IMG/VR virus record: IMGVR_UViG_3300035182_000918
Span: 1 to 63,998 of that record
Reading direction: 5' to 3' (one strand)
Length of the DNA: 63,998 nucleotides
Source: a virus
Lineage: Duplodnaviria; Caudoviricetes
Positions within the stretch are counted from its first letter, which is position 1. The number at the start of each line of letters is the position of its first letter. Below are positions 1 to 63,998 of this stretch, one piece after another. The notes under the pieces are model-generated. The model saw only the letters and a list, made by a program, of their open reading frames with translations, was not told the DNA's origin and searched no databases. A program made the position numbers and the translations under genes.

Positions 1-166
1 TAACGGTCATAATTAATAATACTGTATTAATAGTCAGTAGAAAAAATGGTATCATTGTTTTTTCTATAAACAGGCGTATTTGCTGTAATCTTACTAAATA
101 CTGTTGTAGTTCTTGAATACGCTTTTGTTCCTCTTGCTTCATTATTTCTTGTTTACTCATTCTCAT
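1..166 (-). CDS. Membrane protein, truncated by window start (homolog of 40230..40547)
   Basis: MRMSKQEIMKQEEQKRIQELQQYL start matches the copy-2 ORF. Confidence 0.7.
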   Translation of the reverse strand, partial: MRMSKQEIMKQEEQKRIQELQQYLVRLQQIRLFIEKTMIPFFLLTINTVLLIMTV

Positions 167-359
167 TATCGCCCCCTAAATCCGTTCCAAAACCATCGTA
201 TTTTTTAAGTTCTTTATTTGTCTTTAGATAATTAAGTGCAATGCCTATAGCTATTTCAGCCCTGTTTAGTTCCTCTATATCCTTGTCCTTGTAAGATGAA
301 ATAATATCATCAACTTCAGCCTTGACTTTGTCCTCTATTGTCATTAGCTTTTTTGCCAT
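153..359 (-). CDS. Hypothetical phage protein
   Basis: 68 aa, conserved in copy 2 (40504..40710). Confidence 0.75.
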   Translation of the reverse strand: MAKKLMTIEDKVKAEVDDIISSYKDKDIEELNRAEIAIGIALNYLKTNKELKKYDGFGTDLGGDNENE

Positions 360-615
360 ACTTTTCCTCCAATATTTTGGCTATATATTTTGATGCATTT
401 ATTTGATAAAGCCTTTCGCCCAGATATTTCACAGTAGACTTCGGATACTTAACAGCTAAATCTGCAGCTTCAAGTAGTATATCAACTACTTGTGCCTCTG
501 GTAATATTTCCCTAATATCTTCAATCAAGTCCTCTAAAAAGATGTAGTTCGGGTAATAATCCCTTTGTGCTATAACCGCTATAATCAGCTTTGTGTATCC
601 TTCTAACTCATACAT
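316..615 (-). CDS. Hypothetical protein, paralog of the N-terminus of 6595..7056
   Basis: Shared YPNYI..EDL.ED, KYPK and LY.IN..K.IAKIL motifs; conserved in copy 2. Confidence 0.75.
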   Translation of the reverse strand: MYELEGYTKLIIAVIAQRDYYPNYIFLEDLIEDIREILPEAQVVDILLEAADLAVKYPKSTVKYLGERLYQINASKYIAKILEEKYGKKANDNRGQSQG

Positions 616-616
616 A

Positions 617-2110
617 TTAATTAAACATCTCTACCGTTATTTCGTTATTATTAGTCATAGGTAAATAATTGTTTTTTATTATCCTAACCTTTACCCCATT
701 GTAATACCTGTGCAACAGTGCAACCCATCTTGAGTTATCAAATAGTGCTGCTGCACCCCTTAAGCCCTCTTTACTATCGTTGTCCTTTTTTCTTAAGTGG
801 TGTATCATTACGATATTGCTATTGGTTCTTTCAGTTAATCTCATTAATCTTTGGAATATAGCCTCTACAATCTCATTGTTGTTCTCATCGGAAAACAGCA
901 TACCAACTGGGTCTATAAAAACTAAATCGCTGTTAGTTAAATGCTCTTCAACTTTTTCAAAGAAATAATTGCCACGCCTTGTCCATTCACCATCTTTTAA
1001 CAGGTTGATATGGTTTATTCTTTCCACAACTATTTTCCCTGCTATTGCTTCGTAGTTACCGTCAAAATATGTGTCAATTAGGTGTTTAATCCTGTATAGT
1101 ATAATATAATAACTATCTTCAAGACTTATAAAAGTAGTCTTTAATCCCTCGTTAATAGCACCATAAATAGCACAATATAAACTAAACATAGACTTACCTT
1201 CACCACCTCTACTTGCTAATATACCTATAACACCCTTTGGTATATTTAAGAGTTCAGGTAATAATATTTGAGGCTCTGGTATTGGTTGAGTTAAAGCTTC
1301 TATATCAATTACATACTTTTGGGTTTCCACATTCTTATACAAGTAATCAGCGTTATCAAGTAATACCCAAAAGTCCTCTTCGGAAGACTCTTGAATAAAG
1401 TCAGCAATGTCATAACCTTTTTTAGGGTTACCTCTAAACCTTACAATTCTTATTGTATTCACTATAGGTTCAAGTGTTTTTTGAATAGCTTTTGTATTAC
1501 GATATCCAGTCTCATCATTGTCTTCAAATATAACTATATTTGCTTGTCTAAAGTATTCTTCTAAATATTCTTGATATTGAACCTCAAAACTGTTAAAACC
1601 AAGCACTATTGCGTTTGCATCAATAGCAAAAGGTTTTAATGCTTCAGCACATTTTTCACCTTCAGTCAACCAAATCTCGGTATCCATACTACGCTTTTGT
1701 GGCAACTGTTGCAAATTATACAATACTTGGGTTACGCCTTTTGGTTCTATTTTAAAGGTTTTCTTACCGTCCTTTTCATAGCGATATTTCTTATATAACT
1801 CATTACCATCTAAATCTTTGTAAACATACACCACAACATTATCCACATTGTTTAAATCAAGATTACTGTTCTTAAATTCACCCATTTCTTTAACCCCCAT
1901 TAATTGTAAAAATCGTTTATAATTTCCGTGAACACCACAACCGAAACAGTGGAATGCTCCAGTCTCTGGATTTATTCCCAAACTTGGGTTGTGGTCTTCG
2001 TGAAAAGGGCAGGTTGCAAGGTAGTTATTTCCTACTTTTTTTATATCCAAATACTTGTTATAAAGTTTAAGATAATCAGGTTTCACTAATGCTAAATTCA
2101 TTTTCTTCAC
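617..2110 (-). CDS. Primase-helicase (CHC2 zinc finger, TOPRIM, RecA-like/AAA_25 helicase)
   Basis: CPFHEDHNPSL and FHCFGC zinc finger; EGEK and EDND TOPRIM; SRGGEGKS Walker A, VFIDP Walker B, HHLRK and LRGA motifs. Confidence 0.9.
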   Translation of the reverse strand: MKKMNLALVKPDYLKLYNKYLDIKKVGNNYLATCPFHEDHNPSLGINPETGAFHCFGCGVHGNYKRFLQLMGVKEMGEFKNSNLDLNNVDNVVVYVYKDLDGNELYKKYRYEKDGKKTFKIEPKGVTQVLYNLQQLPQKRSMDTEIWLTEGEKCAEALKPFAIDANAIVLGFNSFEVQYQEYLEEYFRQANIVIFEDNDETGYRNTKAIQKTLEPIVNTIRIVRFRGNPKKGYDIADFIQESSEEDFWVLLDNADYLYKNVETQKYVIDIEALTQPIPEPQILLPELLNIPKGVIGILASRGGEGKSMFSLYCAIYGAINEGLKTTFISLEDSYYIILYRIKHLIDTYFDGNYEAIAGKIVVERINHINLLKDGEWTRRGNYFFEKVEEHLTNSDLVFIDPVGMLFSDENNNEIVEAIFQRLMRLTERTNSNIVMIHHLRKKDNDSKEGLRGAAALFDNSRWVALLHRYYNGVKVRIIKNNYLPMTNNNEITVEMFN

Positions 2111-2624
2111 CCTTTTTTAATATTGTATTCCAATAGTGTGATTTTGTCAAGTCCTTTCCGATTATATTGTGCCTTACACATTCTTCTACATCATTAAACG
2201 CTTTATCCCAATTTATTTTTTCATCTACATTATACCCGATACCCACAACCGTTCTAAACAAATTCCAATAACCTCTTGCAAATAAGTAGAAATCTCTACT
2301 AATAGGTCTTACTAAAATCTTGATTGATTGATCATACCTAACGGTTATATAACCAAGAAAATAATATTTAACCTTACTCTCAAAAAAGAAATCACCAAAT
2401 GTTTTAAAACTGTAATAACAGTTTAAAACAAAATCAGCACCTACTAAAGTAAAAGAAATAAACTCTTTAAATTTACGCGGATTAAACACATAACCAGAGA
2501 TAGGCAAAACCTGAAGATACGCTCTGTTTTGAACAAAGTCAGGATACTTAACTTGGGCTTTGTTAGCCTTTGTAAGCATCTTCCTTATTCGTATGTTATA
2601 TCCTTTTATACTGTTTTTTAACAT
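2076..2624 (-). CDS. Hypothetical protein
   Basis: 182 aa, conserved in copy 2 (42427..42975). Confidence 0.7.
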   Translation of the reverse strand: MLKNSIKGYNIRIRKMLTKANKAQVKYPDFVQNRAYLQVLPISGYVFNPRKFKEFISFTLVGADFVLNCYYSFKTFGDFFFESKVKYYFLGYITVRYDQSIKILVRPISRDFYLFARGYWNLFRTVVGIGYNVDEKINWDKAFNDVEECVRHNIIGKDLTKSHYWNTILKKGEENEFSISET

Positions 2625-2628
2625 CCCT

Positions 2629-3600
2629 CTACTTCTCCAGTTTAAATAGTTGCTCCTGTGCCTGCCTGCAAAACGGTGCAGCTTTGCAGTATAAAGCGCA
2701 ATTCATAACACCTTCCCTTTCCTCAATTGTATATTTTTTATCTGGATTATCCTTAACAAACATTTCAGCTTCTACTTTTGTATTAAACACCTTAATAGCA
2801 CTCTTGCGTTTTGGTTGTTTTATAGCATAGGTTGTTGGTCTTAACATCTTTTCATCATCAGAACAGATATCCAACTCATACAAATCCTGCGGTGCCAACT
2901 CTATTAGCTTTTTATACAAGTAAATACGCTCCGACAAATATTTCTCTACATCTTCCATAGGCATTACATTAACAGCCACGACTGTCACATTTTCTTTTGG
3001 GTAATCGCTTTGACTTGTTTTTGATTGTTGCCAACCATCCCAAAAGAATGTTATATCAGCCTTTACTATTTGGGTTAACCTTTCTTCTGTATTTGCTCCC
3101 AGATAGCGATAAACCGATAATTGCTTTTCATAATTTGCATAAGTTCCAAAGACATACTTATAAGTGTTTGCTGTCTTCCAATCCACAAGCTTTTCATCTG
3201 GAAAAGAAACAAGGTCAATAACGCCTTTTATTGTAATATCATCAATTGTTAATTTAACAGGATACTCAACCAAATAATCCTCTTCTTTTGTTATCTCTCT
3301 TAAAAATTCAGGCTTGATATCTACATAATCACCGTTTAAAACCGCCCTTAAGTAATCAGAATAAAATTCATTTTTAATCTTTGTTGTAGCATAAAGAAGT
3401 GCTATTTGATTGTGTAATGCTGTTCCCTTAAAAGCACGAAAAGTATCTCTTTTGTTCGTAGGTAAATCTACTTTCTTTTTCAAAGCTGCCGCTTTTAAAG
3501 AGCCTATAATATCAGTGACCCCCACAGTATGGGGGTCTTTATTTTGAGGGTGTAAATTACTTATTGACTCGTATAAATCATCTAAATACTTTGTCATCAC
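2629..3600 (-). CDS. PD-(D/E)XK Cas4-like recombination exonuclease
   Basis: GTALH, GVIDL...VDWKT, QLSVY and C-terminal CALYCKAAPFC cysteine cluster. Confidence 0.8.
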   Translation of the reverse strand: MMTKYLDDLYESISNLHPQNKDPHTVGVTDIIGSLKAAALKKKVDLPTNKRDTFRAFKGTALHNQIALLYATTKIKNEFYSDYLRAVLNGDYVDIKPEFLREITKEEDYLVEYPVKLTIDDITIKGVIDLVSFPDEKLVDWKTANTYKYVFGTYANYEKQLSVYRYLGANTEERLTQIVKADITFFWDGWQQSKTSQSDYPKENVTVVAVNVMPMEDVEKYLSERIYLYKKLIELAPQDLYELDICSDDEKMLRPTTYAIKQPKRKSAIKVFNTKVEAEMFVKDNPDKKYTIEEREGVMNCALYCKAAPFCRQAQEQLFKLEK

Positions 3601-4106
3601 AGTTCCTCCTCCTCTGGGTCAGGTTCCTCTTTTTTCCCTGTTACTATGCTTTGAATATCCTTTAGTTCCCATTTTTGACCTAACTGTAAGTCTGCTAAAA
3701 AATCATATCCCTTTTCTAAATTATCCAATAATTTTAACAATGCGTGATAGCTAAAAGCTGTTACCTTAAGCCCATCAATCATAAGTTGATAAGAGTTTTT
3801 TTCTTCGCTTTTTTCAATCACTTTCAGGGCTATGTCTTTTGCGTACGCCAACAACATAGTTTTATCTCTGTTATCACCACCATTGCCTCTTGAAAAACCG
3901 TTTTGCGGTGTAGTAGGTTGAGTATTTAACTTTGTTGCTTTTAAAACCTTCGGATATTGCCCTTCCTCAATCTCAACCTCGTATGTTCCACCTTGTTCAA
4001 ATACCAGTTTTTCATTCCAGCAGTAATATTTCCCGTTTACCATCGTATAACTTTTACCGCTTTTGGTTGTTTTTTTCTCAACCTTTGACACAGTTAATTG
4101 TTGCAT
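3597..4106 (-). CDS. Putative ssDNA-binding protein
   Basis: Beta-rich OB-like N-terminus (KTTKSGKSY), acidic tail (EEPDPEEEEL), next to the nuclease. Confidence 0.5.
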   Translation of the reverse strand: MQQLTVSKVEKKTTKSGKSYTMVNGKYYCWNEKLVFEQGGTYEVEIEEGQYPKVLKATKLNTQPTTPQNGFSRGNGGDNRDKTMLLAYAKDIALKVIEKSEEKNSYQLMIDGLKVTAFSYHALLKLLDNLEKGYDFLADLQLGQKWELKDIQSIVTGKKEEPDPEEEEL

Positions 4107-4127
4107 AAAGCACCTCCTAATTATATA

Positions 4128-4691
4128 TTATACCACTTCTTTTAAATTTGTCAAATCTTTTGTTTCACCCAACATTTGCAATTCTAAATAATATAACGCT
4201 AAAGCATCTATAGTATTCATTCCTTTACCAGTCCAGTTATTATGAGATATTCTTCTATGTAGTTTTTTAGGAATATATATTACGGTTTCTTTGTCTTGTA
4301 GGTGATGGGCTTCTGAACCTTTAAAGTGTCCGTTTAATGGTCTAAAACCTAATCGTCGTCTTTTGTAACGCATTCTAAGATAAACCATCTTCTTTCCTCC
4401 TTTCCATTTTGAATGTTCTTCACCATATTTGCCATACATTGGGTTGTTTTCACCTTTTTTGGCTCTGCTCATTCTTACTTTAAATTCTTCCGAATGATGC
4501 TTACCATACATTGGGTGATTTTCACCTTTACAAGCTTCACTTATACTTCTGCTTTTTATACCAAATTCTTTCATTCGTCTCCTAATGGTGCTATCGCTTG
4601 TTCCTAATTTTTTAGCAACTTTTCTTAAAGATAGTTTTTGATTAATATATAAATCTTCAATTTCTTTTTTGCTTACACTAAATCTTCTCAT
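4128..4691 (-). CDS. Homing-endonuclease-like protein (HTH, NUMOD3 repeats, HNH-like C-terminus); copy 1 only
   Basis: GENHPMYGKHHSEE and GENNPMYGK NUMOD3 motifs; EAHH...LHRRISHN. Confidence 0.7.
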   Translation of the reverse strand: MRRFSVSKKEIEDLYINQKLSLRKVAKKLGTSDSTIRRRMKEFGIKSRSISEACKGENHPMYGKHHSEEFKVRMSRAKKGENNPMYGKYGEEHSKWKGGKKMVYLRMRYKRRRLGFRPLNGHFKGSEAHHLQDKETVIYIPKKLHRRISHNNWTGKGMNTIDALALYYLELQMLGETKDLTNLKEVV

Positions 4692-5136
4692 AAAAACTTC
4701 CTCTTTTTAACACTTTGTCAGCTATCTTTTCTGCTAACTCTTTTAATAATTTAAAATCACAAAAAGCTTGGTATCCATCTTCAATAACCTCTCTTAATGT
4801 CCAATCCTTACCTTCCTCTATAAAACTTCCCAAAATGAAATAATCGCCTTCGTGCATATAATCCCAACCATACCAGTAAAAACCTTTTGGATAATATTTA
4901 TCATCACCTTCCTCACTAAAAGTTAAACCACCGTGACATCTTAAAGGCAACTCATAATCACTAAACCCCGCTAATGGGTGGTCTTCTGGTATACCCAAAT
5001 ACTGTGTGAAATGGCTACCCCTAACATTTAGTATCAACCTTTGAACACCGTCTTCGTTCCACTCCAAAACCTTGCAACTCTGTTCTCCAAAATCCCTTGC
5101 GTGCCTTTTACCAAGTTCATCAGACACTTGTAACAT
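4678..5136 (-). CDS. Conserved phage hypothetical protein
   Basis: YLGIPEDHP, CHGGLTF and GWDYMH motifs typical of a common phage family; conserved in copy 2. Confidence 0.7.
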   Translation of the reverse strand: MLQVSDELGKRHARDFGEQSCKVLEWNEDGVQRLILNVRGSHFTQYLGIPEDHPLAGFSDYELPLRCHGGLTFSEEGDDKYYPKGFYWYGWDYMHEGDYFILGSFIEEGKDWTLREVIEDGYQAFCDFKLLKELAEKIADKVLKRGSFYEKI

Positions 5137-5148
5137 AATTCACACCTC

Positions 5149-5628
5149 CTAATTTTCTAATATATCACTTTTTTTAGATTTGTCAAGTAAAAAATTCAAA
5201 GCATACAACCCTATACATACGGCATCGGCTGTATCAAAAGACCTCATAATTTGCCCTGTAAATTTTTCAGCGTAAGCCAATGATGCCTGCTTTCTTTCCC
5301 TTCTGGGTGCTTTTGCTCCTAACTCTAATATCTTCTGCCACTCTGAAGCCGACACTCTAATTATGCTACCCATTGGGTTGCAAACCCTGTAAAGCGTCGT
5401 TACTTCCGCTCGTAAAGCCACCAAATCCATTAGAACTTTTGCATTGTTGTAATAATACTGCAACTCAATTGCAAGATGTTTTGCGGGATTTTTAAGCAAA
5501 AACTGCCACATAGCATTAAAAGAGTAATCAAATGTGTTGCAATAGCGTAGTGTTTTGTCTTTCCACAAAGCAACACCTAAACGCTTGCCTGGATCTACAC
5601 TTATAAGGTCGTAAATTGTAATACTCAT
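5149..5628 (-). CDS. RuvC-like Holliday junction resolvase
   Basis: ISVDPG, AIE, SEWQK and DTADAVCIG catalytic pattern. Confidence 0.8.
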   Translation of the reverse strand: MSITIYDLISVDPGKRLGVALWKDKTLRYCNTFDYSFNAMWQFLLKNPAKHLAIELQYYYNNAKVLMDLVALRAEVTTLYRVCNPMGSIIRVSASEWQKILELGAKAPRRERKQASLAYAEKFTGQIMRSFDTADAVCIGLYALNFLLDKSKKSDILEN

Positions 5629-5792
5629 CTACCCTCCCCTTTTTTCTGATATTCTTCCAAGTGATGTTTGAATACCAATACCTTGCATTTCGGACACCTT
5701 ACTACAATACAGCCATCATCAAGCCTGTCTGTAACTTTCCAATCAAGCTTATTAGATGTTTCTCTACAAATAGGACACTTGTATTGTTTCAT
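5625..5792 (-). CDS. Small zinc-ribbon protein (start reassigned to MKQYKCP)
   Basis: CPIC...CPKC; duplicates the N-terminus of the adjacent 269-aa ORF. Confidence 0.65.
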   Translation of the reverse strand: MKQYKCPICRETSNKLDWKVTDRLDDGCIVVRCPKCKVLVFKHHLEEYQKKGEGR

Positions 5793-6598
5793 ATTAGTTC
5801 TACGCCTCCTTTTAACCATTCAATACTACCATTTCTCTCTTTAGCTTGACTTCTATCCATCACCTCCCACTTGTCATTTTGTTTTAAAAGATTTATTAAA
5901 GTGTCTACTGTTACCGATGCTTGCCAATGTTGTGTGAATATTCCTACACTATCACCTTCGGTAAATTTCACTTTCATTTCCCAATAAAGCACTGGATTAA
6001 ATCTATGATACCTATAAAAAAGTTCTAAATTGTGTTCCAACTCACTAAAATTTTTCTGTGATTTTAATTTCTTAACCGCATCTGATTCTTCCTCTACATA
6101 CAAAGTAACATTTGGGTCAAGATGATTTATAAACGGAAAGAATATTTTACTAAATCTTATATTTTGCAGTTCTGAATTAATTAACATAGGCTCATTACTA
6201 TAATCATTGATACAATAAAAAGCTATTTTATTATCTTCAATTATCACATCGTTAAAGTTATTATAAAACAACCAATCTCCTCTAAACTTTTTCCAACATT
6301 TTAATATTTCTATGGCTTCTTCATAAGATATTCCATAAAAATTCCTATCAAAATATTCTATCATACAAAAATTTTCGTTAAAAAATATTTGCTTCGGGTT
6401 ATAAATTATTTCTCTTTTTTCACAGGGTATATCTGTCTTTTCTATATTCCTTGAACCATCCTTAAATGTTTTTTTGAACATTAAAGATTTACATTTAGGA
6501 CACATTACCACAAGACCCTTTTTTTTAATTCTCTTTTTTGGTTTTAATTCGTCTTCATTTACCATCTCATTACACACAGGGCACTTATACTGTTTCAT
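5789..6598 (-). CDS. Zinc-ribbon-containing hypothetical protein
   Basis: CPVC...CPKC at N-terminus; conserved in copy 2. Confidence 0.7.
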   Translation of the reverse strand: MKQYKCPVCNEMVNEDELKPKKRIKKKGLVVMCPKCKSLMFKKTFKDGSRNIEKTDIPCEKREIIYNPKQIFFNENFCMIEYFDRNFYGISYEEAIEILKCWKKFRGDWLFYNNFNDVIIEDNKIAFYCINDYSNEPMLINSELQNIRFSKIFFPFINHLDPNVTLYVEEESDAVKKLKSQKNFSELEHNLELFYRYHRFNPVLYWEMKVKFTEGDSVGIFTQHWQASVTVDTLINLLKQNDKWEVMDRSQAKERNGSIEWLKGGVELI

Positions 6599-7056
6599 TT
6601 TGCCTCCTTTTTGTATTTCTTAAAACCATATTTCCAAGCATAATGCCATATAGTCTCTTTTATACAACCACATTCTTTGGCTATATCATTAGCACTCCTG
6701 TTCTTAATTAAATATTCCCGTTTTAACCACACGGGGTCTTTAAAGTTTTCATTTTTAAACATATTGTATTGTGTTAATACTCTGCAACTTCCTTCTTGTG
6801 GTGAATTTCCACTTATAAGTATTTTCGCTATGAGCTTCGGCAGATTAATATAATACAATGCAAAATGCCAATGGTTAAAATCCCTGATGACAGTCTTTGG
6901 ATATTTTTCCACTATCTCAAACAACACCATTCGGATACTTGAAATATCCGCTTTGACCAACTCTAAAGTATCCTCAACTAAATCTTCTGATGTTATGTAG
7001 TTAGGATACTTGTCTTCCTCAAGTAAAACTCTTTTTAAAAGCCCTAATGCACCCAT
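6595..7056 (-). CDS. Protein with C-terminal HTH
   Basis: WLKREYL..RSANDIAKECGC..ETIW HTH; GGAGGTG RBS and promoter upstream. Confidence 0.7.
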   Translation of the reverse strand: MGALGLLKRVLLEEDKYPNYITSEDLVEDTLELVKADISSIRMVLFEIVEKYPKTVIRDFNHWHFALYYINLPKLIAKILISGNSPQEGSCRVLTQYNMFKNENFKDPVWLKREYLIKNRSANDIAKECGCIKETIWHYAWKYGFKKYKKEAK

Positions 7057-7074
7057 TTCACACCTCCTTAAAAT

Positions 7075-7104
7075 ACAATATACACATTTTTTTCAAAAAG
7101 TCAA
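7075..7104 (-). promoter_or_regulatory. Sigma70-type promoter of the replication operon
   Basis: TTGACT (7104-7099) ... TGTGTATATTGT, same motif as the other early promoters. Confidence 0.7.
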
Positions 7105-7364
7105 GAAAAAAATTCACAAAAAATACAACCCAAAAATCACTATGAGACACCACTCTAAAAATCGCCTACAAGGCTATTTATTTTAGCGTGGTGAGTGTTT
7201 AGAGCCCTCTATAGTATAATTGCCCTATGAGATAAAAACACCCCCAAAATTAGCCCTTTATTTAGATTTGTTTTAGTTTTGTCTAAAAATGTTAGGTTAG
7301 TCTAACTTTTTTAGATTTATCTAACGGTATATAGAAAAATATATAGCGGTATGTTTCTCTTTTT

Positions 7365-7622
7365 CAAGCGGTGCTTTAGGCACCGCTGAAGATTTTAACA
7401 AAAAAAAAAACACATACCAGCCCAGCCGTTAGGCTGGGGAAGCCTGCAAGCTTTTAGCTTGCAGATATATAATAATAATTATTAATATCCGTTCCTCTGG
7501 AACGGATTTTGCTACGCGCGCACGCGCGCGATTATTATATATTATATTTATTATTATATACCTCTCTCTTTAGAGAGAGATATATTTCTTTCTTTTCTTT
7601 TGTTACTTTTCTTTTCTTTCTT
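7365..7622 (-). other. Hairpin-array element L (inverted homolog of 13020-13381)
   Basis: Purine tract, CTCTCTC-TAAA-GAGAGAG, AT tract, (CG)n, GTAGCAAAA and four further hairpins. Confidence 0.75.
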
Positions 7623-7750
7623 AAAAACAAGCCAACATAGTTGGTCTTAAAACTTCGGATAACTTTGTTATAGGTTAATAACTTGGTTACTTATTTTGTG
7701 TTGACTGCAAGTCCCACAGTAGTGTAAAGTAAAATCGTTTTTGTTTTACG

Positions 7751-7797
7751 CAAAATTATTTGTGTGCTATTTAGTATACACAAAATTATTTGTGTGC
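7751..7797. repeat. Operator-like 17-bp direct repeat
   Basis: CAAAATTATTTGTGTGC at 7751 and 7781; conserved at 49231 and 49261. Confidence 0.75.
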
Positions 7798-7821
7798 GGT
7801 ATTTTGAAGAATATCGTAAAC

Positions 7822-7843
7822 AAAAAAGAGGGCTTACGCCCCC
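7822..7843 (-). terminator. Intrinsic terminator
   Basis: GGGC-GTAA-GCCC followed by TCTTTTTT, directly after the 7844 stop. Confidence 0.7.
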
Positions 7844-8059
7844 TTATAGCATCTCATCGTTCTTATGGTTCTTGTAATATTCTATGATTGCAATCCTAAA
7901 GAGTTCCGATGCTTTGTAACCTTGTCTTTCAGCAAACCTAACCCATTTCTCATAGGCTTCCTCTGTGGTCTGAAAGCATACAATCTTTTTTGGTGTTTTC
8001 TTTGGTCTCCCCACGCCTTTTCTTTCGTATTTTTCTTTTATTACTTCAACCATATCCAT
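7844..8059 (-). CDS. Ribbon-helix-helix DNA-binding protein
   Basis: GRPKK hook, KIVCFQ strand, EEAYEKW...ASELFRIAI helices. Confidence 0.65.
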   Translation of the reverse strand: MDMVEVIKEKYERKGVGRPKKTPKKIVCFQTTEEAYEKWVRFAERQGYKASELFRIAIIEYYKNHKNDEML

Positions 8060-8060
8060 T

Positions 8061-8282
8061 TTATACCTCCCTTAATCTTAAAATATCTTCTAACTCTTTA
8101 ATTACAGAAGCCATTTCTTTTATTTTTTGACGACAGTCATATAAGTCTGCATCAATAGTTCTGCCACCATATAGATGCAAAAAATTATCAGCATAAATAG
8201 ATGCATCTTCTACTTTATATTCTATTTCTTCTCTTTGTTCTTTGAGTATTTTGATAATTGTTAACAATTTTTCTTTGTTCAT
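8061..8282 (-). CDS. Hypothetical protein
   Basis: RBS AAGGTG; conserved in copy 2. Confidence 0.7.
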   Translation of the reverse strand: MNKEKLLTIIKILKEQREEIEYKVEDASIYADNFLHLYGGRTIDADLYDCRQKIKEMASVIKELEDILRLREV

Positions 8283-8292
8283 ATTACACCTT

Positions 8293-8646
8293 CTAATATT
8301 TTAGATTTAACTCTAATTCTCTTAACATAATATCGTTTGTCTTTAGTGTATCCTGCATAATGCTAAACAATTCCTCAAGCCTATCAAAAGAATACTCTGT
8401 CATTTCATCTATGGCTCCTATTTTAAGAGTATTCAAAATCCTATTGCAAGTCTGAAGCCTCTCAATGTTTTCTTCTATATCCCTCTTTAAACTGTTTAAA
8501 ATTACCTCTGCCTCTTTGTAGCTTTGTTTCTTTTGCCTTTTTTGTATTTCTTCCCACATTTTTTTACCCGTTTCCGTTTCTGTCATTGTCTCAATCATTT
8601 TGTCAATTTGACTTTGTAACTTTGCTACGCTTACAACCTCGTTCAT
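8293..8646 (-). CDS. Coiled-coil hypothetical protein
   Basis: RBS AGGAGG; conserved in copy 2. Confidence 0.7.
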   Translation of the reverse strand: MNEVVSVAKLQSQIDKMIETMTETETGKKMWEEIQKRQKKQSYKEAEVILNSLKRDIEENIERLQTCNRILNTLKIGAIDEMTEYSFDRLEELFSIMQDTLKTNDIMLRELELNLKY

Positions 8647-8690
8647 AAAAAACCTCCTTTTTTTTAAAAATAGCCATAATTCAAGTAAAA

Positions 8691-8837
8691 TTATTTAAAC
8701 AACATTTCTATGGTTGTTATCCATAGTAAGATTGTTATTAAAGTAAAAATAATCCAAACCCATATTCCGTTTTTACTTGCGTAATCACTTTGCTCTTTGT
8801 TTGTCTTTGTAACTTTGTAATTCTTATAATCAATCAT
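8691..8837 (-). CDS. Small membrane protein, 48 aa (below ORF-track cutoff)
   Basis: GGAGG RBS; MIDYKNYK...WFGLFFTLITILLWITTIEMLFK; same-length ORF at 50173..50319. Confidence 0.65.
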   Translation of the reverse strand: MIDYKNYKVTKTNKEQSDYASKNGIWVWIIFTLITILLWITTIEMLFK

Positions 8838-8924
8838 CTTTTAACCTCCTATTGCTATTATTAATAGCATTAAGAAAAAAATTAGTAAAACAATTAACCC
8901 TAAAAAATCCCACATACTACCTCC

Positions 8925-9125
8925 TTAATCCAGTGATGCGATATCAACCACGACATACCAGCCGTGATTGACATCGTTTTTGTTTTCTGGTGTAACCTTC
9001 CAAGTGTCCCTGCCGTCCTGCAAATAGATATTTGGCATATATGGAGCAGCTTTATACTGCTCCTTATACCACGCTTCCGCATTTTTTGCTTTTTCATAAC
9101 TGTTGTAATAATACCTATACTCCAT
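8925..9125 (-). CDS. Early hypothetical protein
   Basis: GGAGG RBS; conserved at 50677..50877. Confidence 0.7.
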   Translation of the reverse strand: MEYRYYYNSYEKAKNAEAWYKEQYKAAPYMPNIYLQDGRDTWKVTPENKNDVNHGWYVVVDIASLD

Positions 9126-9378
9126 ATAACGCCTCCTTTAGTAATTCTTGTTTTTGTTCCTCTGTTAATATAACGGCTATTTTAATAGGTGATTGTGGAT
9201 ATTTTAAAGTCTTGCCAGTATAAAATAAATCGCCGTCAATTATTAACTTGTGGTATGTTGTTTTAAAGCCTTTAAGTGTGTCGGGTTGTAACTTTTCAAT
9301 CACATTTGCTACATCCCACAGTTCTTGATAATACTCTTTCATACTCTCATCAAAAGACTTAATACCTAAATCTAACAT
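9115..9378 (-). CDS. Early hypothetical protein
   Basis: GGAGGTG RBS; conserved in copy 2. Confidence 0.7.
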   Translation of the reverse strand: MLDLGIKSFDESMKEYYQELWDVANVIEKLQPDTLKGFKTTYHKLIIDGDLFYTGKTLKYPQSPIKIAVILTEEQKQELLKEALYGV

Positions 9379-9728
9379 AAAACACCTCCTATTTCTCTTT
9401 TATTTTCATATATATTACCAATTATTTTTATATCAGAATTTAAATATCCCAGTTCTTGTTGAAGTTCAACAAACCAGCACCCTAACCTATTAAATATTAC
9501 ACCAACCCCATCTGAAGTTTCTATTATATCGCTTTCATAAATTTCTTTTCCAAAACTGTCTTTTTTCCCAGTAAACTGCATAAGTTTAACTTGTTGGGGT
9601 GTTTTAAATTCCTCTTTTTCATCCCAAACCCAAATGCCAGTAATTTTATTATCGTTCCATTCAATTTTTTTAACCTTACACATTTTGTTTTTTACTAAAT
9701 CCCATACTCTAAATTTTAAATTATTCAT
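9372..9728 (-). CDS. YopX-family protein; copy 1 only
   Basis: LKFRVWD...LMQFTGKKD..GKEIYESDI...IIGNIYEN signature. Confidence 0.85.
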   Translation of the reverse strand: MNNLKFRVWDLVKNKMCKVKKIEWNDNKITGIWVWDEKEEFKTPQQVKLMQFTGKKDSFGKEIYESDIIETSDGVGVIFNRLGCWFVELQQELGYLNSDIKIIGNIYENKREIGGVLC

Positions 9729-9758
9729 TTAGACACCTCCTAAAGTTTTTTCTTAATA

Positions 9759-9788
9759 ATAATATACATACTTTTTAATAAAAGTCAA
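9759..9788 (-). promoter_or_regulatory. Early cassette promoter
   Basis: TTGACTTTTATTAAAAAGTATGTATATTAT. Confidence 0.75.
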
Positions 9789-10043
9789 GTGTTTTTGTGT
9801 TTGATTTCTTTTCTTAATTCATTTATTACTATCCAACTTACAGGGAACTTTTTAAGAGTTAAAAAATCTTTGTTATATTCCATTGTTTTATTCCAAATAT
9901 GCATAAATACCAGCCAGTTTACTTGTGTGTCTTTGTGTTTGTTTAGTATTTGTGAGATAATTCTCTCAACTGTTTTTGTGTAGCCCACAGCCTCAAAAAA
10001 GCTTTGCATTTCCTCAATGCTTTCAAATTGTTTTAGTTCCATA
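9785..10043 (-). CDS. Early protein of the MELKQF paralog family (start reassigned)
   Basis: GGAGGTG RBS before MELKQFESIEE; resembles 39575..39892 and 53045..53323. Confidence 0.65.
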
Positions 10044-10125
10044 AAACACCTCCAAAATAATTCTAAAGCTTGCAAACAAGCTCTTAATAAAACGGCGCGC
10101 GCAAGCGCCGTTTAATAAAAGCTTG

Positions 10126-11217
10126 CTATTGTCGTATGGGTGTCATTACTAATATAAAATTGTTTGCTCTCATTTCTAAAGGTTTTATAGGCTCTTTAAA
10201 ATAGAAAGTGATATCATTGATATTGTCGGGAAGTGTTTTTAAGAAATCTAAAGTGTATTTACCATTGATTGCTAAATCATAGCTTGTAATATCATTGTCA
10301 GTATTATTTTGATAATCAATATTAGCTTCTGCATTGTCATTTGATAATAACATTTGATTGTTTGTAAACTTTACATTAACGGCTATTGAATCCTTTGTTA
10401 ATAATCCGTTTAATGCGTTTATCATTTCTTGCTTGTTAAACATAATTGTGTTTATACCTTCATTACCTTCTAATAAAACGGCTTGATATTGTGGGAAATT
10501 ACCTTTTTGAAGTGGTGCTATTAATTTTAACTGTTTATTGTCAATAGAAAAAGATATATAATCACTATTTGCATTTAAATAAATATCACTTTTGCATTTA
10601 TTAAATAACTTTATAAATGCATTTATCGCTTTGTGATTTATTAGTTCATAAAAGTCTTTTAAGTAATTAGAATCCGTGCCGTTTAAATAGTACCAGTATA
10701 ATTTACTTCTATCGGTTCCCACTGCATTAAATACATTATCTTTGATTTCAATTAAAACATTAGAAAAAACATCCTGCTCATCTTTGTTTACAGCTTTTAC
10801 TACTTTTAATAACTGCAATAAATCATTAGCATTTATTACAGCCTTTAAATCTAAACTTACATTATTAGGAACTTCAAAGCCACTAACATCTTTAAACACT
10901 TGTTTAGTTGTTTTAATATTGCTTGAAGTGATTAAAGCCGTTTGATTGTCAATGTCAATTGTAAAGTTAGCATCCGACTTGAAATCAAAAAAGTCAGCAG
11001 GTGCTAAAAAAGTATTCTCATTAGTGTCATTTAAAGAGTTGTCAATTTTAACTAAACTTGTCAAGAAATATTCTTCATTGTAAGTATAAACTCTTAAATA
11101 ACCAGCACCTACTTTGCAGTAAAAATGTCTTGTTACTAAATATCTGTCTTTAGATAATCCGACCTTAAGCGCCTGCAAGTCTTTTAATGCTTGCTTTGAA
11201 AGTGTAAAACTTAACAT
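10126..11217 (-). CDS. DNA polymerase III beta-clamp-like protein (start reassigned to MLSFTL)
   Basis: ~360 aa; AVGTDRSKL, GNFPQYQAVL and AINGKYTLDFLK...IKPL...LVMTPIR resemble DnaN motifs; AGGAGG RBS. Confidence 0.8.
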   Translation of the reverse strand: MLSFTLSKQALKDLQALKVGLSKDRYLVTRHFYCKVGAGYLRVYTYNEEYFLTSLVKIDNSLNDTNENTFLAPADFFDFKSDANFTIDIDNQTALITSSNIKTTKQVFKDVSGFEVPNNVSLDLKAVINANDLLQLLKVVKAVNKDEQDVFSNVLIEIKDNVFNAVGTDRSKLYWYYLNGTDSNYLKDFYELINHKAINAFIKLFNKCKSDIYLNANSDYISFSIDNKQLKLIAPLQKGNFPQYQAVLLEGNEGINTIMFNKQEMINALNGLLTKDSIAVNVKFTNNQMLLSNDNAEANIDYQNNTDNDITSYDLAINGKYTLDFLKTLPDNINDITFYFKEPIKPLEMRANNFILVMTPIRQ

Positions 11218-11253
11218 AAGGAACCTCCTAAAAAAAATTTTTTTTCTTATTAA

Positions 11254-11283
11254 GTAATATACACATTTTTTATAATTTGTCAA
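11254..11283 (-). promoter_or_regulatory. Early cassette promoter
   Basis: TTGACAAATTATAAAAAATGTGTATATT. Confidence 0.75.
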
Positions 11284-11438
11284 GTGTTTTTTTGTTTTTG
11301 TTTTTTTTGTTTTTGTTTTTTTTCATTTTTGCAATCCTCATTTTTAAATTAGTTATAAAGCAATTACTTGCTTATATAACTTGGTGATGTATATTAGTAA
11401 ATAATATACATTACTAAATTATATAAATAAAACAAAAC

Positions 11439-11462
11439 AAAAAAAGGCGCCTTAAGGCGCCT
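11439..11462 (-). terminator. Intrinsic terminator
   Basis: AGGCGCC-TTAA-GGCGCC followed by a T tract on the minus strand. Confidence 0.7.
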
Positions 11463-11820
11463 ATACAAAAGCCTCGCTTGCATAATATGGTTGCATTATT
11501 GAACCTATGTTGTAATCAATCCATTCCCAGCTATCTTTATTATATCTTTTATTCATTGTATAAATGATAGCATTAGGATTTTTTTCAAAAATCTTGTCAA
11601 TAAACTCTCCATAAACATACCAGGAACCATAAGGAACATGTCGACCAGTATAAGATATTTTAGAGCCTATTTCATAACTGTTTTTAGTTGCAATCCTAAA
11701 TGACAAATAGCCTTTTTTACAAGAATTTTTAAATACAAGTTTTAAATTATTCTTATAACTTGTATTTAATTCATTTAAAATGCCTTGCAATTCCTCAATA
11801 GACAAGCCTTTTACATACAT
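11461..11820 (-). CDS. Early hypothetical protein; copy 1 only
   Basis: GAGAGGTG RBS; 119 aa. Confidence 0.7.
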   Translation of the reverse strand: MYVKGLSIEELQGILNELNTSYKNNLKLVFKNSCKKGYLSFRIATKNSYEIGSKISYTGRHVPYGSWYVYGEFIDKIFEKNPNAIIYTMNKRYNKDSWEWIDYNIGSIMQPYYASEAFV

Positions 11821-11854
11821 ACAACACCTCTCATAAAATAAATTTTTTTAAAGT

Positions 11855-12058
11855 TTAAATTATTGATAAAATTATTATAAATGGTAATTCTTTAAATTCT
11901 AATGTTTTACCATTATCCAAAATCACATTAAAACACCTATTGTTAAAATTAAACTTAATTTTATCAATTTTTACACCGTTTAAATAATTTTGATTTAACA
12001 TTGTAACAACTTCAAATTCATTACCATTTACATCTTTTAAAATGTTTTGATAGTCCAT
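11855..12058 (-). CDS. Small early protein (KDVNG paralog family)
   Basis: Paralogous to 12086, 53355 and 54527 ORFs. Confidence 0.7.
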   Translation of the reverse strand: MDYQNILKDVNGNEFEVVTMLNQNYLNGVKIDKIKFNFNNRCFNVILDNGKTLEFKELPFIIILSII

Positions 12059-12085
12059 AAAGCACCTCTCAAAAATAGATTTATT

Positions 12086-12310
12086 TCAATAATCTTTAAA
12101 TTGCAATACTTGACCAGTCTCTAATGTTACATCATAACAATCATTGTCACTATTAAACTCAACTTTATCAATTTTCACGCCGTCTAAATAATTCTCATAG
12201 AAATACTCAACCCTATCACTTGACCAGTTATAAAATGGACGACTAACCGTAATAATTGTAAAGATCACGCCGTTTACATCTTTTAAACTAATGTTGGGAT
12301 AATTCATCAT
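12086..12310 (-). CDS. Small early protein (KDVNG paralog family; start reassigned)
   Basis: GAGGTG RBS; LKDVNG...NYLDGVKIDK. Confidence 0.7.
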   Translation of the reverse strand: MMNYPNISLKDVNGVIFTIITVSRPFYNWSSDRVEYFYENYLDGVKIDKVEFNSDNDCYDVTLETGQVLQFKDY

Positions 12311-12355
12311 AAAACACCTCTTTAAATAAATTTGCAAGCTTTTTGCTTGCTAATA

Positions 12356-12385
12356 ATAATATACATATTTTTTATAAAAAGTCAA
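12356..12385 (-). promoter_or_regulatory. First early promoter of the leftward arm
   Basis: TTGACTTTTTATAAAAAATATGTATATTAT. Confidence 0.75.
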
Positions 12386-12530
12386 GTTTTTTATAAATTA
12401 TGTATAATTAAGATAAAACTGTTATTACAAGCAAAACAAGGTATAAAAAAAATAAAGTAAAAAATGATTGATTTTTTCTAAAAAACTTGAAAATACTAAA
12501 GAAGAATTTTACCAAAAAAAAGATAGTAAA

Positions 12531-12831
12531 TAAGTAACTAACTTGTGCGATAGTGGTCGAGGGTAATAAGCTAACTTGTTAACCTGCCAAACTTAACAAC
12601 TTAACATCTATGAAGTTAGTAATATATATAACTCAATCATATACAATAGGTAACAATCCCACTAACTTATTTAGTTATCACTTGATAACAAAAGTTAGCA
12701 AATGCTAACAATGTATTACAATGTCTTACAATGTTAGACAAGGCTAACAATCCTGTATAGCAATTGTATAGCAAGTGTATAGCTAACTATTTACTCAAGT
12801 GATTGATTAATTAGTGAGTAAGTAACTAACT
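12531..12831. repeat. Copy-specific short-repeat segment flanked by TAAGTAACTAACT direct repeats
   Basis: DR at 12531 and 12819; internal ACAATG and TGTATAGC repeats. Confidence 0.7.
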
Positions 12832-13019
12832 ATTTTGACTGGCTGCGATTTTAAGATTGGGCTGGCGCGTAGACTGTTACGCGCGAGCCCCTCATTGCTT
12901 TCCCCCGCAAACATAGGGTTGCAGTTACACTTGCATTCGCAAGTGGGCTTACAGCAACACTTACCTTACGCTGTCGCTTTGCTTTTGCTTTTTTGCTTTT
13001 GCAAAAAAAGAAAAGAAAA

Positions 13020-13381
13020 GAAAAAGAAAAACAAGAGAAAAGAAAGAAGCAAAGAAAAAAGAAATAAAAGAAAAAGAAAAGAAAAGAAAACCTATCCCCC
13101 TAAAGGGGGATAGATAATAAATATAAATATATATATCTTATCGCGCGCGCACGCACACGCGCGCGTAGCAAAAACTGTTCCAGCCCGTTGCGAAGCAAGG
13201 GCTGGGATTTCCACGCCTATCGGCGTGGGGTTTTCGCCCGCAAAGCGGGCATTACCACCCGCGCTAACGCGCGGTTATGTGCTCGCCTTTAGGGCGAGCA
13301 TAGACACCCAGCCCTAACGGGCTGGATTGATTGCTTCTTTTCCTCCCTTAAAATCCCCTTCTGGCAATGCGAAGCATTGCC
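13020..13381 (+). other. Hairpin-array element R
   Basis: Purine tract, CTATCCCCC-TAAA-GGGGGATAG, AT tract, (CG/CA)n, GTAGCAAAA, then seven GC-rich hairpins. Confidence 0.8.
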
Positions 13382-13551
13382 TTTGAAAAACAGGGCGTTA
13401 TATTTATTTTTATATAACACTATCTTTTCTGTTGTTATAACAGGACTATTTCGTTATTTCAAAAAATATAATATCAATATTAAAAATTGTCTTTTTTTTA
13501 TAAAGATATTTTTAGCAAGATATTATTGTGATAACAACAAATTTAGGTCTC

Positions 13552-13581
13552 TTGACACCACAACTACTTTCGTGCTATAAT
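13552..13581 (+). promoter_or_regulatory. Structural-arm promoter
   Basis: TTGACA-N18-TATAAT with extended TG; identical at 56143-56172. Confidence 0.8.
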
Positions 13582-13660
13582 ATATATAGGGGGAAAAGTA
13601 GGGTGAGTAAAATAATCCGCTTTTTAAGAGCGTTAATATAAATTAATCAGGGAGGCGTAA

Positions 13661-14059
13661 ATGTCGGCTATTAAGATTCTTGACCCAAAGGTTGTTAAAA
13701 CGATTGACAACATACTTGAGAGCAACTACAAAGTGTTTGAGGAAGAAAAAGAACGCAAGCAGGAAAGACAAAAAGCAATGCAGCAAACTGAAGAAATAAT
13801 TTTAAGAAAAATGCCTGTTACGAAAAGAATGAAGTATCTGAATATGCAAAAAGACAAAAAACTTCAAGAAGAGTTAAAAGGGCATTGGGCATCGGAAAAC
13901 GAAGTTATTCAGTATAGAGATAAAACTCCTAAAATGCCGATTGATATAAGCCTTGAAGATGTTGTTAATAAAATTCAGCCACAGAAAATCAAGGTTACTG
14001 GCGTAAACTACGATAAAAACGGCAACGAAATAATAACGCAAGGTGAGAGAACTCTATGA
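13661..14059 (+). CDS. Hypothetical protein preceding the portal
   Basis: GGGAGG RBS; conserved in copy 2. Confidence 0.75.
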   Translation: MSAIKILDPKVVKTIDNILESNYKVFEEEKERKQERQKAMQQTEEIILRKMPVTKRMKYLNMQKDKKLQEELKGHWASENEVIQYRDKTPKMPIDISLEDVVNKIQPQKIKVTGVNYDKNGNEIITQGERTL

Positions 14060-15732
14060 ACAAACAAGAGATGCTTGAAGCCATAGAAAGACTAAAAAGC
14101 AAATTATCCTACAACAAGGAGTATCTACGACAGAAATATAGCTACTACTACTTCGGAACACCTACAAATTTTCCCGCCAAAGTAAATAATATTTTCTCAA
14201 CCGTCAACCAGCTTGAGAGTTTAATCTTCAGTGCTGACCACTTAATACTTGAGCCAAGACTTGATGACAGCTTGGACGAAACAGAAAGCAAAGAGTTCGT
14301 TGAGAAAATTGTTAGTAAATTAGCCGATGTTATTAGTGAAGATTTTAGGAACACAAAATCAGACGACGAGTTAAGCAAAATTATTCTTGATTCTTTAATT
14401 ACTAAAAATGGCTTTGGTAAAATTATATATAACTCTGAAGGGTTTTGGGAGACACCAAAGGTAATCCGATTAAACCCCTACAATGTGGCTGTCGGTTATG
14501 ATAGCTTTAATATACGAGACTTATCTCAAATTATTATGCACCGAACTTATATGACAGCAAGAGAGTTTGAGGTTAGGTATCCTGATTCTTACAAAAAGCT
14601 GAAAACAAAACAGAGAAAAGAAATGGCTGAACAAACTTCAGAAGACATCAATCAAGATTTAGCAATTAAGCTTTTACCAGCCACTCCAACACAAACAGGT
14701 GGTCAAATCCCTTATCAGATTAAACCAGACCAGACTGGAGTAGTTAACAGACAGCCAGTATTTGATTTAGTTGAAATGGTTGAGTTATGGTATTACAACT
14801 TTGACGATGATAATATTGAACACAAAAATAAGTGGGTTGAGAATATTATTGTTGATGATTTAGTTTTGGAAACAAGATATCATATGGCCAATCCATTCTT
14901 CTCAATAATAACACTGGATTATGCGACAGATGAATATGGGTATTCCGTTATTAGCTTAATTGAAAGCATTCAAGACGCAATGGAAGATATATACGAAGAT
15001 GTTCAAAGTGCACGAAAAAGGCTAATTAACCCACCAGTCTTAATATCAGGATTTGGTATTAACCCTGAAGTAAAAGACGAAATAGAAAGAGCAATTAAAA
15101 CACCAGGCAGTGTAGAAACTGTTGATGCACAAGGCGTTAAAATTGACACATATGAGTCTAAAATACAACCACAGGTTGCAATGGAAGAAAAACAAACACT
15201 TGAACAAGATGCACAAAAAGTCTTAAGTATGACAAGCATAATGCAAGGTGTTCCTGCAAAGAATGTAAGGTCAGCAAGCTATGCACAAATCTTAAGTCAG
15301 TTTTCATCGGCACCTATTAAGAAGATTGCCGTTAAAATAGAAAAACAGGTTGAGGATATGTTTAACACTCTTGCTGAAATCTATATACAAGCCTCAACTA
15401 TAAAATACAAGATGTTACTAAAAAACGAAACACTTACATTCAATTTTTCTAATTTAAGTTTGATTAATTGGGGTAGGATTTGCGTATATGCACATTCAAC
15501 AAGCCCAATCATAGAAGAGCAAAATCAAATGCTATTAATGCAGTTAGCAGATATGGGTATAATACCAAAAGAGATTTTAGTAGAGGTTTTGGATTTACCG
15601 TTTAAAGATAGAATTTTGGCATATCTTAAAAAACAAGAAATGGAACAACAAGCAATGGCAATGTCACAGCAACATATGGAAGAGGCAAAGAAACTGGGAG
15701 ATATGAAAAAAGATGCTGAAAAGAAAAAGTAG
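14056..15732 (+). CDS. Portal protein (podovirus-like)
   Basis: 558 aa, helical; GFGKI...IRLNPYN, YGYSVISLIESIQD, Gln-rich tail; first large gene of the head module. Call is by pattern and synteny. Confidence 0.75.
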   Translation: MNKQEMLEAIERLKSKLSYNKEYLRQKYSYYYFGTPTNFPAKVNNIFSTVNQLESLIFSADHLILEPRLDDSLDETESKEFVEKIVSKLADVISEDFRNTKSDDELSKIILDSLITKNGFGKIIYNSEGFWETPKVIRLNPYNVAVGYDSFNIRDLSQIIMHRTYMTAREFEVRYPDSYKKLKTKQRKEMAEQTSEDINQDLAIKLLPATPTQTGGQIPYQIKPDQTGVVNRQPVFDLVEMVELWYYNFDDDNIEHKNKWVENIIVDDLVLETRYHMANPFFSIITLDYATDEYGYSVISLIESIQDAMEDIYEDVQSARKRLINPPVLISGFGINPEVKDEIERAIKTPGSVETVDAQGVKIDTYESKIQPQVAMEEKQTLEQDAQKVLSMTSIMQGVPAKNVRSASYAQILSQFSSAPIKKIAVKIEKQVEDMFNTLAEIYIQASTIKYKMLLKNETLTFNFSNLSLINWGRICVYAHSTSPIIEEQNQMLLMQLADMGIIPKEILVEVLDLPFKDRILAYLKKQEMEQQAMAMSQQHMEEAKKLGDMKKDAEKKK

Positions 15733-15797
15733 TTCTTTATTTCCTTACAAAGGTGGGCAACTCTCGTGTAAGGAAAAATTCAGTGAGGAGGTGCCAA

Positions 15798-15839
15798 ATG
15801 TTGGTAGCCGAGAAAAGGGGTCGCAAGGTAAAAAGATAG
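15798..15839 (+). CDS. 13-aa basic micropeptide MLVAEKRGRKVKR
   Basis: AGGAGGT RBS with canonical spacing; identical at 58388..58429. Confidence 0.5.
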   Translation: MLVAEKRGRKVKR

Positions 15840-15874
15840 TCTGTAAAACAGCTATCTCGGGTGTGCTACTCAAA

Positions 15875-15900
15875 GGGGCTACTTCGGTAGTCCCCGCTTT
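15875..15900 (+). terminator. UUCG hairpin or weak terminator
   Basis: GGGGCTAC-TTCG-GTAGTCCC followed by CGCTTT. Confidence 0.5.
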
Positions 15901-15923
15901 AGACTAATTATGGAGGTTTTTAG

Positions 15924-17180
15924 ATGATTGGAAAAGAATATACACTACAAAACATAGATAACAATTCAAATGGAATAACCTATAAAGGCTATACTGCAAC
16001 AAGTGGCGAATGGTGTATTATAGCTGATGACGGAACAAACCAAAGGGCTGCTTATGGTCCAAAAGGCTATTCATCTGCTTGGGCAAACCGAGTGGGGTTT
16101 ATGTATGCACAGGAAGCCCCAAAAAACTTGTATATTAGCACAACTGGTGCAAGTGCTAATTCAATAGCTATGTATGACACTAATATACAAAAGTTAGTTC
16201 CTGCTACAGCTTATATCAATTTTGATACTACCAGCACCAAGATTGGTTATTTAACTCTCCAAAACAATACCACAGGTAATTACAATACTGCTATTGGTGC
16301 TATAGTTCTCCTAAACAATACCACAGGTAGTGGCAATACTGCTATTGGTTCTTTAGCTATAGAATACAATACTACAGGTCACGACAATACTGCTATTGGT
16401 GTTACCGCTCTCCAAAACAATACTACAGGTTACGACAATACTGTTATTGGCGTTGCAGCTCTCCAAAACAATACTACAAGTGGTTACAATACTGCTATTG
16501 GTGTTTCAACTCTCCTTGATTTAGGTTCACCACAAACAGCAGGAAGTTTTAATATTGGAACAAGTTACACTATACAATCAATAGGAACCACTGATTTTAC
16601 CCTCATTGGAGCATCTTCCAATACGGTAGGAGTAACATTTACAGCAACTGGAGTGGGTTCAGGAACAGGAACGGCTACTCCTAATAGTATAAACAACAAT
16701 ACTGCAATTGGATATAATGCAGGTAGAGGGATTATTTACGGCACAGGAAACACTATTGTTGGTGCTAATGTAACTGGATTGTCTGCAGGATTGACAAACA
16801 ATATTATCTTAGGAAATGGAACTGGAACAATAAAAGCACAACACGATGGCACCAATTGGACTTTAACAGGAAACGTCAATACAACTGGTGCATTAAATTG
16901 TAATTTAATTACAACCCTTACAGGCACAACCGCAGGAAGCGTCAAGTGGTCGCAGTATATGCAGGGTCAATTCAAGGCTTTTGCAGCACAGTTTTTGAGT
17001 TATGAAAACAATACAACTACATCACAGACTATTACATTCCCAACGTCCTTTGTAAATACACCAGTAGTAGTGACAAATACTACAGGATTAACAATTACAG
17101 TAACTACAACAACTCTAACAATAGGTGCACCCAACAATACTACAACCTACAGTGGTATTGTAAAGGTAGAGGGATTTTAA
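15924..17180 (+). CDS. Fibre/receptor-binding protein with beta-roll repeats
   Basis: 14-aa NNTTG..NTAIG..AL repeats; Thr/Gly rich. Confidence 0.7.
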   Translation: MIGKEYTLQNIDNNSNGITYKGYTATSGEWCIIADDGTNQRAAYGPKGYSSAWANRVGFMYAQEAPKNLYISTTGASANSIAMYDTNIQKLVPATAYINFDTTSTKIGYLTLQNNTTGNYNTAIGAIVLLNNTTGSGNTAIGSLAIEYNTTGHDNTAIGVTALQNNTTGYDNTVIGVAALQNNTTSGYNTAIGVSTLLDLGSPQTAGSFNIGTSYTIQSIGTTDFTLIGASSNTVGVTFTATGVGSGTGTATPNSINNNTAIGYNAGRGIIYGTGNTIVGANVTGLSAGLTNNIILGNGTGTIKAQHDGTNWTLTGNVNTTGALNCNLITTLTGTTAGSVKWSQYMQGQFKAFAAQFLSYENNTTTSQTITFPTSFVNTPVVVTNTTGLTITVTTTTLTIGAPNNTTTYSGIVKVEGF

Positions 17181-17195
17181 TTTTTAGGAGGTCTT

Positions 17196-17510
17196 ATGTC
17201 AGCAACAATCACAGTAACGAAATTAATTCAATATCCACCAGTAAACCCAGATAAGTGGATAGTTGGTTTTACTACAGATGTAGGAAATGGTAATCAATTT
17301 TATCTTGAAACAAGCGTTGGTTTGGCTTCAGCAAAAACAAGTCAAGAAGTGGTGGATATTGCGCTAAATCAATTAGCAGACACTATTAACAACCAAATTG
17401 CAAGTATGCAAACAGCACCGCCGTTGATTGGGAGCACGGTTAAATTACCAACAACATCAACAACTACTGAAACCACAACTGCTACAACAAGTAGCACACC
17501 AACAGCATAG
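17196..17510 (+). CDS. Virion-associated or fibre-accessory hypothetical protein
   Basis: AGGAGG RBS; Thr-rich tail; conserved in copy 2. Confidence 0.65.
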   Translation: MSATITVTKLIQYPPVNPDKWIVGFTTDVGNGNQFYLETSVGLASAKTSQEVVDIALNQLADTINNQIASMQTAPPLIGSTVKLPTTSTTTETTTATTSSTPTA

Positions 17511-17518
17511 GAGGGAAA

Positions 17519-18028
17519 ATGGCAGGTTTACAGGATATTCTAAAAAGTGGTGGAGGTGCTGGAATGCCACCACAGGGCGGTCAACCACCAATGGGTGGAC
17601 CAGATATGGGTGGAGCACCACAATCTCCATTAGCAGGCAATCCACTTGCAGCTGCAGGAGCAATAGGAACAGGTGGGCTTCAGAAATTAGCTTCAGCAAT
17701 AGTAGCCGCTATTATTAGGGTTTTGGATTTTATACTACCAATTTTTGGAACAAATAGCAAAGAGGGTAACAAGATATTATCGGCTATTCGTGGGCTTCAA
17801 GAGGTAGCTGGAGATGCAAAAGCAACTGATGTAATGGCAGCTATTCAAACACTGGTATCAAGTCTACCAGCCAATATGCAAGGGGCAAATCCATTATCGG
17901 GTATAACAGGTATATTACAAGGTGGTGGACAAGGACAACCGCAAGGCGGACAAATGGGTGGAGCACCAGGTATGCCACCACAAGGTGGCGACATACAATC
18001 TTTAATGCAATCACAAGGAGGAATGTAA
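17519..18028 (+). CDS. Gly/Pro/Gln-rich head-module protein
   Basis: Low-complexity ends around a helical core; conserved in copy 2. Confidence 0.7.
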   Translation: MAGLQDILKSGGGAGMPPQGGQPPMGGPDMGGAPQSPLAGNPLAAAGAIGTGGLQKLASAIVAAIIRVLDFILPIFGTNSKEGNKILSAIRGLQEVAGDAKATDVMAAIQTLVSSLPANMQGANPLSGITGILQGGGQGQPQGGQMGGAPGMPPQGGDIQSLMQSQGGM

Positions 18029-18029
18029 A

Positions 18030-18212
18030 ATGGCAAATGAAAAAGGCAACGAGCTGGCTTCGTTTAGCAAAGTCAAAGTTAATCCAGAAAGACCGTATTC
18101 ATCTCACAACCCGCAATACAAAGACCCAAGTAGGGTAAGAGACGTAGATGAGTATGGCTGGAAACCAAACAAAAATGCTAAACCCTACTGGGGTGAAAAG
18201 AAAGACGAGTAG
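18030..18212 (+). CDS. Small hypothetical protein
   Basis: AGGAGG RBS; conserved in copy 2. Confidence 0.65.
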   Translation: MANEKGNELASFSKVKVNPERPYSSHNPQYKDPSRVRDVDEYGWKPNKNAKPYWGEKKDE

Positions 18213-18236
18213 GCATTTTGCCTACTCTGTTCTTTT
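18207..18236 (+). terminator. Terminator-like hairpin
   Basis: GAGTAGGC-ATTTT-GCCTACTC followed by TGTTCTTTT. Confidence 0.5.
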
Positions 18237-18247
18237 AGAGGTGCAAT

Positions 18248-18394
18248 ATGCCAATACCAAAAAAGAGAAAAAAAGAGACAACAAGTGAATGGCGAAGCAG
18301 GATAGTAAAGAAAGAAATAGAAGCGGGTAAGCCACAAAAACAAGCTGTGGCTATAGCTTATAGTATAACCAAGAAAAAGAAAAGGAGAAAGTAA
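18248..18394 (+). CDS. Small basic protein, 48 aa (below ORF-track cutoff)
   Basis: GAGGTG RBS; MPIPKKRKK...GKPQKQAVAIAYS; same protein at 60439..60585. Confidence 0.75.
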   Translation: MPIPKKRKKETTSEWRSRIVKKEIEAGKPQKQAVAIAYSITKKKKRRK

Positions 18395-19444
18395 ATGGCT
18401 ATTACTATTCCAAATGTAATAAACAACATTTCCAGTTCACAAATAGTAACACAAAGTGGACAAGCTTGCATTCCTGCTAATTTGATAGACGCTAACTTTC
18501 AAGCTTTAGCAAACCCTGTAAACCCCGTTATTTCTGTTACTGGTAGTATATCCTTATTAACAGCAAATAGCGGTAATATATATGAGCTAAATGCCCCAAG
18601 TGCTAATGCGACAATAACTCTTCCAACACCAACAAATGGGTTCAATGCTATTTTTGTTGGTAATAATTCTTCAAGTTATACTTATACTTTTTCAGCTTCA
18701 AGTGGTAGTATTCTTTGGAATAATACCTCAAGTGCAAGTGTAACACCAAACACTACAAGTGGAGTTTATTTTTTAGTGTCAGATGGAACCAATTACATAC
18801 TAAATTCTTATAGTGATATTACTGGTGTTACTTCGGGAACTTATGGTAGTAATACTCAAATATCTCAAATAACTGTTGATGCAAAAGGTAGAGTAACAAG
18901 CGCAACAGCACTGTCATTGTTTACAGCACAAAACACTGCAGTCTTTACCTCTTCTGGTTCTTGGACTGTTCCACAAGGTGTAACTAAAATATTAGTAAGC
19001 GGTTGTGGTGGTGGAGGTGGTGGTGGAGGAAGTTATAGTGGTGCTTCTGGATATGGTGGTTTAGCGGGACTATCTACTATAAAACAATCTATTTCAGTAA
19101 CACCAGGTCATACATTAACGATTACTATAGGAGCAGGTGGAACAGGTGGGGCACCTGGGGCGGTCAATAATGGTGGGAGAGGTGGAGATACAACTTTAGT
19201 AGATAGCAATACATCTACTACTCTATTAACTCTTTCGGGTAGGGGGGATACTTTTATGATAATATCAGGTGGTGGATGTGCTGCAGTAGGCGAAGGGGGA
19301 GTGTTTGGAACAAGTCCTTTGGTTGTCTGCTCGGATAATGGACACCCTGGAAATGGATATGGAGCGGGGGGTGGTGGTGCATCTGGTGATGCTTCTCGCA
19401 CAGGTGGCAACGGTGCGCCTGGTATTCTAATTATAGAGTGGTAG
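18395..19444 (+). CDS. Tail fibre protein with C-terminal glycine-rich domain
   Basis: GTYG...ITVDAKGRVTSA fibre motif; FTSSGSWTVPQGVTKI...GNGAPGILIIEW domain. Confidence 0.8.
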   Translation: MAITIPNVINNISSSQIVTQSGQACIPANLIDANFQALANPVNPVISVTGSISLLTANSGNIYELNAPSANATITLPTPTNGFNAIFVGNNSSSYTYTFSASSGSILWNNTSSASVTPNTTSGVYFLVSDGTNYILNSYSDITGVTSGTYGSNTQISQITVDAKGRVTSATALSLFTAQNTAVFTSSGSWTVPQGVTKILVSGCGGGGGGGGSYSGASGYGGLAGLSTIKQSISVTPGHTLTITIGAGGTGGAPGAVNNGGRGGDTTLVDSNTSTTLLTLSGRGDTFMIISGGGCAAVGEGGVFGTSPLVVCSDNGHPGNGYGAGGGGASGDASRTGGNGAPGILIIEW

Positions 19445-19454
19445 GAGAAATAAA

Positions 19455-20057
19455 ATGAGAGTAGCTTGTTTAGACAGTAATAACAATATAATCAATACAA
19501 TTGAAGTGAAAGACTTAAACTCTATACCAGATTTCATAGGTGTAGATAGTAATAATAACCCAATTCATAAAAATCAAGCAGTTAACTTTGTAAAAATACC
19601 AGATGTTATTCAAGTTGACCCAAACAATACTTATGTTTGGCTTGATGAAAAAGGTAATTTACAAACTCAATATATACCTGCATTAGCACCAAAGAATGCA
19701 CTAAAAGTAAATAACTACGGTCATTCTAATTTACCGCTTAATACCCTAATAACTATTGACAACGGAACAATAATACAAAACACAGAACAACAAATATTAC
19801 AAAATTTACAAAAACAAAAGTTACAAAATCTTTCCATTTATGTTGCATCACTTTTGCAACCAACAGATTATATAATTATAAAAATGGCTGAATCACAATT
19901 AACAAATAATAATATACCACCAGGATTACAGACTAAATATGCGAATCAATTACAGCAAAGAGCAAATATTAGAAAATGGAATGATGATATGGAGCAAGCA
20001 ATAAACAACGCGACAACCATAGAACAATTGCTTGCTATTAATATAGAGTATAATTAA
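19455..20057 (+). CDS. Putative tail-fibre assembly chaperone
   Basis: Follows the fibre; LLQPTDY...RANIR...AINNATTIEQL pattern. Confidence 0.55.
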   Translation: MRVACLDSNNNIINTIEVKDLNSIPDFIGVDSNNNPIHKNQAVNFVKIPDVIQVDPNNTYVWLDEKGNLQTQYIPALAPKNALKVNNYGHSNLPLNTLITIDNGTIIQNTEQQILQNLQKQKLQNLSIYVASLLQPTDYIIIKMAESQLTNNNIPPGLQTKYANQLQQRANIRKWNDDMEQAINNATTIEQLLAINIEYN

Positions 20058-20071
20058 AAGGAGGAACAATA

Positions 20072-20626
20072 ATGCAAATAACACAAGAAGAGTTAGATTT
20101 GTTAGACCCAGAAACACAGCAAAAAATACTTGCTATGACGCAGGAGTATGAACAGGCGACAAAGGTTAAAAACGAACTGCAGGATTTTATGAACAAGGTT
20201 TACTCTAACCCGCAGTTAAAACAGCAGTTTGAACAAGTGGTGAAACAAGTAGACCCAAATGTAGAACTTCCAAAAAGTCCTATTGAAAGTTATATTGACC
20301 CAATCAAACAAGAGTTTGAAGCATTTAAACAAGAACAAGCAAGAAAGGAACTAAAAGCACGATTGGAAGCAAAGGCAAGACAACTTGGTATTGCACCAGA
20401 AGAGTATCCAAAAATAGATGAAATTATGGCTCAAAAGAAAATGCTTGATATGGAATCCGCTATGGAATACTATGCAGCGGTTAGGGACAGGAGTAGAGGG
20501 TTAACAACAAGTGTTGCTGACAATGATATATTGTCAAATGTTAACAAACAGGCAGAAATATATGACTTAAACACGGCAAAACAAAAAGCACTTGAAAAAA
20601 TTAGATACATACAAGGAGGATTTTAA
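20072..20626 (+). CDS. Putative capsid scaffold protein
   Basis: Charged helical protein just upstream of the capsid genes. Confidence 0.55.
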   Translation: MQITQEELDLLDPETQQKILAMTQEYEQATKVKNELQDFMNKVYSNPQLKQQFEQVVKQVDPNVELPKSPIESYIDPIKQEFEAFKQEQARKELKARLEAKARQLGIAPEEYPKIDEIMAQKKMLDMESAMEYYAAVRDRSRGLTTSVADNDILSNVNKQAEIYDLNTAKQKALEKIRYIQGGF

Positions 20627-20628
20627 AA

Positions 20629-20919
20629 ATGGCTAACAAAGTCAATTTCGGGGTAACGGGCACAGGTGGGGATTATTTAGGAACACCTATAACATTGAGT
20701 ATTTCGGCAAGTTCAAGTCAGGTTATTACACAAAAAGGCTACTACTATGTATTGCCTGATACAAACGGCACACTGCAAATGAATGTAAACAGCACTTGGA
20801 CAAATATGGCAACAGCGGGAAACGGTGGATTAATTTACAGCGATGGAGCAAGTTTTAGGATATCAGCAAATGCTAGTGGAAGCACAACTAAACTTGTTCA
20901 AGCATTATACTTACATTAA
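20629..20919 (+). CDS. Putative capsid decoration protein
   Basis: Small beta-rich protein next to the major capsid gene. Confidence 0.45.
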   Translation: MANKVNFGVTGTGGDYLGTPITLSISASSSQVITQKGYYYVLPDTNGTLQMNVNSTWTNMATAGNGGLIYSDGASFRISANASGSTTKLVQALYLH

Positions 20920-20934
20920 AAGGGGGAATAAAGA

Positions 20935-22002
20935 ATGGCAGGCATAACAACCACTACAGGCACAGGTCCTTTAATAGGACAGGGATTTTATCCTACTTCG
21001 GCGCAGAGCGCACAGAACTATATCAATGTAATGCTTCCAGAGATAATGCCAAGCGTTATCTATGAAGGCGTTAGGAAGGCACGACCAACATTAAGGTTGC
21101 TGCTTAAAAAAACACAAAAACCACTAAAAGGTGGTTGGGCTCCAATTAATCAACCAGTGTCGTTTCAGACATTTGGTAACAACGGTAACTGGACAGGAAT
21201 GAGCGGTAGCTTCAATATCCCAACTATTACCAATCCAATACAAAACTTACAGTTCTTACCAGCACTGTATATCAACCCAATATCTTATCTCTTAACCGAA
21301 GAGGTAATGATGGATAGTCCTAATGCGGTAATAGATGTTGTTGCACAAAGGATTACAGACGCATATGAAACAATGTTTGATAACCTTAACTCAACAATAT
21401 TGGGAACAATGGGCACCAACTCGTTGCAAATGCAAGGGTTATATGATATCGTAGATAACGGAACAAACCAGTCATACTACGGTGGACTAACAAGAGCAAG
21501 CTATACATATCTGAACTCTAAAATATTCAGTTACTCTGCTGGTATATTCTCTTCAACACCAACGGCTTATCAGATAGTTCACAGATACTTGCTATCGTTC
21601 TTAAACGATACTAACTACAGAATACCTGATGTAGGTATTACATCATTTGCGGTATTTTCTGCATTAACAGAGTCAATGGCAAGTATAGAAAGGGTTCAAG
21701 TTCAAGACCCAGCAAGAATAGCTGACAGCAGGGATTGGGCAGTTCAGGTAGTAAGCGTAGATGGTGTTCCAATTCTACCAGACCCAAGCATATCAACAAA
21801 TACAATCTACTTCTTAAATCTCAACAAGCTTGAACTTGGAACAGTTCCACAGCTTAATTTCAAACTAACACCACCAGCAGACCTACAACCAACAGGACAG
21901 TTAGGCTTCGTTCAAACGGCATTGATAGCTGGGCAATTTTATTCATTTGAACCATCAGCACATTTTCAGCTAACGGGCTTCCCTGGAGTAACATTAGCAT
22001 AG
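20935..22002 (+). CDS. Major capsid protein
   Basis: 355 aa; QGLYDIVD.GT..YGGLTR, DGVPILPD and IYFLN motifs; position after the scaffold. Confidence 0.8.
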   Translation: MAGITTTTGTGPLIGQGFYPTSAQSAQNYINVMLPEIMPSVIYEGVRKARPTLRLLLKKTQKPLKGGWAPINQPVSFQTFGNNGNWTGMSGSFNIPTITNPIQNLQFLPALYINPISYLLTEEVMMDSPNAVIDVVAQRITDAYETMFDNLNSTILGTMGTNSLQMQGLYDIVDNGTNQSYYGGLTRASYTYLNSKIFSYSAGIFSSTPTAYQIVHRYLLSFLNDTNYRIPDVGITSFAVFSALTESMASIERVQVQDPARIADSRDWAVQVVSVDGVPILPDPSISTNTIYFLNLNKLELGTVPQLNFKLTPPADLQPTGQLGFVQTALIAGQFYSFEPSAHFQLTGFPGVTLA

Positions 22003-22050
22003 TAATAAAAATTTGGGTAGCACACCCATTTAAAAATTAAGGAGGTAGGT

Positions 22051-22404
22051 ATGTGGATTTACAACAAAACAAACAACGAATATAAAGTAAAATGGGGTTC
22101 TAAATATTACAAACTACAACCAAAAATGAATGAAATAGAAGACGAAATAGCAAAAGCATTTTTTGGTTACAATGTAGATATATACAACAGTGACCCAAAA
22201 GAAGCAGAAAAAGAAGCACAAAGACTTGTAGATATTATCAAGCAAAGATGGGCATTAGCAGGTGTTGAAATAAAAGATGACAGCTGGCTTGAGTTTAATG
22301 AACCAAACAGTAAGTGGCTTATATCTGATAGTCACGATGAAATAATTGATATGCTACAACCTGAAACACAAAAGGGAAAAGCGATAAATGGCAACCCTAA
22401 ATGA
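22051..22404 (+). CDS. Hypothetical virion-module protein
   Basis: AAGGAGG RBS; 117 aa. Confidence 0.65.
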   Translation: MWIYNKTNNEYKVKWGSKYYKLQPKMNEIEDEIAKAFFGYNVDIYNSDPKEAEKEAQRLVDIIKQRWALAGVEIKDDSWLEFNEPNSKWLISDSHDEIIDMLQPETQKGKAINGNPK

Positions 22405-22963
22405 TTATTTAACATTTGTTAGTAGTAAAATACCAACATATTCAGCTATTCCACAAGCTACTGTTATTAATGCAGTTAACGATGCACGAAACCAAGTAGC
22501 TTTGTGGACTGGTTGCACCAAAACAAAACTAACATTTAATTTAACACAAGGGACAAATACATACACATTAAGCAGTATATTTGGTAACCAAATATTAACA
22601 GGTATAATATCAATATGGCTCTGGATAGGAACATTTAAATATCCATTGCAAAAAGGTAGTATAGGTAATTACAATTGGGACTATCAGCAGTATCCTACTA
22701 CTTATTGGATAATATCACAGTCATTAAGAGTATACCCAACACCATCAAGTAATTACCCACTTGAAATATATTATACTTATCAACCACAAGCATTAAATTA
22801 TTCAACTGATGTTGATAATGATATACCGCAAGCATTTTATCAAACGGTTGGTCTTCTTGCTTCATCTTATACGGCTATTGCAGACGGTAATGCACAGTTA
22901 GGTCAACTATATGAACAAATGGCACAAAAGCAAGCTGAAGGCAATCATATAGGTAGGTGGTAA
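22388..22963 (+). CDS. Head-tail adaptor (tail tubular A-like)
   Basis: INAVNDA...LRVYPTP...DIPQAF pattern and synteny. Confidence 0.65.
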   Translation: MATLNDYLTFVSSKIPTYSAIPQATVINAVNDARNQVALWTGCTKTKLTFNLTQGTNTYTLSSIFGNQILTGIISIWLWIGTFKYPLQKGSIGNYNWDYQQYPTTYWIISQSLRVYPTPSSNYPLEIYYTYQPQALNYSTDVDNDIPQAFYQTVGLLASSYTAIADGNAQLGQLYEQMAQKQAEGNHIGRW

Positions 22964-24540
22964 TGGCACAACAACAAGGACAGCCAAAAGTATCTAACAT
23001 ACAAATGAATAAAAAAGACCCAATGAAGGGTCTTACAATAACAATTCAAGGATACTCTGGTATTAATAATACTCAACCACCTGATTTAATACCTGATAAT
23101 GCTGTCCAAGATATATATAATTTTCTACCAATAGGCAACGGCACAGTTAGAAAACTACAACCACCTTCACTGGTAGCTACTCTTCCCTACAATCCAATTG
23201 TAATGATTAATGATATTTTAAACGGTAGCCTTGTAATGTTTGTTATACTTGATGACGGTAGTGCTGGAACCATTAGTGGTGGAACTTACTCACAGGTTGC
23301 TACTGCAAATACATTCAGCACGGTTGCAAGTTATATTCAAATAACCAACTGGCAAAATCAGGTTTTTTTAATTATTGACAATATAAAGGGATATTTTTCA
23401 TATTCACCAAGTAGTGGCTTAACACTAATAAATTCTGGTATAAAAGGTAATACAATAATAGTTTATCAAGGTAGAGTATTTGTTGGTGGCGGTAGAAACA
23501 TACAATATTCAGCACCTACAAGCTATACAGATTTTACAACTACAAATGGTGGTGGAACATTTATGATTTCATCACCTAACTTAAAACAGCAAATAATAAA
23601 GCTTATTGCGTATATGAATAATATCTATGTAGTAGGAGACCACGCAGTAATAGCTATTACAGGAACTACAATTAACAATGACCCAAGCTTGTGGTATATA
23701 CAAGAGATATTTAACACAACAGGTAGTATTTACTCTAATAGCGTTATTAACTTTAACAATACAATATATCTTGTAAATGAATACGGTATATATCAAATAG
23801 TAAGTAGTCAATCTCAAAAAATTGACTATATGGTTGATATTACTAAATTTAGCTGGACTTCGGGTCAAGCGGATTTGGCACAGATTAATAACCTTAACTT
23901 TTATCTTTTGCCTATACAAAAATACAGTATATTATACTCACAAAACTATAATCTGTTGTTAGCTTATTGTGTGGATTTACAGCAGTATTTTCAAATAGAT
24001 TTAGGATTTAATATTACTGGAGTTTATGCAACAAGAAGTATAACAGACCACAGTATTTACATATTAGCACAGAACAGCATATATAAATTAGGCGGTGGAG
24101 CATCAAAAATTAAAGGCTTAATAAGAACAAAGAACTTTGATTTTGGTTATCCTTTTTTATATAAGACAGTAAGAAACACAAGCTTTAATATTATACCTTA
24201 CAGTGGAACACCTAATATGTCTTTAACAGTAAACTTACAATCTCTTACAGGAACATCTCCAAGTCAATCTGGAACAAATATGAACAGCTTAAACTATATA
24301 AGCAATTTAGCTATCGCGGTTTCAACCTCTACCTCACCACTTTATATACTACCACAAAATGGTGTTAATATTCCATTGTTGATAAATATTAATACTGCAA
24401 TTCCTACATCTTATTTACCTATATTCTACTTAAATGTAAGTGGTAATGCGTTTAGCTTTGATATAGCAGATAACAGTAATGCTTCATTTGATATAGTCCA
24501 AACTTATATAAGAGCGCATTTAGGAAGGTCGGTAGTATGA
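22957..24540 (+). CDS. Tail nozzle/DNA stabilisation protein (tubular B or P22 gp10-like)
   Basis: 527 aa, beta-rich; YQGRVF...IQYS, RTKNFDFG.P..YK; follows the adaptor. Confidence 0.65.
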   Translation: MVMAQQQGQPKVSNIQMNKKDPMKGLTITIQGYSGINNTQPPDLIPDNAVQDIYNFLPIGNGTVRKLQPPSLVATLPYNPIVMINDILNGSLVMFVILDDGSAGTISGGTYSQVATANTFSTVASYIQITNWQNQVFLIIDNIKGYFSYSPSSGLTLINSGIKGNTIIVYQGRVFVGGGRNIQYSAPTSYTDFTTTNGGGTFMISSPNLKQQIIKLIAYMNNIYVVGDHAVIAITGTTINNDPSLWYIQEIFNTTGSIYSNSVINFNNTIYLVNEYGIYQIVSSQSQKIDYMVDITKFSWTSGQADLAQINNLNFYLLPIQKYSILYSQNYNLLLAYCVDLQQYFQIDLGFNITGVYATRSITDHSIYILAQNSIYKLGGGASKIKGLIRTKNFDFGYPFLYKTVRNTSFNIIPYSGTPNMSLTVNLQSLTGTSPSQSGTNMNSLNYISNLAIAVSTSTSPLYILPQNGVNIPLLININTAIPTSYLPIFYLNVSGNAFSFDIADNSNASFDIVQTYIRAHLGRSVV

Positions 24541-25043
24541 GTAATCAAACAACACCTGTTAGTTATATTACTATAACTGGTTTACCAGATATACAAAGCA
24601 AGTTTCCTGAAAATAAAACGGTTAATATATTAAACGACTTTCAGCAACAGCACTACACAGACCACTCAACTATTTACTCTGTTATCAATAACTTGTATAA
24701 GAGTTTAAATATGCCACAGATACAAGTTCCATTACCAAACTTATTCTTTAATGACGCACCAAGCTTTAATATATTTCTAACCAATAATAGGACAGACCAC
24801 GCGTTGTTTTATCAAGCAACAACCCAAATAGCACAAGAGTTAGTGGCAAAGGGTTATGGTGTTACACCAACCCTTATTAACTTTAATGAAAATTTAATTC
24901 AGTCAACGAATGAATATAACTATTTGACGATTGATAAATTTATACAACAAGAGGTTTCAATACACAATGCTTTTATGAGGTATTTGGAAATATTGATTGA
25001 CACTCTTAATAAAACGCCAATACCATTGGCGGGTGGGAGTTAA
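24537..25043 (+). CDS. Hypothetical tail-module protein
   Basis: 168 aa; ATGA overlap with the previous gene. Confidence 0.65.
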   Translation: MSNQTTPVSYITITGLPDIQSKFPENKTVNILNDFQQQHYTDHSTIYSVINNLYKSLNMPQIQVPLPNLFFNDAPSFNIFLTNNRTDHALFYQATTQIAQELVAKGYGVTPTLINFNENLIQSTNEYNYLTIDKFIQQEVSIHNAFMRYLEILIDTLNKTPIPLAGGS

Positions 25044-25044
25044 A

Positions 25045-25401
25045 ATGATTGAGTTTAGAGAAGTTAAATATATTCCAAGAGGACATATATTTAGAAAGAT
25101 ATATGATAAATATCATAACGGTTGGTTGATAAATTATGATATTTTTAAGTCAAATGTAAAAGACGCAGAGAACTATTTGATATACAAGGATAATAAGGAA
25201 ATAGGATTTGTAAGCTTTGTATACAAGCCAGATACTTTAATGGTTTATATTCACTATTTAAGCGTAGCTTGTGCAAGCAAAAAGGTTAATATTAAAAAAG
25301 AACTATATAACTTACTATTGACAAAAGGATATTACTTTGTTATGGTATGTTATTATAGAATTAAGAAAAGAAGATTTTTTTGTTATCATATAAAACATTA
25401 A
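25045..25401 (+). CDS. Possible GNAT-like assembly protein (start reassigned)
   Basis: YLIYKDNKEIGFVSF...YIHYLSV; sits before the ejection genes. Confidence 0.45.
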   Translation: MIEFREVKYIPRGHIFRKIYDKYHNGWLINYDIFKSNVKDAENYLIYKDNKEIGFVSFVYKPDTLMVYIHYLSVACASKKVNIKKELYNLLLTKGYYFVMVCYYRIKKRRFFCYHIKH

Positions 25402-25416
25402 AAGGAGGATAATAAT

Positions 25417-26238
25417 ATGTCAGACCCAGCGACAGTTGGAGCTATAGCATCGGTTGTAGGAACTGTATTTGGTATAGGGGAGAGTTTGTTTGGAGGCAGT
25501 AGCATTAAAATGCCAAAACTACAAATGCCACAGGTTCAAAATTTTAAAATACCAGAAACAGACTTACAACAGTTAAATCAACAAATAGCACAAAATACAC
25601 AATTATCAGACCAAGCAAGACAAGCCGCTATGCAGGCTATTAACGGCTATAATCAAGGACAGCTTTCAGAAGCTTATGCTGGTATGTATCAAGACCAGTA
25701 TAACAAAGCAAAACAGCAAATACTACAGCAGTTAGCAGCACAAGGATTTACTGAAGGTAGCACACAGTATACCAGTGCTATGCAAAACCTTGAGACTTGG
25801 GCTGCAAACCTAAAATCACAGCTATTGCAAAAACAGTTAGATGACGGATTGAGGTTAGCTGGTTTATCTGATAATGCTATAAAAGATTTGGAGAGTTCTT
25901 GGCAAACGCAAAGTGGTATTAATGCACAAAATAATGCCGCTAATATTGAAGGCACAAATGCTTACAATCAAGCACAATTGGGGCAAACACAAGCACAAAT
26001 GTTAAATCAACAACTACAACAACAAAAATACGGCAATATAGCAAATGCTGTTCAAGGACTCGGCGGAGCACTTGGAAAAATAGGTAGTGGTGGAACAGGT
26101 TCAATAACAAGCACAGGTGATATAGGTGGACAATATTCTTCAAATCCTGTAGGTTATCAAACAGCTAAATCTGACCCAATGGGTGCAGCAGGTCTTCCAA
26201 CATTTGGTAGTATATTTGGGGGTCAATCAAATGGCTAA
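25417..26238 (+). CDS. Internal virion/ejection protein
   Basis: Gly/Ala N-terminus, Gln-rich helices, LAAQGF..GST motif. Confidence 0.65.
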   Translation: MSDPATVGAIASVVGTVFGIGESLFGGSSIKMPKLQMPQVQNFKIPETDLQQLNQQIAQNTQLSDQARQAAMQAINGYNQGQLSEAYAGMYQDQYNKAKQQILQQLAAQGFTEGSTQYTSAMQNLETWAANLKSQLLQKQLDDGLRLAGLSDNAIKDLESSWQTQSGINAQNNAANIEGTNAYNQAQLGQTQAQMLNQQLQQQKYGNIANAVQGLGGALGKIGSGGTGSITSTGDIGGQYSSNPVGYQTAKSDPMGAAGLPTFGSIFGGQSNG

Positions 26239-27349
26239 CGCTATTAATGATATAATAAAGCAATCTGTAAACAATATAACCAATATACAACAAGCAAATC
26301 AACAACTACAGAGTATATTAGGGCAAAGCCAAAACCAACAAACAACTGGTAGTCAGCAATTACCAAGTGATATGGTATTAAGTCCATTTGAAGTATCTCA
26401 ATATAATACTCTTATGACCGAAGACCCTACATCAAGCAAACATAAACACGGTAAAGTAGTAGCTACTTACTTAAGTGGCAAAGTGCCTGCACAGATAGAA
26501 CAAATGGAAAATCCTTCTAACTATTCAGAGTTAACAAATATGCTGTCTAATTTATCAAAACAAGGACAATCCGCATTACAAGGTTATATTTCAAACCAAC
26601 AAAACCTTGCTCCAAGTCTATTTGCTAACACTTGGGAAACACCAAACAAAGACACAAGTTCAATTAGTCTATCATTAGCAGGTAACCAACCTAAAAACAA
26701 AATAATGCAACAATATGAAGGCAAGTATAATGAGATGCAACAGCAATTAGACACACAAAAACAAAACTATTTAAGCCAATTAGATACAATGAGAACTAAC
26801 ATACAAAATTCATTACAGCAATTAGCAAATCCTGATACAGCAAGAGCGTTAATATTAGGCACAACAGCAACATATTTGCAGAATGTTTATAATAGAATAT
26901 CTCCTTATTTAGACCAAAAAAGCTATCAACAGTTAACCCAACAGATGCAAGACATATATTCAAAGGATCAACAGTTTGCTACCAGTTATAACCAATTATT
27001 CCAAAACTATTTGGGTATGAATGCAAACCTAATTGATACGTTAAAACAAATTCAATCGAATACATTTGGCGGTATGCAACAAGGTGCACAGCAAGCAACA
27101 CAACAGCTATCACAATTAGGTGGTCAACAACTTAATGTTCCAAATATAACAGATATGGGTTCAGCTATTAAAGCACAGGGAATACAAAATACGGCAAACA
27201 ATCAAATACAAGACATACAATTTGCTGATACACACTTTGGCTTAACACCAACAGATTGGCAGGCGTATATACAATCTAATGGTCAAGCACCAACAAGTCA
27301 GGAAGATGCTGACCGATTGCAACAAAATAGATATTGGAGTGGAGGATAA
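26231..27349 (+). CDS. Internal virion/ejection protein (start reassigned)
   Basis: Gln/Asn-rich helical protein; synteny. Confidence 0.6.
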   Translation: MANAINDIIKQSVNNITNIQQANQQLQSILGQSQNQQTTGSQQLPSDMVLSPFEVSQYNTLMTEDPTSSKHKHGKVVATYLSGKVPAQIEQMENPSNYSELTNMLSNLSKQGQSALQGYISNQQNLAPSLFANTWETPNKDTSSISLSLAGNQPKNKIMQQYEGKYNEMQQQLDTQKQNYLSQLDTMRTNIQNSLQQLANPDTARALILGTTATYLQNVYNRISPYLDQKSYQQLTQQMQDIYSKDQQFATSYNQLFQNYLGMNANLIDTLKQIQSNTFGGMQQGAQQATQQLSQLGGQQLNVPNITDMGSAIKAQGIQNTANNQIQDIQFADTHFGLTPTDWQAYIQSNGQAPTSQEDADRLQQNRYWSGG

Positions 27350-27351
27350 TT

Positions 27352-28473
27352 ATGAGCACACCAATAAAAGGACCTTTTGATTTTAATTCAATAACAAATA
27401 CACAACAACAAAAACCAGCACAAAAACCAACTCCTACACCAAAACCAGCGCTAAAAATAACTCAAACATCACAACCAAAACAACCTACTAAACAAACACA
27501 ATCAACAATACCAAAAATTACTGCACCAACGCAACAGCCATTATTGCAATCACCTTCAGATACAGAAGCAAAAAATCTTATAGATAACTTTAATAAATTA
27601 CAACAACAATTAAATGAAAGTCAAAAAAAATATAATGAAGTTGCACAACAAATAATATCAGATACTTCCAAAAGAAAAAGTGAATTAACAGAATATTTTA
27701 AGAAAATGGATGATGCGTTAAAGCAAACAGATGACATTCCAACAATAAAAACATACAAAGATATAGTTCAAGAAAATAGTAAATTAATGCCATTAATGGT
27801 TGGTCTTATAGCATTAGGAACAGCAGTATTTGGTAATAGAGACGGCACAACAATGGCAGATAAAATGGGGGCTATGTTTGGTGCTTTAAAAGAAAAAAAC
27901 TTAACAGATTGGAAAACAGCTTCAGAAGATTTCAAAAGTCAATTAGAGCAGTGGAAAGTTAAAAGTGAGAATATATATAACAAAGTAAATATGATGATGC
28001 AAAAGTTAATGATGGGTGAAAAAATAGATGATGAATTAGCAAAATTTAAAACTGATTTTGCAAATACTAATTTAAATACTAACTTGTCATTGTTAAGTAT
28101 TATATCAAAAATTTTACCAGAAGTAGAAAGAATGCAACAAGAAACTAAATTAAAAGTTGCACAATTAAATATGGAAGCACCATATTACGGAGCACTTACT
28201 CAAAGTCTTATAGAGGGCACTAAAGAGAAACAAGCATTAACAGCAAAAAATACCGCTATAGCACAAATGTTACAAGAAGCAAATCAAGCATATCAAGAAT
28301 ATGCTAAAGCACTTGATAAAGGTGACCAAAAGTTAGCGGCAAAATGGCTTGCTAAATATCAAGCATTAATTAAAAAAATACCATCATCTGGAAACAGTGG
28401 TGATGGTGGTTTAGATATTAATCTTACACCAGGTCAAGTTCAAACTAATTCTAATGTTGTAAGCAGTAAATAA
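27352..28473 (+). CDS. Internal virion/ejection protein (start reassigned)
   Basis: GGAGGA RBS; coiled coil with one hydrophobic segment. Confidence 0.6.
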   Translation: MSTPIKGPFDFNSITNTQQQKPAQKPTPTPKPALKITQTSQPKQPTKQTQSTIPKITAPTQQPLLQSPSDTEAKNLIDNFNKLQQQLNESQKKYNEVAQQIISDTSKRKSELTEYFKKMDDALKQTDDIPTIKTYKDIVQENSKLMPLMVGLIALGTAVFGNRDGTTMADKMGAMFGALKEKNLTDWKTASEDFKSQLEQWKVKSENIYNKVNMMMQKLMMGEKIDDELAKFKTDFANTNLNTNLSLLSIISKILPEVERMQQETKLKVAQLNMEAPYYGALTQSLIEGTKEKQALTAKNTAIAQMLQEANQAYQEYAKALDKGDQKLAAKWLAKYQALIKKIPSSGNSGDGGLDINLTPGQVQTNSNVVSSK

Positions 28474-28485
28474 AAGGAGTAGTAA

Positions 28486-31400
28486 ATGTTTGAAAACATT
28501 TATGATATAATGAAAGCAGCAATGGAGGGACAAAAAGATTTTCAACCCCCACCAACAACACAACGAATGTCACAGCTTGTAACTAATGAACGCAAAGACT
28601 CATTACCAGACCAAATCATACAACACTTAAAAAATTCAATACAAGAATATAATAAACATCATCAAAACGAAAACATATTAAAGCCACTTGTAAGTTTTAA
28701 CAATACACAACCTGAAAAACCTAATCCTCCCAAAAATATATTAGAACCACTTGTAAAGAGTTATGAACAGTATGGTGAACTTTCTAATTTACGCAAAGAC
28801 CCGAAGATTGCTAATATATTAAGTAAATCTGCTGTTCTTCCTATTTTAGGAAAAGTTAGTATTGGGGATGTAATTCCAAGAACTACAGTTGAAGCAATAG
28901 CTTGGAAAGAAATACCAATACCCGCCCTTAAACCAATAGGAAAAGGAATTAGTGGTTTTTTAAAATCTACCGCTACAAGTGCTGTTAAAATGGCTGGTTG
29001 GAATGAAGCTATCAATGAAGTTTACAATTTAAGTTCTGGTAATAAACTTGGAACAAATGCAGAAGGGGCATTAGAAAGCGGTGCATTATTTGGTGGTGCT
29101 GGAACAACTTTAGTAAAAACCGTTCCATTTGTATCAAAATTCATTAGAACAGGGGCATCAGGTCTAGCAAAAACATTATACGAATCATTCCCACAAACAA
29201 CTAAAGAATCTCTAACTTGGGCTTTTTCACACGCAGCAAAATATTTTACACCTACTTATGCCTTAACATCAAAGCCTACAAGATTTTTTCTGCGTATAGT
29301 CAATAGAGCATTATCAACTTTGAATGAAGCAAGATTAGCAGCTACAAATGCATTAAATTTTATAGACAATAATAGGATTGGTTCAATATTAGATGAACTT
29401 GGTAAAAAAATATCTCCTGAAAAACACCAATCAATTAATAGATATGGTGCTGCAATATATTTTACAGCGGCACCAGACGAAGAGATAGCACAATTTATTG
29501 AAGCAAATCCTGAAGCTAAAGAAATAGTAGAAACAGTAAGAAATACTTTAAGACAATATAAAAACAATGTTCAAGATGCAAGACAAGCATTTGAAAAAAA
29601 CCAAGAAGCATTAAGGATTAAGAGAACGCTTCAGGGTAAAGAAATGAAAGAGATGAAATATGATGAATACTTTACAACAGCAAAAAGCCCTAAAGAAGCA
29701 TTACTTGAAAAAGACACTCCTTTAGTAGATGAGATAGCATATAAATTTAATAACAAAGAAGGATTTTGGAATGGCTATTTTGGTAGCATATATTTTCCTG
29801 TAGCATTAGATAAATACTTTAAAACAGGTAGAGGATTATCTGCTAAAATAAATGACAAATATGTATATTCTATAGATAAACACGATGCTCATAGATTAGC
29901 TTCTAAAATAACTGATATTATAAAAGCAGATTTTCCAGAAGAAAAATGGACAGAAATAAAAGATAAAATATATCAAAAATTACAAGATATGCCAGTTGCA
30001 GGAACTTACTCTGAACTTTATAACCATATGAATGATATCATTGAAAGTGCATATGGTCGTGTTAACTACAACGAAATAAGAGCTGGTGTAAGAAACGAGA
30101 TTAAAAATAAAATAAAAGAAATCAATGATATAAAAAGAAATCTCAATAAAGAGATAACTAAAATTAAAAGAGAAAAATTTAAAGAATTAAAGAATTTAAG
30201 TGGCGAAGAATTAGAGAATGCCAAAAAGAAAATAATAGATGATTTGAATGAATACAAAAAAAATAGATTAGAAGAAATCAAAAAAATGAGAGATAGTGAA
30301 CTGCAGAGAATAAGAAATATAAGAGATAGTAAACTACAAGAAGCAAAAGAACTTAAAAAAGAACAAATTAAAAAAGCACAAAAATTTATTTATCAAATAT
30401 ATAAAACTTCACATATAAGTGGAGCAACAACAGCAGAAGAAGAAAAAGCATTAAGCGAATTATTTGAAAAAGCAGATAAATTATTTGAAAAGGAAGGCTA
30501 CGGTTCATTAGACGCTTCCAGATTAATGAAATTTTACAGTGATATAGCATTAGCATTTCAAAACTTTGGCGACAAAGACATAATAGAAAATAAGTTAGTT
30601 CCTGGGTTACCTATTAGCGAAGTAATAGATGATATCCATAATTTAGCTGAAAAAATACAAGGAATAAGACCACAAAAGTATTTCTTTTTGAGCGGTGGCT
30701 TGCACGGTAATATCGTAAAAACGCTTGATGAATTTTTAATACCACCAGAACTATTTACATCAGAAGTCCATTCGCTTGAATTAAAAGCAAATGACTTTGC
30801 TATATTTCTTAAAAGATTAGCAATAGGATTAATTCCAACATTCCATATGAAATCACTAACAGCTTCAGGCATTTATAGAGAAGGTGATTTATCTACTCTT
30901 ATTGAAAACAGCAGAAATATATTTATGAATAAAGAAGATTTTGCACAAAAGATAAGTCCATTAGCAGAAAAAATGAGTAAACTATTAAAAGAATTTCCTA
31001 ATACTTCTACTGTATTATCAGGAACAGCTGATATACCAGTTAGAATTGGAAATATTATTAGTAAAACTCCGTGGCTTAAGTGGGCTGATGATAGACTATG
31101 GTATAGATTCCAAACCTATGATAAAGTTAGTGCATTTGCTCGTATATACGATGATTTAACAGCTGGTAAAATAACAAGAAAAGAAGCCGAACAAATGATT
31201 AAAAATGTTAATACATTTTTCGGTGGCTTACCTGAATTTGCAAAATTTAATCCACATTTACGAACCGCATTAAGATATGCATTTCTTGCACCTGACTGGG
31301 AGTGGTCTCTTGTAAAGCAGTTAATGGGTGGCGTGTTAGGATTGGACGAAGAGAGAGTAAGATATTTTTATAATGTATTATTTTTCAATATGTATCTCAA

Positions 31401-32793
31401 TAGTGCTATTAATGCTGCAAGAGGAATGTATCCTGACACCGTAGATTGGCATAGAGTTTATGATGCTGTTAGAAATAATGATATAGGAAGATTGTTTAAA
31501 CAAACACTAACAGTAGCTGGAATTCCTATTAATATAGATATTCTTGGTTATGAAAGTGAAATGTGGACATTGTTTTATTCAGCAATTGAACCAATAATTC
31601 AAGCAGGTGCAATAACAAAAGGTTCTTTAAACACCGCATTACATAATTTCTTTTACCATCTATCTACTAAACGCTCAATCCCCTGGCAAGAGCTTGCTTC
31701 AATTAGTAATTATATGACAAATACAGATACAAAAAATAAAAGTATATTACAAGCAGTATTAGCACCATTCTTTCCATATGTAGCAAAAGGATTTATCTTT
31801 CCAAAAGACAAAGGTAATTGGTTGGCAAGTGGTGCATCTTCGCTGTTCAGTAGCACTGGTGTTCGTTCGCAGGTCTTAACTAAAACTCAACCTATGGCTC
31901 AATTAATGACAAGCGACCAAAGATATACACCTGAAACATATGAGCAAATAAGAAAATATATTATTACTTTCGTAAAAGACCTTGCAAAAAGCCATAAAGA
32001 CCCAAAAAGAGCATATGAATACAACTTATATTCTTCATTGCTTGATACGGGTTTTTCTGACACTATACCTAATTTTAAAGAATTTGTTAAGCAATATAAA
32101 GAGACAGATAATCCACAAACAAAACAAGAAATAAAAATACAGTTACAACAGTATGCATTAAGAACAGCAAGACAAATGTATCAAAAAATTACACACAGCA
32201 CTTTTTACGATGTCTTAAAATCTCAAATGGGAGGGCAGGGTGCTAATGATTATGTATCAAAATTAGTAATTAAAGTATTAAATTATGGTTTTATGAGAGC
32301 AAAACAACAAGCTACAAAAGAACAAACATCATCACTTTATCCTGATGAACAACAACCACAAACGCAACAACCAGAACAACCACAATCATATAATATTCAA
32401 CAACAAGACACTTCAGAAAATATAAATACTATAATCCAAAAAGCAGCTTCTACTTATGGTATCCCAGAAAAACTTATTAGTGCTGTTATACAAGCTGAAT
32501 CCAGTGGTAACCCTGATGCAGTATCACCAAAGGGTGCTGTTGGACTAATGCAGCTTGAACCAAGCACAGCACAGGAATTAGGTGTAACAGACATAAACGA
32601 CCCTCAACAAAATATTATGGGGGGTGCAAAATACTTAAGCTACCTAATTAAAAAATACAACGGTGATTTTGTTCTTGCTTTAGCAGCTTACAATGCAGGA
32701 CCAAACGCAGTAGACCAATATGGAGGAGTTCCACCATATGGAGAAACAATTAACTACATTAATAGAGTTGCCGATATTTATAATAATACCTAA
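28486..32793 (+). CDS. Large ejection protein with C-terminal SLT lytic transglycosylase
   Basis: AVIQAESSGNPDAVSPKGAVGLMQL and ALAAYNAG SLT motifs. Confidence 0.9.
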   Translation: MFENIYDIMKAAMEGQKDFQPPPTTQRMSQLVTNERKDSLPDQIIQHLKNSIQEYNKHHQNENILKPLVSFNNTQPEKPNPPKNILEPLVKSYEQYGELSNLRKDPKIANILSKSAVLPILGKVSIGDVIPRTTVEAIAWKEIPIPALKPIGKGISGFLKSTATSAVKMAGWNEAINEVYNLSSGNKLGTNAEGALESGALFGGAGTTLVKTVPFVSKFIRTGASGLAKTLYESFPQTTKESLTWAFSHAAKYFTPTYALTSKPTRFFLRIVNRALSTLNEARLAATNALNFIDNNRIGSILDELGKKISPEKHQSINRYGAAIYFTAAPDEEIAQFIEANPEAKEIVETVRNTLRQYKNNVQDARQAFEKNQEALRIKRTLQGKEMKEMKYDEYFTTAKSPKEALLEKDTPLVDEIAYKFNNKEGFWNGYFGSIYFPVALDKYFKTGRGLSAKINDKYVYSIDKHDAHRLASKITDIIKADFPEEKWTEIKDKIYQKLQDMPVAGTYSELYNHMNDIIESAYGRVNYNEIRAGVRNEIKNKIKEINDIKRNLNKEITKIKREKFKELKNLSGEELENAKKKIIDDLNEYKKNRLEEIKKMRDSELQRIRNIRDSKLQEAKELKKEQIKKAQKFIYQIYKTSHISGATTAEEEKALSELFEKADKLFEKEGYGSLDASRLMKFYSDIALAFQNFGDKDIIENKLVPGLPISEVIDDIHNLAEKIQGIRPQKYFFLSGGLHGNIVKTLDEFLIPPELFTSEVHSLELKANDFAIFLKRLAIGLIPTFHMKSLTASGIYREGDLSTLIENSRNIFMNKEDFAQKISPLAEKMSKLLKEFPNTSTVLSGTADIPVRIGNIISKTPWLKWADDRLWYRFQTYDKVSAFARIYDDLTAGKITRKEAEQMIKNVNTFFGGLPEFAKFNPHLRTALRYAFLAPDWEWSLVKQLMGGVLGLDEERVRYFYNVLFFNMYLNSAINAARGMYPDTVDWHRVYDAVRNNDIGRLFKQTLTVAGIPINIDILGYESEMWTLFYSAIEPIIQAGAITKGSLNTALHNFFYHLSTKRSIPWQELASISNYMTNTDTKNKSILQAVLAPFFPYVAKGFIFPKDKGNWLASGASSLFSSTGVRSQVLTKTQPMAQLMTSDQRYTPETYEQIRKYIITFVKDLAKSHKDPKRAYEYNLYSSLLDTGFSDTIPNFKEFVKQYKETDNPQTKQEIKIQLQQYALRTARQMYQKITHSTFYDVLKSQMGGQGANDYVSKLVIKVLNYGFMRAKQQATKEQTSSLYPDEQQPQTQQPEQPQSYNIQQQDTSENINTIIQKAASTYGIPEKLISAVIQAESSGNPDAVSPKGAVGLMQLEPSTAQELGVTDINDPQQNIMGGAKYLSYLIKKYNGDFVLALAAYNAGPNAVDQYGGVPPYGETINYINRVADIYNNT

Positions 32794-33152
32794 TCTTGCT
32801 TCTTTCGTTCTCTCCAAGCTATTTTAAGCATTTTGTAAAATAGCGGAGAGGATATTTTTTTAATGAACGGTTCCTTAAGAAAAGCAAACACAGAGTTAGT
32901 TCTTACTTTTAACTTACGGGCTATTTCTTCTATATCATAGCCTAACTCAAACAAATAAAACGACAAATAGCTTTTAATATACGACACTCCTCTTTGAGCC
33001 AATATATAGTTAGTTACTATCTGACTAACTAATGGAGGAGAAATATTAAGTATTCTGGCTACTGTTTGTTCGTTATATTCCTTGTATAAAGATAGTATTT
33101 CAAATATATCTTTCTTGGTTAACTCTTCTAATTTCATTTTCTTGATAACCAT
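32790..33152 (-). CDS. Double-HTH DNA-binding protein
   Basis: EQTVARILNISPPLVSQI and IEEIARKLKVRTNSV. Confidence 0.65.
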   Translation of the reverse strand: MVIKKMKLEELTKKDIFEILSLYKEYNEQTVARILNISPPLVSQIVTNYILAQRGVSYIKSYLSFYLFELGYDIEEIARKLKVRTNSVFAFLKEPFIKKISSPLFYKMLKIAWRERKKQD

Positions 33153-33300
33153 TCCAAAATCCTTACGGCTGTTTTATACCTTACTTTTTTACCTTGCCTT
33201 ACTCTTGTGCAGTTTAGCCCCATTCTCTTTAATGTCTTGCAAGGGAGAAAACGAATCTTCTCCATTGCAATCATAATAATCTTTTCTCTGTTTTCGTCGC

Positions 33301-33486
33301 TTACGAACATTTAGACCAACCGCAACTCAAACAGGTCATACAGCCTTCAGCATACATTAGGCTTTTGCTTCTACACACAGGACACACATTACCTATCTCA
33401 ACTTTTTTGTTACCGTGCTTTTCACGGAATTTCTTTTTCCTTCTCTCAATCTCTTCATCGGTTAGTGGTTCACCTATTGGTTTCAT
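33301..33486 (-). CDS. Stand-alone zinc ribbon
   Basis: CPVC...AEGCMTCLSCGWSKCS, like the C-terminus of class II ribonucleotide reductases. Confidence 0.7.
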   Translation of the reverse strand: MKPIGEPLTDEEIERRKKKFREKHGNKKVEIGNVCPVCRSKSLMYAEGCMTCLSCGWSKCS

Positions 33487-33656
33487 ATCTATACCTCCTA
33501 ATAAAACTCTCTATACGCTACGCTAATGGGTCTACAAGCTTCATTAGACCACTCGGCAATATAATTATACCCTTGAGTGTCATAAACCTTGTCATAATAG
33601 GATTATAAAATATGGGTTAACCAAAGTCTGCATAATAAAGTAATAGTTAGTATACA

Positions 33657-34379
33657 TCACACAACCTCTCCGTTTATTATCTTTAAGTTGTCAACTTTGA
33701 ATACTCCGTTCTCGAGATAGTCTATTATTGCAAAACCGTTGTTCCAATTTGTATGAGGGTCATAACTAACAAATGTTTGTCCCATACAACCAACAACCCA
33801 AGCCCCTTTAACCTTATTGCCTATGGTTCTAAAGAAATATTCATCTGTTTTATGCCAATGACCAACAATGGTATTTTCGTGTGTTGCACCTAATATTCTT
33901 TCAGCAATATTCTTTCTTCCACCAATTTTTAACTCGTGCCCGTGAAGATGATATAGCTTCCTAATCTTTAACGGTGCTAAACCACTTGTCATTAACTTCC
34001 AGTTATCTACATACTCAATCTGATACTTTTTATCAAGCATATCTTGAATGGTAATCATACCATACAAAGCAGGTGCTTTGGTAATGATGTAGTTTTCTAA
34101 CCTTTTTTCGTGATTGCCTTCAATGTAATAGATTTTCATAGGGTGAAAAGCTTTGTCAAGCTTTTCTATAAACTGTGATAAGAATGGAATTTCAGATTGT
34201 AAAGACCAATTATCAGGGTCGTGAGTAAATGAACTGACACTCTCAAAATCCATTATGTCTCCACCCAATACCAATGTCTCAAAGTAAATGCGTCGTTTCT
34301 TGATGTAATCAATCATTATATCAACCGCATTTTCATTAAAATACGGTAGATGAACATCAGCAATAAATAATTCTATCAC
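33657..34379 (-). CDS. Calcineurin-like metallophosphoesterase
   Basis: ADVH, GGDIMD, EGNHE, HGH and GHWH motifs. Confidence 0.85.
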   Translation of the reverse strand: MIELFIADVHLPYFNENAVDIMIDYIKKRRIYFETLVLGGDIMDFESVSSFTHDPDNWSLQSEIPFLSQFIEKLDKAFHPMKIYYIEGNHEKRLENYIITKAPALYGMITIQDMLDKKYQIEYVDNWKLMTSGLAPLKIRKLYHLHGHELKIGGRKNIAERILGATHENTIVGHWHKTDEYFFRTIGNKVKGAWVVGCMGQTFVSYDPHTNWNNGFAIIDYLENGVFKVDNLKIINGEVV

Positions 34380-34927
34380 TTCGCCTCCTTTTTTAAAAAC
34401 TTTTGATATAAACTTTTCTTAACTTCTTTTGGTTGTTCTATCTCTATCATTTCTATTTCTTCTGCTGGACTTATATAATTAATAAAAAATACAGGAAATC
34501 CTATCGGTAATTTACTCAAATCCCTTTTTTCCATCTTATATTTCTTCCATAGAGAAAAATTGTAAACAGCTAAATCATATTCACTTGGATATTCCTTACT
34601 TATCGTGTTAAGCAGATTACATAATTTTAACCAATCTCTTTTTCGTGTTAAAAACCAGCGGGTTATTATAACTTGAGTTTGATTTCTTGATAGTTGAATT
34701 GGTTTATGCTTTTTGGGAAAATAAGACTTTAAGTCATCTACTTTTTTGCCGTCCCTTTGTAGCTTTTCCAGAACAGTTACTTTAGTTGCTTTGGTTAAAT
34801 ACTTTGTTTCTTTAAAGTTACGAAGAGTTTGAAGACCAACTCCTAACCGTTCAGCTATCTCCTTATAGGTGTAGCCGTTATTGTGGGCATAGTCTATTAC
34901 ATCAAGCAATATGCCATTTGTAATCAC
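34376..34927 (-). CDS. HTH-containing protein
   Basis: YTYKEIAERLGVGLQTLRNF. Confidence 0.65.
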   Translation of the reverse strand: MITNGILLDVIDYAHNNGYTYKEIAERLGVGLQTLRNFKETKYLTKATKVTVLEKLQRDGKKVDDLKSYFPKKHKPIQLSRNQTQVIITRWFLTRKRDWLKLCNLLNTISKEYPSEYDLAVYNFSLWKKYKMEKRDLSKLPIGFPVFFINYISPAEEIEMIEIEQPKEVKKSLYQKFLKKEAK

Positions 34928-36792
34928 TTTATCTTATACCCCGCATTATTAAATTCTTGTTTTACAATGTTTTGAATAAGAAGCTGTTGAGGATTTTCTT
35001 TGGCTATTTTTCTCATCTCTTCTTGCTTGGTTAACTTTTGCAAATACTCTTCGTAAAACGGAAGCATCGGCTGGAGTATCGCTTCCCAAGCTTCTATTGC
35101 AAACGCAGCACACATAACTCTATCATCGTGCTTTGATTGTATAGCACCTATATCTCCGTTGTCTACAATGATATATTTTAACTCTTGCATTAAATCGGAA
35201 CTTCTAATAATACAACTACCATCAGCTACCGCTGCTTTCAGCTGTGCCATAATCTTATGCTTATTACCACCTGTTATCCACTGTATTGCACTACCAGGCA
35301 TTAGGCTATCAACCCTTTTGTAAACATAATCTTTCATTTTTCTTGCATACTCATATAGGGTTCTATCTTTAACATTCTCTTCAATTATTGTTCTTCTTAA
35401 CAATTGAATAATCTGTGCTACTGCCCTACCAGCACCATCTATCTCATACATAGACAAGTATGCATTAAACATAGAACCGATTTTAAGGAACAAGTAAGCC
35501 GATTGAATAGTATCGGTGGTAGGACTTGCCCACTCTGCTACTTGGAGTATTTTATCCCTAAATGCTTTCCACACTTGAATAACAGCCCTATCGCTTTCAG
35601 GGTTAGTAGAGTAAGCTGGGTCAAATGATAAGATATAACCATTGTAAGATAAATCTGGTGGGTCTTCCCATATCTTTAAATGACCTGTTTGACTTGGTGC
35701 TAACTGTGTTTTAGATGGCTTATCAAAAAATACAGGTTCAAATCTCTTAATAGGCTCTTTTACTTCTTCTTGTGCATTCCTTAATGTAGTAGGAACAAAA
35801 TAGTTACTACCACTTGCCCTAAAGGCATCTTCAGGAACAAAAGGATACATCTCATACATTTGGTCTTCTTTTGATTTACCTGTCTCATAGTCTTCTTTTA
35901 TTTTTTCTTTAAAAGTTTTTCTCCACCAAGCTATTTGATTCATAGTGAGTTCATAACCGTATACCCTTTTTATCTCATCAACTCTTTCTTTTTCGTCAGA
36001 GGTTAAATTGTAACCATATTTGAGTAAATCAGCATCGTTATCAACCCTATAAATATCTTTTAACCACCACCCAATAAATAAGGCAGCTTGGGTGTTACTT
36101 TCTTTGGCTGCTTCCCAAGTATCATAATAGAAGTTAAAACCGTTTGCTGTTGACTCATAAACAAATAACCTCTCGGGATTTGTCTCGCTAAAGGTTTGTT
36201 CAAAGTTGTTTATATCTTGAACGCTTGGATAATAAGCCACTTCTGTTAAATGAGCAAATGTAGTAGCTTGACCTCTACCCATATTACCTGTAGCTTTGTT
36301 ACGACTTTTTGGGTGATAGTAAGCAATATCTGAATCAAGTGTTCCAACACTTGTCCAAGTAAAACTGGTATGGTCTGCATTATTTATAATCATTGGGCGC
36401 TTTTGAGAAGGTTGAAGAGATTTCCAATATCGTTTTGTAATAAGAGCACGAACTTCTTTTACCGTTCTTTCGTCGTGGGCTACAATTGCTGCTTGGGTAT
36501 TTCTAAATCTCATTGCATAGTATAAATCAAACAATGACATTGATGTGGTTATACCAAGTTGTCTTGCTTTGAGAACAACAATTGTTTTAACATCTTTACT
36601 TTCTAATGTTTCAAATAATACTCTAAATAGTATTTTCTGTGCTCCATACCATTCCTTGTGATTAAAATTCATCCTGCCTTTTTCCTTTGATACAATTACA
36701 ACATTTTGGCTCCACTTAATAAAATTTTTATATGAAATATTATTGAATTCTAAATAATTTGTGATATATTCTGGCTTTATCTGAATAATCAT
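34924..36792 (-). CDS. terL: Terminase large subunit
   Basis: VLKARQLGITT Walker A, GRG..HLTEVA Walker B, ESTANG, SFDPA and HDDRVM nuclease motifs. Confidence 0.92.
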   Translation of the reverse strand: MIIQIKPEYITNYLEFNNISYKNFIKWSQNVVIVSKEKGRMNFNHKEWYGAQKILFRVLFETLESKDVKTIVVLKARQLGITTSMSLFDLYYAMRFRNTQAAIVAHDERTVKEVRALITKRYWKSLQPSQKRPMIINNADHTSFTWTSVGTLDSDIAYYHPKSRNKATGNMGRGQATTFAHLTEVAYYPSVQDINNFEQTFSETNPERLFVYESTANGFNFYYDTWEAAKESNTQAALFIGWWLKDIYRVDNDADLLKYGYNLTSDEKERVDEIKRVYGYELTMNQIAWWRKTFKEKIKEDYETGKSKEDQMYEMYPFVPEDAFRASGSNYFVPTTLRNAQEEVKEPIKRFEPVFFDKPSKTQLAPSQTGHLKIWEDPPDLSYNGYILSFDPAYSTNPESDRAVIQVWKAFRDKILQVAEWASPTTDTIQSAYLFLKIGSMFNAYLSMYEIDGAGRAVAQIIQLLRRTIIEENVKDRTLYEYARKMKDYVYKRVDSLMPGSAIQWITGGNKHKIMAQLKAAVADGSCIIRSSDLMQELKYIIVDNGDIGAIQSKHDDRVMCAAFAIEAWEAILQPMLPFYEEYLQKLTKQEEMRKIAKENPQQLLIQNIVKQEFNNAGYKIK

Positions 36793-36817
36793 TTTAATTC
36801 CCCCGAATTCAGTAGAA

Positions 36818-36843
36818 TAAAAAAGGCGACATATAGTCGCCCA
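36818..36843 (-). terminator. Intrinsic terminator between GroES-like gene and terL
   Basis: GGCGAC-TATAT-GTCGCC followed by TTTTTT. Confidence 0.65.
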
Positions 36844-37107
36844 TTAGTTTACTATATGTGGTTTGGTTTCTTCTTTTTCGTATACTCCTATTATATTATC
36901 AACATTAATTGCGAAAATATAACTATTATTTTCAGTAACCTCTAATAAGATAGCCTCTACTAAATCTACTAAAACCTTATCACCCTTTTTGAATTCATAT
37001 TCCAAATACTCTGGCACCTCTAAAAGGTCAGCTTTTACACTATGATTAATATATGTTAAATCTTTAGCCTCAACTATAATCCAATTATTCACTGGTCTTA
37101 ATTTCAT
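36844..37107 (-). CDS. GroES-like co-chaperonin
   Basis: MKLRPVNNWIIVE, KKGDKVL and DNIIGV; mobile loop looks short. Confidence 0.65.
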   Translation of the reverse strand: MKLRPVNNWIIVEAKDLTYINHSVKADLLEVPEYLEYEFKKGDKVLVDLVEAILLEVTENNSYIFAINVDNIIGVYEKEETKPHIVN

Positions 37108-37385
37108 TTCTTCACCTCTTCTACTGCTTTGGCTACTTCAGCTACCTTATCCAATATATTCTCACCCTGTTCTATTTTTTTAATCACCTTATCGTGGTCT
37201 GCACTAAAATAACCTACTAACGCTATACCTATTCCAACAACGCCTGTTGTAATTGCTGTTATCAACCCCTGTGTGCTACTGTTAACCGCTATTCCTGCTA
37301 TTGATAATATAACAATTACCAACCCTGATATTGAGCCTGACAATGTTGTCTTAATATCCTGCATATTATTTGCCTCCATAAGCAA
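37104..37385 (-). CDS. Putative holin
   Basis: Two hydrophobic helices, charged C-terminus, lysis-gene neighbourhood. Confidence 0.6.
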   Translation of the reverse strand: MLMEANNMQDIKTTLSGSISGLVIVILSIAGIAVNSSTQGLITAITTGVVGIGIALVGYFSADHDKVIKKIEQGENILDKVAEVAKAVEEVKK

Positions 37386-37557
37386 TAGTTTTTAATTGGT
37401 CTAAAACTGAATTCCTATCATATACAATCTGTTGTAAATCCCGTTGGTCAATATCTTTACCAGTTTCCTTTGCCTCTTTAATTAATCCTCCAACCTTACT
37501 TGCTGTTGTAATTAAATCAACTAAAATATCCATTGCCAATTCTACATTGTTCATCAC
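37366..37557 (-). CDS. Small hypothetical protein (lysis cluster)
   Basis: Overlaps the lipoprotein stop codon. Confidence 0.6.
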   Translation of the reverse strand: MMNNVELAMDILVDLITTASKVGGLIKEAKETGKDIDQRDLQQIVYDRNSVLDQLKTIAYGGK

Positions 37558-37913
37558 TTAACCCCCTTTGAACTTAAAAACATTTGCACCTTTTGTAGAG
37601 TGCTAATTGCTTCCGTTAAAATTAAATCCGCATTGTTTACCTGTGTTCCGTTGCTTGCCTGATATGCCTTCTGTGCATTGTCGGCTAATGTTGCTGCTGT
37701 TGACAATGCTTCATAGACATATTTCACATCTGCCTGTGTTAATTTCCCTGCGTTGTAGGCATTAATAGTAGTTTGCCCTAACACCTTAATTGTTGCATCA
37801 ATATAAGCAATCTTCTGTAGTGGTGTCGTTGGTGTAACAGTTTTAACCTGTGTGCAACCTACAACTGTAAAGAGAAATAACACTCCAAGAAATATTGTGA
37901 AAAATCTCTTCAT
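37554..37913 (-). CDS. Lipoprotein (possible spanin component)
   Basis: MKRFF signal peptide with VVGC lipobox. Confidence 0.7.
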   Translation of the reverse strand: MKRFFTIFLGVLFLFTVVGCTQVKTVTPTTPLQKIAYIDATIKVLGQTTINAYNAGKLTQADVKYVYEALSTAATLADNAQKAYQASNGTQVNNADLILTEAISTLQKVQMFLSSKGVK

Positions 37914-38194
37914 ACAACCTCCTTTTTTCTAATATATACAAATATTAGTTTTCTCATATCAATTACTTCGTAATTTTCTAACTGTAACTCTTCCTCCATT
38001 TTTCTAAAATCTTCTTTCATTTCTTCCTCATCTTCAAAATCCTTAATTCTAACTGGTAAAGTAATAAAAAGTATTTTTCCATCTTTTATGTCTTGTATAT
38101 ATTCCTGATTGAGATGATTAATAAGTTTTATTCCCCATTCTTCAGCCTTATCAGGGCTGTCAATAGCCTCTTCCCAAATCTCTACAAAATCCAT
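37910..38194 (-). CDS. Acidic hypothetical protein
   Basis: GGAGG RBS; 94 aa. Confidence 0.65.
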   Translation of the reverse strand: MDFVEIWEEAIDSPDKAEEWGIKLINHLNQEYIQDIKDGKILFITLPVRIKDFEDEEEMKEDFRKMEEELQLENYEVIDMRKLIFVYIRKKEVV

Positions 38195-38203
38195 TTAAAC
38201 CTC

Positions 38204-38629
38204 CTATCTATGAATTAATTGATGCGATGTTAATAACATATCTTTTATAGCATAATAATGTGGATTAAAAATCATAGCAATATAATGACTGTCTAAAAAA
38301 TCTGATAATGTAATCATAAAGAAAACAAGCATAATCACCCCAAAAACTCCTAATGCCATCATTTTAATAATTCCACAATCCTCATCTCCAACCTCATCAT
38401 CTACATCTTTTTTTGCCTTTAAAAACATTTTAAAAACAAGAATTGTGCCCCCTAAAGTCAATATAGCCGTTATTAAAAAAGAAACCACACCTATTATACC
38501 TGATACAAATTGCTGATAAACAAAATAGGGATAAATCTTATCAACCGTAATTCCTAATTGATGAGCCACTTCTCTCAACATATTAGCAACATTGTTACCC
38601 ACATCAAAACTAAAATTAAAATCACTCAT
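38204..38629 (-). CDS. Membrane protein with two TM segments
   Basis: Two hydrophobic stretches; FNPHYYAIK motif. Confidence 0.65.
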   Translation of the reverse strand: MSDFNFSFDVGNNVANMLREVAHQLGITVDKIYPYFVYQQFVSGIIGVVSFLITAILTLGGTILVFKMFLKAKKDVDDEVGDEDCGIIKMMALGVFGVIMLVFFMITLSDFLDSHYIAMIFNPHYYAIKDMLLTSHQLIHR

Positions 38630-38827
38630 TTAAACCTCCTTTTCTTCTCTGGTTGATGTTTTAACTAACAAATCTTGATTTAAATTAATAGTTATTTGTC
38701 GTGGTTGCGTTTCAATAGACTCTATAGAATCATCTGGAAGAACTATTACTGTAAATGTTTTATCAGGTGTCTTTTCATAATCAAACACATCTACTATCCA
38801 ACCCCAAAACTTTTTCACCCAATTCAT
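38630..38827 (-). CDS. Hypothetical protein
   Basis: GGAGG RBS; tight operon packing. Confidence 0.6.
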   Translation of the reverse strand: MNWVKKFWGWIVDVFDYEKTPDKTFTVIVLPDDSIESIETQPRQITINLNQDLLVKTSTREEKEV

Positions 38828-39070
38828 CTAACCCTCCTGTTCAGCTTTTTTAACATACCTTGACGCTAAAATATTATCAATTTTTTCAAATACCCATCTA
38901 CCTCCTTTTTCGCCTAATTTAGCTTCTTCATAATAATTTCCAAAAGCATCTTTATATGTTTTTTCCCCTACATCAACAACAACAAGAGGAATTTCTTCGT
39001 CCCAACGCTCAATACTTTCCAACACTACATTAAGAATGTAAAGTCGTTCATCTTTTTTCTTTTTACTCAT
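38828..39070 (-). CDS. Hypothetical protein
   Basis: GGAGG RBS; tight operon packing. Confidence 0.6.
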   Translation of the reverse strand: MSKKKKDERLYILNVVLESIERWDEEIPLVVVDVGEKTYKDAFGNYYEEAKLGEKGGRWVFEKIDNILASRYVKKAEQEG

Positions 39071-39553
39071 TTAACCCTCCTTTACAAATATTGGTTTTAA
39101 TCTAATATACTCTTGTATTAGATTGGCTACCCTATTTAACCAACCCTGCCCAAATGTTTTAAAATTAACATCACCAGTGTGATAACTAATCCTCTTTTGT
39201 AATATATACATCGTGTATATATCCCAGTTCTTAACTTGACTTTTAAGGTCAAGATAAGCATTTTTCATTACATTTGATATCCATCTTGGTCCGCACAATA
39301 TAGCACAGTCAAGACACACAAATGCTACAGGAAACGGGTAGTTACTTAATCCCAATGGTTGCCAATAAGCATTGTAGTAAATATTTAATGCTTGGTCTAA
39401 AGTTAGCTTTGCAATATCAATGTTAGGATAAGCCCTTTTACTTATACCATATTTTGTTTCACCACCAGGGTCAGCGGGGTTATTCACATATCCACCTTCT
39501 GTGGCGAGTATCCACTCTTCTATGGTATTCTTTTGAAACTCACTCCAATCCAT
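39071..39553 (-). CDS. Endolysin, glycosyl hydrolase family 108 (start reassigned to MDWSEF)
   Basis: EGGYVNNPADPGGETKYGIS and FGQGWLNRV. Confidence 0.9.
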   Translation of the reverse strand: MDWSEFQKNTIEEWILATEGGYVNNPADPGGETKYGISKRAYPNIDIAKLTLDQALNIYYNAYWQPLGLSNYPFPVAFVCLDCAILCGPRWISNVMKNAYLDLKSQVKNWDIYTMYILQKRISYHTGDVNFKTFGQGWLNRVANLIQEYIRLKPIFVKEG

Positions 39554-39574
39554 AAACACCTCCTTGTGCAAAAG

Positions 39575-39892
39575 TCAATCATTATTCCTTTCTTTCAATT
39601 CCTTCACTATCATAACAATCAAAAAGTAAGACAACGAATAAAAGTAGTTCGATAAATGTGTCATTTCATCATCAATATCTGTTTCTATAAGCTCGTTCCA
39701 AGTCTCTACAAATACTTGCTGTGATGCCAGTTCTCTATCATTCACACAAACTCCATCTATTACAACATCATTAACCTTCCAATCTTCTTTTTCTATCAAA
39801 GATAAAATACCTTCCAATATTAGCTCTGTAAAACCATTCTTAATTAGAAAATCTTCTAAATATGAATACTCTTCAAATTTCTGCAACTCCAT
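39575..39892 (-). CDS. Acidic 105-aa protein downstream of the mini-tmRNA (start reassigned to MELQKF)
   Basis: AAGGAGGTG RBS right after the RNA CCA end; resembles early MELKQF/MQLKFF proteins. Confidence 0.7.
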   Translation of the reverse strand: MELQKFEEYSYLEDFLIKNGFTELILEGILSLIEKEDWKVNDVVIDGVCVNDRELASQQVFVETWNELIETDIDDEMTHLSNYFYSLSYFLIVMIVKELKERNND

Positions 39893-39908
39893 AAACACCT
39901 CCTTTACT

Positions 39909-39989
39909 TGGTGGAGGAGACGGGAATCGAACCCGTGTCCAACAGATGCGCTTTGGCTTTTACCTGTTGTCAAAACCATTCGCTCCCCC
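39909..39989 (-). ncRNA. Mini-tmRNA-like RNA: tRNA-like domain only, 81 nt
   Basis: GGGGGAG/CTCCTCC acceptor stem with G3.U70, A73 and encoded CCA; stemless D-loop ending GGTTTTGAC; 7-bp helix AACAGGT/ATCTGTT; GGAC linker; T-arm ACGGG-TTCGATT-CCCGT. Confidence 0.85.
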
Positions 39990-39994
39990 ACATA

Positions 39995-40024
39995 ATAATA
40001 TACACACTTTTTACAAAAAGTCAA
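39995..40024 (-). promoter_or_regulatory. Early-type promoter driving the mini-tmRNA
   Basis: TTGACTTTTTGTAAAAAGTGTGTATATTAT, ending 5 nt before G1. Confidence 0.8.
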
Positions 40025-40027
40025 GTC

Positions 40028-40255
40028 TTAATGTATAAGTTGTAATAATTTTAAAATAATCTCTGTTGTTACCCCTACAAACAACAATATGCCAACATTC
40101 CTTAAACTTTTAAATGCGTCATTGAGATATCCTATTTCAATCTTTATCTCCTTAATATCCTTCTCTAATGCACCAAACTTTGAACCCAGTTTAGCCTCAA
40201 GAACAATGTCAATTAAGTGTTCGTTGTCTTTATTGAGAATCTCTTGGTCTGCCAT
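40028..40255 (-). CDS. Coiled-coil protein with C-terminal TM segment
   Basis: LEKDIKEIK heptads then hydrophobic tail; upstream of the endolysin. Confidence 0.6.
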   Translation of the reverse strand: MADQEILNKDNEHLIDIVLEAKLGSKFGALEKDIKEIKIEIGYLNDAFKSLRNVGILLFVGVTTEIILKLLQLIH

Positions 40256-40517
40256 CTTTAATCCCTCCTAAATGAATTGTTAAAATATAAAATATAAGTG
40301 AAAATACCGCAAAAATACTCATTACTATTATCTTTTGCCAACTTATATTGATAACAGTAATAACAAGCAATACTGTATTAACAATTAAAAGCAAAATAGG
40401 TATTGCCATTTTCTCTATAAAAAGCCTTATCTGTTGCACTCTTAATAGATACTGTTGTAGTTCTTGAATACGCTTTTGTTCTTCTTGCTTTATTATTTCT
40501 TGTTTACTCATTCTCAT
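40230..40517 (-). CDS. Membrane protein with two TM segments (start reassigned)
   Basis: MRMSKQE... followed by two hydrophobic helices. Confidence 0.65.
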   Translation of the reverse strand: MRMSKQEIIKQEEQKRIQELQQYLLRVQQIRLFIEKMAIPILLLIVNTVLLVITVINISWQKIIVMSIFAVFSLIFYILTIHLGGIKDGRPRDSQ

Positions 40518-40710
40518 TTTCACCCCCAAGCTCCGTTCCAAAACCATCGTATTTTTTCAATTCTTTATTAACCTTTAAATAATTAAGTGCGATATTCACT
40601 GCTATTTCAGCCCTATTTAGTTCCTCTATATCCTTGTCCTTGTAAGACGAGATAATGTCATCAACTTCAGCCTTGACTTTATCTTCTATTGTTATTAGCT
40701 TTTTTGCCAT
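40504..40710 (-). CDS. Hypothetical protein (copy of 153..359)
   Basis: Near-identical protein. Confidence 0.75.
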   Translation of the reverse strand: MAKKLITIEDKVKAEVDDIISSYKDKDIEELNRAEIAVNIALNYLKVNKELKKYDGFGTELGGENENE

Positions 40711-40966
40711 ACTTTTCCTCCAGTATTTTGGCTATATACTTGCTGCAATTTATCTGATACAAACGCTCCCCTAAATATTTCACAGTAGCCTTCGGATACT
40801 TAACAGCCAAATCTGCGGCTTCAAGTAGTATGTCAACTACTTGTGCCTCTGGTAATATTTCCCTAACATCTTCAATCAAGTCCTCTAAAAAGATGTAGTT
40901 CGGGTAATAATCCCTTTGGGCTATAACCGCTATAATTAGCTTTGTGTATCCTTCTAACTCATACAT
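40679..40966 (-). CDS. Hypothetical protein (copy of 316..615)
   Basis: Near-identical protein. Confidence 0.75.
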   Translation of the reverse strand: MYELEGYTKLIIAVIAQRDYYPNYIFLEDLIEDVREILPEAQVVDILLEAADLAVKYPKATVKYLGERLYQINCSKYIAKILEEKYGKKANNNRR

Positions 40967-40967
40967 A

Positions 40968-42461
40968 TCAATTAAACATCTCTACCGTTATTTCGTTATT
41001 ATTAGTCATAGGTAAATAATTGTTTTTTATTATCCTAACTTTAACCCCGTTATAATATCTATGCAACAGTGCAACCCATCTTGAGTTATCAAATAGTGCT
41101 GCTGCACCCCTTAAACCCTCTTTGCTATCGTTGTCCTTTTTTCTTAAGTGGTGTATCATCACAATGTTACCATTGGTTCTTTCAGTTAATCTCATTAATC
41201 TTTGGAATATAGCCTCTACAATCTCATTGTTGTTCTCATCGGAAAACAACATACCAACTGGGTCTATAAAAACTAAATCGCTGTTGGTTAAATGCTCTTC
41301 CACTTTCTCAAAAAAGTAGTTACCACGCCTTGTCCATTCACCATCTTTTAACAGATTAATATGGTTTATTCTTTCAACTACTATTTTTCCTGCTATTGCT
41401 TCGTAGTTACTGTCAAAATATGTATCAATTAGGTGTTTAATTCTGTATAGTATAATATAATAACTATCTTCAAGACTTATAAAAGTAGTTTTTAATCCCT
41501 CATTAATAGCACCATATACAGCACAATACAAGCTAAACATAGACTTACCTTCACCACCTCTACTTGCTAATATACCTATAACACCCTTTGGTATATTTAA
41601 GAGTTCTGGCAACAATATTTGTGGCTCTGGTATTGGTTGGGTTAAGGCTTCTATATCAATTACATACTTTTGGGTTTCCACATTTTTATATAAGTAGTCA
41701 GCATTATCTAATAGAACCCAAAAGTCTTCTTCAGAAGACTCTTGAATAAAGTCAGCAATGTCGTAACCTTTTTTGGGGTTACCTCTAAACCTTACAATTC
41801 TTATTGTATTTACTATAGGCTCAAGTGTCTTTTGAATAGCTTTTGTATTACGATATCCAGTCTCATCATTGTCTTCAAAGATAACTATATTTGATTGTTT
41901 AAAAAATTCTTCTAAATATTCTTGATATTGAATCTCAAAGCTGTTAAAACCAAGCACTATTGCATTTGCATCAATAGCAAAAGGTTTTAATGCTTCAGCA
42001 CATTTTTCACCTTCGGTTAACCATATTTCGGTATCCATACTACGCTTTTGTGCCAACTGTTGCAAATTATACAACACTTGGGTTACGCCTTTTGGTTCTA
42101 TTTTAAAGGTTTTCTTGCCATCTTTTTCATAGCGATATTTCTTATATAACTCATTACCATCTAAATCTTTATAAACATACACCACAACATTATCCACATT
42201 GTTTAAATCAAGATTGCTGTTCTTAAATTCACCCATTTCTTTAACCCCCATTAATTCTAAAAATCGTTTGTAATTACCGTGAACACCACAACCGAAGCAG
42301 TGGAACGCTCCAGTCTCTGGATTTATTCCTAAACTTGGGTTGTGGTCTTCGTGAAAAGGGCAGGTTGCAAGGTAGTTGTTTCCTACTTTTTTTATATCCA
42401 AATACTTGCTATAAAGTTCAAGATAATCAGGTTTCACTAATGCTAAATTCATTTTCTTCAC
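40968..42461 (-). CDS. Primase-helicase (copy 2)
   Basis: Same motifs as 617..2110. Confidence 0.9.
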   Translation of the reverse strand: MKKMNLALVKPDYLELYSKYLDIKKVGNNYLATCPFHEDHNPSLGINPETGAFHCFGCGVHGNYKRFLELMGVKEMGEFKNSNLDLNNVDNVVVYVYKDLDGNELYKKYRYEKDGKKTFKIEPKGVTQVLYNLQQLAQKRSMDTEIWLTEGEKCAEALKPFAIDANAIVLGFNSFEIQYQEYLEEFFKQSNIVIFEDNDETGYRNTKAIQKTLEPIVNTIRIVRFRGNPKKGYDIADFIQESSEEDFWVLLDNADYLYKNVETQKYVIDIEALTQPIPEPQILLPELLNIPKGVIGILASRGGEGKSMFSLYCAVYGAINEGLKTTFISLEDSYYIILYRIKHLIDTYFDSNYEAIAGKIVVERINHINLLKDGEWTRRGNYFFEKVEEHLTNSDLVFIDPVGMLFSDENNNEIVEAIFQRLMRLTERTNGNIVMIHHLRKKDNDSKEGLRGAAALFDNSRWVALLHRYYNGVKVRIIKNNYLPMTNNNEITVEMFN

Positions 42462-42975
42462 CCTTTTTTAATATTGTATCCCAATAGTGTGATTTTGTCA
42501 AGTCCCCTCCGATTATGTTGTGCCTTACACATTCTTCTACATCATTAAACGCTTTATCCCAATTTATTTTTTCATCTACATTATACCCGATACCCACAAC
42601 CGTTCTAAACAAATTCCAATAACCTCTTGCAAATAAGTAGAAATCTCTACTAATAGGTCTTACTAAAATCTTAACTGATTGGTCATATCTAACTGTTATA
42701 TAACCAAGAAAATAATATTTAACCTTACTCTCAAAAAAGAAATCTCCAAATACTTTAAAGCTGTAATAGCAGTTTAAGATAAAATCAGAACCCACTAAAG
42801 TAAAAGAAATAAACTCCTTAAATTTACGCGGATTAAATACAAAACCAGAGATAGGCAAAACCTGAAGATACGCTCTGTTTTGAACAAAGTCTGGATATTT
42901 AACTTGGGCTTTGTTAGCCTTTGTAAGCATCTTCCTTATTCGTATATTATATCCTTTTATGCTGTTTCTAATCAT
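42427..42975 (-). CDS. Hypothetical protein (copy 2)
   Basis: Homolog of 2076..2624. Confidence 0.7.
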   Translation of the reverse strand: MIRNSIKGYNIRIRKMLTKANKAQVKYPDFVQNRAYLQVLPISGFVFNPRKFKEFISFTLVGSDFILNCYYSFKVFGDFFFESKVKYYFLGYITVRYDQSVKILVRPISRDFYLFARGYWNLFRTVVGIGYNVDEKINWDKAFNDVEECVRHNIIGGDLTKSHYWDTILKKGEENEFSISET

Positions 42976-43715
42976 AATAATATCCTTGTTAATCTTCCTT
43001 CTGCCATTTTAATATATTCTGGATTTTCTTCTATGCCTATGTAATTTCTTCCAAGCTTCTTCGCGGTTACTGCTGTTGTGCCGCTTCCCATAAATGGGTC
43101 TAAAACCACATCACCCTTTAGCGTGCTTGCCTGAATAAACCTACCCACAACTGCTTCAGGTTTTTCTGTAGGGTGTTCTGTTTGACCATACGAAGATTTA
43201 TTAGCTGTAAGCATATAATTACACATTTCTTTTTGAGTTAAAAAGTTCTTAATTTTACCTTCACCCTTACTTCCAACCCAAACAAATTCTGAAGATGAAA
43301 GCCAATTTACTTTACGAAAAGAAGGCACAGGGTTTGTTTTAGCCCATACAAAAATAGTTCTTGATTTGACACCATATTTAGGTGCTAAAAACAAATCAAA
43401 ATAACCTATTCTTTGTTTATCAAAAAAAATATAAATCCAGCTTTTTGGTTTTAACACCCTTATACACTCTTTAAACCAACTTTCAGTAAACTCAAAAAAA
43501 TCTTGTTCACTGTCAAAACAGTCCCACTCTCCAAAATCTAATCTAATGTCCGAATTTCTTTTATGTGTTTTTGATGATAAATTTTTTCTACTAATCTTAT
43601 TGCCTTCTTGACTAATAAAATAAGGTGGGTCAGTAACAACTAAATCCACACTTTCATCTGGGATTGTTTTTAACACTTCTAAACAATCACCTTGTATTAT
43701 CTTGTTTACTTCCAT
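42972..43715 (-). CDS. Orphan beta-class N6-adenine/N4-cytosine DNA methyltransferase; copy 2 only
   Basis: TDPPY, HPTEKP and LDPFMGSGTT in beta order. Confidence 0.92.
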   Translation of the reverse strand: MEVNKIIQGDCLEVLKTIPDESVDLVVTDPPYFISQEGNKISRKNLSSKTHKRNSDIRLDFGEWDCFDSEQDFFEFTESWFKECIRVLKPKSWIYIFFDKQRIGYFDLFLAPKYGVKSRTIFVWAKTNPVPSFRKVNWLSSSEFVWVGSKGEGKIKNFLTQKEMCNYMLTANKSSYGQTEHPTEKPEAVVGRFIQASTLKGDVVLDPFMGSGTTAVTAKKLGRNYIGIEENPEYIKMAEGRLTRILL

Positions 43716-43717
43716 AC

Positions 43718-44689
43718 TTACTTCTCCAACTTAAACAATTGCTCCTGTGCCTGTTTGCAAAATGGTGCCGCTTTACAATACAAAGCACAGTTCATAACAC
43801 CTTCCCTTTCCTCAATTGTATATTTTTTGTCTGGATTATCCCTAATAAACATTTCAGCCTCAAGCTTGGTATTAAATATTTTTACCGCACTTTTTCGCTT
43901 TGGTTGTTTTACGGCATAAGTTGTAGGTCTTAACATCTTCTCATCATCAGAACAGATATCTAACTCATACAAATCTTGGGGCGGTAACTCTATTAGCTTT
44001 TTATACAAGTAAATACGCTCCGACAAATATTTTTCTACATCTTCCATAGGCATTACATTAACAGGCACGACTGTTACATTTTCTTGGGGATAATCGCTTT
44101 GACTTGTTTTTGATTGTTGCCAACCATCCCAAAAGAATGTTATATCAGCCTTTACTATTTGAGTTAACCTCTCTTCTGTATTTGCTCCCAAATAGCGATA
44201 AACCGATAATTGCTTTTCATAATTTGCATAAGTTCCAAAGACATACTTATAGGTGCTTGCTGTCTTCCAATCTACAAGCTTTTCATCTGGAAAAGAAACA
44301 AGGTCAATAACGCCTTTTATTGTAATATCATCAATTGTTAATTTAACAGGATACTCAACCAAATAATCCTCTTCTTTTGTTATCTCTCTTAAAAATTCAG
44401 GCTTAATATCCACATAATCGCCATTAAGGATTGCCCTTAAGTAATCGGAATAAAACTCATTTTTAATTCTTGTCGTAGCATAAAGTAATGCTATTTGGTT
44501 GTGCAATGCTGTTCCCTTAAAAGCACGAAAAGTATCTCTTTTATTCGTGGGTAAATTTACTTTCTTTTTTAGGGCTGCCGCTTTTAAAGAGCCTATAATA
44601 TCAGTGACCCCCACAGTATGGGGGTCTTTGTTTTGAGGGTGTAAATTGCTTATTGATTCATATAAATCATCTAAATACTTTGTCATCAC
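43718..44689 (-). CDS. PD-(D/E)XK Cas4-like exonuclease (copy 2)
   Basis: Homolog of 2629..3600. Confidence 0.8.
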   Translation of the reverse strand: MMTKYLDDLYESISNLHPQNKDPHTVGVTDIIGSLKAAALKKKVNLPTNKRDTFRAFKGTALHNQIALLYATTRIKNEFYSDYLRAILNGDYVDIKPEFLREITKEEDYLVEYPVKLTIDDITIKGVIDLVSFPDEKLVDWKTASTYKYVFGTYANYEKQLSVYRYLGANTEERLTQIVKADITFFWDGWQQSKTSQSDYPQENVTVVPVNVMPMEDVEKYLSERIYLYKKLIELPPQDLYELDICSDDEKMLRPTTYAVKQPKRKSAVKIFNTKLEAEMFIRDNPDKKYTIEEREGVMNCALYCKAAPFCKQAQEQLFKLEK

Positions 44690-45195
44690 AGTTCCTCCTC
44701 CTCTGGGTCAGGTTCCTCTTTTTTTCCCGTTACTACGCTTTGAATATCCTTTAGTTCCCATATGTTTTGACCTGACTGTAAGTCTGCTAAAAAATCGTAT
44801 CCCTTTTCTAAATTATCCAACAATTTTAACAATGCGTGATAGCTAAAAGCAGTTACTTTAAGCCCATCAATCATAAGTTGATATGTGTTTTTTTCTTCAC
44901 TCTTTTCTATCACTTTTAAGGCTATATCCTTTGCATATGCAAGCAACATAGTTTTATCTCTATTATCACCACCATTGCCTCTTGAAAAACCATTTTGCGA
45001 TGTAGTAGGTTGAGTATTTAATTTTGTTGCCTTTACAATTTTTGGATATTGTTCCCCTTCAATCTCTACTTCATACACTCCACCCTGTTCAAATACCAAT
45101 TTTTCGTTCCAACAATAATACTTCCCGTTTACCATCGTATAACTTTTACCTTTTTGGGTTGTTTTTTTCTCAACCTTTGACACAGTTAATTGCAT
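44686..45195 (-). CDS. Putative ssDNA-binding protein (copy 2)
   Basis: Homolog of 3597..4106. Confidence 0.5.
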   Translation of the reverse strand: MQLTVSKVEKKTTQKGKSYTMVNGKYYCWNEKLVFEQGGVYEVEIEGEQYPKIVKATKLNTQPTTSQNGFSRGNGGDNRDKTMLLAYAKDIALKVIEKSEEKNTYQLMIDGLKVTAFSYHALLKLLDNLEKGYDFLADLQSGQNIWELKDIQSVVTGKKEEPDPEEEEL

Positions 45196-45198
45196 AAA

Positions 45199-45648
45199 TT
45201 ATTCCTCCTTGTTTCTTTTTAATATTTTGTCAGCTATCTTCTCTGCTAACTCTTTTAATAATTTAAAATCACAAAAAGCTTGGTATCCATCTTCAATAAC
45301 CTCTCTTAATGTCCAATCCTTACCTTCCTCTATGAAACTTCCCAAAGTGAAATAATCGTCTGCGTGCATATAATCCCAACCATACCAGTAAAAACCTTTT
45401 GGATAATGCTTACCATCGCCTTCCTCGCTAAAAGTTAAACCACCGTGACATCTTAAAGGCACCTCATAATCACTAAACCCCGCTAATGGGTGGTCTTCTG
45501 GTATACCCAAATACTGTGTAAAATGACTACCTCTAACATTCAGTATCAACCTTTGCACACCTTCTTCATTCCACTCCAAAACCTTGCAACTCTGTTCTCC
45601 AAAATCCCTTGCGTGCCTTTTACCAAGTTCATCAGACACTCTTAACAT
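45199..45648 (-). CDS. Conserved phage hypothetical protein (copy 2)
   Basis: Homolog of 4678..5136. Confidence 0.7.
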   Translation of the reverse strand: MLRVSDELGKRHARDFGEQSCKVLEWNEEGVQRLILNVRGSHFTQYLGIPEDHPLAGFSDYEVPLRCHGGLTFSEEGDGKHYPKGFYWYGWDYMHADDYFTLGSFIEEGKDWTLREVIEDGYQAFCDFKLLKELAEKIADKILKRNKEE

Positions 45649-45651
45649 AAT

Positions 45652-45951
45652 TCACACCTCCTTTTTAATATCTCTCATTAATTGTGCTAATAAAATACTT
45701 CTTGCTGGATAGTTTCTTGTTGACAAATATTCTGGTATTCCATTGTCTAAAAAATAATTCCAACTCTTTACAAAAAAATCCTCTACATCTTTCATAGGAG
45801 CACCTTTAGAAGTATCACTGGCGTAAAAGAAATCCAATTCGTGTTTCATTAAGTAAATAATTGTCATATACATTCGGCTGTAATCACTATCAAAATATTT
45901 ACCAAAAAAATTACCAGCATCTTCGCCATCTTTAAATCTTGGTAATTCCAC
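45652..45951 (-). CDS. Hypothetical protein; copy 2 only
   Basis: GGGGGTG RBS; MELPRF start weakly like the MELKQF family. Confidence 0.65.
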   Translation of the reverse strand: MELPRFKDGEDAGNFFGKYFDSDYSRMYMTIIYLMKHELDFFYASDTSKGAPMKDVEDFFVKSWNYFLDNGIPEYLSTRNYPARSILLAQLMRDIKKEV

Positions 45952-45952
45952 A

Positions 45953-46324
45953 TCACACCCCCTTTTGCCAATTCTTTATCAATTCTGAATTAATATTATC
46001 CAAGCCTTTAAGAGGTAGTTCATCTCCTTCCCAAATTAATGTAATAGGCTCAATATATTTATTTGGTTTCTGGGGTATATCGTGATACTCCCACCATTCA
46101 CTCTTATTATAATCCCAATGTCTATCAAGCCAAAAATCCTTACCTACAACTAATAAATCAGTAGCTACTTTTGGGACTCTCAAACTTTCGTATTGTATGT
46201 TAGCAAGTTTCTCGAAAACTTCCCAAGAAAAATAACCCCACGACTCACTCCCGCACCATAAAACATCTTCTACAGACTTTAGATTTCTGTGTAAAACATC
46301 TAAAGTTTCCACTAATAAATTCAT
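45953..46324 (-). CDS. Phage hypothetical protein; copy 2 only
   Basis: MNLLVET...VATDLLVVGKDFWLDR...SEWWEY; GGAGGTG RBS. Confidence 0.7.
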   Translation of the reverse strand: MNLLVETLDVLHRNLKSVEDVLWCGSESWGYFSWEVFEKLANIQYESLRVPKVATDLLVVGKDFWLDRHWDYNKSEWWEYHDIPQKPNKYIEPITLIWEGDELPLKGLDNINSELIKNWQKGV

Positions 46325-46338
46325 ACACACCTCCTAAT

Positions 46339-46701
46339 TTAACATTTCTTGTTTCTAAAATAAGCTTCAAACTCTTCTTTAAATTCTTTAGTAAACATAT
46401 TCAAAACCTTTTCTACATCATATTCTTTATTACAATTTTTCTCTATTGTTCTTAATATTTGTTTCTTCATATCTGTTATGTAAGGCGGATAAGGTATCCC
46501 TGGGCATCTGTAGTTCAAGTCCATTTGTCCTAAACAAAATCTTATAGTTTCTTTGTCTTCTTCGTTCTCAACTGATGAGATTAAACGTCTACTTATTTCC
46601 CATAGTAAATCACTTTTTTCGGGGAAATACTTTTTAGAAAGAGCATTCTCGTAACAATCTAACAAAATTTCAGCATAAGTATTAGATATTTTATCACTCA
46701 T
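46339..46701 (-). CDS. Hypothetical protein; copy 2 only
   Basis: GGAGGTG RBS; 120 aa. Confidence 0.65.
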   Translation of the reverse strand: MSDKISNTYAEILLDCYENALSKKYFPEKSDLLWEISRRLISSVENEEDKETIRFCLGQMDLNYRCPGIPYPPYITDMKKQILRTIEKNCNKEYDVEKVLNMFTKEFKEEFEAYFRNKKC

Positions 46702-46711
46702 ATTACACCTC

Positions 46712-47191
46712 CTAGTTTTCTAATATATCACTTTTTTTAGATTTGTCAAGTAAAAAATTTAAAGTATACAACCCTATGCATACAGCATCGGCTGTATCAA
46801 AAGACCTCATAATCTGTCCTGTGTATTTCTCGGCGTAAGCTAATGCCGCTTCTTTGCGTTCCTTTCTGGGTGCTTTTGCACCTAACTCAAGCACCTTTTG
46901 CCACTCTGAAGCCGACACCCTAATTATACTACCCATCGGGTTACAAACTCTGTAAAGCGTTGTTACTTCAGCCCGTAAAGCAACCAAATCCATCAGTATT
47001 TTAGCATTGTTGTAATAATACTGCAATTCAATCGCAAGATATTTTGCGGGATTTTTAAGTAAAAATTGCCACATAGTGTTAAAGCTGTAATCAAAGGTGT
47101 TACAATACCTTAAAGTCTTATCCTTCCATAAAGCGACGCCCAATCTCTTTCCTGGATCTATGCTTATAAGATCATAAACAGTAATACTCAT
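46712..47191 (-). CDS. RuvC-like resolvase (copy 2; start reassigned)
   Basis: Homolog of 5149..5628. Confidence 0.8.
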   Translation of the reverse strand: MSITVYDLISIDPGKRLGVALWKDKTLRYCNTFDYSFNTMWQFLLKNPAKYLAIELQYYYNNAKILMDLVALRAEVTTLYRVCNPMGSIIRVSASEWQKVLELGAKAPRKERKEAALAYAEKYTGQIMRSFDTADAVCIGLYTLNFLLDKSKKSDILEN

Positions 47192-47355
47192 CTGTCCTCC
47201 TCTTTTTTCTGATATTCTTCCAAGTGATGTTTGAATACCAATACCTTGCATTTCGGACACCTTACTACAATACAACCATCATCAAGCTTGTCTGTAACCT
47301 TCCAATCAAGCTTGTTAGAAGTTTCTCTACAAATAGGACACTTGTATTGTTTCAT
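47188..47355 (-). CDS. Small zinc-ribbon protein (copy 2)
   Basis: Homolog of 5625..5792. Confidence 0.65.
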   Translation of the reverse strand: MKQYKCPICRETSNKLDWKVTDKLDDGCIVVRCPKCKVLVFKHHLEEYQKKEEDR

Positions 47356-48161
47356 ATTAGTTCTACGCCTCCTTTTAACCATTCTATACTACCATTTCTC
47401 TCTTTAGCTTGACTTCTATCCATCACCTCCCATTTGTCATTTTGTTTTAAAAGATTTATTAAAGTATCTACTGTTACCGATGCTTGCCAATGTTGTGTGA
47501 ATATTCCTACACTATCACCTTCAGTAAATTTCACTTTCATTTCCCAATAAAGCACTGGATTAAATCTATGATACCTATAAAAAAGTTCTAAATTGTGTTC
47601 CCACTCACTAAAATTTTTCTGTGATTTTAATTTCTTAACCGCTTCTGATTCTTCCTCTACATACAAAGTAACATTTGGGTCAAGATGATTTATAAACGGA
47701 AAGAATATTTTACTAAATCTTATATCTTGCAACTCTGAATTAATTAACATAGGCTCATTACTATAATCATTGATACAATAAAAAGCTATTTTATTATCTT
47801 CAATTATCACATCATTGAAGTTATTATAAAACAACCAATCTCCTCTAAACCTTTTCCAACATTTTACTATTTCTATGGCTTCTTCATAGGATATTCCATA
47901 AAAATTCCTATCAAAATATTCTATCATACAAAAATTTTCGTTAAAAAAAATTTGCTTCGGGTTATAAATTATTTCTCTTTTTTCACAGGGTATATCTGTT
48001 TTTTCTATATTCCTTGAACCATCCTTAAATGTTTTTTTGAACATTAAAGATTTACATTTAGGACACATTACCACAAGACCCTTTTTTTTTATTCTCTTTT
48101 TTGGTTTTAATTCGTCTTCATTTACCATCTCATTACACACAGGACACTTATACTGTTTCAT
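47352..48161 (-). CDS. Zinc-ribbon-containing protein (copy 2)
   Basis: Homolog of 5789..6598. Confidence 0.7.
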   Translation of the reverse strand: MKQYKCPVCNEMVNEDELKPKKRIKKKGLVVMCPKCKSLMFKKTFKDGSRNIEKTDIPCEKREIIYNPKQIFFNENFCMIEYFDRNFYGISYEEAIEIVKCWKRFRGDWLFYNNFNDVIIEDNKIAFYCINDYSNEPMLINSELQDIRFSKIFFPFINHLDPNVTLYVEEESEAVKKLKSQKNFSEWEHNLELFYRYHRFNPVLYWEMKVKFTEGDSVGIFTQHWQASVTVDTLINLLKQNDKWEVMDRSQAKERNGSIEWLKGGVELI

Positions 48162-48619
48162 TTTGCCTCCTTCTTGTATTTCTTAAAACCATATTTCCAA
48201 GCATAGTGCCAAATTGTTTCTTTAATACAACCACATTCTTTGGCTATATCATTGGCACTCCTGTTCTTAATTAAATATTCCTGTCTTAACCACACGGGGT
48301 CTTTAAAGTTTTCGTTTTTAAACACATTGTATTGTGTTAATACTCTGCAACTTCCTTCCTGTGGTGAATTTCCGCTTATAAGTATTTTCGCTATAAGCTT
48401 CGGTAGATTAATATGATACAATGCAAAATGCCAATGGTTAAAGTCTCTGATGACAGTCTTTGGATATTTTTCCACTATCTCAAACAACACCATTCGGATA
48501 CTTGAAATATCCGCTTTGACCAACTCTAAAGTATCCTCAACTAAATCCTCTGATGTTATGTAGTTAGGATACTTATCTTCCTCAAGTAAAACTCTTTTTA
48601 AAAGCCCCAGTGCGCCCAT
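48158..48619 (-). CDS. HTH protein (copy 2)
   Basis: Homolog of 6595..7056. Confidence 0.7.
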   Translation of the reverse strand: MGALGLLKRVLLEEDKYPNYITSEDLVEDTLELVKADISSIRMVLFEIVEKYPKTVIRDFNHWHFALYHINLPKLIAKILISGNSPQEGSCRVLTQYNVFKNENFKDPVWLRQEYLIKNRSANDIAKECGCIKETIWHYAWKYGFKKYKKEAK

Positions 48620-48929
48620 TTCACACCTCCATAAAATACAATATACACATTTTTTTCAAAAAGTCAAGAAAAAAATTCACAAAAAATACAACCCTAAAAA
48701 ATCACCATAAGATACCACCCTAAAAATTGCCTACAAGGCTATTTATTTTAGCGTGGTGAGTGTTTAGAGCCCTCTATAGTATAATTGCCCTGTGAGATAA
48801 AAACACCCCCAAATTAGCCCTTTATTTAGATTTGTTTTAGTTTTGTCTAAAAAATGTTAGGTTAGTCTAACTTTTTTAGTTTTATCTAACGGTATATAAA
48901 AAAATATATAACGCACTGCTTCTCTTTTT

Positions 48930-49150
48930 CAAGCGGTGCTTTAGGCACCGCAAGATTTTAACAAAAGAAAAAAACACATACCAGCCCAGCTGATAGGCTG
49001 GGGAAGCCTGCAAGCTTTTAGCTTGCAGATACTGGAACGGATTTTGCTACGCGCGCACGCGCGCGATTATTATATATTATATTTTATACCTCTCTCTTTA
49101 GAGAGAGATATATTTCTTTCTTTTCTTTTGTTACTTTTCTTTTCTTTCTT
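48930..49150 (-). other. Hairpin-array element L (copy 2)
   Basis: Homolog of 7365-7622; lacks one arm of the TCCGTTCC/GGAACGGA hairpin. Confidence 0.75.
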
Positions 49151-49325
49151 AAAACTTCGGATAACTTTAGTTAGGAAGTTATTAACTTATTACTTATGAT
49201 TGTGTAAAGTAAAGTCGTTTTTGTTTTACGCAAAATTATTTGTGTGCTATTTGGTATACACAAAATTATTTGTGTGCGGTATTTTGAAGAATATCGTAAA
49301 CAAAAAAAAGAGGGCTTACGCCCCC

Positions 49326-49541
49326 TTATAGCATCTCATCGTTCTTATGGTTCTTGTAGTATTCTATGATTGCAATCCTAAAGAGTTCCGATGCTTTGTA
49401 ACCTTGTTTTTCAGCAAATCTAACCCACTTCTCATATGCTTCCTCTGTGGTCTGGAAGCATACAATTTTTTTTGGTGTTTTCTTTGGTCTACCTACGCCC
49501 TTTCTTTCATACTTGTCTTTGATTACTTCAACCATATCCAT
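49326..49541 (-). CDS. Ribbon-helix-helix protein (copy 2)
   Basis: Homolog of 7844..8059. Confidence 0.65.
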   Translation of the reverse strand: MDMVEVIKDKYERKGVGRPKKTPKKIVCFQTTEEAYEKWVRFAEKQGYKASELFRIAIIEYYKNHKNDEML

Positions 49542-49542
49542 T

Positions 49543-49764
49543 TTATACCTCCCTTAATCTTAAAATATCTTCTAACTCTTTAATTACAGAAGCCATTTCT
49601 TTGATTTTTTGACGACAGTCATATAAGTCTGCATCAATAGTTTTACCACCATATAGATGCAAAAAATTATCAGCATAAATAGATGCATCTTCTACTTTAT
49701 ATTCTATTTCTTCTCTTTGTTCTTTGAGTATTTTGATAATTGTTAACAATTTTTCTTTGTTCAT
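49543..49764 (-). CDS. Hypothetical protein (copy 2)
   Basis: Homolog of 8061..8282. Confidence 0.7.
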   Translation of the reverse strand: MNKEKLLTIIKILKEQREEIEYKVEDASIYADNFLHLYGGKTIDADLYDCRQKIKEMASVIKELEDILRLREV

Positions 49765-49774
49765 ATTACACCTT

Positions 49775-50128
49775 CTAATATTTTAGATTTAACTCTAATT
49801 CTCTTAACATAATATCGTTTGTTTTTAAGGTATCTTGCATAATACTAAACAATTCCTCAAGTCTATCAAAGCTGTATTCAGTCATTTCATCCACAGTTCC
49901 TATCTTAAGAGTGTTTAAAATCCGATTGCAAGTCTGAAGTTTTTCAATGTTTTCTTCTATATCCCTCTTTAAACTGTTTAAAATCACCTCTGCCTCTTTG
50001 TAGCTTTGTTGTTTTTGTTTTCTTTGTATTTCTTCCCACATTCTTTTACCTGTTTCCGTTTCTGTCATCGTTTCAATCATTTTGTCAATTTGATTTTGTA
50101 GTTTTGCTACACTTACAACCTCATTCAT
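49775..50128 (-). CDS. Coiled-coil protein (copy 2)
   Basis: Homolog of 8293..8646. Confidence 0.7.
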   Translation of the reverse strand: MNEVVSVAKLQNQIDKMIETMTETETGKRMWEEIQRKQKQQSYKEAEVILNSLKRDIEENIEKLQTCNRILNTLKIGTVDEMTEYSFDRLEELFSIMQDTLKTNDIMLRELELNLKY

Positions 50129-50311
50129 AAAAAACCTCCTTTTTTTAAAAATTACCTAAAATTAAGATAAAATTATCTAAACAATATTTCTATGGTTGTT
50201 ATCCATAGTAAGGTTGTTATTAAAGTAAAAATAACCCAAGCCCATACTCCGTTTTTACTTGCGTAATCACTTTGTTCTTTGTTTGTCTTTGTAATTTTGT
50301 AATTCTTATAA

Positions 50312-50593
50312 TCAATCATCTTTTAACCTCACAATGATTGCTTTTTTTAAATCTTTTATAATTTCTGTATTTAGTTGTGTGATTATACCACTCTTGTATA
50401 ATCTATAAAGCATTTCTAAAGTCCCTACTACATCTGACACCACCCATCTTGCCCATTTTCTATCACAAATTCTATTGTGTATTTCAGACAATATATCAAA
50501 AAAATCATCTCCCAGTGGTAATGGAAACACTTCCAATTTTTTTACATAAGCATCTACCAACTCTGTGTTTGTCATTTTTTTGTAGTCCATCAC
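50312..50593 (-). CDS. Early hypothetical protein; copy 2 only
   Basis: GGAGGTG RBS; bounded by ACCTC repeats. Confidence 0.7.
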   Translation of the reverse strand: MMDYKKMTNTELVDAYVKKLEVFPLPLGDDFFDILSEIHNRICDRKWARWVVSDVVGTLEMLYRLYKSGIITQLNTEIIKDLKKAIIVRLKDD

Positions 50594-50676
50594 TCACCTC
50601 CTATTGCTATTATTAATAGCATTAAGAAAAAAATTAGCAAAATAATTGACCCTAAAAAATCCCACATACTACCTCC

Positions 50677-50877
50677 TTAATCCAGTGGTGCGATATCGAC
50701 CACAACATACCAGCCGTGGTTTTTATCGTCTTTGTTTTTTGGTGTAATCTTCCAACTATCACGCCCGTCCTGCATATAGATATTTGCCATATATGGAGCA
50801 GCTTTATACTGCTCCTTATACCACGCCTCCGCATTTTTTGCTTTTTCATAACTGTTGTAATAATACCTATACTCCAT
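50677..50877 (-). CDS. Early hypothetical protein (copy 2)
   Basis: Homolog of 8925..9125. Confidence 0.7.
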   Translation of the reverse strand: MEYRYYYNSYEKAKNAEAWYKEQYKAAPYMANIYMQDGRDSWKITPKNKDDKNHGWYVVVDIAPLD

Positions 50878-51130
50878 ATAACGCCTCCTTTAGTAATTCT
50901 TGTTTTTGTTCCTCTGTTAATATAACGGCTATTTGAATAGGTGCTTGCGGATATTTTAAAGTTTTGCCAGTATAAAATAAATCGCCGTCAATTATTAACT
51001 TGTGGTATGTTGTTTTAAAGCCTTTAAGTGTGTCGGGTTGTAACTTTTCAATCACATTTGCCACATCCCACAGTTCCTGATAATACTCTTTCATACTTTT
51101 ATCAAAAGACTTAATACCTAAATCTAACAT
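50867..51130 (-). CDS. Early hypothetical protein (copy 2; start reassigned)
   Basis: Homolog of 9115..9378. Confidence 0.7.
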   Translation of the reverse strand: MLDLGIKSFDKSMKEYYQELWDVANVIEKLQPDTLKGFKTTYHKLIIDGDLFYTGKTLKYPQAPIQIAVILTEEQKQELLKEALYGV

Positions 51131-51351
51131 AAAACACCTCCAAAATTTTTTCTTAATAATATACATACTTTTTAATAAAAGTCAAGTGTTTTGTTTGTGT
51201 TTTTGTATTTGTATTTGTTTTTGTATTTGTTTGCATTTGTTTCATTTTACAGCCCTCGCTTTTTATCATTTAGTTATATATATCAATTTCTAATATATAT
51301 TTGCTTACACAAGCTACGCTTAACTTAATAATATAAAACAAAAAAGCGCGC

Positions 51352-51603
51352 CTATTGCGCGCCTTCATTTATTAAATTGTCAATAAATTGTTTGTAATCT
51401 TTTTCAATACTTTTTACATAATCTAAACTATCATTGTTTATTTTGTAAATGTTATAACCTGCAAAATTATTATTGCCTAACTGTTTACTAAATTCAATAA
51501 CCAAAAAATCTTTATAGATTTTATATTTTCTATCTCCAAACAACCTTTTGTTTATCCTGCTAAAAAAAGCAGGATATTTGCTTTTTAACTCTACTAACTT
51601 CAT
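51352..51603 (-). CDS. Early protein, paralog of 53812..54060; copy 2 only
   Basis: ELK.KY..FF.R.NKRLFGD...FAGYNIYKINNDSLDYVKSIEK shared. Confidence 0.7.
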   Translation of the reverse strand: MKLVELKSKYPAFFSRINKRLFGDRKYKIYKDFLVIEFSKQLGNNNFAGYNIYKINNDSLDYVKSIEKDYKQFIDNLINEGAQ

Positions 51604-51691
51604 AAAATACCTCCATAAAAGAAAAGTAGCTTGTAAAAAAAACAAGCTCTTAATAAAACGGCGCTTGTGCGCGCCGCTTAATAAAAGCTTG

Positions 51692-52786
51692 CTATCTTAA
51701 GATAGGAGTCATTACTAAAATGTAATTATCGGCTCTAAACTCTAAAGGGTGCTGATTATCTTTAAAATACATTATAATATTATCAATATTTACAGGCAGT
51801 GTTTTAAGATAATCTAATAAATATTTACCATTAATTTTAACTTGCAGGTTTGTTTTGTTTTCATAGTCAAGAATTGACTCGCTTTCTTTTGTTTTTAATG
51901 TTAGCTTGTCATTTAAGATAAAATCAACTGGTGTTAAATCCTCTTTATAACCATTTAATAAAGTTTGTAAAGTATTAATCATATTGTCTTTATTAAACTT
52001 TATAGAGTTTATGCCTTCGTGATTTACTTCTAATAAAACCATTTCATATCGCGGAAAGGTGCCTTCTATTAATTTTGTTATTAATTTTACTTTGTCATTA
52101 TTAAATGCAAAACTAACATACTCATTATTGCTATTAATGTAAATATCGCCGTTGTATTTACCTATAATTTTAGTTAGTGCATTAATAGCTTTTTCATTAA
52201 TAATGCCATAAAAATCTTTTAAATAGTTTTGCTCATTACCTTTAAATATAGACCAGTATAGCTGGCTTCTATTAGTAGCCACACTATTAAATACATTATC
52301 TTTGATATCAAATAAAACGCTTTTAAATACTTCATAATTCTCATATTTATCTTTGTATACCGCGTTCTTTACTTTTAACAACTGCAATAAATCATTAGCA
52401 TTTATTACAGCTATTAAATCCATATTGTCATTTGTAAACAGCGGGAAGCCATTTGCATCTTTGAATACCTGTTTATTACTTTTAATATTGTTTGAAGTAA
52501 TTACTGCCGTTTGATTATCAATATCAATATTATATTGACAATCGCTTTTAAAATCAAAGAAGTCGTTTACTGCTAAAAACTCGTTCTCGTTTGTGTTATT
52601 ACTTGCATTGTCAATCTTAACAAGCCTTGTTAAATAATAATCATTGTTAAAAGCATAGACTCTTAAGTAATTAGCTCCGACTTTACAATAAAAATAATTA
52701 TTTATTGAATATCCGTTTTTAGATAATCCGACCTTTACCGCCTGCAAGTCTTTTAACGCTTGCTTTGAAAGTGTAAAACTTAACAT
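51692..52786 (-). CDS. Beta-clamp-like protein (copy 2, diverged allele)
   Basis: Same N-terminus as copy 1; EGTFPRY, INGKYLLDYLK, LVMTPILR. Confidence 0.8.
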   Translation of the reverse strand: MLSFTLSKQALKDLQAVKVGLSKNGYSINNYFYCKVGANYLRVYAFNNDYYLTRLVKIDNASNNTNENEFLAVNDFFDFKSDCQYNIDIDNQTAVITSNNIKSNKQVFKDANGFPLFTNDNMDLIAVINANDLLQLLKVKNAVYKDKYENYEVFKSVLFDIKDNVFNSVATNRSQLYWSIFKGNEQNYLKDFYGIINEKAINALTKIIGKYNGDIYINSNNEYVSFAFNNDKVKLITKLIEGTFPRYEMVLLEVNHEGINSIKFNKDNMINTLQTLLNGYKEDLTPVDFILNDKLTLKTKESESILDYENKTNLQVKINGKYLLDYLKTLPVNIDNIIMYFKDNQHPLEFRADNYILVMTPILR

Positions 52787-53044
52787 ACAAAACCTCCTAA
52801 AAAAGTTTTTTCTTATTAATAATATACACATTTTTTATAATTTGTCAAGTGTTTTTTTGTTTTTGTTTTTGTTTGTTTTTGTTTTAATTTTTGTTTTTTC
52901 ATTTTTGCAATCCTCATTTTTTAAATTAGTTATAAAGCAATTACTTGCTTGTATAACTTGGTGATGTATATTATTTACCAATATACATTACTAAATTATA
53001 TAAATAAAACAAAACAAAAAAGCGCGCTTTATCGCGCGCTCTTA

Positions 53045-53323
53045 TTAATTATCAATTTCTTTTATATCCTGCATAAACTTGCTAATTAAAGTATATAAGA
53101 GAGAGCAATTCATAATACCACAATTTAAATAAAGATTATCTCTTAATAAGCTATTCCATATTTCTCTAAAAGCTTCAGCACAATCATCAAATTTCTTGCA
53201 GTGTTTTTTATTCCTGCATTTGATAATGTCTAAAATTTCTTTAAATACAGTGTCTAAATAATACAAATCTTTTTCAAAAAATTCCTGCAATTCCTGCACC
53301 GTTTGAAAAAACTTTAATTGCAT
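53045..53323 (-). CDS. Early protein of the MELKQF/MQLKFF family; copy 2 only
   Basis: GAGAGGTG RBS; occupies the slot of 11461..11820. Confidence 0.65.
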   Translation of the reverse strand: MQLKFFQTVQELQEFFEKDLYYLDTVFKEILDIIKCRNKKHCKKFDDCAEAFREIWNSLLRDNLYLNCGIMNCSLLYTLISKFMQDIKEIDN

Positions 53324-53354
53324 AAAACACCTCTCATAAAATAAATTTTAAAGT

Positions 53355-53558
53355 TTAAATTGTTAATAAAATTACCATAAATGGCAATTCTTTAAATTCT
53401 ATTATTTTACCATTATCCAAAATCACATTAAAACACCTCTTGTTAAAATCAAATTTAATTTTATTAATCTTTACACCGTTTAAGTAATTTTGATTTGACC
53501 TTATAACGACCTCAAACATATTACCGTTTACATCTTTTAAAATGTTTTGATAATCCAT
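53355..53558 (-). CDS. KDVNG-family early protein (copy 2)
   Basis: Homolog of 11855..12058. Confidence 0.7.
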   Translation of the reverse strand: MDYQNILKDVNGNMFEVVIRSNQNYLNGVKINKIKFDFNKRCFNVILDNGKIIEFKELPFMVILLTI

Positions 53559-53811
53559 AAAACACCTCTTTTAAATAAATTTACAAGCTTTTTGCTTGCT
53601 AATAATAATATACACATTTTTTTATAAAAGTCAAGTATTTTTGTTTGTATTTGTGGTTGGTTGTTTTTGTTTTTGTTTGTATTTGTCATTTCTAAAAAAC
53701 TCCACTTTTAATAAATTGGTTATAAAGTAATTACTTACTTATATAACTTGATAATATATATTAGTAAATAATATATATTACTAAATTATATAAATAAAAA
53801 AGGCGTGTTTA

Positions 53812-54060
53812 TCACACGCCCTCTTTTATCAAATTGTCAATAAATTCTTGATAATTTTTTTCAATGCTTTTTACATAATCTAAACTATCATTGTTAATTT
53901 TATAAATATTATAACCTGCAAACTTGTATTTACCAATTTGCTTTTCAAATTTTATTACTAAATAACCTTTATAAACTTTATAACCTTTATCACCAAACAA
54001 TCGCTTATTTGCTCTATCAAAAAAATCTTTATACTTGTTTTTTAATTCTTTTACTGTCAT
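53812..54060 (-). CDS. Early protein, paralog of 51352..51603
   Basis: High similarity to 51352..51603. Confidence 0.7.
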   Translation of the reverse strand: MTVKELKNKYKDFFDRANKRLFGDKGYKVYKGYLVIKFEKQIGKYKFAGYNIYKINNDSLDYVKSIEKNYQEFIDNLIKEGV

Positions 54061-54302
54061 ATTGCACCACCTAACTTTAATTTTTTTTGTCGCTCTAATT
54101 TACAATAAATTAAAACTAATTTTTTAGCTTTTTCTAAAAATTTCTTGTCTATTCTTTTTGATTTTACAAAATAATAATTGTCTTTTTTTTCAATATAAGA
54201 TTCAAAACCAATATTGTTTAACTTGATAGCAAATAAATTTGCTATCTTTTCACACTCAAATAGTTGATTAATAGCAATTTTTTTTCTATATAATTCAATC
54301 AT
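54057..54302 (-). CDS. Early basic hypothetical protein; copy 2 only
   Basis: GGTGGTG RBS. Confidence 0.6.
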   Translation of the reverse strand: MIELYRKKIAINQLFECEKIANLFAIKLNNIGFESYIEKKDNYYFVKSKRIDKKFLEKAKKLVLIYCKLERQKKLKLGGAI

Positions 54303-54312
54303 AAAGCACCAC

Positions 54313-54513
54313 CTAATTATAATTGTTTTTTAATATAAGCAATCCATATTGACACTTGCCAAACTTTTCTAATCTATCGATATAGTGTCGATAGACATTG
54401 TGCTTAATTAATAAAATTTGACCATTGTTAGTTAGCAAGAATAATTCTTGCTTATTATCGCAAGTAAACACAGTAAACCTAACTTTGTCTTTGCAAATAA
54501 TTCTAATTAACAT
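54313..54513 (-). CDS. Early hypothetical protein; copy 2 only (start reassigned)
   Basis: AAGGAG RBS before MLIRII. Confidence 0.6.
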   Translation of the reverse strand: MLIRIICKDKVRFTVFTCDNKQELFLLTNNGQILLIKHNVYRHYIDRLEKFGKCQYGLLILKNNYN

Positions 54514-54526
54514 AAAATACTCCTTT

Positions 54527-54706
54527 TTAAAAGTTTTCAAAATATAATGTTTTACCATTTGCTAAAATAACAATAAAAGTATTATTGTTTTTTATTACCT
54601 TTTCAATTCTAATACCATCAATAAAATAAACATACTTTTTACCACTCATATCAATTGTTACATCGTAAATCACACCATCAATATCAATTACTTGTAGAAT
54701 ATTCAT
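54527..54706 (-). CDS. 59-aa KDVNG-family paralog (below ORF-track cutoff)
   Basis: MNILQVIDIDG...FIDGIRIEKV...VILANGKTLYFENF; GAGGTG RBS. Confidence 0.7.
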   Translation of the reverse strand: MNILQVIDIDGVIYDVTIDMSGKKYVYFIDGIRIEKVIKNNNTFIVILANGKTLYFENF

Positions 54707-54717
54707 AAAACACCTCT

Positions 54718-54912
54718 TTAAATAATATTAAAAAATCTATCAATAACACCAAAATCAACCTTTAAATAAAGCCCTGTGCTCATATAGTCGTTATTTCTAT
54801 AATAGTATTCAATGCAATTACCATAATCAATCCCAATTAAATATCTGCTATCTTTTACCTGCAAGAATACCAATTTACCTCTTGCTAACTTTTTTAAAGT
54901 TACATACTTCAT
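54718..54912 (-). CDS. First early gene of copy 2 (start reassigned)
   Basis: GAGAGGTG RBS before MKYVTL; promoter at 54967-54996. Confidence 0.6.
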   Translation of the reverse strand: MKYVTLKKLARGKLVFLQVKDSRYLIGIDYGNCIEYYYRNNDYMSTGLYLKVDFGVIDRFFNII

Positions 54913-55144
54913 AAAACACCTCTCAATAAAAGTTTTTTTAGCAAGCTTTTTCAAGCTTGCTTAATTATAATATACATACTTTTATAAAAAAGTCAAGTTT
55001 TTTATAAATTAAGTATAATTTAGATAAAATTGTTAAAATAGCAAAATCAAGCAATAAAAAAATAAAAGAAAAAATTAGTCATTTTTTTTCTATAAAATTT
55101 GAAAATACCAAAGAAGGATTTTTTTGCTAAAAAAAGATAGTAAA

Positions 55145-55506
55145 TAAGTAACTAACTTGTGCGATAGTATGGGCTGGTAATAAGCTTATAACTTGACCAA
55201 CCTTGTCAAGTTTACTACTTGCCAAGTTATATACTTATAACCAAGCATTGAATAGGTAACTGTTCCACTAACCTATTTAGTTATAAACTTATAACTTGAC
55301 TACTGTGGTCAAGTTTATTGGTTGGTTGGTTATTAGATTATAACTTAACCACTATTGTCAAGTTATAACCCAATAACCAAAGGTTAGCCAAAGCCTAACT
55401 TTGTTAGACTAACCTAATTTTTTTATATAGTAATTATTTAGAAAGTTAGTAACTAACTAAATTATTTGAGAAATTGATTGAATGGTTAGTTAGCAAGTAA
55501 CTAACT
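55145..55506. repeat. Copy-specific short-repeat segment flanked by AAGTAACTAACT direct repeats
   Basis: DR at 55146 and 55495; internal TTATAACTTGAC/GTCAAGTT inverted repeats. Confidence 0.7.
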
Positions 55507-55624
55507 TTTTAATTGGCAAGGCACCAAAACCAGGCACGCGTGAGTCCCTCATTGCTTTCCCCCGCAAAACATACCCTTGAGTTACACTTGCTATCGCTTT
55601 GCTTTTGCTTTTTTGCTTTTGCAA

Positions 55625-55972
55625 AAAAAAGAAAAGAAAAGAAAAAGAAAAACAAGAAAAAAGAAAAGAACCAAAAGAAAAAAGAAATAAAAGAATAAGA
55701 AAAGAAAAGAAACCTATCCCCCTAAAGGGGGATAGATAATAAATATAAATAAATATATCTTATCGCGCGCGCACGCACACGCGCGCGTAGCAAAAACTGT
55801 TCCACGCCTATCGGCGTGGGGTTTTTGCCCGCAAAGCGGGCATTATCACCCGCGCTAACGCGCGGTTATGGGCTCGCCTTTAGGGCGAGCATAGACACCC
55901 AGCCCTAACGGGCTGGATTGATTGTTTCTTTTCTTCCCTTAAAATCCCCTTCTGGCAATGCGAAGCATTGCC
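55625..55972 (+). other. Hairpin-array element R (second occurrence)
   Basis: Homolog of 13020-13381, lacking the 13180-13205 hairpin. Confidence 0.8.
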
Positions 55973-56250
55973 TTTGAAAAACAGGGCGTTATATTTATTT
56001 TTATATAACACTATCTTTTCTGTTGTTATAACAGGACTATTTCGTTATTTCCAAAAATATAATATCAATATTAAAAATTGCCTTTTTTTTATAAAGATAT
56101 TTTTAACAAGATATTATTGTGATAACAACAAATTTAGGTCTCTTGACACCACAACTACTTTCGTGCTATAATATATATAGGGGGAGAAGAGGGCGAGTAA
56201 CACAATCTGCTTTTTAAGAGCGTTAATATAAATTAAACAGGGAGGCGTAA

Positions 56251-56649
56251 ATGTCGGCTATTAAGATTCTTGATCCAAAGGTTGTTAAAACAATTGACAA
56301 CATACTTGAGAGCAACTATAAAGTGTTTGAAGAAGAAAAAGAACGCAAGCAAGAAAGACAAAAAGCAATGCAGCAAACTGAAGAAATAATTTTAAGAAAG
56401 ATGCCTGTAACCAAAAGAATGAAGTATCTGAATATGCAAAAAGACAAGAAACTTCAAGAAGAGTTAAAAGGGCATTGGGCATCAGAGCAAGAAGTTATTC
56501 AGTATAGAGATAAAACCCCTAAAATGCCGATTGATATAAGCCTTGAAGATGTTGTTAATAAAATTCAGCCGCAGAAAATCAAGGTTACTGGCGTAAACTA
56601 CGATAAAAACGGCAACGAAATAATAACTCAAGGTGAGAGAACTCTATGA
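56251..56649 (+). CDS. Hypothetical protein preceding the portal (second occurrence)
   Basis: Homolog of 13661..14059. Confidence 0.75.
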   Translation: MSAIKILDPKVVKTIDNILESNYKVFEEEKERKQERQKAMQQTEEIILRKMPVTKRMKYLNMQKDKKLQEELKGHWASEQEVIQYRDKTPKMPIDISLEDVVNKIQPQKIKVTGVNYDKNGNEIITQGERTL

Positions 56650-58322
56650 ACAAACAAGAGATGCTTGATGCTATAGAAAGACTAAAAAGCAAACTCTCAT
56701 ACAACAAGGAATATCTACGACAGAAATATAGCTACTACTATTTCGGAACGCCTACAAACTATCCAGCCAAAGTAAATAATATTTTCTCAACCGTTAACCA
56801 GCTTGAGAGTTTAATATTCAGTGCAGACCATTTGATACTTGAACCAAGACTTGACGACAGTTTGGACGAAACAGAAAGCAAAGAGTTCGTTGAGAAAATT
56901 GTTAGCAAATTAGCCGATGTTATTAGCGAGGACTTTAGAAACACAAAATCAGACGACGAGTTAAGCAAAATTATTCTTGATGCTTTAATCACTAAAAATG
57001 GCTTTGGTAAAATTATATATAACTCTGAAGGGTTTTGGGAGACACCAAAGGTAATCCGATTAAATCCCTACAATATGGCTGTCGGTTATGATAGCTTTAA
57101 TATACGAGACATATCTCAAATTATTATGCACCGAACTTATATGACAGCAAGAGAGTTTGAAGTTAGGTATCCTGATGCTTACAAGAAGCTTAAGGCAAAG
57201 CAGAGAAAAGAAATGGCAGAGCAGACTTCAGAAGACATCAATCAAGATTTAGCAATTAAGCTTTTACCAGCCACTCCAACACAAACAGGTGGTCAAATTC
57301 CTTATCAGATTAAACCAGACCAGACTGGAGTAGTTAATAGACAACCAGTATTTGATTTGGTTGAAATGATTGAGTTATGGTATTACAACCTTGACGATGA
57401 TAACATTGAACACAAAAACAAATGGGTTGAAAATATTGTTGTTGATGATTTAGTTTTGGAAACAAGATATCATATGACTAATCCATTCTTCTCAATCATA
57501 ACGCTTGATTACGCAACAGATGAATATGGGTATTCTGTTATTAGTTTAATTGAAAGTATTCAAGATGCAATGGAAGATATATACGAAGATGTTCAAAGTG
57601 CACGAAAAAGGTTAATTAACCCACCAGTTTTAATATCAGGATTTGGTATTAACCCTGAAGTAAAAGACGAAATAGAAAGAGCAATTAAAACACCAGGTAG
57701 CGTAGAAACTGTTGATGCACAAGGCGTTAAAATTGACACATATGAGTCTAAAATACAACCGCAAGTTGCAATGGAAGAAAAGCAAACACTTGAACAAGAC
57801 GCACAAAAAGTCTTAAGTATGACAAGCATAATGCAGGGTGTTCCTGCAAAGAATGTAAGGTCAGCAAGCTATGCACAAATCTTAAGTCAGTTTTCATCGG
57901 CACCCATTAAGAAGATTGCTGTTAAAATAGAAAAGCAAGTTGAGGATATGTTTAACACTCTTGCTGAAATCTATATACAAGCCTCAACTATAAAATACAA
58001 GATGTTATTAAAAAACGAAACGCTTACATTCAATTTTTCTAACTTGAGTTTAATTAACTGGGGTAGAATTTGCGTATATGCACATTCAACAAGCCCAATT
58101 ATTGAAGAACAAAATCAGATGTTGTTAATGCAGTTAGCAGATATGGGCATAATACCAAAAGAGATTTTAGTAGAGGTTTTGGATTTACCGTTTAAAGATA
58201 GAATTTTGGCATATCTTAAAAAACAAGAAATGGAACAACAAGCAATGGCAATGTCGCAGCAACATATGGAAGAGGCAAAGAAGCAGGGAGATGTGAAAAA
58301 GGATGCTGAAAAGAAACAGTAG
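56646..58322 (+). CDS. Portal protein (second occurrence)
   Basis: Homolog of 14056..15732. Confidence 0.75.
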   Translation: MNKQEMLDAIERLKSKLSYNKEYLRQKYSYYYFGTPTNYPAKVNNIFSTVNQLESLIFSADHLILEPRLDDSLDETESKEFVEKIVSKLADVISEDFRNTKSDDELSKIILDALITKNGFGKIIYNSEGFWETPKVIRLNPYNMAVGYDSFNIRDISQIIMHRTYMTAREFEVRYPDAYKKLKAKQRKEMAEQTSEDINQDLAIKLLPATPTQTGGQIPYQIKPDQTGVVNRQPVFDLVEMIELWYYNLDDDNIEHKNKWVENIVVDDLVLETRYHMTNPFFSIITLDYATDEYGYSVISLIESIQDAMEDIYEDVQSARKRLINPPVLISGFGINPEVKDEIERAIKTPGSVETVDAQGVKIDTYESKIQPQVAMEEKQTLEQDAQKVLSMTSIMQGVPAKNVRSASYAQILSQFSSAPIKKIAVKIEKQVEDMFNTLAEIYIQASTIKYKMLLKNETLTFNFSNLSLINWGRICVYAHSTSPIIEEQNQMLLMQLADMGIIPKEILVEVLDLPFKDRILAYLKKQEMEQQAMAMSQQHMEEAKKQGDVKKDAEKKQ

Positions 58323-58513
58323 TTCTTTATTTCCTTACAAAGGTGGGCAACTCTCGTGTAAGGAAAAATACAATCAGGAGGTGCCAAATGTTGGTAGCCG
58401 AGAAAAGGGGTCGCAAGGTAAAAAGATAGTCTGTAAAACAGCTATCTTCGGGTGTGCTACTCAAAGGGGCTACTTCGGTAGTCCCCGCTTTAGACTAATT
58501 ATGGAGGTTTTAG

Positions 58514-59356
58514 ATGATTTCAAAAGAATATACACTACAAAATATAGATAACAATTCAAATGGAATAACCTATAAAGGCTATACTGCAACAAATGGTGAA
58601 TGGTGTATTATAGCTGATGACGGAACAAATCAAAGGGCTGCTTATGGTCCTAAAAACTATTCAGCTGCTTGGGCAAACCGAGTGGGGTTTATGTATACAC
58701 AGGAAGCCCCAAAAAACTTGTTTATTAGTAATGCAGGTGCAAGCACGGGATTAGTAACTGTATTTGATAGTAGTTTACAAAAGTTGGTGCCTGCGGTTAC
58801 TGGAGTAGCGGTTAAGACAGGAAAAAATACACTTGATGATGGAAGTGGAAATGCTGATATTAGTGGAGGTATAGATTTTGGTAATTATGCTACGCTAAGC
58901 ACTGGTGGATTACCCATATTACAGCGTAACGGTAGTGATAATGGTATAAATATTATATGTTTAGCCGATATATGTCATTTTTATAATGCTGCACAAAGCA
59001 CAGTATTGATGAATTTAACAAGTAGTGGACTCACCCTTAATGTTGGAAATTTCCAATTAAGTGGAGCATTAAATTGTAACTTAATCACAACCCTTACTGG
59101 CACAACCGCAGGAAGCGTGAAGTGGTCGCAATATATGCAAGGACAATTCAAGGCTTTTGCAGCACAGTTTTTGAGCTATGAAAACAATACTACTACAAGT
59201 CAGACTATTACATTTCCAACATCGTTTGTAAACACACCAGTAGTAGTGACAAATACTACGGGATTAACAATTACAGTAACTACAACAACATTGACAATAG
59301 GTGCACCAAATAACACTACACTTTACAGTGGAATAGTAAAAGTAGAAGGTTTTTGA
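58514..59356 (+). CDS. Fibre/receptor-binding protein, alternative central domain
   Basis: N- and C-termini match 15924..17180; middle is unrelated. Confidence 0.7.
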   Translation: MISKEYTLQNIDNNSNGITYKGYTATNGEWCIIADDGTNQRAAYGPKNYSAAWANRVGFMYTQEAPKNLFISNAGASTGLVTVFDSSLQKLVPAVTGVAVKTGKNTLDDGSGNADISGGIDFGNYATLSTGGLPILQRNGSDNGINIICLADICHFYNAAQSTVLMNLTSSGLTLNVGNFQLSGALNCNLITTLTGTTAGSVKWSQYMQGQFKAFAAQFLSYENNTTTSQTITFPTSFVNTPVVVTNTTGLTITVTTTTLTIGAPNNTTLYSGIVKVEGF

Positions 59357-59390
59357 TGATTACATTAAGTAAAAATTTTTAGGAGGTCTT

Positions 59391-59705
59391 ATGTCAGCAA
59401 CAATCACAGTAACAAAATTAATTCAATACCCACCAATAAACCCAGATAAATGGATAGTGGGTTTTACAACAGATGTAGGAAACGGCAATAGTTTTTATCT
59501 TGAAACAAGTGTTGGTTTGACTTCAGCAAGCACAAGTCAAGAAGTGGTGGATATTGCATTAAATCAATTAGCAAATACTATTAATAACCAAATTGCAAGT
59601 ATGCAAACAGCTTCACCGTTACTTGGAAGCACGGTTAAATTACCAACAACATCAACAACTACTGAAACCACAACTGCTACAACAAGTAGCACACAAACCG
59701 TATAG
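59391..59705 (+). CDS. Homolog of 17196..17510
   Basis: Near-identical protein. Confidence 0.65.
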   Translation: MSATITVTKLIQYPPINPDKWIVGFTTDVGNGNSFYLETSVGLTSASTSQEVVDIALNQLANTINNQIASMQTASPLLGSTVKLPTTSTTTETTTATTSSTQTV

Positions 59706-59713
59706 GAGGAACA

Positions 59714-60223
59714 ATGGCAGGTTTACAGGATATTCTGAAAAGTGGCGGAGGTGGTGGAATGCCACCGCAAGGCGGTCAACCACCAATGGGTGGACCAGAT
59801 ATGGGCGGAGCACCACAATCTCCATTAGCAGGCAATCCCCTTGCGGCTGCGGGAGCAATAGGAACAGGTGGCTTACAGAAATTAGCAGCTGCAATAGTAG
59901 CGGCAATCATTAGGGTTTTGGATTTTATACTTCCAATTTTTGGAACGAATAGTAAAGAGGGCAACAAGATATTATCGGCTATTCGTGGGCTTCAAGAGGT
60001 AGCTGGAGATGCAAAAGCAACTGATGTAATGGCAGCTATTCAAACACTGGTATCAAGTCTACCAGCTAATATGCAAGGAGCAAATCCGTTATCGGGTATA
60101 ACAGGCATATTACAAGGTGGTGGACAAGGACAACCGCAAGGCGGACAAATGGGTGGAGCACCAGGAATGCCACCACAAGGTGGCGACATACAATCTTTAA
60201 TGCAATCACAAGGAGGAATGTAA
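59714..60223 (+). CDS. Homolog of 17519..18028
   Basis: Near-identical protein. Confidence 0.7.
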   Translation: MAGLQDILKSGGGGGMPPQGGQPPMGGPDMGGAPQSPLAGNPLAAAGAIGTGGLQKLAAAIVAAIIRVLDFILPIFGTNSKEGNKILSAIRGLQEVAGDAKATDVMAAIQTLVSSLPANMQGANPLSGITGILQGGGQGQPQGGQMGGAPGMPPQGGDIQSLMQSQGGM

Positions 60224-60224
60224 A

Positions 60225-60407
60225 ATGGCAAATGAAAAAGGCAACGAGCTGGCTTCGTTTAGCAAAATCAAAGTTAACCCAGAGAGACCGTATACCTCTC
60301 ACAACCCTCAATACAAAGACCCAAGCAGGGTTAGAGATGTAGACGAGTATGGTTGGAAACCAAACAAAAATTCTAAACCTTACTGGGGTGAAAAGAAAGA
60401 CGAGTAG
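60225..60407 (+). CDS. Homolog of 18030..18212
   Basis: Near-identical protein. Confidence 0.65.
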   Translation: MANEKGNELASFSKIKVNPERPYTSHNPQYKDPSRVRDVDEYGWKPNKNSKPYWGEKKDE

Positions 60408-60438
60408 GCATTTTGCCTACTCTATTTTGGAGGGTTAA

Positions 60439-60585
60439 ATGCCAATTCCAAAAAAGAGAAAAAAAGAAACCACAAGTGAATGGCGAAGCAGGATAGTGAA
60501 GAAAGAAATAGAAGCAGGTAAGCCACAAAAACAAGCCGTGGCGATAGCATATAGTATAACCAAGAAAAAGAAAAGGAGAAAGTAA
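60439..60585 (+). CDS. Small basic protein (homolog of 18248..18394)
   Basis: Same 48-aa protein with synonymous changes. Confidence 0.75.
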   Translation: MPIPKKRKKETTSEWRSRIVKKEIEAGKPQKQAVAIAYSITKKKKRRK

Positions 60586-61647
60586 ATGGCTATCACTGTT
60601 CCAAATACCATAAACAATATAACAAGTTCCCAAATAGTAACACAAAGTGGACAAGCTTGCGTTCCTGCTAATCTAATAGACGCTAACTTTCAAGCTTTAG
60701 CAAATCCTGTAAATCCCGTTATATCTGTTACTGGTAGTATATCTTTGTCAACAGCCAATAGCGGTAATATCTATGAGTTAAATGCCCCGACTGCTAATGC
60801 GACAATAACTCTTCCAACACCAACAAATGGGTTTAATGCTGTTTTTGTTGGTAACAATTCTTCAAGCTATACTTATACTTTTACAACTCCAAGTGGCAAC
60901 ATACTTTGGAACAATACTACAGGTGCAAGTGCAACACCAAACACCAAAAGCGGTATTTACTTTTTAGTATCAGATGGAACTAATTACATACTAAATTCTT
61001 ATAGTGATATTACAGGCGTTACATCTGGAACTTACGGTAGTAATACTCAAATACCACAAGTAATAGTTGATACAAAAGGTAGAATAACAAGTGCAACTGC
61101 ATTATCACTATTTACAGCACAGAATACTGCAGTATTTACTTCATCTGGCTCTTGGACTGTTCCACAAGGCGTAACCAAAATATTAGTAAGCGGTTGTGGG
61201 GGTGGTGCTGGTGGTGGGGGAAGTTATTATAGCAGCTCTTCAGATTATCGTGGTGGTAGTGGTGGTGGTGCTGGACAATCAACTATAAAACAATCTATAT
61301 CTGTAACACCAGGTCATTTATTAAGCATAACAATAGGAGCAGGTGGCGGTAGTGGTTCAGCTGGTGGTTCTACGACTATTGTAGATTCCACTTCTTCTAC
61401 TACTTTATTAACCTTAAGTGGTGGTTTAATAACCTATTCTTTTTCATTAGATTATACTCCTCATTATTTTTCTGGTTCTGGTGGTCCTGGTGAAAGTGGA
61501 CCTTTTGGACAAGGAGGTGGCTCCAGCAGCTCAACAACTGGTAATAATGCAACTGGTTATGGTTCTGGTGGAGCAGGTGCGGGTGGTTCTTCAGGTGCTT
61601 ATGCGGGTGGTAATGGTGCACCAGGCATTATAATTATAGAGTGGTAA
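60586..61647 (+). CDS. Tail fibre with variant glycine-rich tip
   Basis: Homolog of 18395..19444 with a diverged C-terminal domain. Confidence 0.8.
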   Translation: MAITVPNTINNITSSQIVTQSGQACVPANLIDANFQALANPVNPVISVTGSISLSTANSGNIYELNAPTANATITLPTPTNGFNAVFVGNNSSSYTYTFTTPSGNILWNNTTGASATPNTKSGIYFLVSDGTNYILNSYSDITGVTSGTYGSNTQIPQVIVDTKGRITSATALSLFTAQNTAVFTSSGSWTVPQGVTKILVSGCGGGAGGGGSYYSSSSDYRGGSGGGAGQSTIKQSISVTPGHLLSITIGAGGGSGSAGGSTTIVDSTSSTTLLTLSGGLITYSFSLDYTPHYFSGSGGPGESGPFGQGGGSSSSTTGNNATGYGSGGAGAGGSSGAYAGGNGAPGIIIIEW

Positions 61648-61663
61648 GTAAAGGAGAAATACA

Positions 61664-62266
61664 ATGAGAGTAGCTTGTTTAGATAGTAATAACAATATAA
61701 TTAACACAATTGAAGTAAAAGATTTAAACTCTATACCAGATTATATTGGAGTAGACAATAACAACAATCCAGTTCATAAAAATCAAGCAGTTAACTTTGT
61801 AGAAATACCAGATGTTATCCAACCTGACCCAAATAACACTTATGTTTGGCTTGATGAAAATGGTAATCTACAAACTCAATATATACCTACATTAGCACCA
61901 AAGAATGCATTAAAAGTAAACAATCACGGTCATTCTAATTTACCGCTTAATGTCCTAATAACTATTGACAACGGAACAATAATACAAAACACAGAACAAC
62001 AAATATTACAAAATTTACAAAAACAAAAGTTACAAAATCTTTCCATTTATGTTGCATCACTTTTACAACCAACAGATTATATAATTATAAAAATGGCTGA
62101 AGCACAATTAACAAATAATAATACACTACCAGCATTACAGGCTAAATATGCGAATCAATTACAGCAAAGGGCAAACATTAGAAAATGGAATGATGATACA
62201 GAGCAAGCAATAAATAATGCGACAGCCATAGAACAATTGCTTGCTATTAACATAGAGTATAAGTAA
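61664..62266 (+). CDS. Putative tail-fibre assembly chaperone (second occurrence)
   Basis: Homolog of 19455..20057. Confidence 0.55.
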   Translation: MRVACLDSNNNIINTIEVKDLNSIPDYIGVDNNNNPVHKNQAVNFVEIPDVIQPDPNNTYVWLDENGNLQTQYIPTLAPKNALKVNNHGHSNLPLNVLITIDNGTIIQNTEQQILQNLQKQKLQNLSIYVASLLQPTDYIIIKMAEAQLTNNNTLPALQAKYANQLQQRANIRKWNDDTEQAINNATAIEQLLAINIEYK

Positions 62267-62278
62267 AAGGAGGAAAAA

Positions 62279-62833
62279 ATGCAAATAACACAAGAAGAGT
62301 TAGATTTGTTAGACCCAGAAACCCAACAGAAGATACTTGCTATGACGCAGGAGTATGAACAGGCAACAAAGGTTAAAAATGAACTACAGGATTTTATGAA
62401 TAAGGTTTACTCTAATCCGCAGTTGAAACAGCAGTTTGAACAAGTAGTAAAACAAGTAGACCCAAATGTAGAACTTCCAAAAAGTCCTATTGAAAGTTAT
62501 ATTGACCCAATCAAACAAGAGTTTGAAGCTTTCAAACAAGAACAAGCAAGAAAGGAACTAAAAGCACGATTGGAAGCAAGAGCAAGACAACTTGGTATTA
62601 CACCAGAAGAGTATCCTAAAATAGATGAAATTATGGTTCAAAAGAAAATGCTTGATATGGAAACCGCTATGGAATACTATGCAGCGGTTAGGGACAGGAG
62701 TAGAGGGTTGACAACAAGTGTTGCTGATAATGATATATTGTCAAGTGTTAACAAACAGGCTGAAATATATGACCTAAACACAGCAAAACAAAAAGCACTT
62801 GAAAAAATTAGATACATACAAGGAGGATTTTAA
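62279..62833 (+). CDS. Putative scaffold (second occurrence)
   Basis: Homolog of 20072..20626. Confidence 0.55.
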   Translation: MQITQEELDLLDPETQQKILAMTQEYEQATKVKNELQDFMNKVYSNPQLKQQFEQVVKQVDPNVELPKSPIESYIDPIKQEFEAFKQEQARKELKARLEARARQLGITPEEYPKIDEIMVQKKMLDMETAMEYYAAVRDRSRGLTTSVADNDILSSVNKQAEIYDLNTAKQKALEKIRYIQGGF

Positions 62834-62835
62834 AA

Positions 62836-63126
62836 ATGGCTAACAAAGTCAATTTCGGGGTAACGGGCACAGGTGGGGATTATTTAGGTTCACCTATAAC
62901 ATTGAGTATTTCGGCAAGTTCAAGTCAGGTTATTACACAAAAAGGCTACTACTATGTATTGCCTGATACAAACGGCACACTACAAATGAATGTAAACAGC
63001 ACTTGGACAAATATGGCAACAGCGGGAAACGGTGGATTAATTTACAGCGATGGAGCAAGTTTTAGGGTATCAGCAAATGCTAGTGGAAGCACAACTAAAC
63101 TTGTTCAAGCATTATACTTACATTAA
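62836..63126 (+). CDS. Putative decoration protein (second occurrence)
   Basis: Homolog of 20629..20919. Confidence 0.45.
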   Translation: MANKVNFGVTGTGGDYLGSPITLSISASSSQVITQKGYYYVLPDTNGTLQMNVNSTWTNMATAGNGGLIYSDGASFRVSANASGSTTKLVQALYLH

Positions 63127-63141
63127 AAGGGGGAATAAAGA

Positions 63142-63998
63142 ATGGCAGGCATAACAACTACTACAGGCACAGGTCCTTTAATAGGACAGGGATTTTATCC
63201 TACTTCGGCGCAAAGCGCACAGAACTATATCAATGTAATGCTTCCAGAGATAATGCCGAGCGTTATCTATGAAGGCGTTAGGAAGGCACGACCAACATTA
63301 AGGTTGCTGCTTAAGAAAACACAGAAACCACTAAAAGGTGGTTGGGCTCCAATCAATCAACCAGTGTCATTTCAGACATTTGGTAACAACGGTAACTGGA
63401 CAGGTATGAGCGGTAGCTTCAATATCCCAACTATTTCCAACCCAATACAAAACTTACAGTTCTTACCATCACTGTATATCAACCCAATATCTTATCTCTT
63501 AACCGAAGAGGTAATGATGGAATCTCCAAATGCGGTAATAGATGTTGTTGCACAAAGGATTACAGACGCATATGAAACAATGTTTGATAACCTTAACTCA
63601 ACAATATTGGGAACAATGGGCACCAACTCGTTGCAAATGCAAGGGTTATATGATATCGTAGATAACGGAACAAACCAGTCATACTACGGTGGACTAACAA
63701 GAGCAAGCTATACATATCTGAACTCTAAAATATTCAGTTACTCTGCTGGTATATTCTCTTCAACACCAACGGCTTATCAGATAGTTCACAGATACTTGCT
63801 ATCGTTCTTAAACGATACTAACTACAGAATACCTGATGTAGGTATTACATCATTTGCGGTATTTTCTGCATTAACAGAGTCAATGGCAAGTATAGAAAGG
63901 GTTCAAGTTCAAGACCCAGCAAGAATAGCTGACAGCAGGGATTGGGCAGTTCAGGTAGTAAGCGTAGATGGTGTTCCAATTCTACCAGACCCAAGCAT
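63142..63998 (+). CDS. Major capsid protein, truncated by window end
   Basis: MAGITTTTGTG start; homolog of 20935..22002. Confidence 0.8.
   Translation, partial: MAGITTTTGTGPLIGQGFYPTSAQSAQNYINVMLPEIMPSVIYEGVRKARPTLRLLLKKTQKPLKGGWAPINQPVSFQTFGNNGNWTGMSGSFNIPTISNPIQNLQFLPSLYINPISYLLTEEVMMESPNAVIDVVAQRITDAYETMFDNLNSTILGTMGTNSLQMQGLYDIVDNGTNQSYYGGLTRASYTYLNSKIFSYSAGIFSSTPTAYQIVHRYLLSFLNDTNYRIPDVGITSFAVFSALTESMASIERVQVQDPARIADSRDWAVQVVSVDGVPILPDPS

Follow-up and report, generated by a model that had tools for sequence, protein, structure and literature searches.

The window, by which we mean the whole stretch of DNA analysed here, is an entire one-contig IMG/VR virus record (G000) of 63,998 bp that was assembled from a metagenome and is classed as linear in IMG/VR. 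Self-BLAST showed that positions 1-21791 (copy 1) are repeated at 40352-63998 (copy 2) in nine long co-linear blocks; eight of these are 88.9-95.0% identical and the clamp block is 73% identical. The bounds of copy 1 come from self-BLAST and alignment, and copy 2 is 1,856 bp longer and 89% identical to it over aligned columns. Between them lies a single-copy part (21792-40351), delimited by annotations and by self-BLAST, which found no second copy of it. The offset between the copies is 40,351 bp at the start, rises to a maximum of 42,670 bp and is 42,209 bp at the end. Thus, the repeat period of 40.4-42.6 kb given in the initial annotation agrees with self-BLAST offsets of 40.35-42.67 kb. One unit is 40,351 bp long if copy 1 is combined with the single-copy part, and 42,207 bp long if the single-copy part is combined with copy 2. 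The contig holds about 1.5 units and is longer than the genome unit derived from its own period and from its relative G001 (~41 kb). The duplicated region takes up 21,791 and 23,647 of the 63,998 bp, i.e. 34% and 37% of the contig.

Copy 1 begins with early and replication genes on the minus strand (1-12.3 kb), followed by an intergenic region of ~1 kb (12338-13376) between the divergent early and structural arms, and then, on the plus strand, by the genes from portal to major head. The early arm contains a primase-helicase (617-2110, minus strand; copy 2 at 40968-42461, 97.8% amino acid identity) and, according to Pfam and PHROG scans, a PD-(D/E)XK exonuclease (2629-3600) and a RuvC-like resolvase (5149-5628). 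A sliding-clamp-like processivity factor (10126-11283, minus strand) shares only 59% amino acid identity with its counterpart at 51692-52831. This gene is not an integrase. The intergenic region carries an (AAAAG)n tract at 13005-13090, with its equivalent in copy 2 at 55623-55712. On the plus strand, a portal-like protein (14056-15732; copy 2 at 56646-58322, 97.5% amino acid identity) precedes a tail-spike-like gene (15924-17180). The single-copy part holds the 3' end of the major-head gene, structural genes, a 1435-aa lytic tail protein, a metallophosphoesterase, a small HTH protein, the large terminase (34924-36792, minus strand; phrog_2, E 9e-18), an endolysin and a mini-tmRNA. The terminase is present once, and its nearest named match is Hydrogenobaculum phage 1, at 31.8% amino acid identity. 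No near-identical phage turned up when 13000-33000 was compared by megablast with 50,697 phage records.

The two copies differ in gene content as well as in sequence. An HNH/homing endonuclease gene (4128-4691, minus strand) is found in copy 1 only and is also missing from G001. An N6/N4 DNA methyltransferase gene (42972-43715, minus strand; PF01555, E 1.8e-49) and a 1,051-bp insert (45654-46705, minus strand) with two small ORFs (45953-46330 and 46339-46701) are found in copy 2 only, and the insert is absent from G001. The tail-spike-like protein of copy 1 has 418 aa and that of copy 2 (58514-59356) has 280 aa, and five 51-bp repeats inside the gene (16255-16515) are confined to copy 1. A pair of tail-fibre-like proteins (349/353 aa) is 84% identical between the copies. 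The primase-helicase, portal and head genes share 91-99% amino acid identity. A global alignment of the copies gave 20,223 aligned columns, 18,027 of them identical (89.1%), and 4,992 gap columns in 111 gaps, 51 of which span at least 10 columns. Protein-guided alignment of 13 orthologous ORF pairs revealed 414.5 synonymous versus 123.5 non-synonymous differences (pooled dN/dS 0.062, range 0.03-0.29). On this pooled ratio, both copies are natural alleles. The many synonymous changes, different accessory genes and different fibre domains described in the initial annotation were thus all recovered. The copies share 54 exact runs of at least 55 bp, the longest being 470 bp and the next 177 and 155 bp.

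As the initial annotation had claimed, there is no sign of a recombinase or transposase: six-frame HMM searches (E<=1) with PF00589, PF00239, PF00665, PF07508 and PF01609 each returned 0 matches. The nuclease and RuvC named in that annotation are indeed encoded, but its SSB-like protein is not found among the 47 ORFs scanned with Pfam and PHROG. No DNA polymerase was identified either, and no CI-type repressor was seen, the sole hint being a weak match of a 71-aa HTH protein. The phage brings a replication module of its own and no lysogeny markers are seen, and the absence of an integrase requires no special explanation.

Related sequences were available as 11 contig records (6 from IMG/VR and 5 from metagenomes), none of which is longer than one unit. 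All five relatives that reach the equivalent of position 1 align through 40352 into the single-copy part, and all four that reach 21791/21792 cross that point. L003 and L005 continue from the early genes across the 12.3-13.6 kb intergenic region and reach the portal gene; L007 does the same in part. The suggestion in the initial annotation that genome ends might lie at 12.5-12.9 and 55.1-55.5 kb, with up to three genomes present, thus finds no support; nothing marks a terminus there. G001 (35,196 bp; ~93% DNA identity to the window over long shared blocks) spans the window equivalents from 16.4 kb down past 1/40351 and on to 22.1 kb, each once, and so covers ~86% of a ~41-kb circle a single time. 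In G001 the distance from portal to terminase via the early genes is ~16.7 kb, and the wrap-around distance in the window is ~17.6 kb. Because these distances match, G001 closes a circle of ~41 kb that carries each gene once. Of 17 comparable 400-bp windows, 5 place G001 nearer to copy 1, 6 place it nearer to copy 2 and 6 are ties. This split affinity shows a mosaic phage population.

To describe the population further, Logan contigs of four public runs (X1-X4) were compared with 20700-40699 at >=88% likeness; such contigs cannot phase 40 kb, and the compared stretch takes in just 622 bp from copy 1 and 348 bp from copy 2. Matching contigs numbered 1,015, 1,695, 1,144 and 1,534 in the four runs. 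Those of X1 fell into identity classes of 350 (99% or more), 327 (95-99%), 282 (90-95%) and 56 (below 90%). The stretch contains 1,138 variant places, and among the 40 variant places listed a single alternative letter is borne by up to 17 different contigs. Thus, a dense swarm of co-occurring strains is present in 4/4 runs over the 20 kb compared. In X1, contigs with no differences and a depth of 25-36 lie over parts of 27288-38739, so at least that part of the single-copy stretch is not scrambled, and the single-copy part looks like one coherent haplotype. Summed contig depth, which is not copy number, is lower over 27.4-32.0 kb, and this is consistent with a strain-specific tail gene. The habitat named below does not draw on two further runs, X5 and X6 ('hot springs metagenome', share 0.09).

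Both ends of the contig lie inside phage genes. At the right end, the terminal 470 bp (63529-63998) exactly equal 21322-21791, the sole exact shared run of at least 200 bp, and the contig stops here. Over the last four 500-column windows (~1.7 kb), the identity between the copies is 0.948, 0.986, 0.976 and 1.0. This end cuts the major head protein gene (63142-63996, plus strand; a 3' open ORF, phrog_9953, E 1.8e-25), which is intact in copy 1 at 20935-22002. At the left end, a 55-aa open-ended ORF (2-166, minus strand) corresponds to the N-terminal part of a 105-aa small membrane-like protein that is intact at 40230-40547. The first 100 bp show ~70% identity between the copies, and the contig start truncates the gene where at least three alleles exist. 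The first 40 bases, which are specific to copy 1, had 0 matches in IMG/VR. A joint of 40273 to 40409 seen in X1, X2 and X3 was considered as the copy-1 allele joined to the single-copy part. This was rejected because the copies become alike from about column 101, not at 40409, and the joint is therefore better taken as a further allele of the small gene. The contig ends do not share the exact repeat of a circular or DTR genome record; the terminal 470 bp match an internal site. We found no host DNA or att junctions in the record, which has no flanks. The statement in the initial annotation that host DNA is lacking therefore holds for a whole one-contig record whose ends both cut phage genes.

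We believe that the 64-kb record is most probably a strain-mixture assembly artefact and not a real tandem array, and hence that it offers no evidence of sibling genomes truly arrayed in tandem. Our model is that the assembler's path went round the circular assembly map of a single ~41-kb phage about 1.5 times. Such a map could arise from a circular, a circularly permuted or a terminally redundant genome. The samples hold many co-occurring strains differing by roughly 1-12%, and for this reason the second pass may have taken another strain's alleles. The alleles of the two passes would share too few long exact stretches for the same locus to be recognised. The path may have started inside the multi-allelic small gene and stopped after re-entry into 470 bp identical to sequence already in the contig. 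We infer that the join between copy-1 and copy-2 alleles was made by the assembler, not by biology. The contig start shows no k-mer overlap with the point where the single-copy part ends, and a simple two-arc bubble model is therefore insufficient alone. Of the alternatives offered in the initial annotation, the strain chimera is thus favoured by the metagenomic assembly of the record, the swarm, the 470-bp re-entry, the start within a multi-allelic gene and the lack of over-length relatives, and the heteroconcatemer or multi-lysogen received no positive support.

Several other explanations were weighed against the assembly artefact. The contig could be a real molecule, either a heteroconcatemer produced by recombination-dependent replication in a two-strain co-infection or a tandem array kept as an episome. 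This we consider unlikely. With a PD-(D/E)XK exonuclease and a RuvC-like resolvase among the phage's products, it is biologically possible for co-infecting strains to form recombinant concatemers; the many strains per run make co-infection plausible, and every contig junction is one of natural genome continuity. An assembly path, however, equally predicts natural continuity everywhere, and a consensus contig built from many reads would lose a rare replication intermediate. Furthermore, the terminal 470-bp re-entry and the location of both ends within genes bear the mark of assembly, and a real array of this kind has no counterpart over one unit among the 11 relatives. That the contig is specifically a two-strain heteroconcatemer, made by the phage's own exonuclease and resolvase in a co-infected cell, seems to us somewhat less likely again. 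The phage in question comes from sediment and microbial-mat metagenomes, and if the heteroconcatemer were real the contig would be a direct snapshot of the intermediate behind the strain mosaicism of the population. Replicative concatemers of dsDNA phages consist of head-to-tail units and need no integrase; those copied from one template have identical units and exist as single molecules. The units here are likewise head-to-tail and lack an integrase, but they are not identical (89.1%, with 51 indels of at least 10 columns), unlike what is expected when a single genome forms a replicative concatemer.

Two or three prophages integrated in tandem in a host chromosome have nothing in their favour beyond the tandem layout itself. 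This reading is scarcely credible: the multi-lysogen form fails for lack of an integrase and of host flanks, and the six-frame searches uncovered neither a tyrosine or serine recombinase nor an rve or DDE transposase in this whole record, which ends in phage genes on both sides and in which no CI-type repressor was seen. We also regard as very improbable a single larger genome of at least 64 kb with a true, diverged internal duplication of 22 kb. The CheckV completeness of 67% for G000 would imply such a genome, but the duplication would have to take in the primase-helicase, portal and head genes at 91-99% amino acid identity, and G001 closes its ~41-kb circle with a single copy of each. Moreover, CheckV rates G000 as 67% complete at 64 kb and G001 as 68% complete at 35 kb, so the implied sizes contradict each other despite ~93% DNA identity. 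The non-identity of the copies could, finally, suggest two or three separate records pasted together in the database. There is no break in continuity, though; 40351/40352, 21791/21792 and the region at 12.3-13.6 kb are all spanned by independent contigs, and the sole ends are the contig's own, both inside genes, which leaves this reading with almost no likelihood.

An assembly artefact of this kind has partial precedents. The CheckV paper, where it treats multi-copy contigs, documents them in IMG/VR as probable assembly artefacts, applies a filter for a duplicated region of at least 20% of the contig, and also mentions replicative concatemers (PMC8116208). Like the contigs described there, our record is a single metagenomic viral contig with no host DNA that exceeds one unit, and its duplicated region (34-37% of the contig) is above that filter (PMC8116208). 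Unlike them, as far as that account goes, its copies are 89% identical and differ in gene content, its mean 20/21-mer frequency is 1.11 rather than ~1.5 (1.114 for 20-mers and 1.109 for 21-mers over the whole record), and it is rated 67% complete, not over-long (PMC8116208). Because its copies are not identical, the record represents a variant of the assembler-made multi-copy contig, and with its k-mer frequency and completeness rating it escapes the published detection routes. A second precedent is found in the account of strain 'bubbles' in circular phage assembly graphs given in the Phables paper, according to which assemblers faced with bubbles pick one path or break (PMC10104058). The mosaic co-occurring strains here similarly share some unitigs and differ in others, but in contrast to the bubbles of that account, one path apparently took both arms of a 22-kb variant region serially (PMC10104058).

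These results bear on how such records are used. As the array is most likely not real, it should not be read as a new mode of lysogeny or replication. Copies from different strains keep the k-mer frequency near 1, and k-mer checks thus miss a multi-copy contig. The database call (linear, 67% complete) understates a record that already contains the full genome 1.5 times over. Records like this bias genome-size and gene-count statistics upwards and give rise to false paralogues, which in this case are two portals, two primase-helicases and two clamps. At the same time, the record supplies two real allele sets over 22 kb of a little-known phage lineage, and comparing the copies marks the variable loci of the population, namely the homing endonuclease, methyltransferase, clamp, tail-spike and fibre genes.

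The single-copy part also contains a conserved 81-nt gene at 39909-39989 on the minus strand that is limited to the tRNA-like domain (TLD) of tmRNA. It scores 66 bits against RF00023 (gathering score 47), a 14-nt stretch standing in place of 308 model positions. The acceptor stem with G3.U70, the T-arm and the 3' ACCA are present and the mRNA-like domain is absent; the G.U pair (columns 3/75) is kept in 4/4 distinct sequences. ARAGORN reported no tRNA or tmRNA in the window. A promoter-like site (TTGACT-16-TATATT) ends 7 nt upstream. The locus is a predicted TLD-only phage tmRNA. As a lead to the host, an exact 32-mer of its 3' half had 0 matches in the species genome set, and a 23-mer core matched two unrelated MAGs only (Acidimicrobiales and Desulfomonilaceae), giving no usable host inference. 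Mycobacteriophage DS6A carries a TLD-only tmRNA (PMC4131195). The gene described here resembles it, going by its published description, in being phage-borne with little beyond the tRNA-like domain of tmRNA, but it comes from a different phage lineage and habitat (PMC4131195).

The two copies of the repeated region (copy 1, positions 1-21791; copy 2, 40352-63998) aligned by self-BLAST in nine long co-linear blocks, of which eight were 88.9-95.0% identical and the clamp block 73%. The offset between the copies is 40,351 at the start, peaks at 42,670 and is 42,209 at the end. A global alignment gave 18,027 identical columns of 20,223 aligned (89.1%), with 111 gaps totalling 4,992 columns (51 of them of at least 10 columns). 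Across 13 orthologous ORF pairs there were 414.5 synonymous and 123.5 non-synonymous differences, with a pooled dN/dS of 0.062 (range 0.03-0.29). Both copies are therefore natural alleles and not noise, and purifying selection acts on them.

The copies also differ in gene content. An HNH/homing endonuclease gene (4128-4691) is restricted to copy 1, and an N6/N4 DNA methyltransferase gene (42972-43715) and a 1,051-bp insert (45654-46705) are restricted to copy 2. The tail-spike-like product has 418 aa in copy 1 against 280 aa in copy 2, and five 51-bp repeats occur in copy 1 only. By far the most diverged gene common to both copies is sliding-clamp-like (10126-11283 and 51692-52831, both on the minus strand), with 59% amino acid identity compared with 91-99% in its neighbours. 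Its flanks in copy 2 bear extra repeated blocks; 51154-51592 resembles 53603-54049. Thus, alignment, dN/dS and gene content bear out the initial annotation, which had observed a repeating gene order in non-identical copies.

The record (G000) is a single contig of 63,998 bp with a G+C content of 33.3% and no Ns. IMG/VR holds it as a virus record of end class 'linear'. As the window is the entire record, flanking windows do not exist. The minus-strand arm runs from 12.3 kb down to 1 and then from 40351 down to 32.8 kb. It encodes the sliding-clamp-like factor, a YopX-family protein, a RuvC-like resolvase, a PD-(D/E)XK exonuclease, a primase-helicase, an endolysin, the large terminase, a small HTH protein and a metallophosphoesterase. 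The other arm, on the plus strand (13.4-32.8 kb), bears genes for portal-like, tail-spike-like and fibre-like proteins, for the major head protein and for a lytic tail protein of 1,435 aa that has a transglycosylase end. Among named terminases, the one from Hydrogenobaculum phage 1 is closest (31.8% amino acid identity). No DNA polymerase was identified within the record. Both copies have an (AAAAG)n purine tract of ~85-90 bp (13005-13090 and 55623-55712), which sits within the ~1-kb intergenic region separating the divergent early and structural arms.

We believe that the array is probably an assembly product. If the phage map is circular and strain variants are present, the assembly graph would offer alternative arcs for the 22-kb region. 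A single output path could then follow one arc, the single-copy part (21792-40351) and the other arc, and would halt upon re-entering sequence already used. That the assembler made this join is something we infer, because no simple k-mer overlap links the contig start to the point where the single-copy part ends and because the stretch compared with sequencing runs (20700-40699) includes only 622 bp of copy 1 and 348 bp of copy 2.

Both contig ends have the look of events in the assembly graph and not of genome termini. The terminal 470 bp match 21322-21791 exactly. Both copies have 54 exact runs of at least 55 bp in common, only the terminal run exceeds 177 bp, and inter-copy identity rises towards it. 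The contig end interrupts the major-head gene. The contig start interrupts a small gene whose intact counterpart lies at 40230-40547; the copies are ~70% identical at this gene, and a further allele is visible as a joint in three of the four public runs. The end of G001, a related contig record (equivalent position 22094), and the window end (equivalent 21791) lie within ~300 bp of each other in the 3' part of the major-head gene, and copies 1 and 2 become identical where both contigs break. This common break may mark a conserved stretch, present in many strains, that is impassable to assemblers.

The phage population is a dense strain swarm. Sampled words of 33000-42999 were present at 47-80% in each of four runs (X1-X4) from four studies. 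When Logan contigs of these runs were aligned to 20700-40699 at a likeness of at least 88%, 1,015, 1,695, 1,144 and 1,534 short contigs matched, and every identity class was represented. In X1, for example, 350 contigs were at least 99% identical, 327 were 95-99%, 282 were 90-95% and 56 were under 90%. The comparison held 1,138 variant places, and among those listed one alternative letter at one place was borne by up to 17 contigs. Long exact contigs (1.9-3.4 kb, X1 and X2) cover only 27288-32514, a stretch inside the lytic tail protein gene and the gene preceding it.

Eleven related contig records (six from IMG/VR and five from metagenomes) were compared, of which L005 and L010 have the same alignment figures over their common part and could be duplicate filings of one sequence. 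None of the 11 is as long as one unit. Each of the five that reach the equivalent of position 1 continues unbroken through 40352 into the single-copy part, and 21791/21792 is spanned by all four that reach there. The 12.3-13.4 kb intergenic region is spanned from the early genes to the portal gene by L003 and L005, and partly by L007. In window equivalents, G001 (35,196 bp) runs exactly once from ~16.4 kb downwards across 1/40351 and on to 22.1 kb, which points to a unit of ~41 kb. This single-copy circle contradicts a larger genome bearing a true duplication of 22 kb, which we regard as very unlikely. The pasting together of database records is more doubtful still, because continuity is unbroken at each candidate join.

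The initial annotation had found neither tyrosine or serine recombinases nor transposases. Six-frame HMM searches of the whole window (E<=1) for tyrosine and serine recombinases, the large-serine 'Recombinase' domain, rve and DDE_Tnp_1 likewise returned no matches. A 385-aa ORF near the divergent region was rejected as an integrase candidate; it is the clamp. The missing integrase is unremarkable because the phage has its own replication genes and the record has no lysogeny markers. A tandem lysogen fails on both integrase and host flanks, and we give it hardly any credence. In principle, co-infecting strains could give rise to a real heteroconcatemer, as the phage encodes an exonuclease and a resolvase; we consider this unlikely. 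Of the two origins first proposed, the biological array is most likely wrong; the chimeric strain assembly is favoured by the strain swarm, the end features and the single-copy relatives.

The phage population is a mosaic. In 17 comparable 400-bp windows, G001 was nearer copy 1 in five, nearer copy 2 in six and tied in six. It has the methyltransferase region in common with copy 2, and lacks both the copy-2 insert and the copy-1 HNH gene.

The CheckV paper describes IMG/VR contigs repeating the same genome 2.0-6.8 times, found via k-mer frequency and judged probable assembly artefacts; 6,543 contigs in which a duplicated region made up at least 20% were also removed (PMC8116208). Compared with the contigs described there, the present record has non-identical copies. 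Its mean 20/21-mer frequency is 1.11, and thus the k-mer test barely registers it. Kallies et al. report that some putative huge phages are concatemers of small phage genomes (PMC10747093), and Phables describes phage assembly graphs with strain bubbles and mosaic variant genomes (PMC10104058). CheckV gives a completeness of 67% for G000 (64 kb), so that the record is treated as incomplete, and 68% for G001 (35.2 kb), although their long common blocks have ~93% DNA identity. The implied sizes of ~96 and ~52 kb are mutually inconsistent; synteny points to ~41 kb. The record is of some practical use as a case that standard concatemer checks miss.

The single-copy part also holds a tmRNA tRNA-like domain (39909-39989, minus strand, 81 nt), which scores 66 bits against the Rfam tmRNA model (gathering score 47). 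The acceptor stem (with G3.U70), a helix, the T-arm and an encoded ACCA are all present, whereas the tag-coding part is absent; 14 nt stand in place of 308 middle model positions. The predicted fold accords with these parts (-28.4 kcal/mol, z = -2.1), and a promoter-like TTGACT-16-TATATT ends 7 nt upstream. The element is kept in all related records that cover the place (L002 6506-6586, L015 12473-12553, L010 12520-12599, L011 5831-5911, L013 2334-2413 and L014 1235-1315). Five related records give three further distinct sequences, and one helix pair is swapped from G.U to U.G. The mycobacteriophage DS6A likewise has a tmRNA consisting of this domain only, and its authors note strong inhibition of tmRNA by a similar molecule, perhaps via SmpB titration (PMC4131195). 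The mini-tmRNA may be an SmpB/trans-translation decoy. For this element, a role in decoying or hijacking trans-translation seems more probable than an origin as an attP remnant, because the record has no integrase and both halves and a promoter are present.

In the relatives that are ~80% identical (L010, L011, L013 and L014), the alignment breaks off at 39909, precisely where the mini-tmRNA has its 3' end, and restarts at 39553-39575. This gap (39554-39908) shows that the small gene just downstream has been replaced between lineages. One X3 contig matches only 39909-39942 (34 bases) and runs on both sides into unlike G+C-rich sequence. It probably derives from the tmRNA 3' end of another organism, which also accounts for the elevated summed depth that each of the four runs has in bin 39376-40042.

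What the first reader, a model, noticed from the sequence alone, without database searches (positions are those of the whole stretch)
39909..39989. Phage-encoded mini-tmRNA: complete tRNA-like domain with no mRNA-like domain
Seen: the minus strand reads GGGGGAG CGAATGGTTTTGAC AACAGGT AAAAGCCAAAGCGC ATCTGTT GGAC ACGGG TTCGATT CCCGT CTCCTCC A CCA (81 nt). The 7-bp acceptor stem pairs fully, with G3.U70, discriminator A and encoded CCA. Established: G3.U70 is the AlaRS determinant, and a stemless D-loop ending GG...GAC, helix 2a, a short GAC connector and a T-arm define the tmRNA tRNA-like domain, which binds SmpB. Here helix 2 is closed by a 14-nt loop, so there are no pseudoknots and no tag reading frame. 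TLD-only tmRNAs are known from jakobid and oomycete mitochondria; I do not know a described phage case, but cannot search. Inference: it could sequester SmpB to block trans-translation, rescue stalled ribosomes without adding a degradation tag, or decoy tRNA-targeting defence nucleases.
Basis: partly seen in the sequence, partly recalled or inferred. Interest (0 to 1): 0.92.

Follow-up and report, generated by a model that had tools for sequence, protein, structure and literature searches.

The report
Phage tmRNA reduced to tRNA-like domain
This phage carries an 81-base gene for a cut-down ribosome-rescue RNA (tmRNA) that keeps only the alanine-accepting tRNA-like part; the kind is already known from one mycobacteriophage, and here it proves to be one member of a large, mostly unannotated phage family.

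Summary
Window 39909-39989 (-) is a full-model match to Rfam tmRNA (66 bits, E 1.6e-23) in which 308 inner model positions are replaced by 14 nt. It has no reading frame and no pseudoknots.

The claim that no phage case is described is wrong. Mycobacteriophage DS6A has a published "TLD only" tmRNA. My model built from this family finds it at 58.6 bits.

The RNA belongs to a large phage family:
- Unannotated copies sit in the tRNA arrays of three cultured Streptomyces phages.
- Covariation is strong: 92% of cells paired against 47-57% when partners are slid.
- With the acceptor stem left out of the search pattern, G3.U70 occurs in 109 of 113 and discriminator A in 113 of 113.

Carriers encode no SmpB (0 of 49) and few integrases (7 of 49).

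My best reading is that the RNA is charged with alanine, bound by host SmpB, and competes with host tmRNA at stalled ribosomes, so no degradation tag is added. Expression, charging and binding are all untested. Verdict: a new member of a known kind, of moderate interest.

The parts
39909..39989 (-). TLD-only (mini) tmRNA gene, 81 nt, CCA encoded
   Evidence: Rfam RF00023 66 bits, E 1.6e-23, full-model match. Own family model R1 76.1 bits. Sequence read.
39983..39989 (-). Acceptor stem 5' strand (RNA 1-7), with G3 of the G3.U70 pair
   Evidence: Pairs 7 of 7 with 39913-39919. In the family 110 of 113 have 7 of 7 pairs and 109 of 113 have G.U at 3:70.
39969..39982 (-). Stemless D-loop ending GG..UUUUGAC (RNA 8-21)
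   Evidence: Aligned to the Rfam tmRNA consensus cuGGaUUCGAC. U18 here is C in 93 of 109 relatives, in the related contig L183, and in contigs of four DNA runs (39972 A>G on the + strand).
39941..39968 (-). Helix 2a (RNA 22-28 with 43-49) closed by a 14-nt cap (RNA 29-42): A-rich bulge plus stub
   Evidence: All 7 helix pairs show changes on both sides across the family. The cap belongs to the subfamily motif AAAGCC-RAAG-YGC.
39920..39940 (-). GGAC connector and T-arm (5 bp, loop UUCGAUU)
   Evidence: alignment. The two T-stem pairs not fixed by the search pattern are paired in 72 of 72 rows with four pair types.
39909..39919 (-). Acceptor 3' strand with U70, discriminator A, CCA
   Evidence: Discriminator A in 113 of 113 and CCA encoded in 27 of 113 relatives.
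39995..40024 (-). Sigma-70-like promoter candidate (TTGACT, 16 or 18 nt, TATATT or TATTAT) ending 6-8 nt before G1
   Evidence: 10 of 12 match. Only 2 of 3000 random window positions have so good a site in that register. Both hexamers are kept in L183. This is a consensus match only; no transcript data.
39575..39892 (-). Downstream ORF (105 aa, no family) with RBS AAGGAGG starting a few nt after the CCA; next gene is a GH108 endolysin (39071-39571)
   Evidence: No terminator-like site on the minus strand between RNA and ORF.

Best explanation
This is a phage gene for a tmRNA reduced to its tRNA-like domain. It belongs to the same kind as the TLD-only tmRNA of mycobacteriophage DS6A and is one member of a large phage-borne family.

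Proposed working:
1. It is transcribed from a promoter that abuts G1, or in other phages as part of a tRNA array.
2. It is trimmed to its CCA end.
3. Host AlaRS charges it with alanine, using G3.U70 and A73.
4. Host SmpB binds it; the phage encodes none.
5. EF-Tu delivers it to ribosomes stalled on broken mRNAs, in competition with host tmRNA.

Because it has no reading frame, the nascent chain can receive alanine but no degradation tag. Normal trans-translation is thereby suppressed or diverted.

Shown here: sequence, structure, covariation, conserved identity elements, tight size, phage-restricted distribution, and absence of a phage SmpB.

Inferred: expression, processing, alanylation, SmpB and EF-Tu binding, ribosome entry, and the benefit to the phage.

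My confidence that it is a TLD-only tmRNA of the DS6A kind is about 0.9. My confidence in the charged-competitor mechanism is about 0.5.
For: Identity:
- Rfam tmRNA 66 bits, full model.
- Family model R1 scores the window at 76.1 bits and DS6A at 58.6.
- R1 gives full-length phage tmRNAs only 27-31 bits and tRNAs 20.8-31 bits.

Selection on structure:
- 92.1% of 1551 cells are paired, against 47.3-56.7% with slid partners.
- The covariation score is 0.629 against at most 0.119, and 0 of 500 shuffles reach it.

Selection for alanine identity. The search pattern did not include the acceptor stem, yet:
- 110 of 113 distinct RNAs pair 7 of 7.
- 3:70 is G.U in 109 of 113.
- The discriminator is A in 113 of 113.

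Size constraint: 95 of 109 are 80-83 nt, although the pattern allowed about 65-98.

Dependence on host SmpB: 0 of 49 carrier contigs and the window itself encode SmpB.

Translation-toolkit context:
- 18 of 90 viral loci hold tRNAs, and in 13 the nearest tRNA is within 100 nt.
- The copies in three cultured Streptomyces phages lie in unannotated gaps of tRNA arrays.

Literature (passages seen):
- A DS6A-like TLD molecule strongly inhibits tmRNA in E. coli, 'perhaps acting by titrating SmpB' (PMC4131195; PMC11915505).
- Peptidyl transfer to a TLD-only tmRNA occurs in vitro (PMC3895274 citing Shimizu and Ueda 2006).
Against:
- The published inhibition is reported as independent of chargeability. 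Inhibition alone therefore does not explain why G3.U70 and A73 are kept.
- Without a stop codon there is no known way to release the peptidyl-TLD ribosome, and jamming ribosomes would also hurt the phage.
- No release-factor or ArfB-type domain is co-encoded (0 of 49), and no conserved protein neighbour exists (largest cluster 13 of 91 loci).
- The host of this phage is unknown.
- Between the window and its close relative L183 the RNA is no better conserved (76 of 81, 93.8%) than the flanks (93.4% over 3437 nt). The five changes lie in loops or the connector, or turn G-C into G.U.
- Columns fixed by my search patterns (D-loop and T-loop motifs, GGAC) are conserved by construction.
Confidence: 0.55

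Rival explanations
1. Productive tag-free ribosome rescue. The alanyl-TLD with host SmpB frees ribosomes stalled on broken mRNAs during infection, with release completed by a host factor or by drop-off. It would be a translation-support gene like phage tRNAs, not an inhibitor.
For: - Alanine identity elements are kept.
- It sits in or next to tRNA arrays.
- Most carriers lack an integrase: 42 of 49 have none.
- Frame-less tmRNAs in mitochondria co-occur with SmpB and are thought to help with incomplete mRNAs (PMC11915505 passage).
- Peptidyl transfer to a TLD occurs in vitro.
Against: - There is no stop codon, so the release step is unknown.
- No RF-1/ArfB-type domain in 0 of 49 carriers.
- The only reported in vivo effect of such a molecule is inhibition of tmRNA in E. 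coli.
Confidence: 0.2
2. Pure SmpB sponge. The RNA only titrates host SmpB away from tmRNA and never needs to be charged or to enter the ribosome.
For: - Hudson et al. [quoted passage not shown]
- Carriers encode no SmpB.
Against: - Near-invariant G3.U70 (109 of 113) and invariant A73 (113 of 113) in an acceptor stem the search did not constrain. A sponge would be free to lose these.
- The narrow length range of 80-83 nt in 95 of 109 suggests a fit to more than one protein.
Confidence: 0.15
3. Decoy or processing element. A tRNA-shaped RNA that soaks up a host nuclease aimed at tRNA or tmRNA, or that serves as an RNase P/Z cleavage mark separating the replication and lysis transcripts.
For: - It lies at the border between the replication genes and the lysis and packaging genes, with no terminator before the next ORF.
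- A Pistol self-cleaving ribozyme lies about 100 nt upstream of the copy in L026, which hints that transcript cutting matters around these genes.
Against: - It has no anticodon loop, the usual target of such nucleases.
- tmRNA-specific features are kept rather than generic tRNA shape: helix 2a, the A-rich bulge and GGAC.
- A cleavage mark would not need G3.U70 and A73.
Confidence: 0.05
4. Integration-site remnant (attP copy of the host ssrA 3' end), or a full tmRNA collapsed by assembly or a recent deletion.
For: - Phages often integrate into ssrA and carry its 3' part (PMC10865867 passage).
- The window itself is a chimeric assembly of two strain variants.
Against: - Both TLD halves are present.
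- The window has no tyrosine integrase although it spans more than one genome length, and only 7 of 49 carriers have one.
- An independent contig, L183, has the same short form at the same place.
- The same form of about 82 nt recurs in 113 distinct sequences with compensatory changes.
- In four bacterial genomes that hold both, the mini differs from the resident full tmRNA in acceptor stem, helix 2a and T-stem.
Confidence: 0.02

Closest known systems
TLD-only tmRNA of mycobacteriophage DS6A (Mao et al. 2009, not held, known to me only through citing passages; Hudson, Lau and Williams 2014, PMC4131195; tmRNA database 2025, PMC11915505)
   Same: - About 80 nt, in a phage.
- Acceptor stem with G3.U70, stemless D-loop, helix 2a, A-rich bulge plus short stub hairpin, T-arm, discriminator A.
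- No reading frame.
- Found by the same family model (58.6 bits at JN698994 28478-28560).
- Not the phage's att site: DS6A integrates at tRNA-Lys.
   Different: - The host and phage lineage differ: a low-GC (about 33%) phage of about 41 kb from sediment or microbial-mat samples, against a 60.6-kb actinobacteriophage.
- The window RNA encodes CCA; DS6A's does not.
- The stub is of the GCC-RAAG-YGC type rather than CCGCACGCGG.
- DS6A's connector and T-loop deviate from my search pattern.
Bacterial tmRNA (SsrA, Rfam RF00023)
   Same: The whole tRNA-like domain: acceptor stem with G3.U70, A73, CCA, D-loop GG..GAC, helix 2a, GGAC and T-arm. All aligned end to end by the Rfam model.
   Different: - Lacks pseudoknots PK1-PK4, the resume codon, the tag reading frame and its stop codon.
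- 308 model positions are replaced by 14 nt.
- It therefore cannot perform full trans-translation.
Frame-less organellar tmRNAs: mitochondrial (jakobids, oomycetes; Rfam RF02544) and about 65-bp plastid forms of Mallomonadaceae (PMC11915505 passage)
   Same: Reduced to little more than the TLD, with no tag frame, and presumed to work with an SmpB encoded elsewhere.
   Different: - They are organellar and replace the only tmRNA of their compartment. The phage RNA enters a cell that already has a full tmRNA, so it must compete or cooperate with it.
- Rfam's best family here is RF00023, but only the best family of the clan is reported, so the RF02544 score was not seen.
Full-length phage tmRNAs (cluster C mycobacteriophages, Streptomyces BE phages, Melnitz two-piece; Enterococcus phage EFDG1, S-CAM1, Kumao, JGB6 checked)
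   Same: Phage-encoded, often near tRNA genes, and dependent on host SmpB in most cases.
   Different: - They keep the reading frame and pseudoknots (94.7-140.6 bits to the Rfam tmRNA families, about 270-410 nt).
- They score only 27-31 bits with the mini model R1.
Engineered TLD constructs used in vitro (Shimizu and Ueda 2006, as cited in PMC3895274)
   Same: A tmRNA cut down to the TLD. It accepts the nascent peptide on stalled ribosomes in vitro.
   Different: They are laboratory constructs. The phage family is natural and keeps a conserved A-rich bulge and stub.

Membership tests
tmRNA (Rfam RF00023), full function | tRNA-like domain: 7-bp acceptor stem with G3.U70, discriminator A, D-loop without stem (GG..GAC), helix 2a, T-arm | tested here: met
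   Full-model Rfam alignment, 66 bits against a cut-off of 47. Sequence read. Covariation in relatives.
tmRNA (Rfam RF00023), full function | mRNA-like domain with resume codon, tag reading frame and stop codon | tested here: not met
   Only 14 nt lie between the helix-2a strands. 308 model positions are absent. ARAGORN reports no tmRNA or tag peptide.
tmRNA (Rfam RF00023), full function | Pseudoknots PK1-PK4 | tested here: not met
   There is no sequence available for them.
tmRNA (Rfam RF00023), full function | Alanylation by AlaRS and binding of SmpB and EF-Tu | not testable with these tools
   The only evidence is indirect: the determinants are conserved, with G.U in 109 of 113 and A73 in 113 of 113.
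Phage TLD-only tmRNA (DS6A type) | About 80-nt RNA made of the TLD plus a short closed helix 2, with no reading frame | tested here: met
   The window RNA is 81 nt. DS6A's is 83 nt with the same layout. One covariance model finds both, at 76.1 and 58.6 bits.
Phage TLD-only tmRNA (DS6A type) | Encoded in a phage genome, separate from any host ssrA or att site | tested here: met
   - Terminase, primase/helicase and endolysin lie around it.
- The source is a virus record.
- No integrase.
Phage TLD-only tmRNA (DS6A type) | Inhibits host trans-translation when expressed | not testable with these tools
   Known only from cited passages on Mao et al. 2009. That paper is not held.
Mitochondrial tmRNA (Rfam RF02544) | Best match to the mt-tmRNA model, and an organellar location | tested here: inconclusive
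   cmscan keeps only the best family of clan CL00001, which was RF00023, so the RF02544 score itself is not shown. The location is a phage, not an organelle.
tRNA-Ala | Anticodon stem-loop and D-stem | tested here: not met
   - ARAGORN finds no tRNA.
- The Rfam clan winner is tmRNA, not tRNA.
- The region after the D-loop aligns to helix 2a.
ssrA-derived attP or att remnant | Only the 3' part of ssrA, identical to the host gene, next to an integrase | tested here: not met
   - Both halves are present.
- No tyrosine integrase in the window.
- In four genomes the mini differs from the resident tmRNA 3' end.

The most novel reading that the evidence does not exclude
TLD-only tmRNAs are a widespread, phage-specific class that must be alanine-charged to work.

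With host SmpB they enter ribosomes stalled on broken mRNAs and add untemplated alanine, once or repeatedly, without the ssrA tag. This would give phages their own way to clear or re-route stalled ribosomes when host or phage nucleases shred mRNA. In that case they would be a general counter-move in the contest over ribosome rescue, not merely an SmpB sponge.
Probability: 0.3. Interest if true: 0.75.

Novelty: new member of a known kind. Interest (0 to 1): 0.45.

Why it matters
Trans-translation is the main ribosome-rescue path of bacteria, and what phages do to it is poorly known. A single TLD-only phage tmRNA (DS6A) has been in print since 2009.

This window shows the form in an unrelated low-GC phage. 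Following it up shows a family of more than 100 distinct sequences with conserved alanine identity, a fixed size and a conserved bulge-plus-stub motif.

The family is missed by ARAGORN, the tool that large phage surveys used for tmRNAs. It is unannotated in the DS6A record and the three Streptomyces phage records I checked.

Two things follow:
- A simple annotation gap can be closed with a covariance model.
- The open question of what a tmRNA without a message does becomes testable in non-pathogenic systems, namely Streptomyces phages BRock, LuckySocke and Shaeky. The same question stands for mitochondrial tmRNAs.

Tried and rejected
- Expression evidence. The look-up of sequencing runs on window 38500-41500 listed 4 DNA runs and no RNA holder. 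This says nothing about expression.
- Independent spanning contig. Read laying on those 4 runs gave only short contigs. No listed piece spans the whole RNA, so I got no independent spanning contig from it. The depth peak at 39911-39957 sums other organisms' tmRNA and tRNA 3' ends and is not informative.
- Host. DNA search of 39000-41000 against isolate phages found only short endolysin matches. The large terminase is at best 32% identical to Hydrogenobaculum phage 1. The RNA itself finds only T-arm and acceptor matches in isolates. The host stays unknown.
- Conserved protein partner. Clustering 2955 ORFs within 3.5 kb of the RNA in 91 loci gave no cluster in more than 13 loci. The larger clusters are ordinary phage genes.
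- Co-encoded factors. SmpB, RF-1/ArfB domain and integrase were searched in 49 carrier contigs. Results were 0, 0 and 7.
- False members found and set aside. L101 is a standard tmRNA (176 bits). L092 is an alphaproteobacterial permuted tmRNA (149.8 bits). L094 was not scanned against Rfam; I set it aside because it has the same R1 score and the same ARAGORN call as L092. L101 and L092 are still among the 72 rows of alignment A3 counted.
- ARAGORN calls around the RNA. In L026, L069 and L041 it calls a longer 'tmRNA' ending at the mini. Rfam calls only the 81-83-nt form in L026 and L041; L069 was not scanned. In L038 and L083 ARAGORN calls odd tRNAs over the mini.
- Candidates that were not minis. 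Enterococcus phage EFDG1, S-CAM1, Kumao and JGB6 turned out to carry full-length tmRNAs.
- Literature. Searches for 'mini-tmRNA' (0 papers), for TLD-only and similar wordings, for phage-encoded tmRNA with SmpB, for DS6A with tmRNA, for Streptomyces phage with tmRNA, and for papers citing Mao 2009 found no description of a family of such RNAs. This covers only the held library. Supplementary files were not opened; the tmRNA database tables may list more phage entries and bear on the novelty claim.
- Papers not held. Mao et al. 2009 and Jacob et al. 2004. What I say of them comes from citing passages.
- Not used: structure prediction, protein searches in the large databases, and the metagenome-contig scan.
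Full report
**1. The observation**

The layout, in order:
- a 7-bp acceptor stem whose third pair is G.U
- a stemless D-loop ending GG..UUUUGAC
- a 7-bp helix 2a
- a 14-nt cap
- GGAC
- a T-arm of 5 bp with loop UUCGAUU
- discriminator A
- an encoded CCA

Rfam cmscan of the whole window returned a single match at gathering score. It is RF00023 tmRNA at exactly these coordinates: 66.0 bits (cut-off 47), E 1.6e-23, aligned from model position 1 to 374. The 308 positions between the two strands of helix 2a are replaced by 14 nt.

ARAGORN found no tRNA or tmRNA in the window. The single-sequence fold is only mildly better than shuffles (z -2.11, 5 of 200 shuffles as good), so the case rests on homology and comparison.

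**2. It is one of a family**

A degenerate pattern for 'both TLD halves at most 45 nt apart' found 90 stretches in the viral contig collection. It found only 12 in one genome for each of 185,579 prokaryote species.

Of those 12:
- One is a standard full tmRNA (L101).
- Two are set aside as alphaproteobacterial permuted tmRNA: L092 by Rfam, and L094 only by its same R1 score and the same ARAGORN call as L092.
- Of the other nine, neighbours were scanned in seven loci (ten proteins in all). Six of those seven have PHROG matches, with head or connector proteins in two.

A second pattern omitted the acceptor stem.

Together, 166 of 167 viral loci gave a parsable RNA, and 113 of these are distinct. 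The excluded loci were the window's own locus, the DS6A loci and the 12 genome-contig loci.

Of the 109 with a clean acceptor stem and G.U, 95 are 80-83 nt long, although the pattern allowed roughly 65-98. Their G+C ranges from 0.44 to 0.76.

**3. Structure and identity elements are under selection**

I built a covariance model (R1, 82 positions, 22 pairs) from 63 distinct sequences. It aligned 72 distinct matches, all with E below 1e-8. Two of these, L101 and L092, I later recognised as parts of full tmRNAs.

On that alignment:
- 92.1% of 1551 cells form standard pairs, against 47.3-56.7% when the 3' partners are slid by 1-3 columns.
- The covariation score is 0.629, against at most 0.119 for slid partners.
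- 0 of 500 shuffles reach the observed score.
- All 7 pairs of helix 2a show changes on both sides.
- The two T-stem pairs not fixed by the pattern are paired in 72 of 72 rows, with four pair types.

That alignment was fitted to the model, which favours the structure. RNAalifold on the plain MAFFT alignment gave the same helix 2a and T-stem covariation.

In the scan that did not constrain the acceptor stem:
- 110 of 113 distinct RNAs pair 7 of 7.
- Position 3:70 is G.U in 109 of 113.
- The discriminator is A in 113 of 113.
- CCA is encoded in only 27 of 113.

The four 3:70 exceptions are:
- L110, which has a different acceptor.
- L137, which pairs only 4 of 7.
- L119 and L149, where my script chose a doubtful register. 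L149 is G.U in the obvious one.

The inner part is also conserved. It is an A-rich bulge followed by CC and a 3-4-bp stub with a 4-nt loop:
- The motif AA[AG][AGC]CC occurs in 66 of 113.
- The stub form CC[AG]C..G[CT]GG occurs in 42 of 113.

The window belongs to a smaller subfamily with GCC-RAAG-YGC. In the Rfam consensus a GAa bulge follows helix 2a before helix 2b. The family therefore looks like acceptor stem + D-loop + P2a + that bulge + a capped stump of P2b + T-arm.

Columns fixed by my patterns (D-loop and T-loop motifs, GGAC) are conserved by construction and count for nothing.

**4. The kind is already in print**

- Hudson, Lau and Williams 2014 (PMC4131195, passages seen) list 'Mycobacterium phage DS6A (TLD only)'. 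[quoted passage not shown] 2009.
- The 2025 tmRNA database paper (PMC11915505, passages seen) says the DS6A form was shown to inhibit endogenous tmRNA when expressed in E. coli. It also reports frame-less mitochondrial and about 65-bp plastid tmRNAs.
- Mao et al. 2009 itself is not held.

Model R1 finds the DS6A RNA at JN698994 28478-28560 with 58.6 bits. It lies between gp33 and gp34, is unannotated in the record, and has the same layout and the CCGCACGCGG stub.

Three cultured Streptomyces phages carry unannotated members in gaps of their tRNA arrays:
- BRock, 77.4 bits
- LuckySocke, 77.1 bits
- Shaeky, 74.5 bits

As a control, R1 gives only 27-31 bits to the full-length tmRNAs of phages EFDG1, S-CAM1, Kumao and JGB6. 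It gives 20.8-31 bits to tRNAs.

I found no paper describing a family of such RNAs. Two phage surveys whose methods I read used ARAGORN for tmRNAs, and ARAGORN misses this form. Supplements were not opened.

**5. Setting in the window**

The record is a virus contig of about 33% G+C.

It is not one genome. Positions 1-21791 match 40352-63998 at mostly 89-95% identity, with a divergent middle stretch down to 68%. So it is about one and a half turns of a 40-42-kb genome, joined from two strain variants. The RNA lies in the part present once.

On the minus strand the order is:
1. DNA methyltransferase
2. a 182-aa ORF
3. primase/helicase
4. four small ORFs
5. the RNA
6. a 105-aa ORF with no family, whose RBS begins a few nt after the CCA
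7. a GH108 endolysin
8. small ORFs
9. a membrane protein
10. the large terminase

A sigma-70-like site (TTGACT, 16 or 18 nt, TATATT or TATTAT; 10 of 12) ends 6-8 nt before G1. Only 2 of 3000 random positions of the window have so good a site in that register. In the family, 9 of 112 reach 8 of 12, against 1.2% of control positions.

There is no SmpB and no tyrosine integrase in the window.

A related contig, L183 (primase 97% identical), has the RNA at the same place with 69.1 bits. It differs at 5 of 81 positions. All five are in loops or the connector, or turn G-C into G.U, and the promoter hexamers are kept. However, the RNA (93.8%) is no better conserved than the flanks (93.4% over 3437 nt).

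One of those changes, U18 to C, restores the usual UUCGAC. It also appears in contigs of all four DNA runs that hold this phage (39972 A>G on the + strand).

**6. Setting in the family**

- tRNA neighbours. 18 of 90 viral loci hold at least one tRNA in the fetched stretch, and in 13 the nearest tRNA is within 100 nt.
- No conserved protein neighbour exists. The largest cluster covers 13 of 91 loci.
- The neighbours are ordinary phage genes: exonuclease, methyltransferase, prohead protease and major head protein, endolysin, portal and terminase.
- In 49 carrier contigs, 12 of them at least 90% complete:
  - SmpB occurs in 0.
  - An RF-1/ArfB-type domain occurs in 0.
  - A tyrosine integrase occurs in 7, including 2 of the 12.
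- Four bacterial genomes or MAGs hold a full tmRNA (69.9-161.7 bits) and, on another contig, a mini (64.5-69.4 bits). In each, the mini differs from the resident tmRNA in acceptor stem, helix 2a and T-stem. The minis are therefore not deletion copies or att duplicates of the host gene.

**7. How it most likely works**

Shown: a tmRNA TLD with every feature that the Rfam model and the family comparison can test, kept at a fixed size, in phages that bring no SmpB.

Established knowledge (recalled, not from a call):
- G3.U70 with A73 is the AlaRS identity set.
- SmpB binds the TLD elbow.
- EF-Tu delivers Ala-tmRNA-SmpB to ribosomes with an empty A site.

From passages seen:
- Peptidyl transfer to a TLD-only tmRNA occurs in vitro (PMC3895274).
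- A DS6A-like molecule inhibits tmRNA in E. coli.

Inference: since inhibition was reported not to need chargeability, the near-invariance of G3.U70 and A73 argues that the natural function does need charging. That means the RNA goes to the ribosome.

I therefore favour a charged competitor. It takes host SmpB and the stalled ribosome away from host tmRNA, so the nascent chain gets alanine but no tag.

Whether the ribosome is then released (helper) or blocked (inhibitor) cannot be told. There is no stop codon and no co-encoded release factor.

**8. Rivals**

- A pure SmpB sponge fits the published experiment but not the conserved alanine identity.
- Productive tag-free rescue fits the tRNA-array context and the organellar precedents but lacks a release step.
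- A nuclease decoy or processing mark is weakly suggested by the position between gene modules and by a Pistol ribozyme upstream of one relative. It does not explain the tmRNA-specific and AlaRS-specific features.
- An att remnant or an assembly deletion is contradicted.

**9. Verdict**

This is a real, well-formed TLD-only tmRNA.

What the follow-up adds is the scale and uniformity of the family, its conserved charging determinants, and cultured non-pathogenic carriers in which the function can be tested.

Limits:
- No expression or biochemical data.
- Host unknown.
- Pattern-based sampling.
- One key paper and all supplements unseen.

Noticed in passing
window 1-21791 and 40352-63998: The contig is not a single genome. 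These two stretches match each other at mostly 89-95% identity, with a divergent middle down to 68%. The record is therefore about 1.5 turns of a 40-42-kb phage genome joined from two strain variants. CheckV's 67% completeness is misleading.
   Followed up: partly
window 42976-43718: An N6/N4 DNA methyltransferase gene (247 aa, Pfam N6_N4_Mtase 1.8e-49) is present in the second genome copy. It is absent at the matching place of the first copy, between 2624 and 2630. This is an indel between the two strain variants.
   Followed up: partly
L026 6093-6154 (-): A Pistol self-cleaving ribozyme (RF02679, 51.9 bits, cut-off 34.5) lies about 100 nt upstream of that contig's mini-tmRNA (5905-5987) on the same strand. 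ARAGORN merges the area into a false 324-nt 'tmRNA' call.
   Followed up: no
L184 1491-1571, L185 1491-1572, L186 1491-1571; L104 28478-28560: Cultured phages LuckySocke, Shaeky, BRock and DS6A carry mini-tmRNA genes that their GenBank records do not annotate. In the three Streptomyces phages the gene fills an unexplained gap in a tRNA array.
   Followed up: yes
L198 282-632: Enterococcus phage EFDG1 has a full-length tmRNA (RF00023, 140.6 bits) with no feature annotated there in the record.
   Followed up: partly
L104 49300-50000 (DS6A gp76); L186 3024-3058 (BRock gp168): Two carriers also encode RNA ligases: an RtcB-like ligase in DS6A, and an RNA ligase at the edge of the tRNA array in BRock. 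This may hint that these phages repair or defend the translation apparatus.
   Followed up: no
window 39911-39957: In four metagenome runs the summed contig depth is 10-50 times that of the flanks. Contigs diverge on both sides at 39909 and 39942. These are other organisms' tmRNA or tRNA T-arm and acceptor ends that share the sequence, so it is not a copy-number signal of the phage.
   Followed up: partly
L092 2157-2486 and L094: Microvirga lenta has two scaffold copies of a stretch that matches the mini pattern. In L092 it lies inside an alphaproteobacterial permuted tmRNA (RF01849, 149.8 bits). L094 was not scanned against Rfam, but it has the same R1 score and the same ARAGORN tag peptide, so a second ssrA copy is inferred only.
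   Followed up: no
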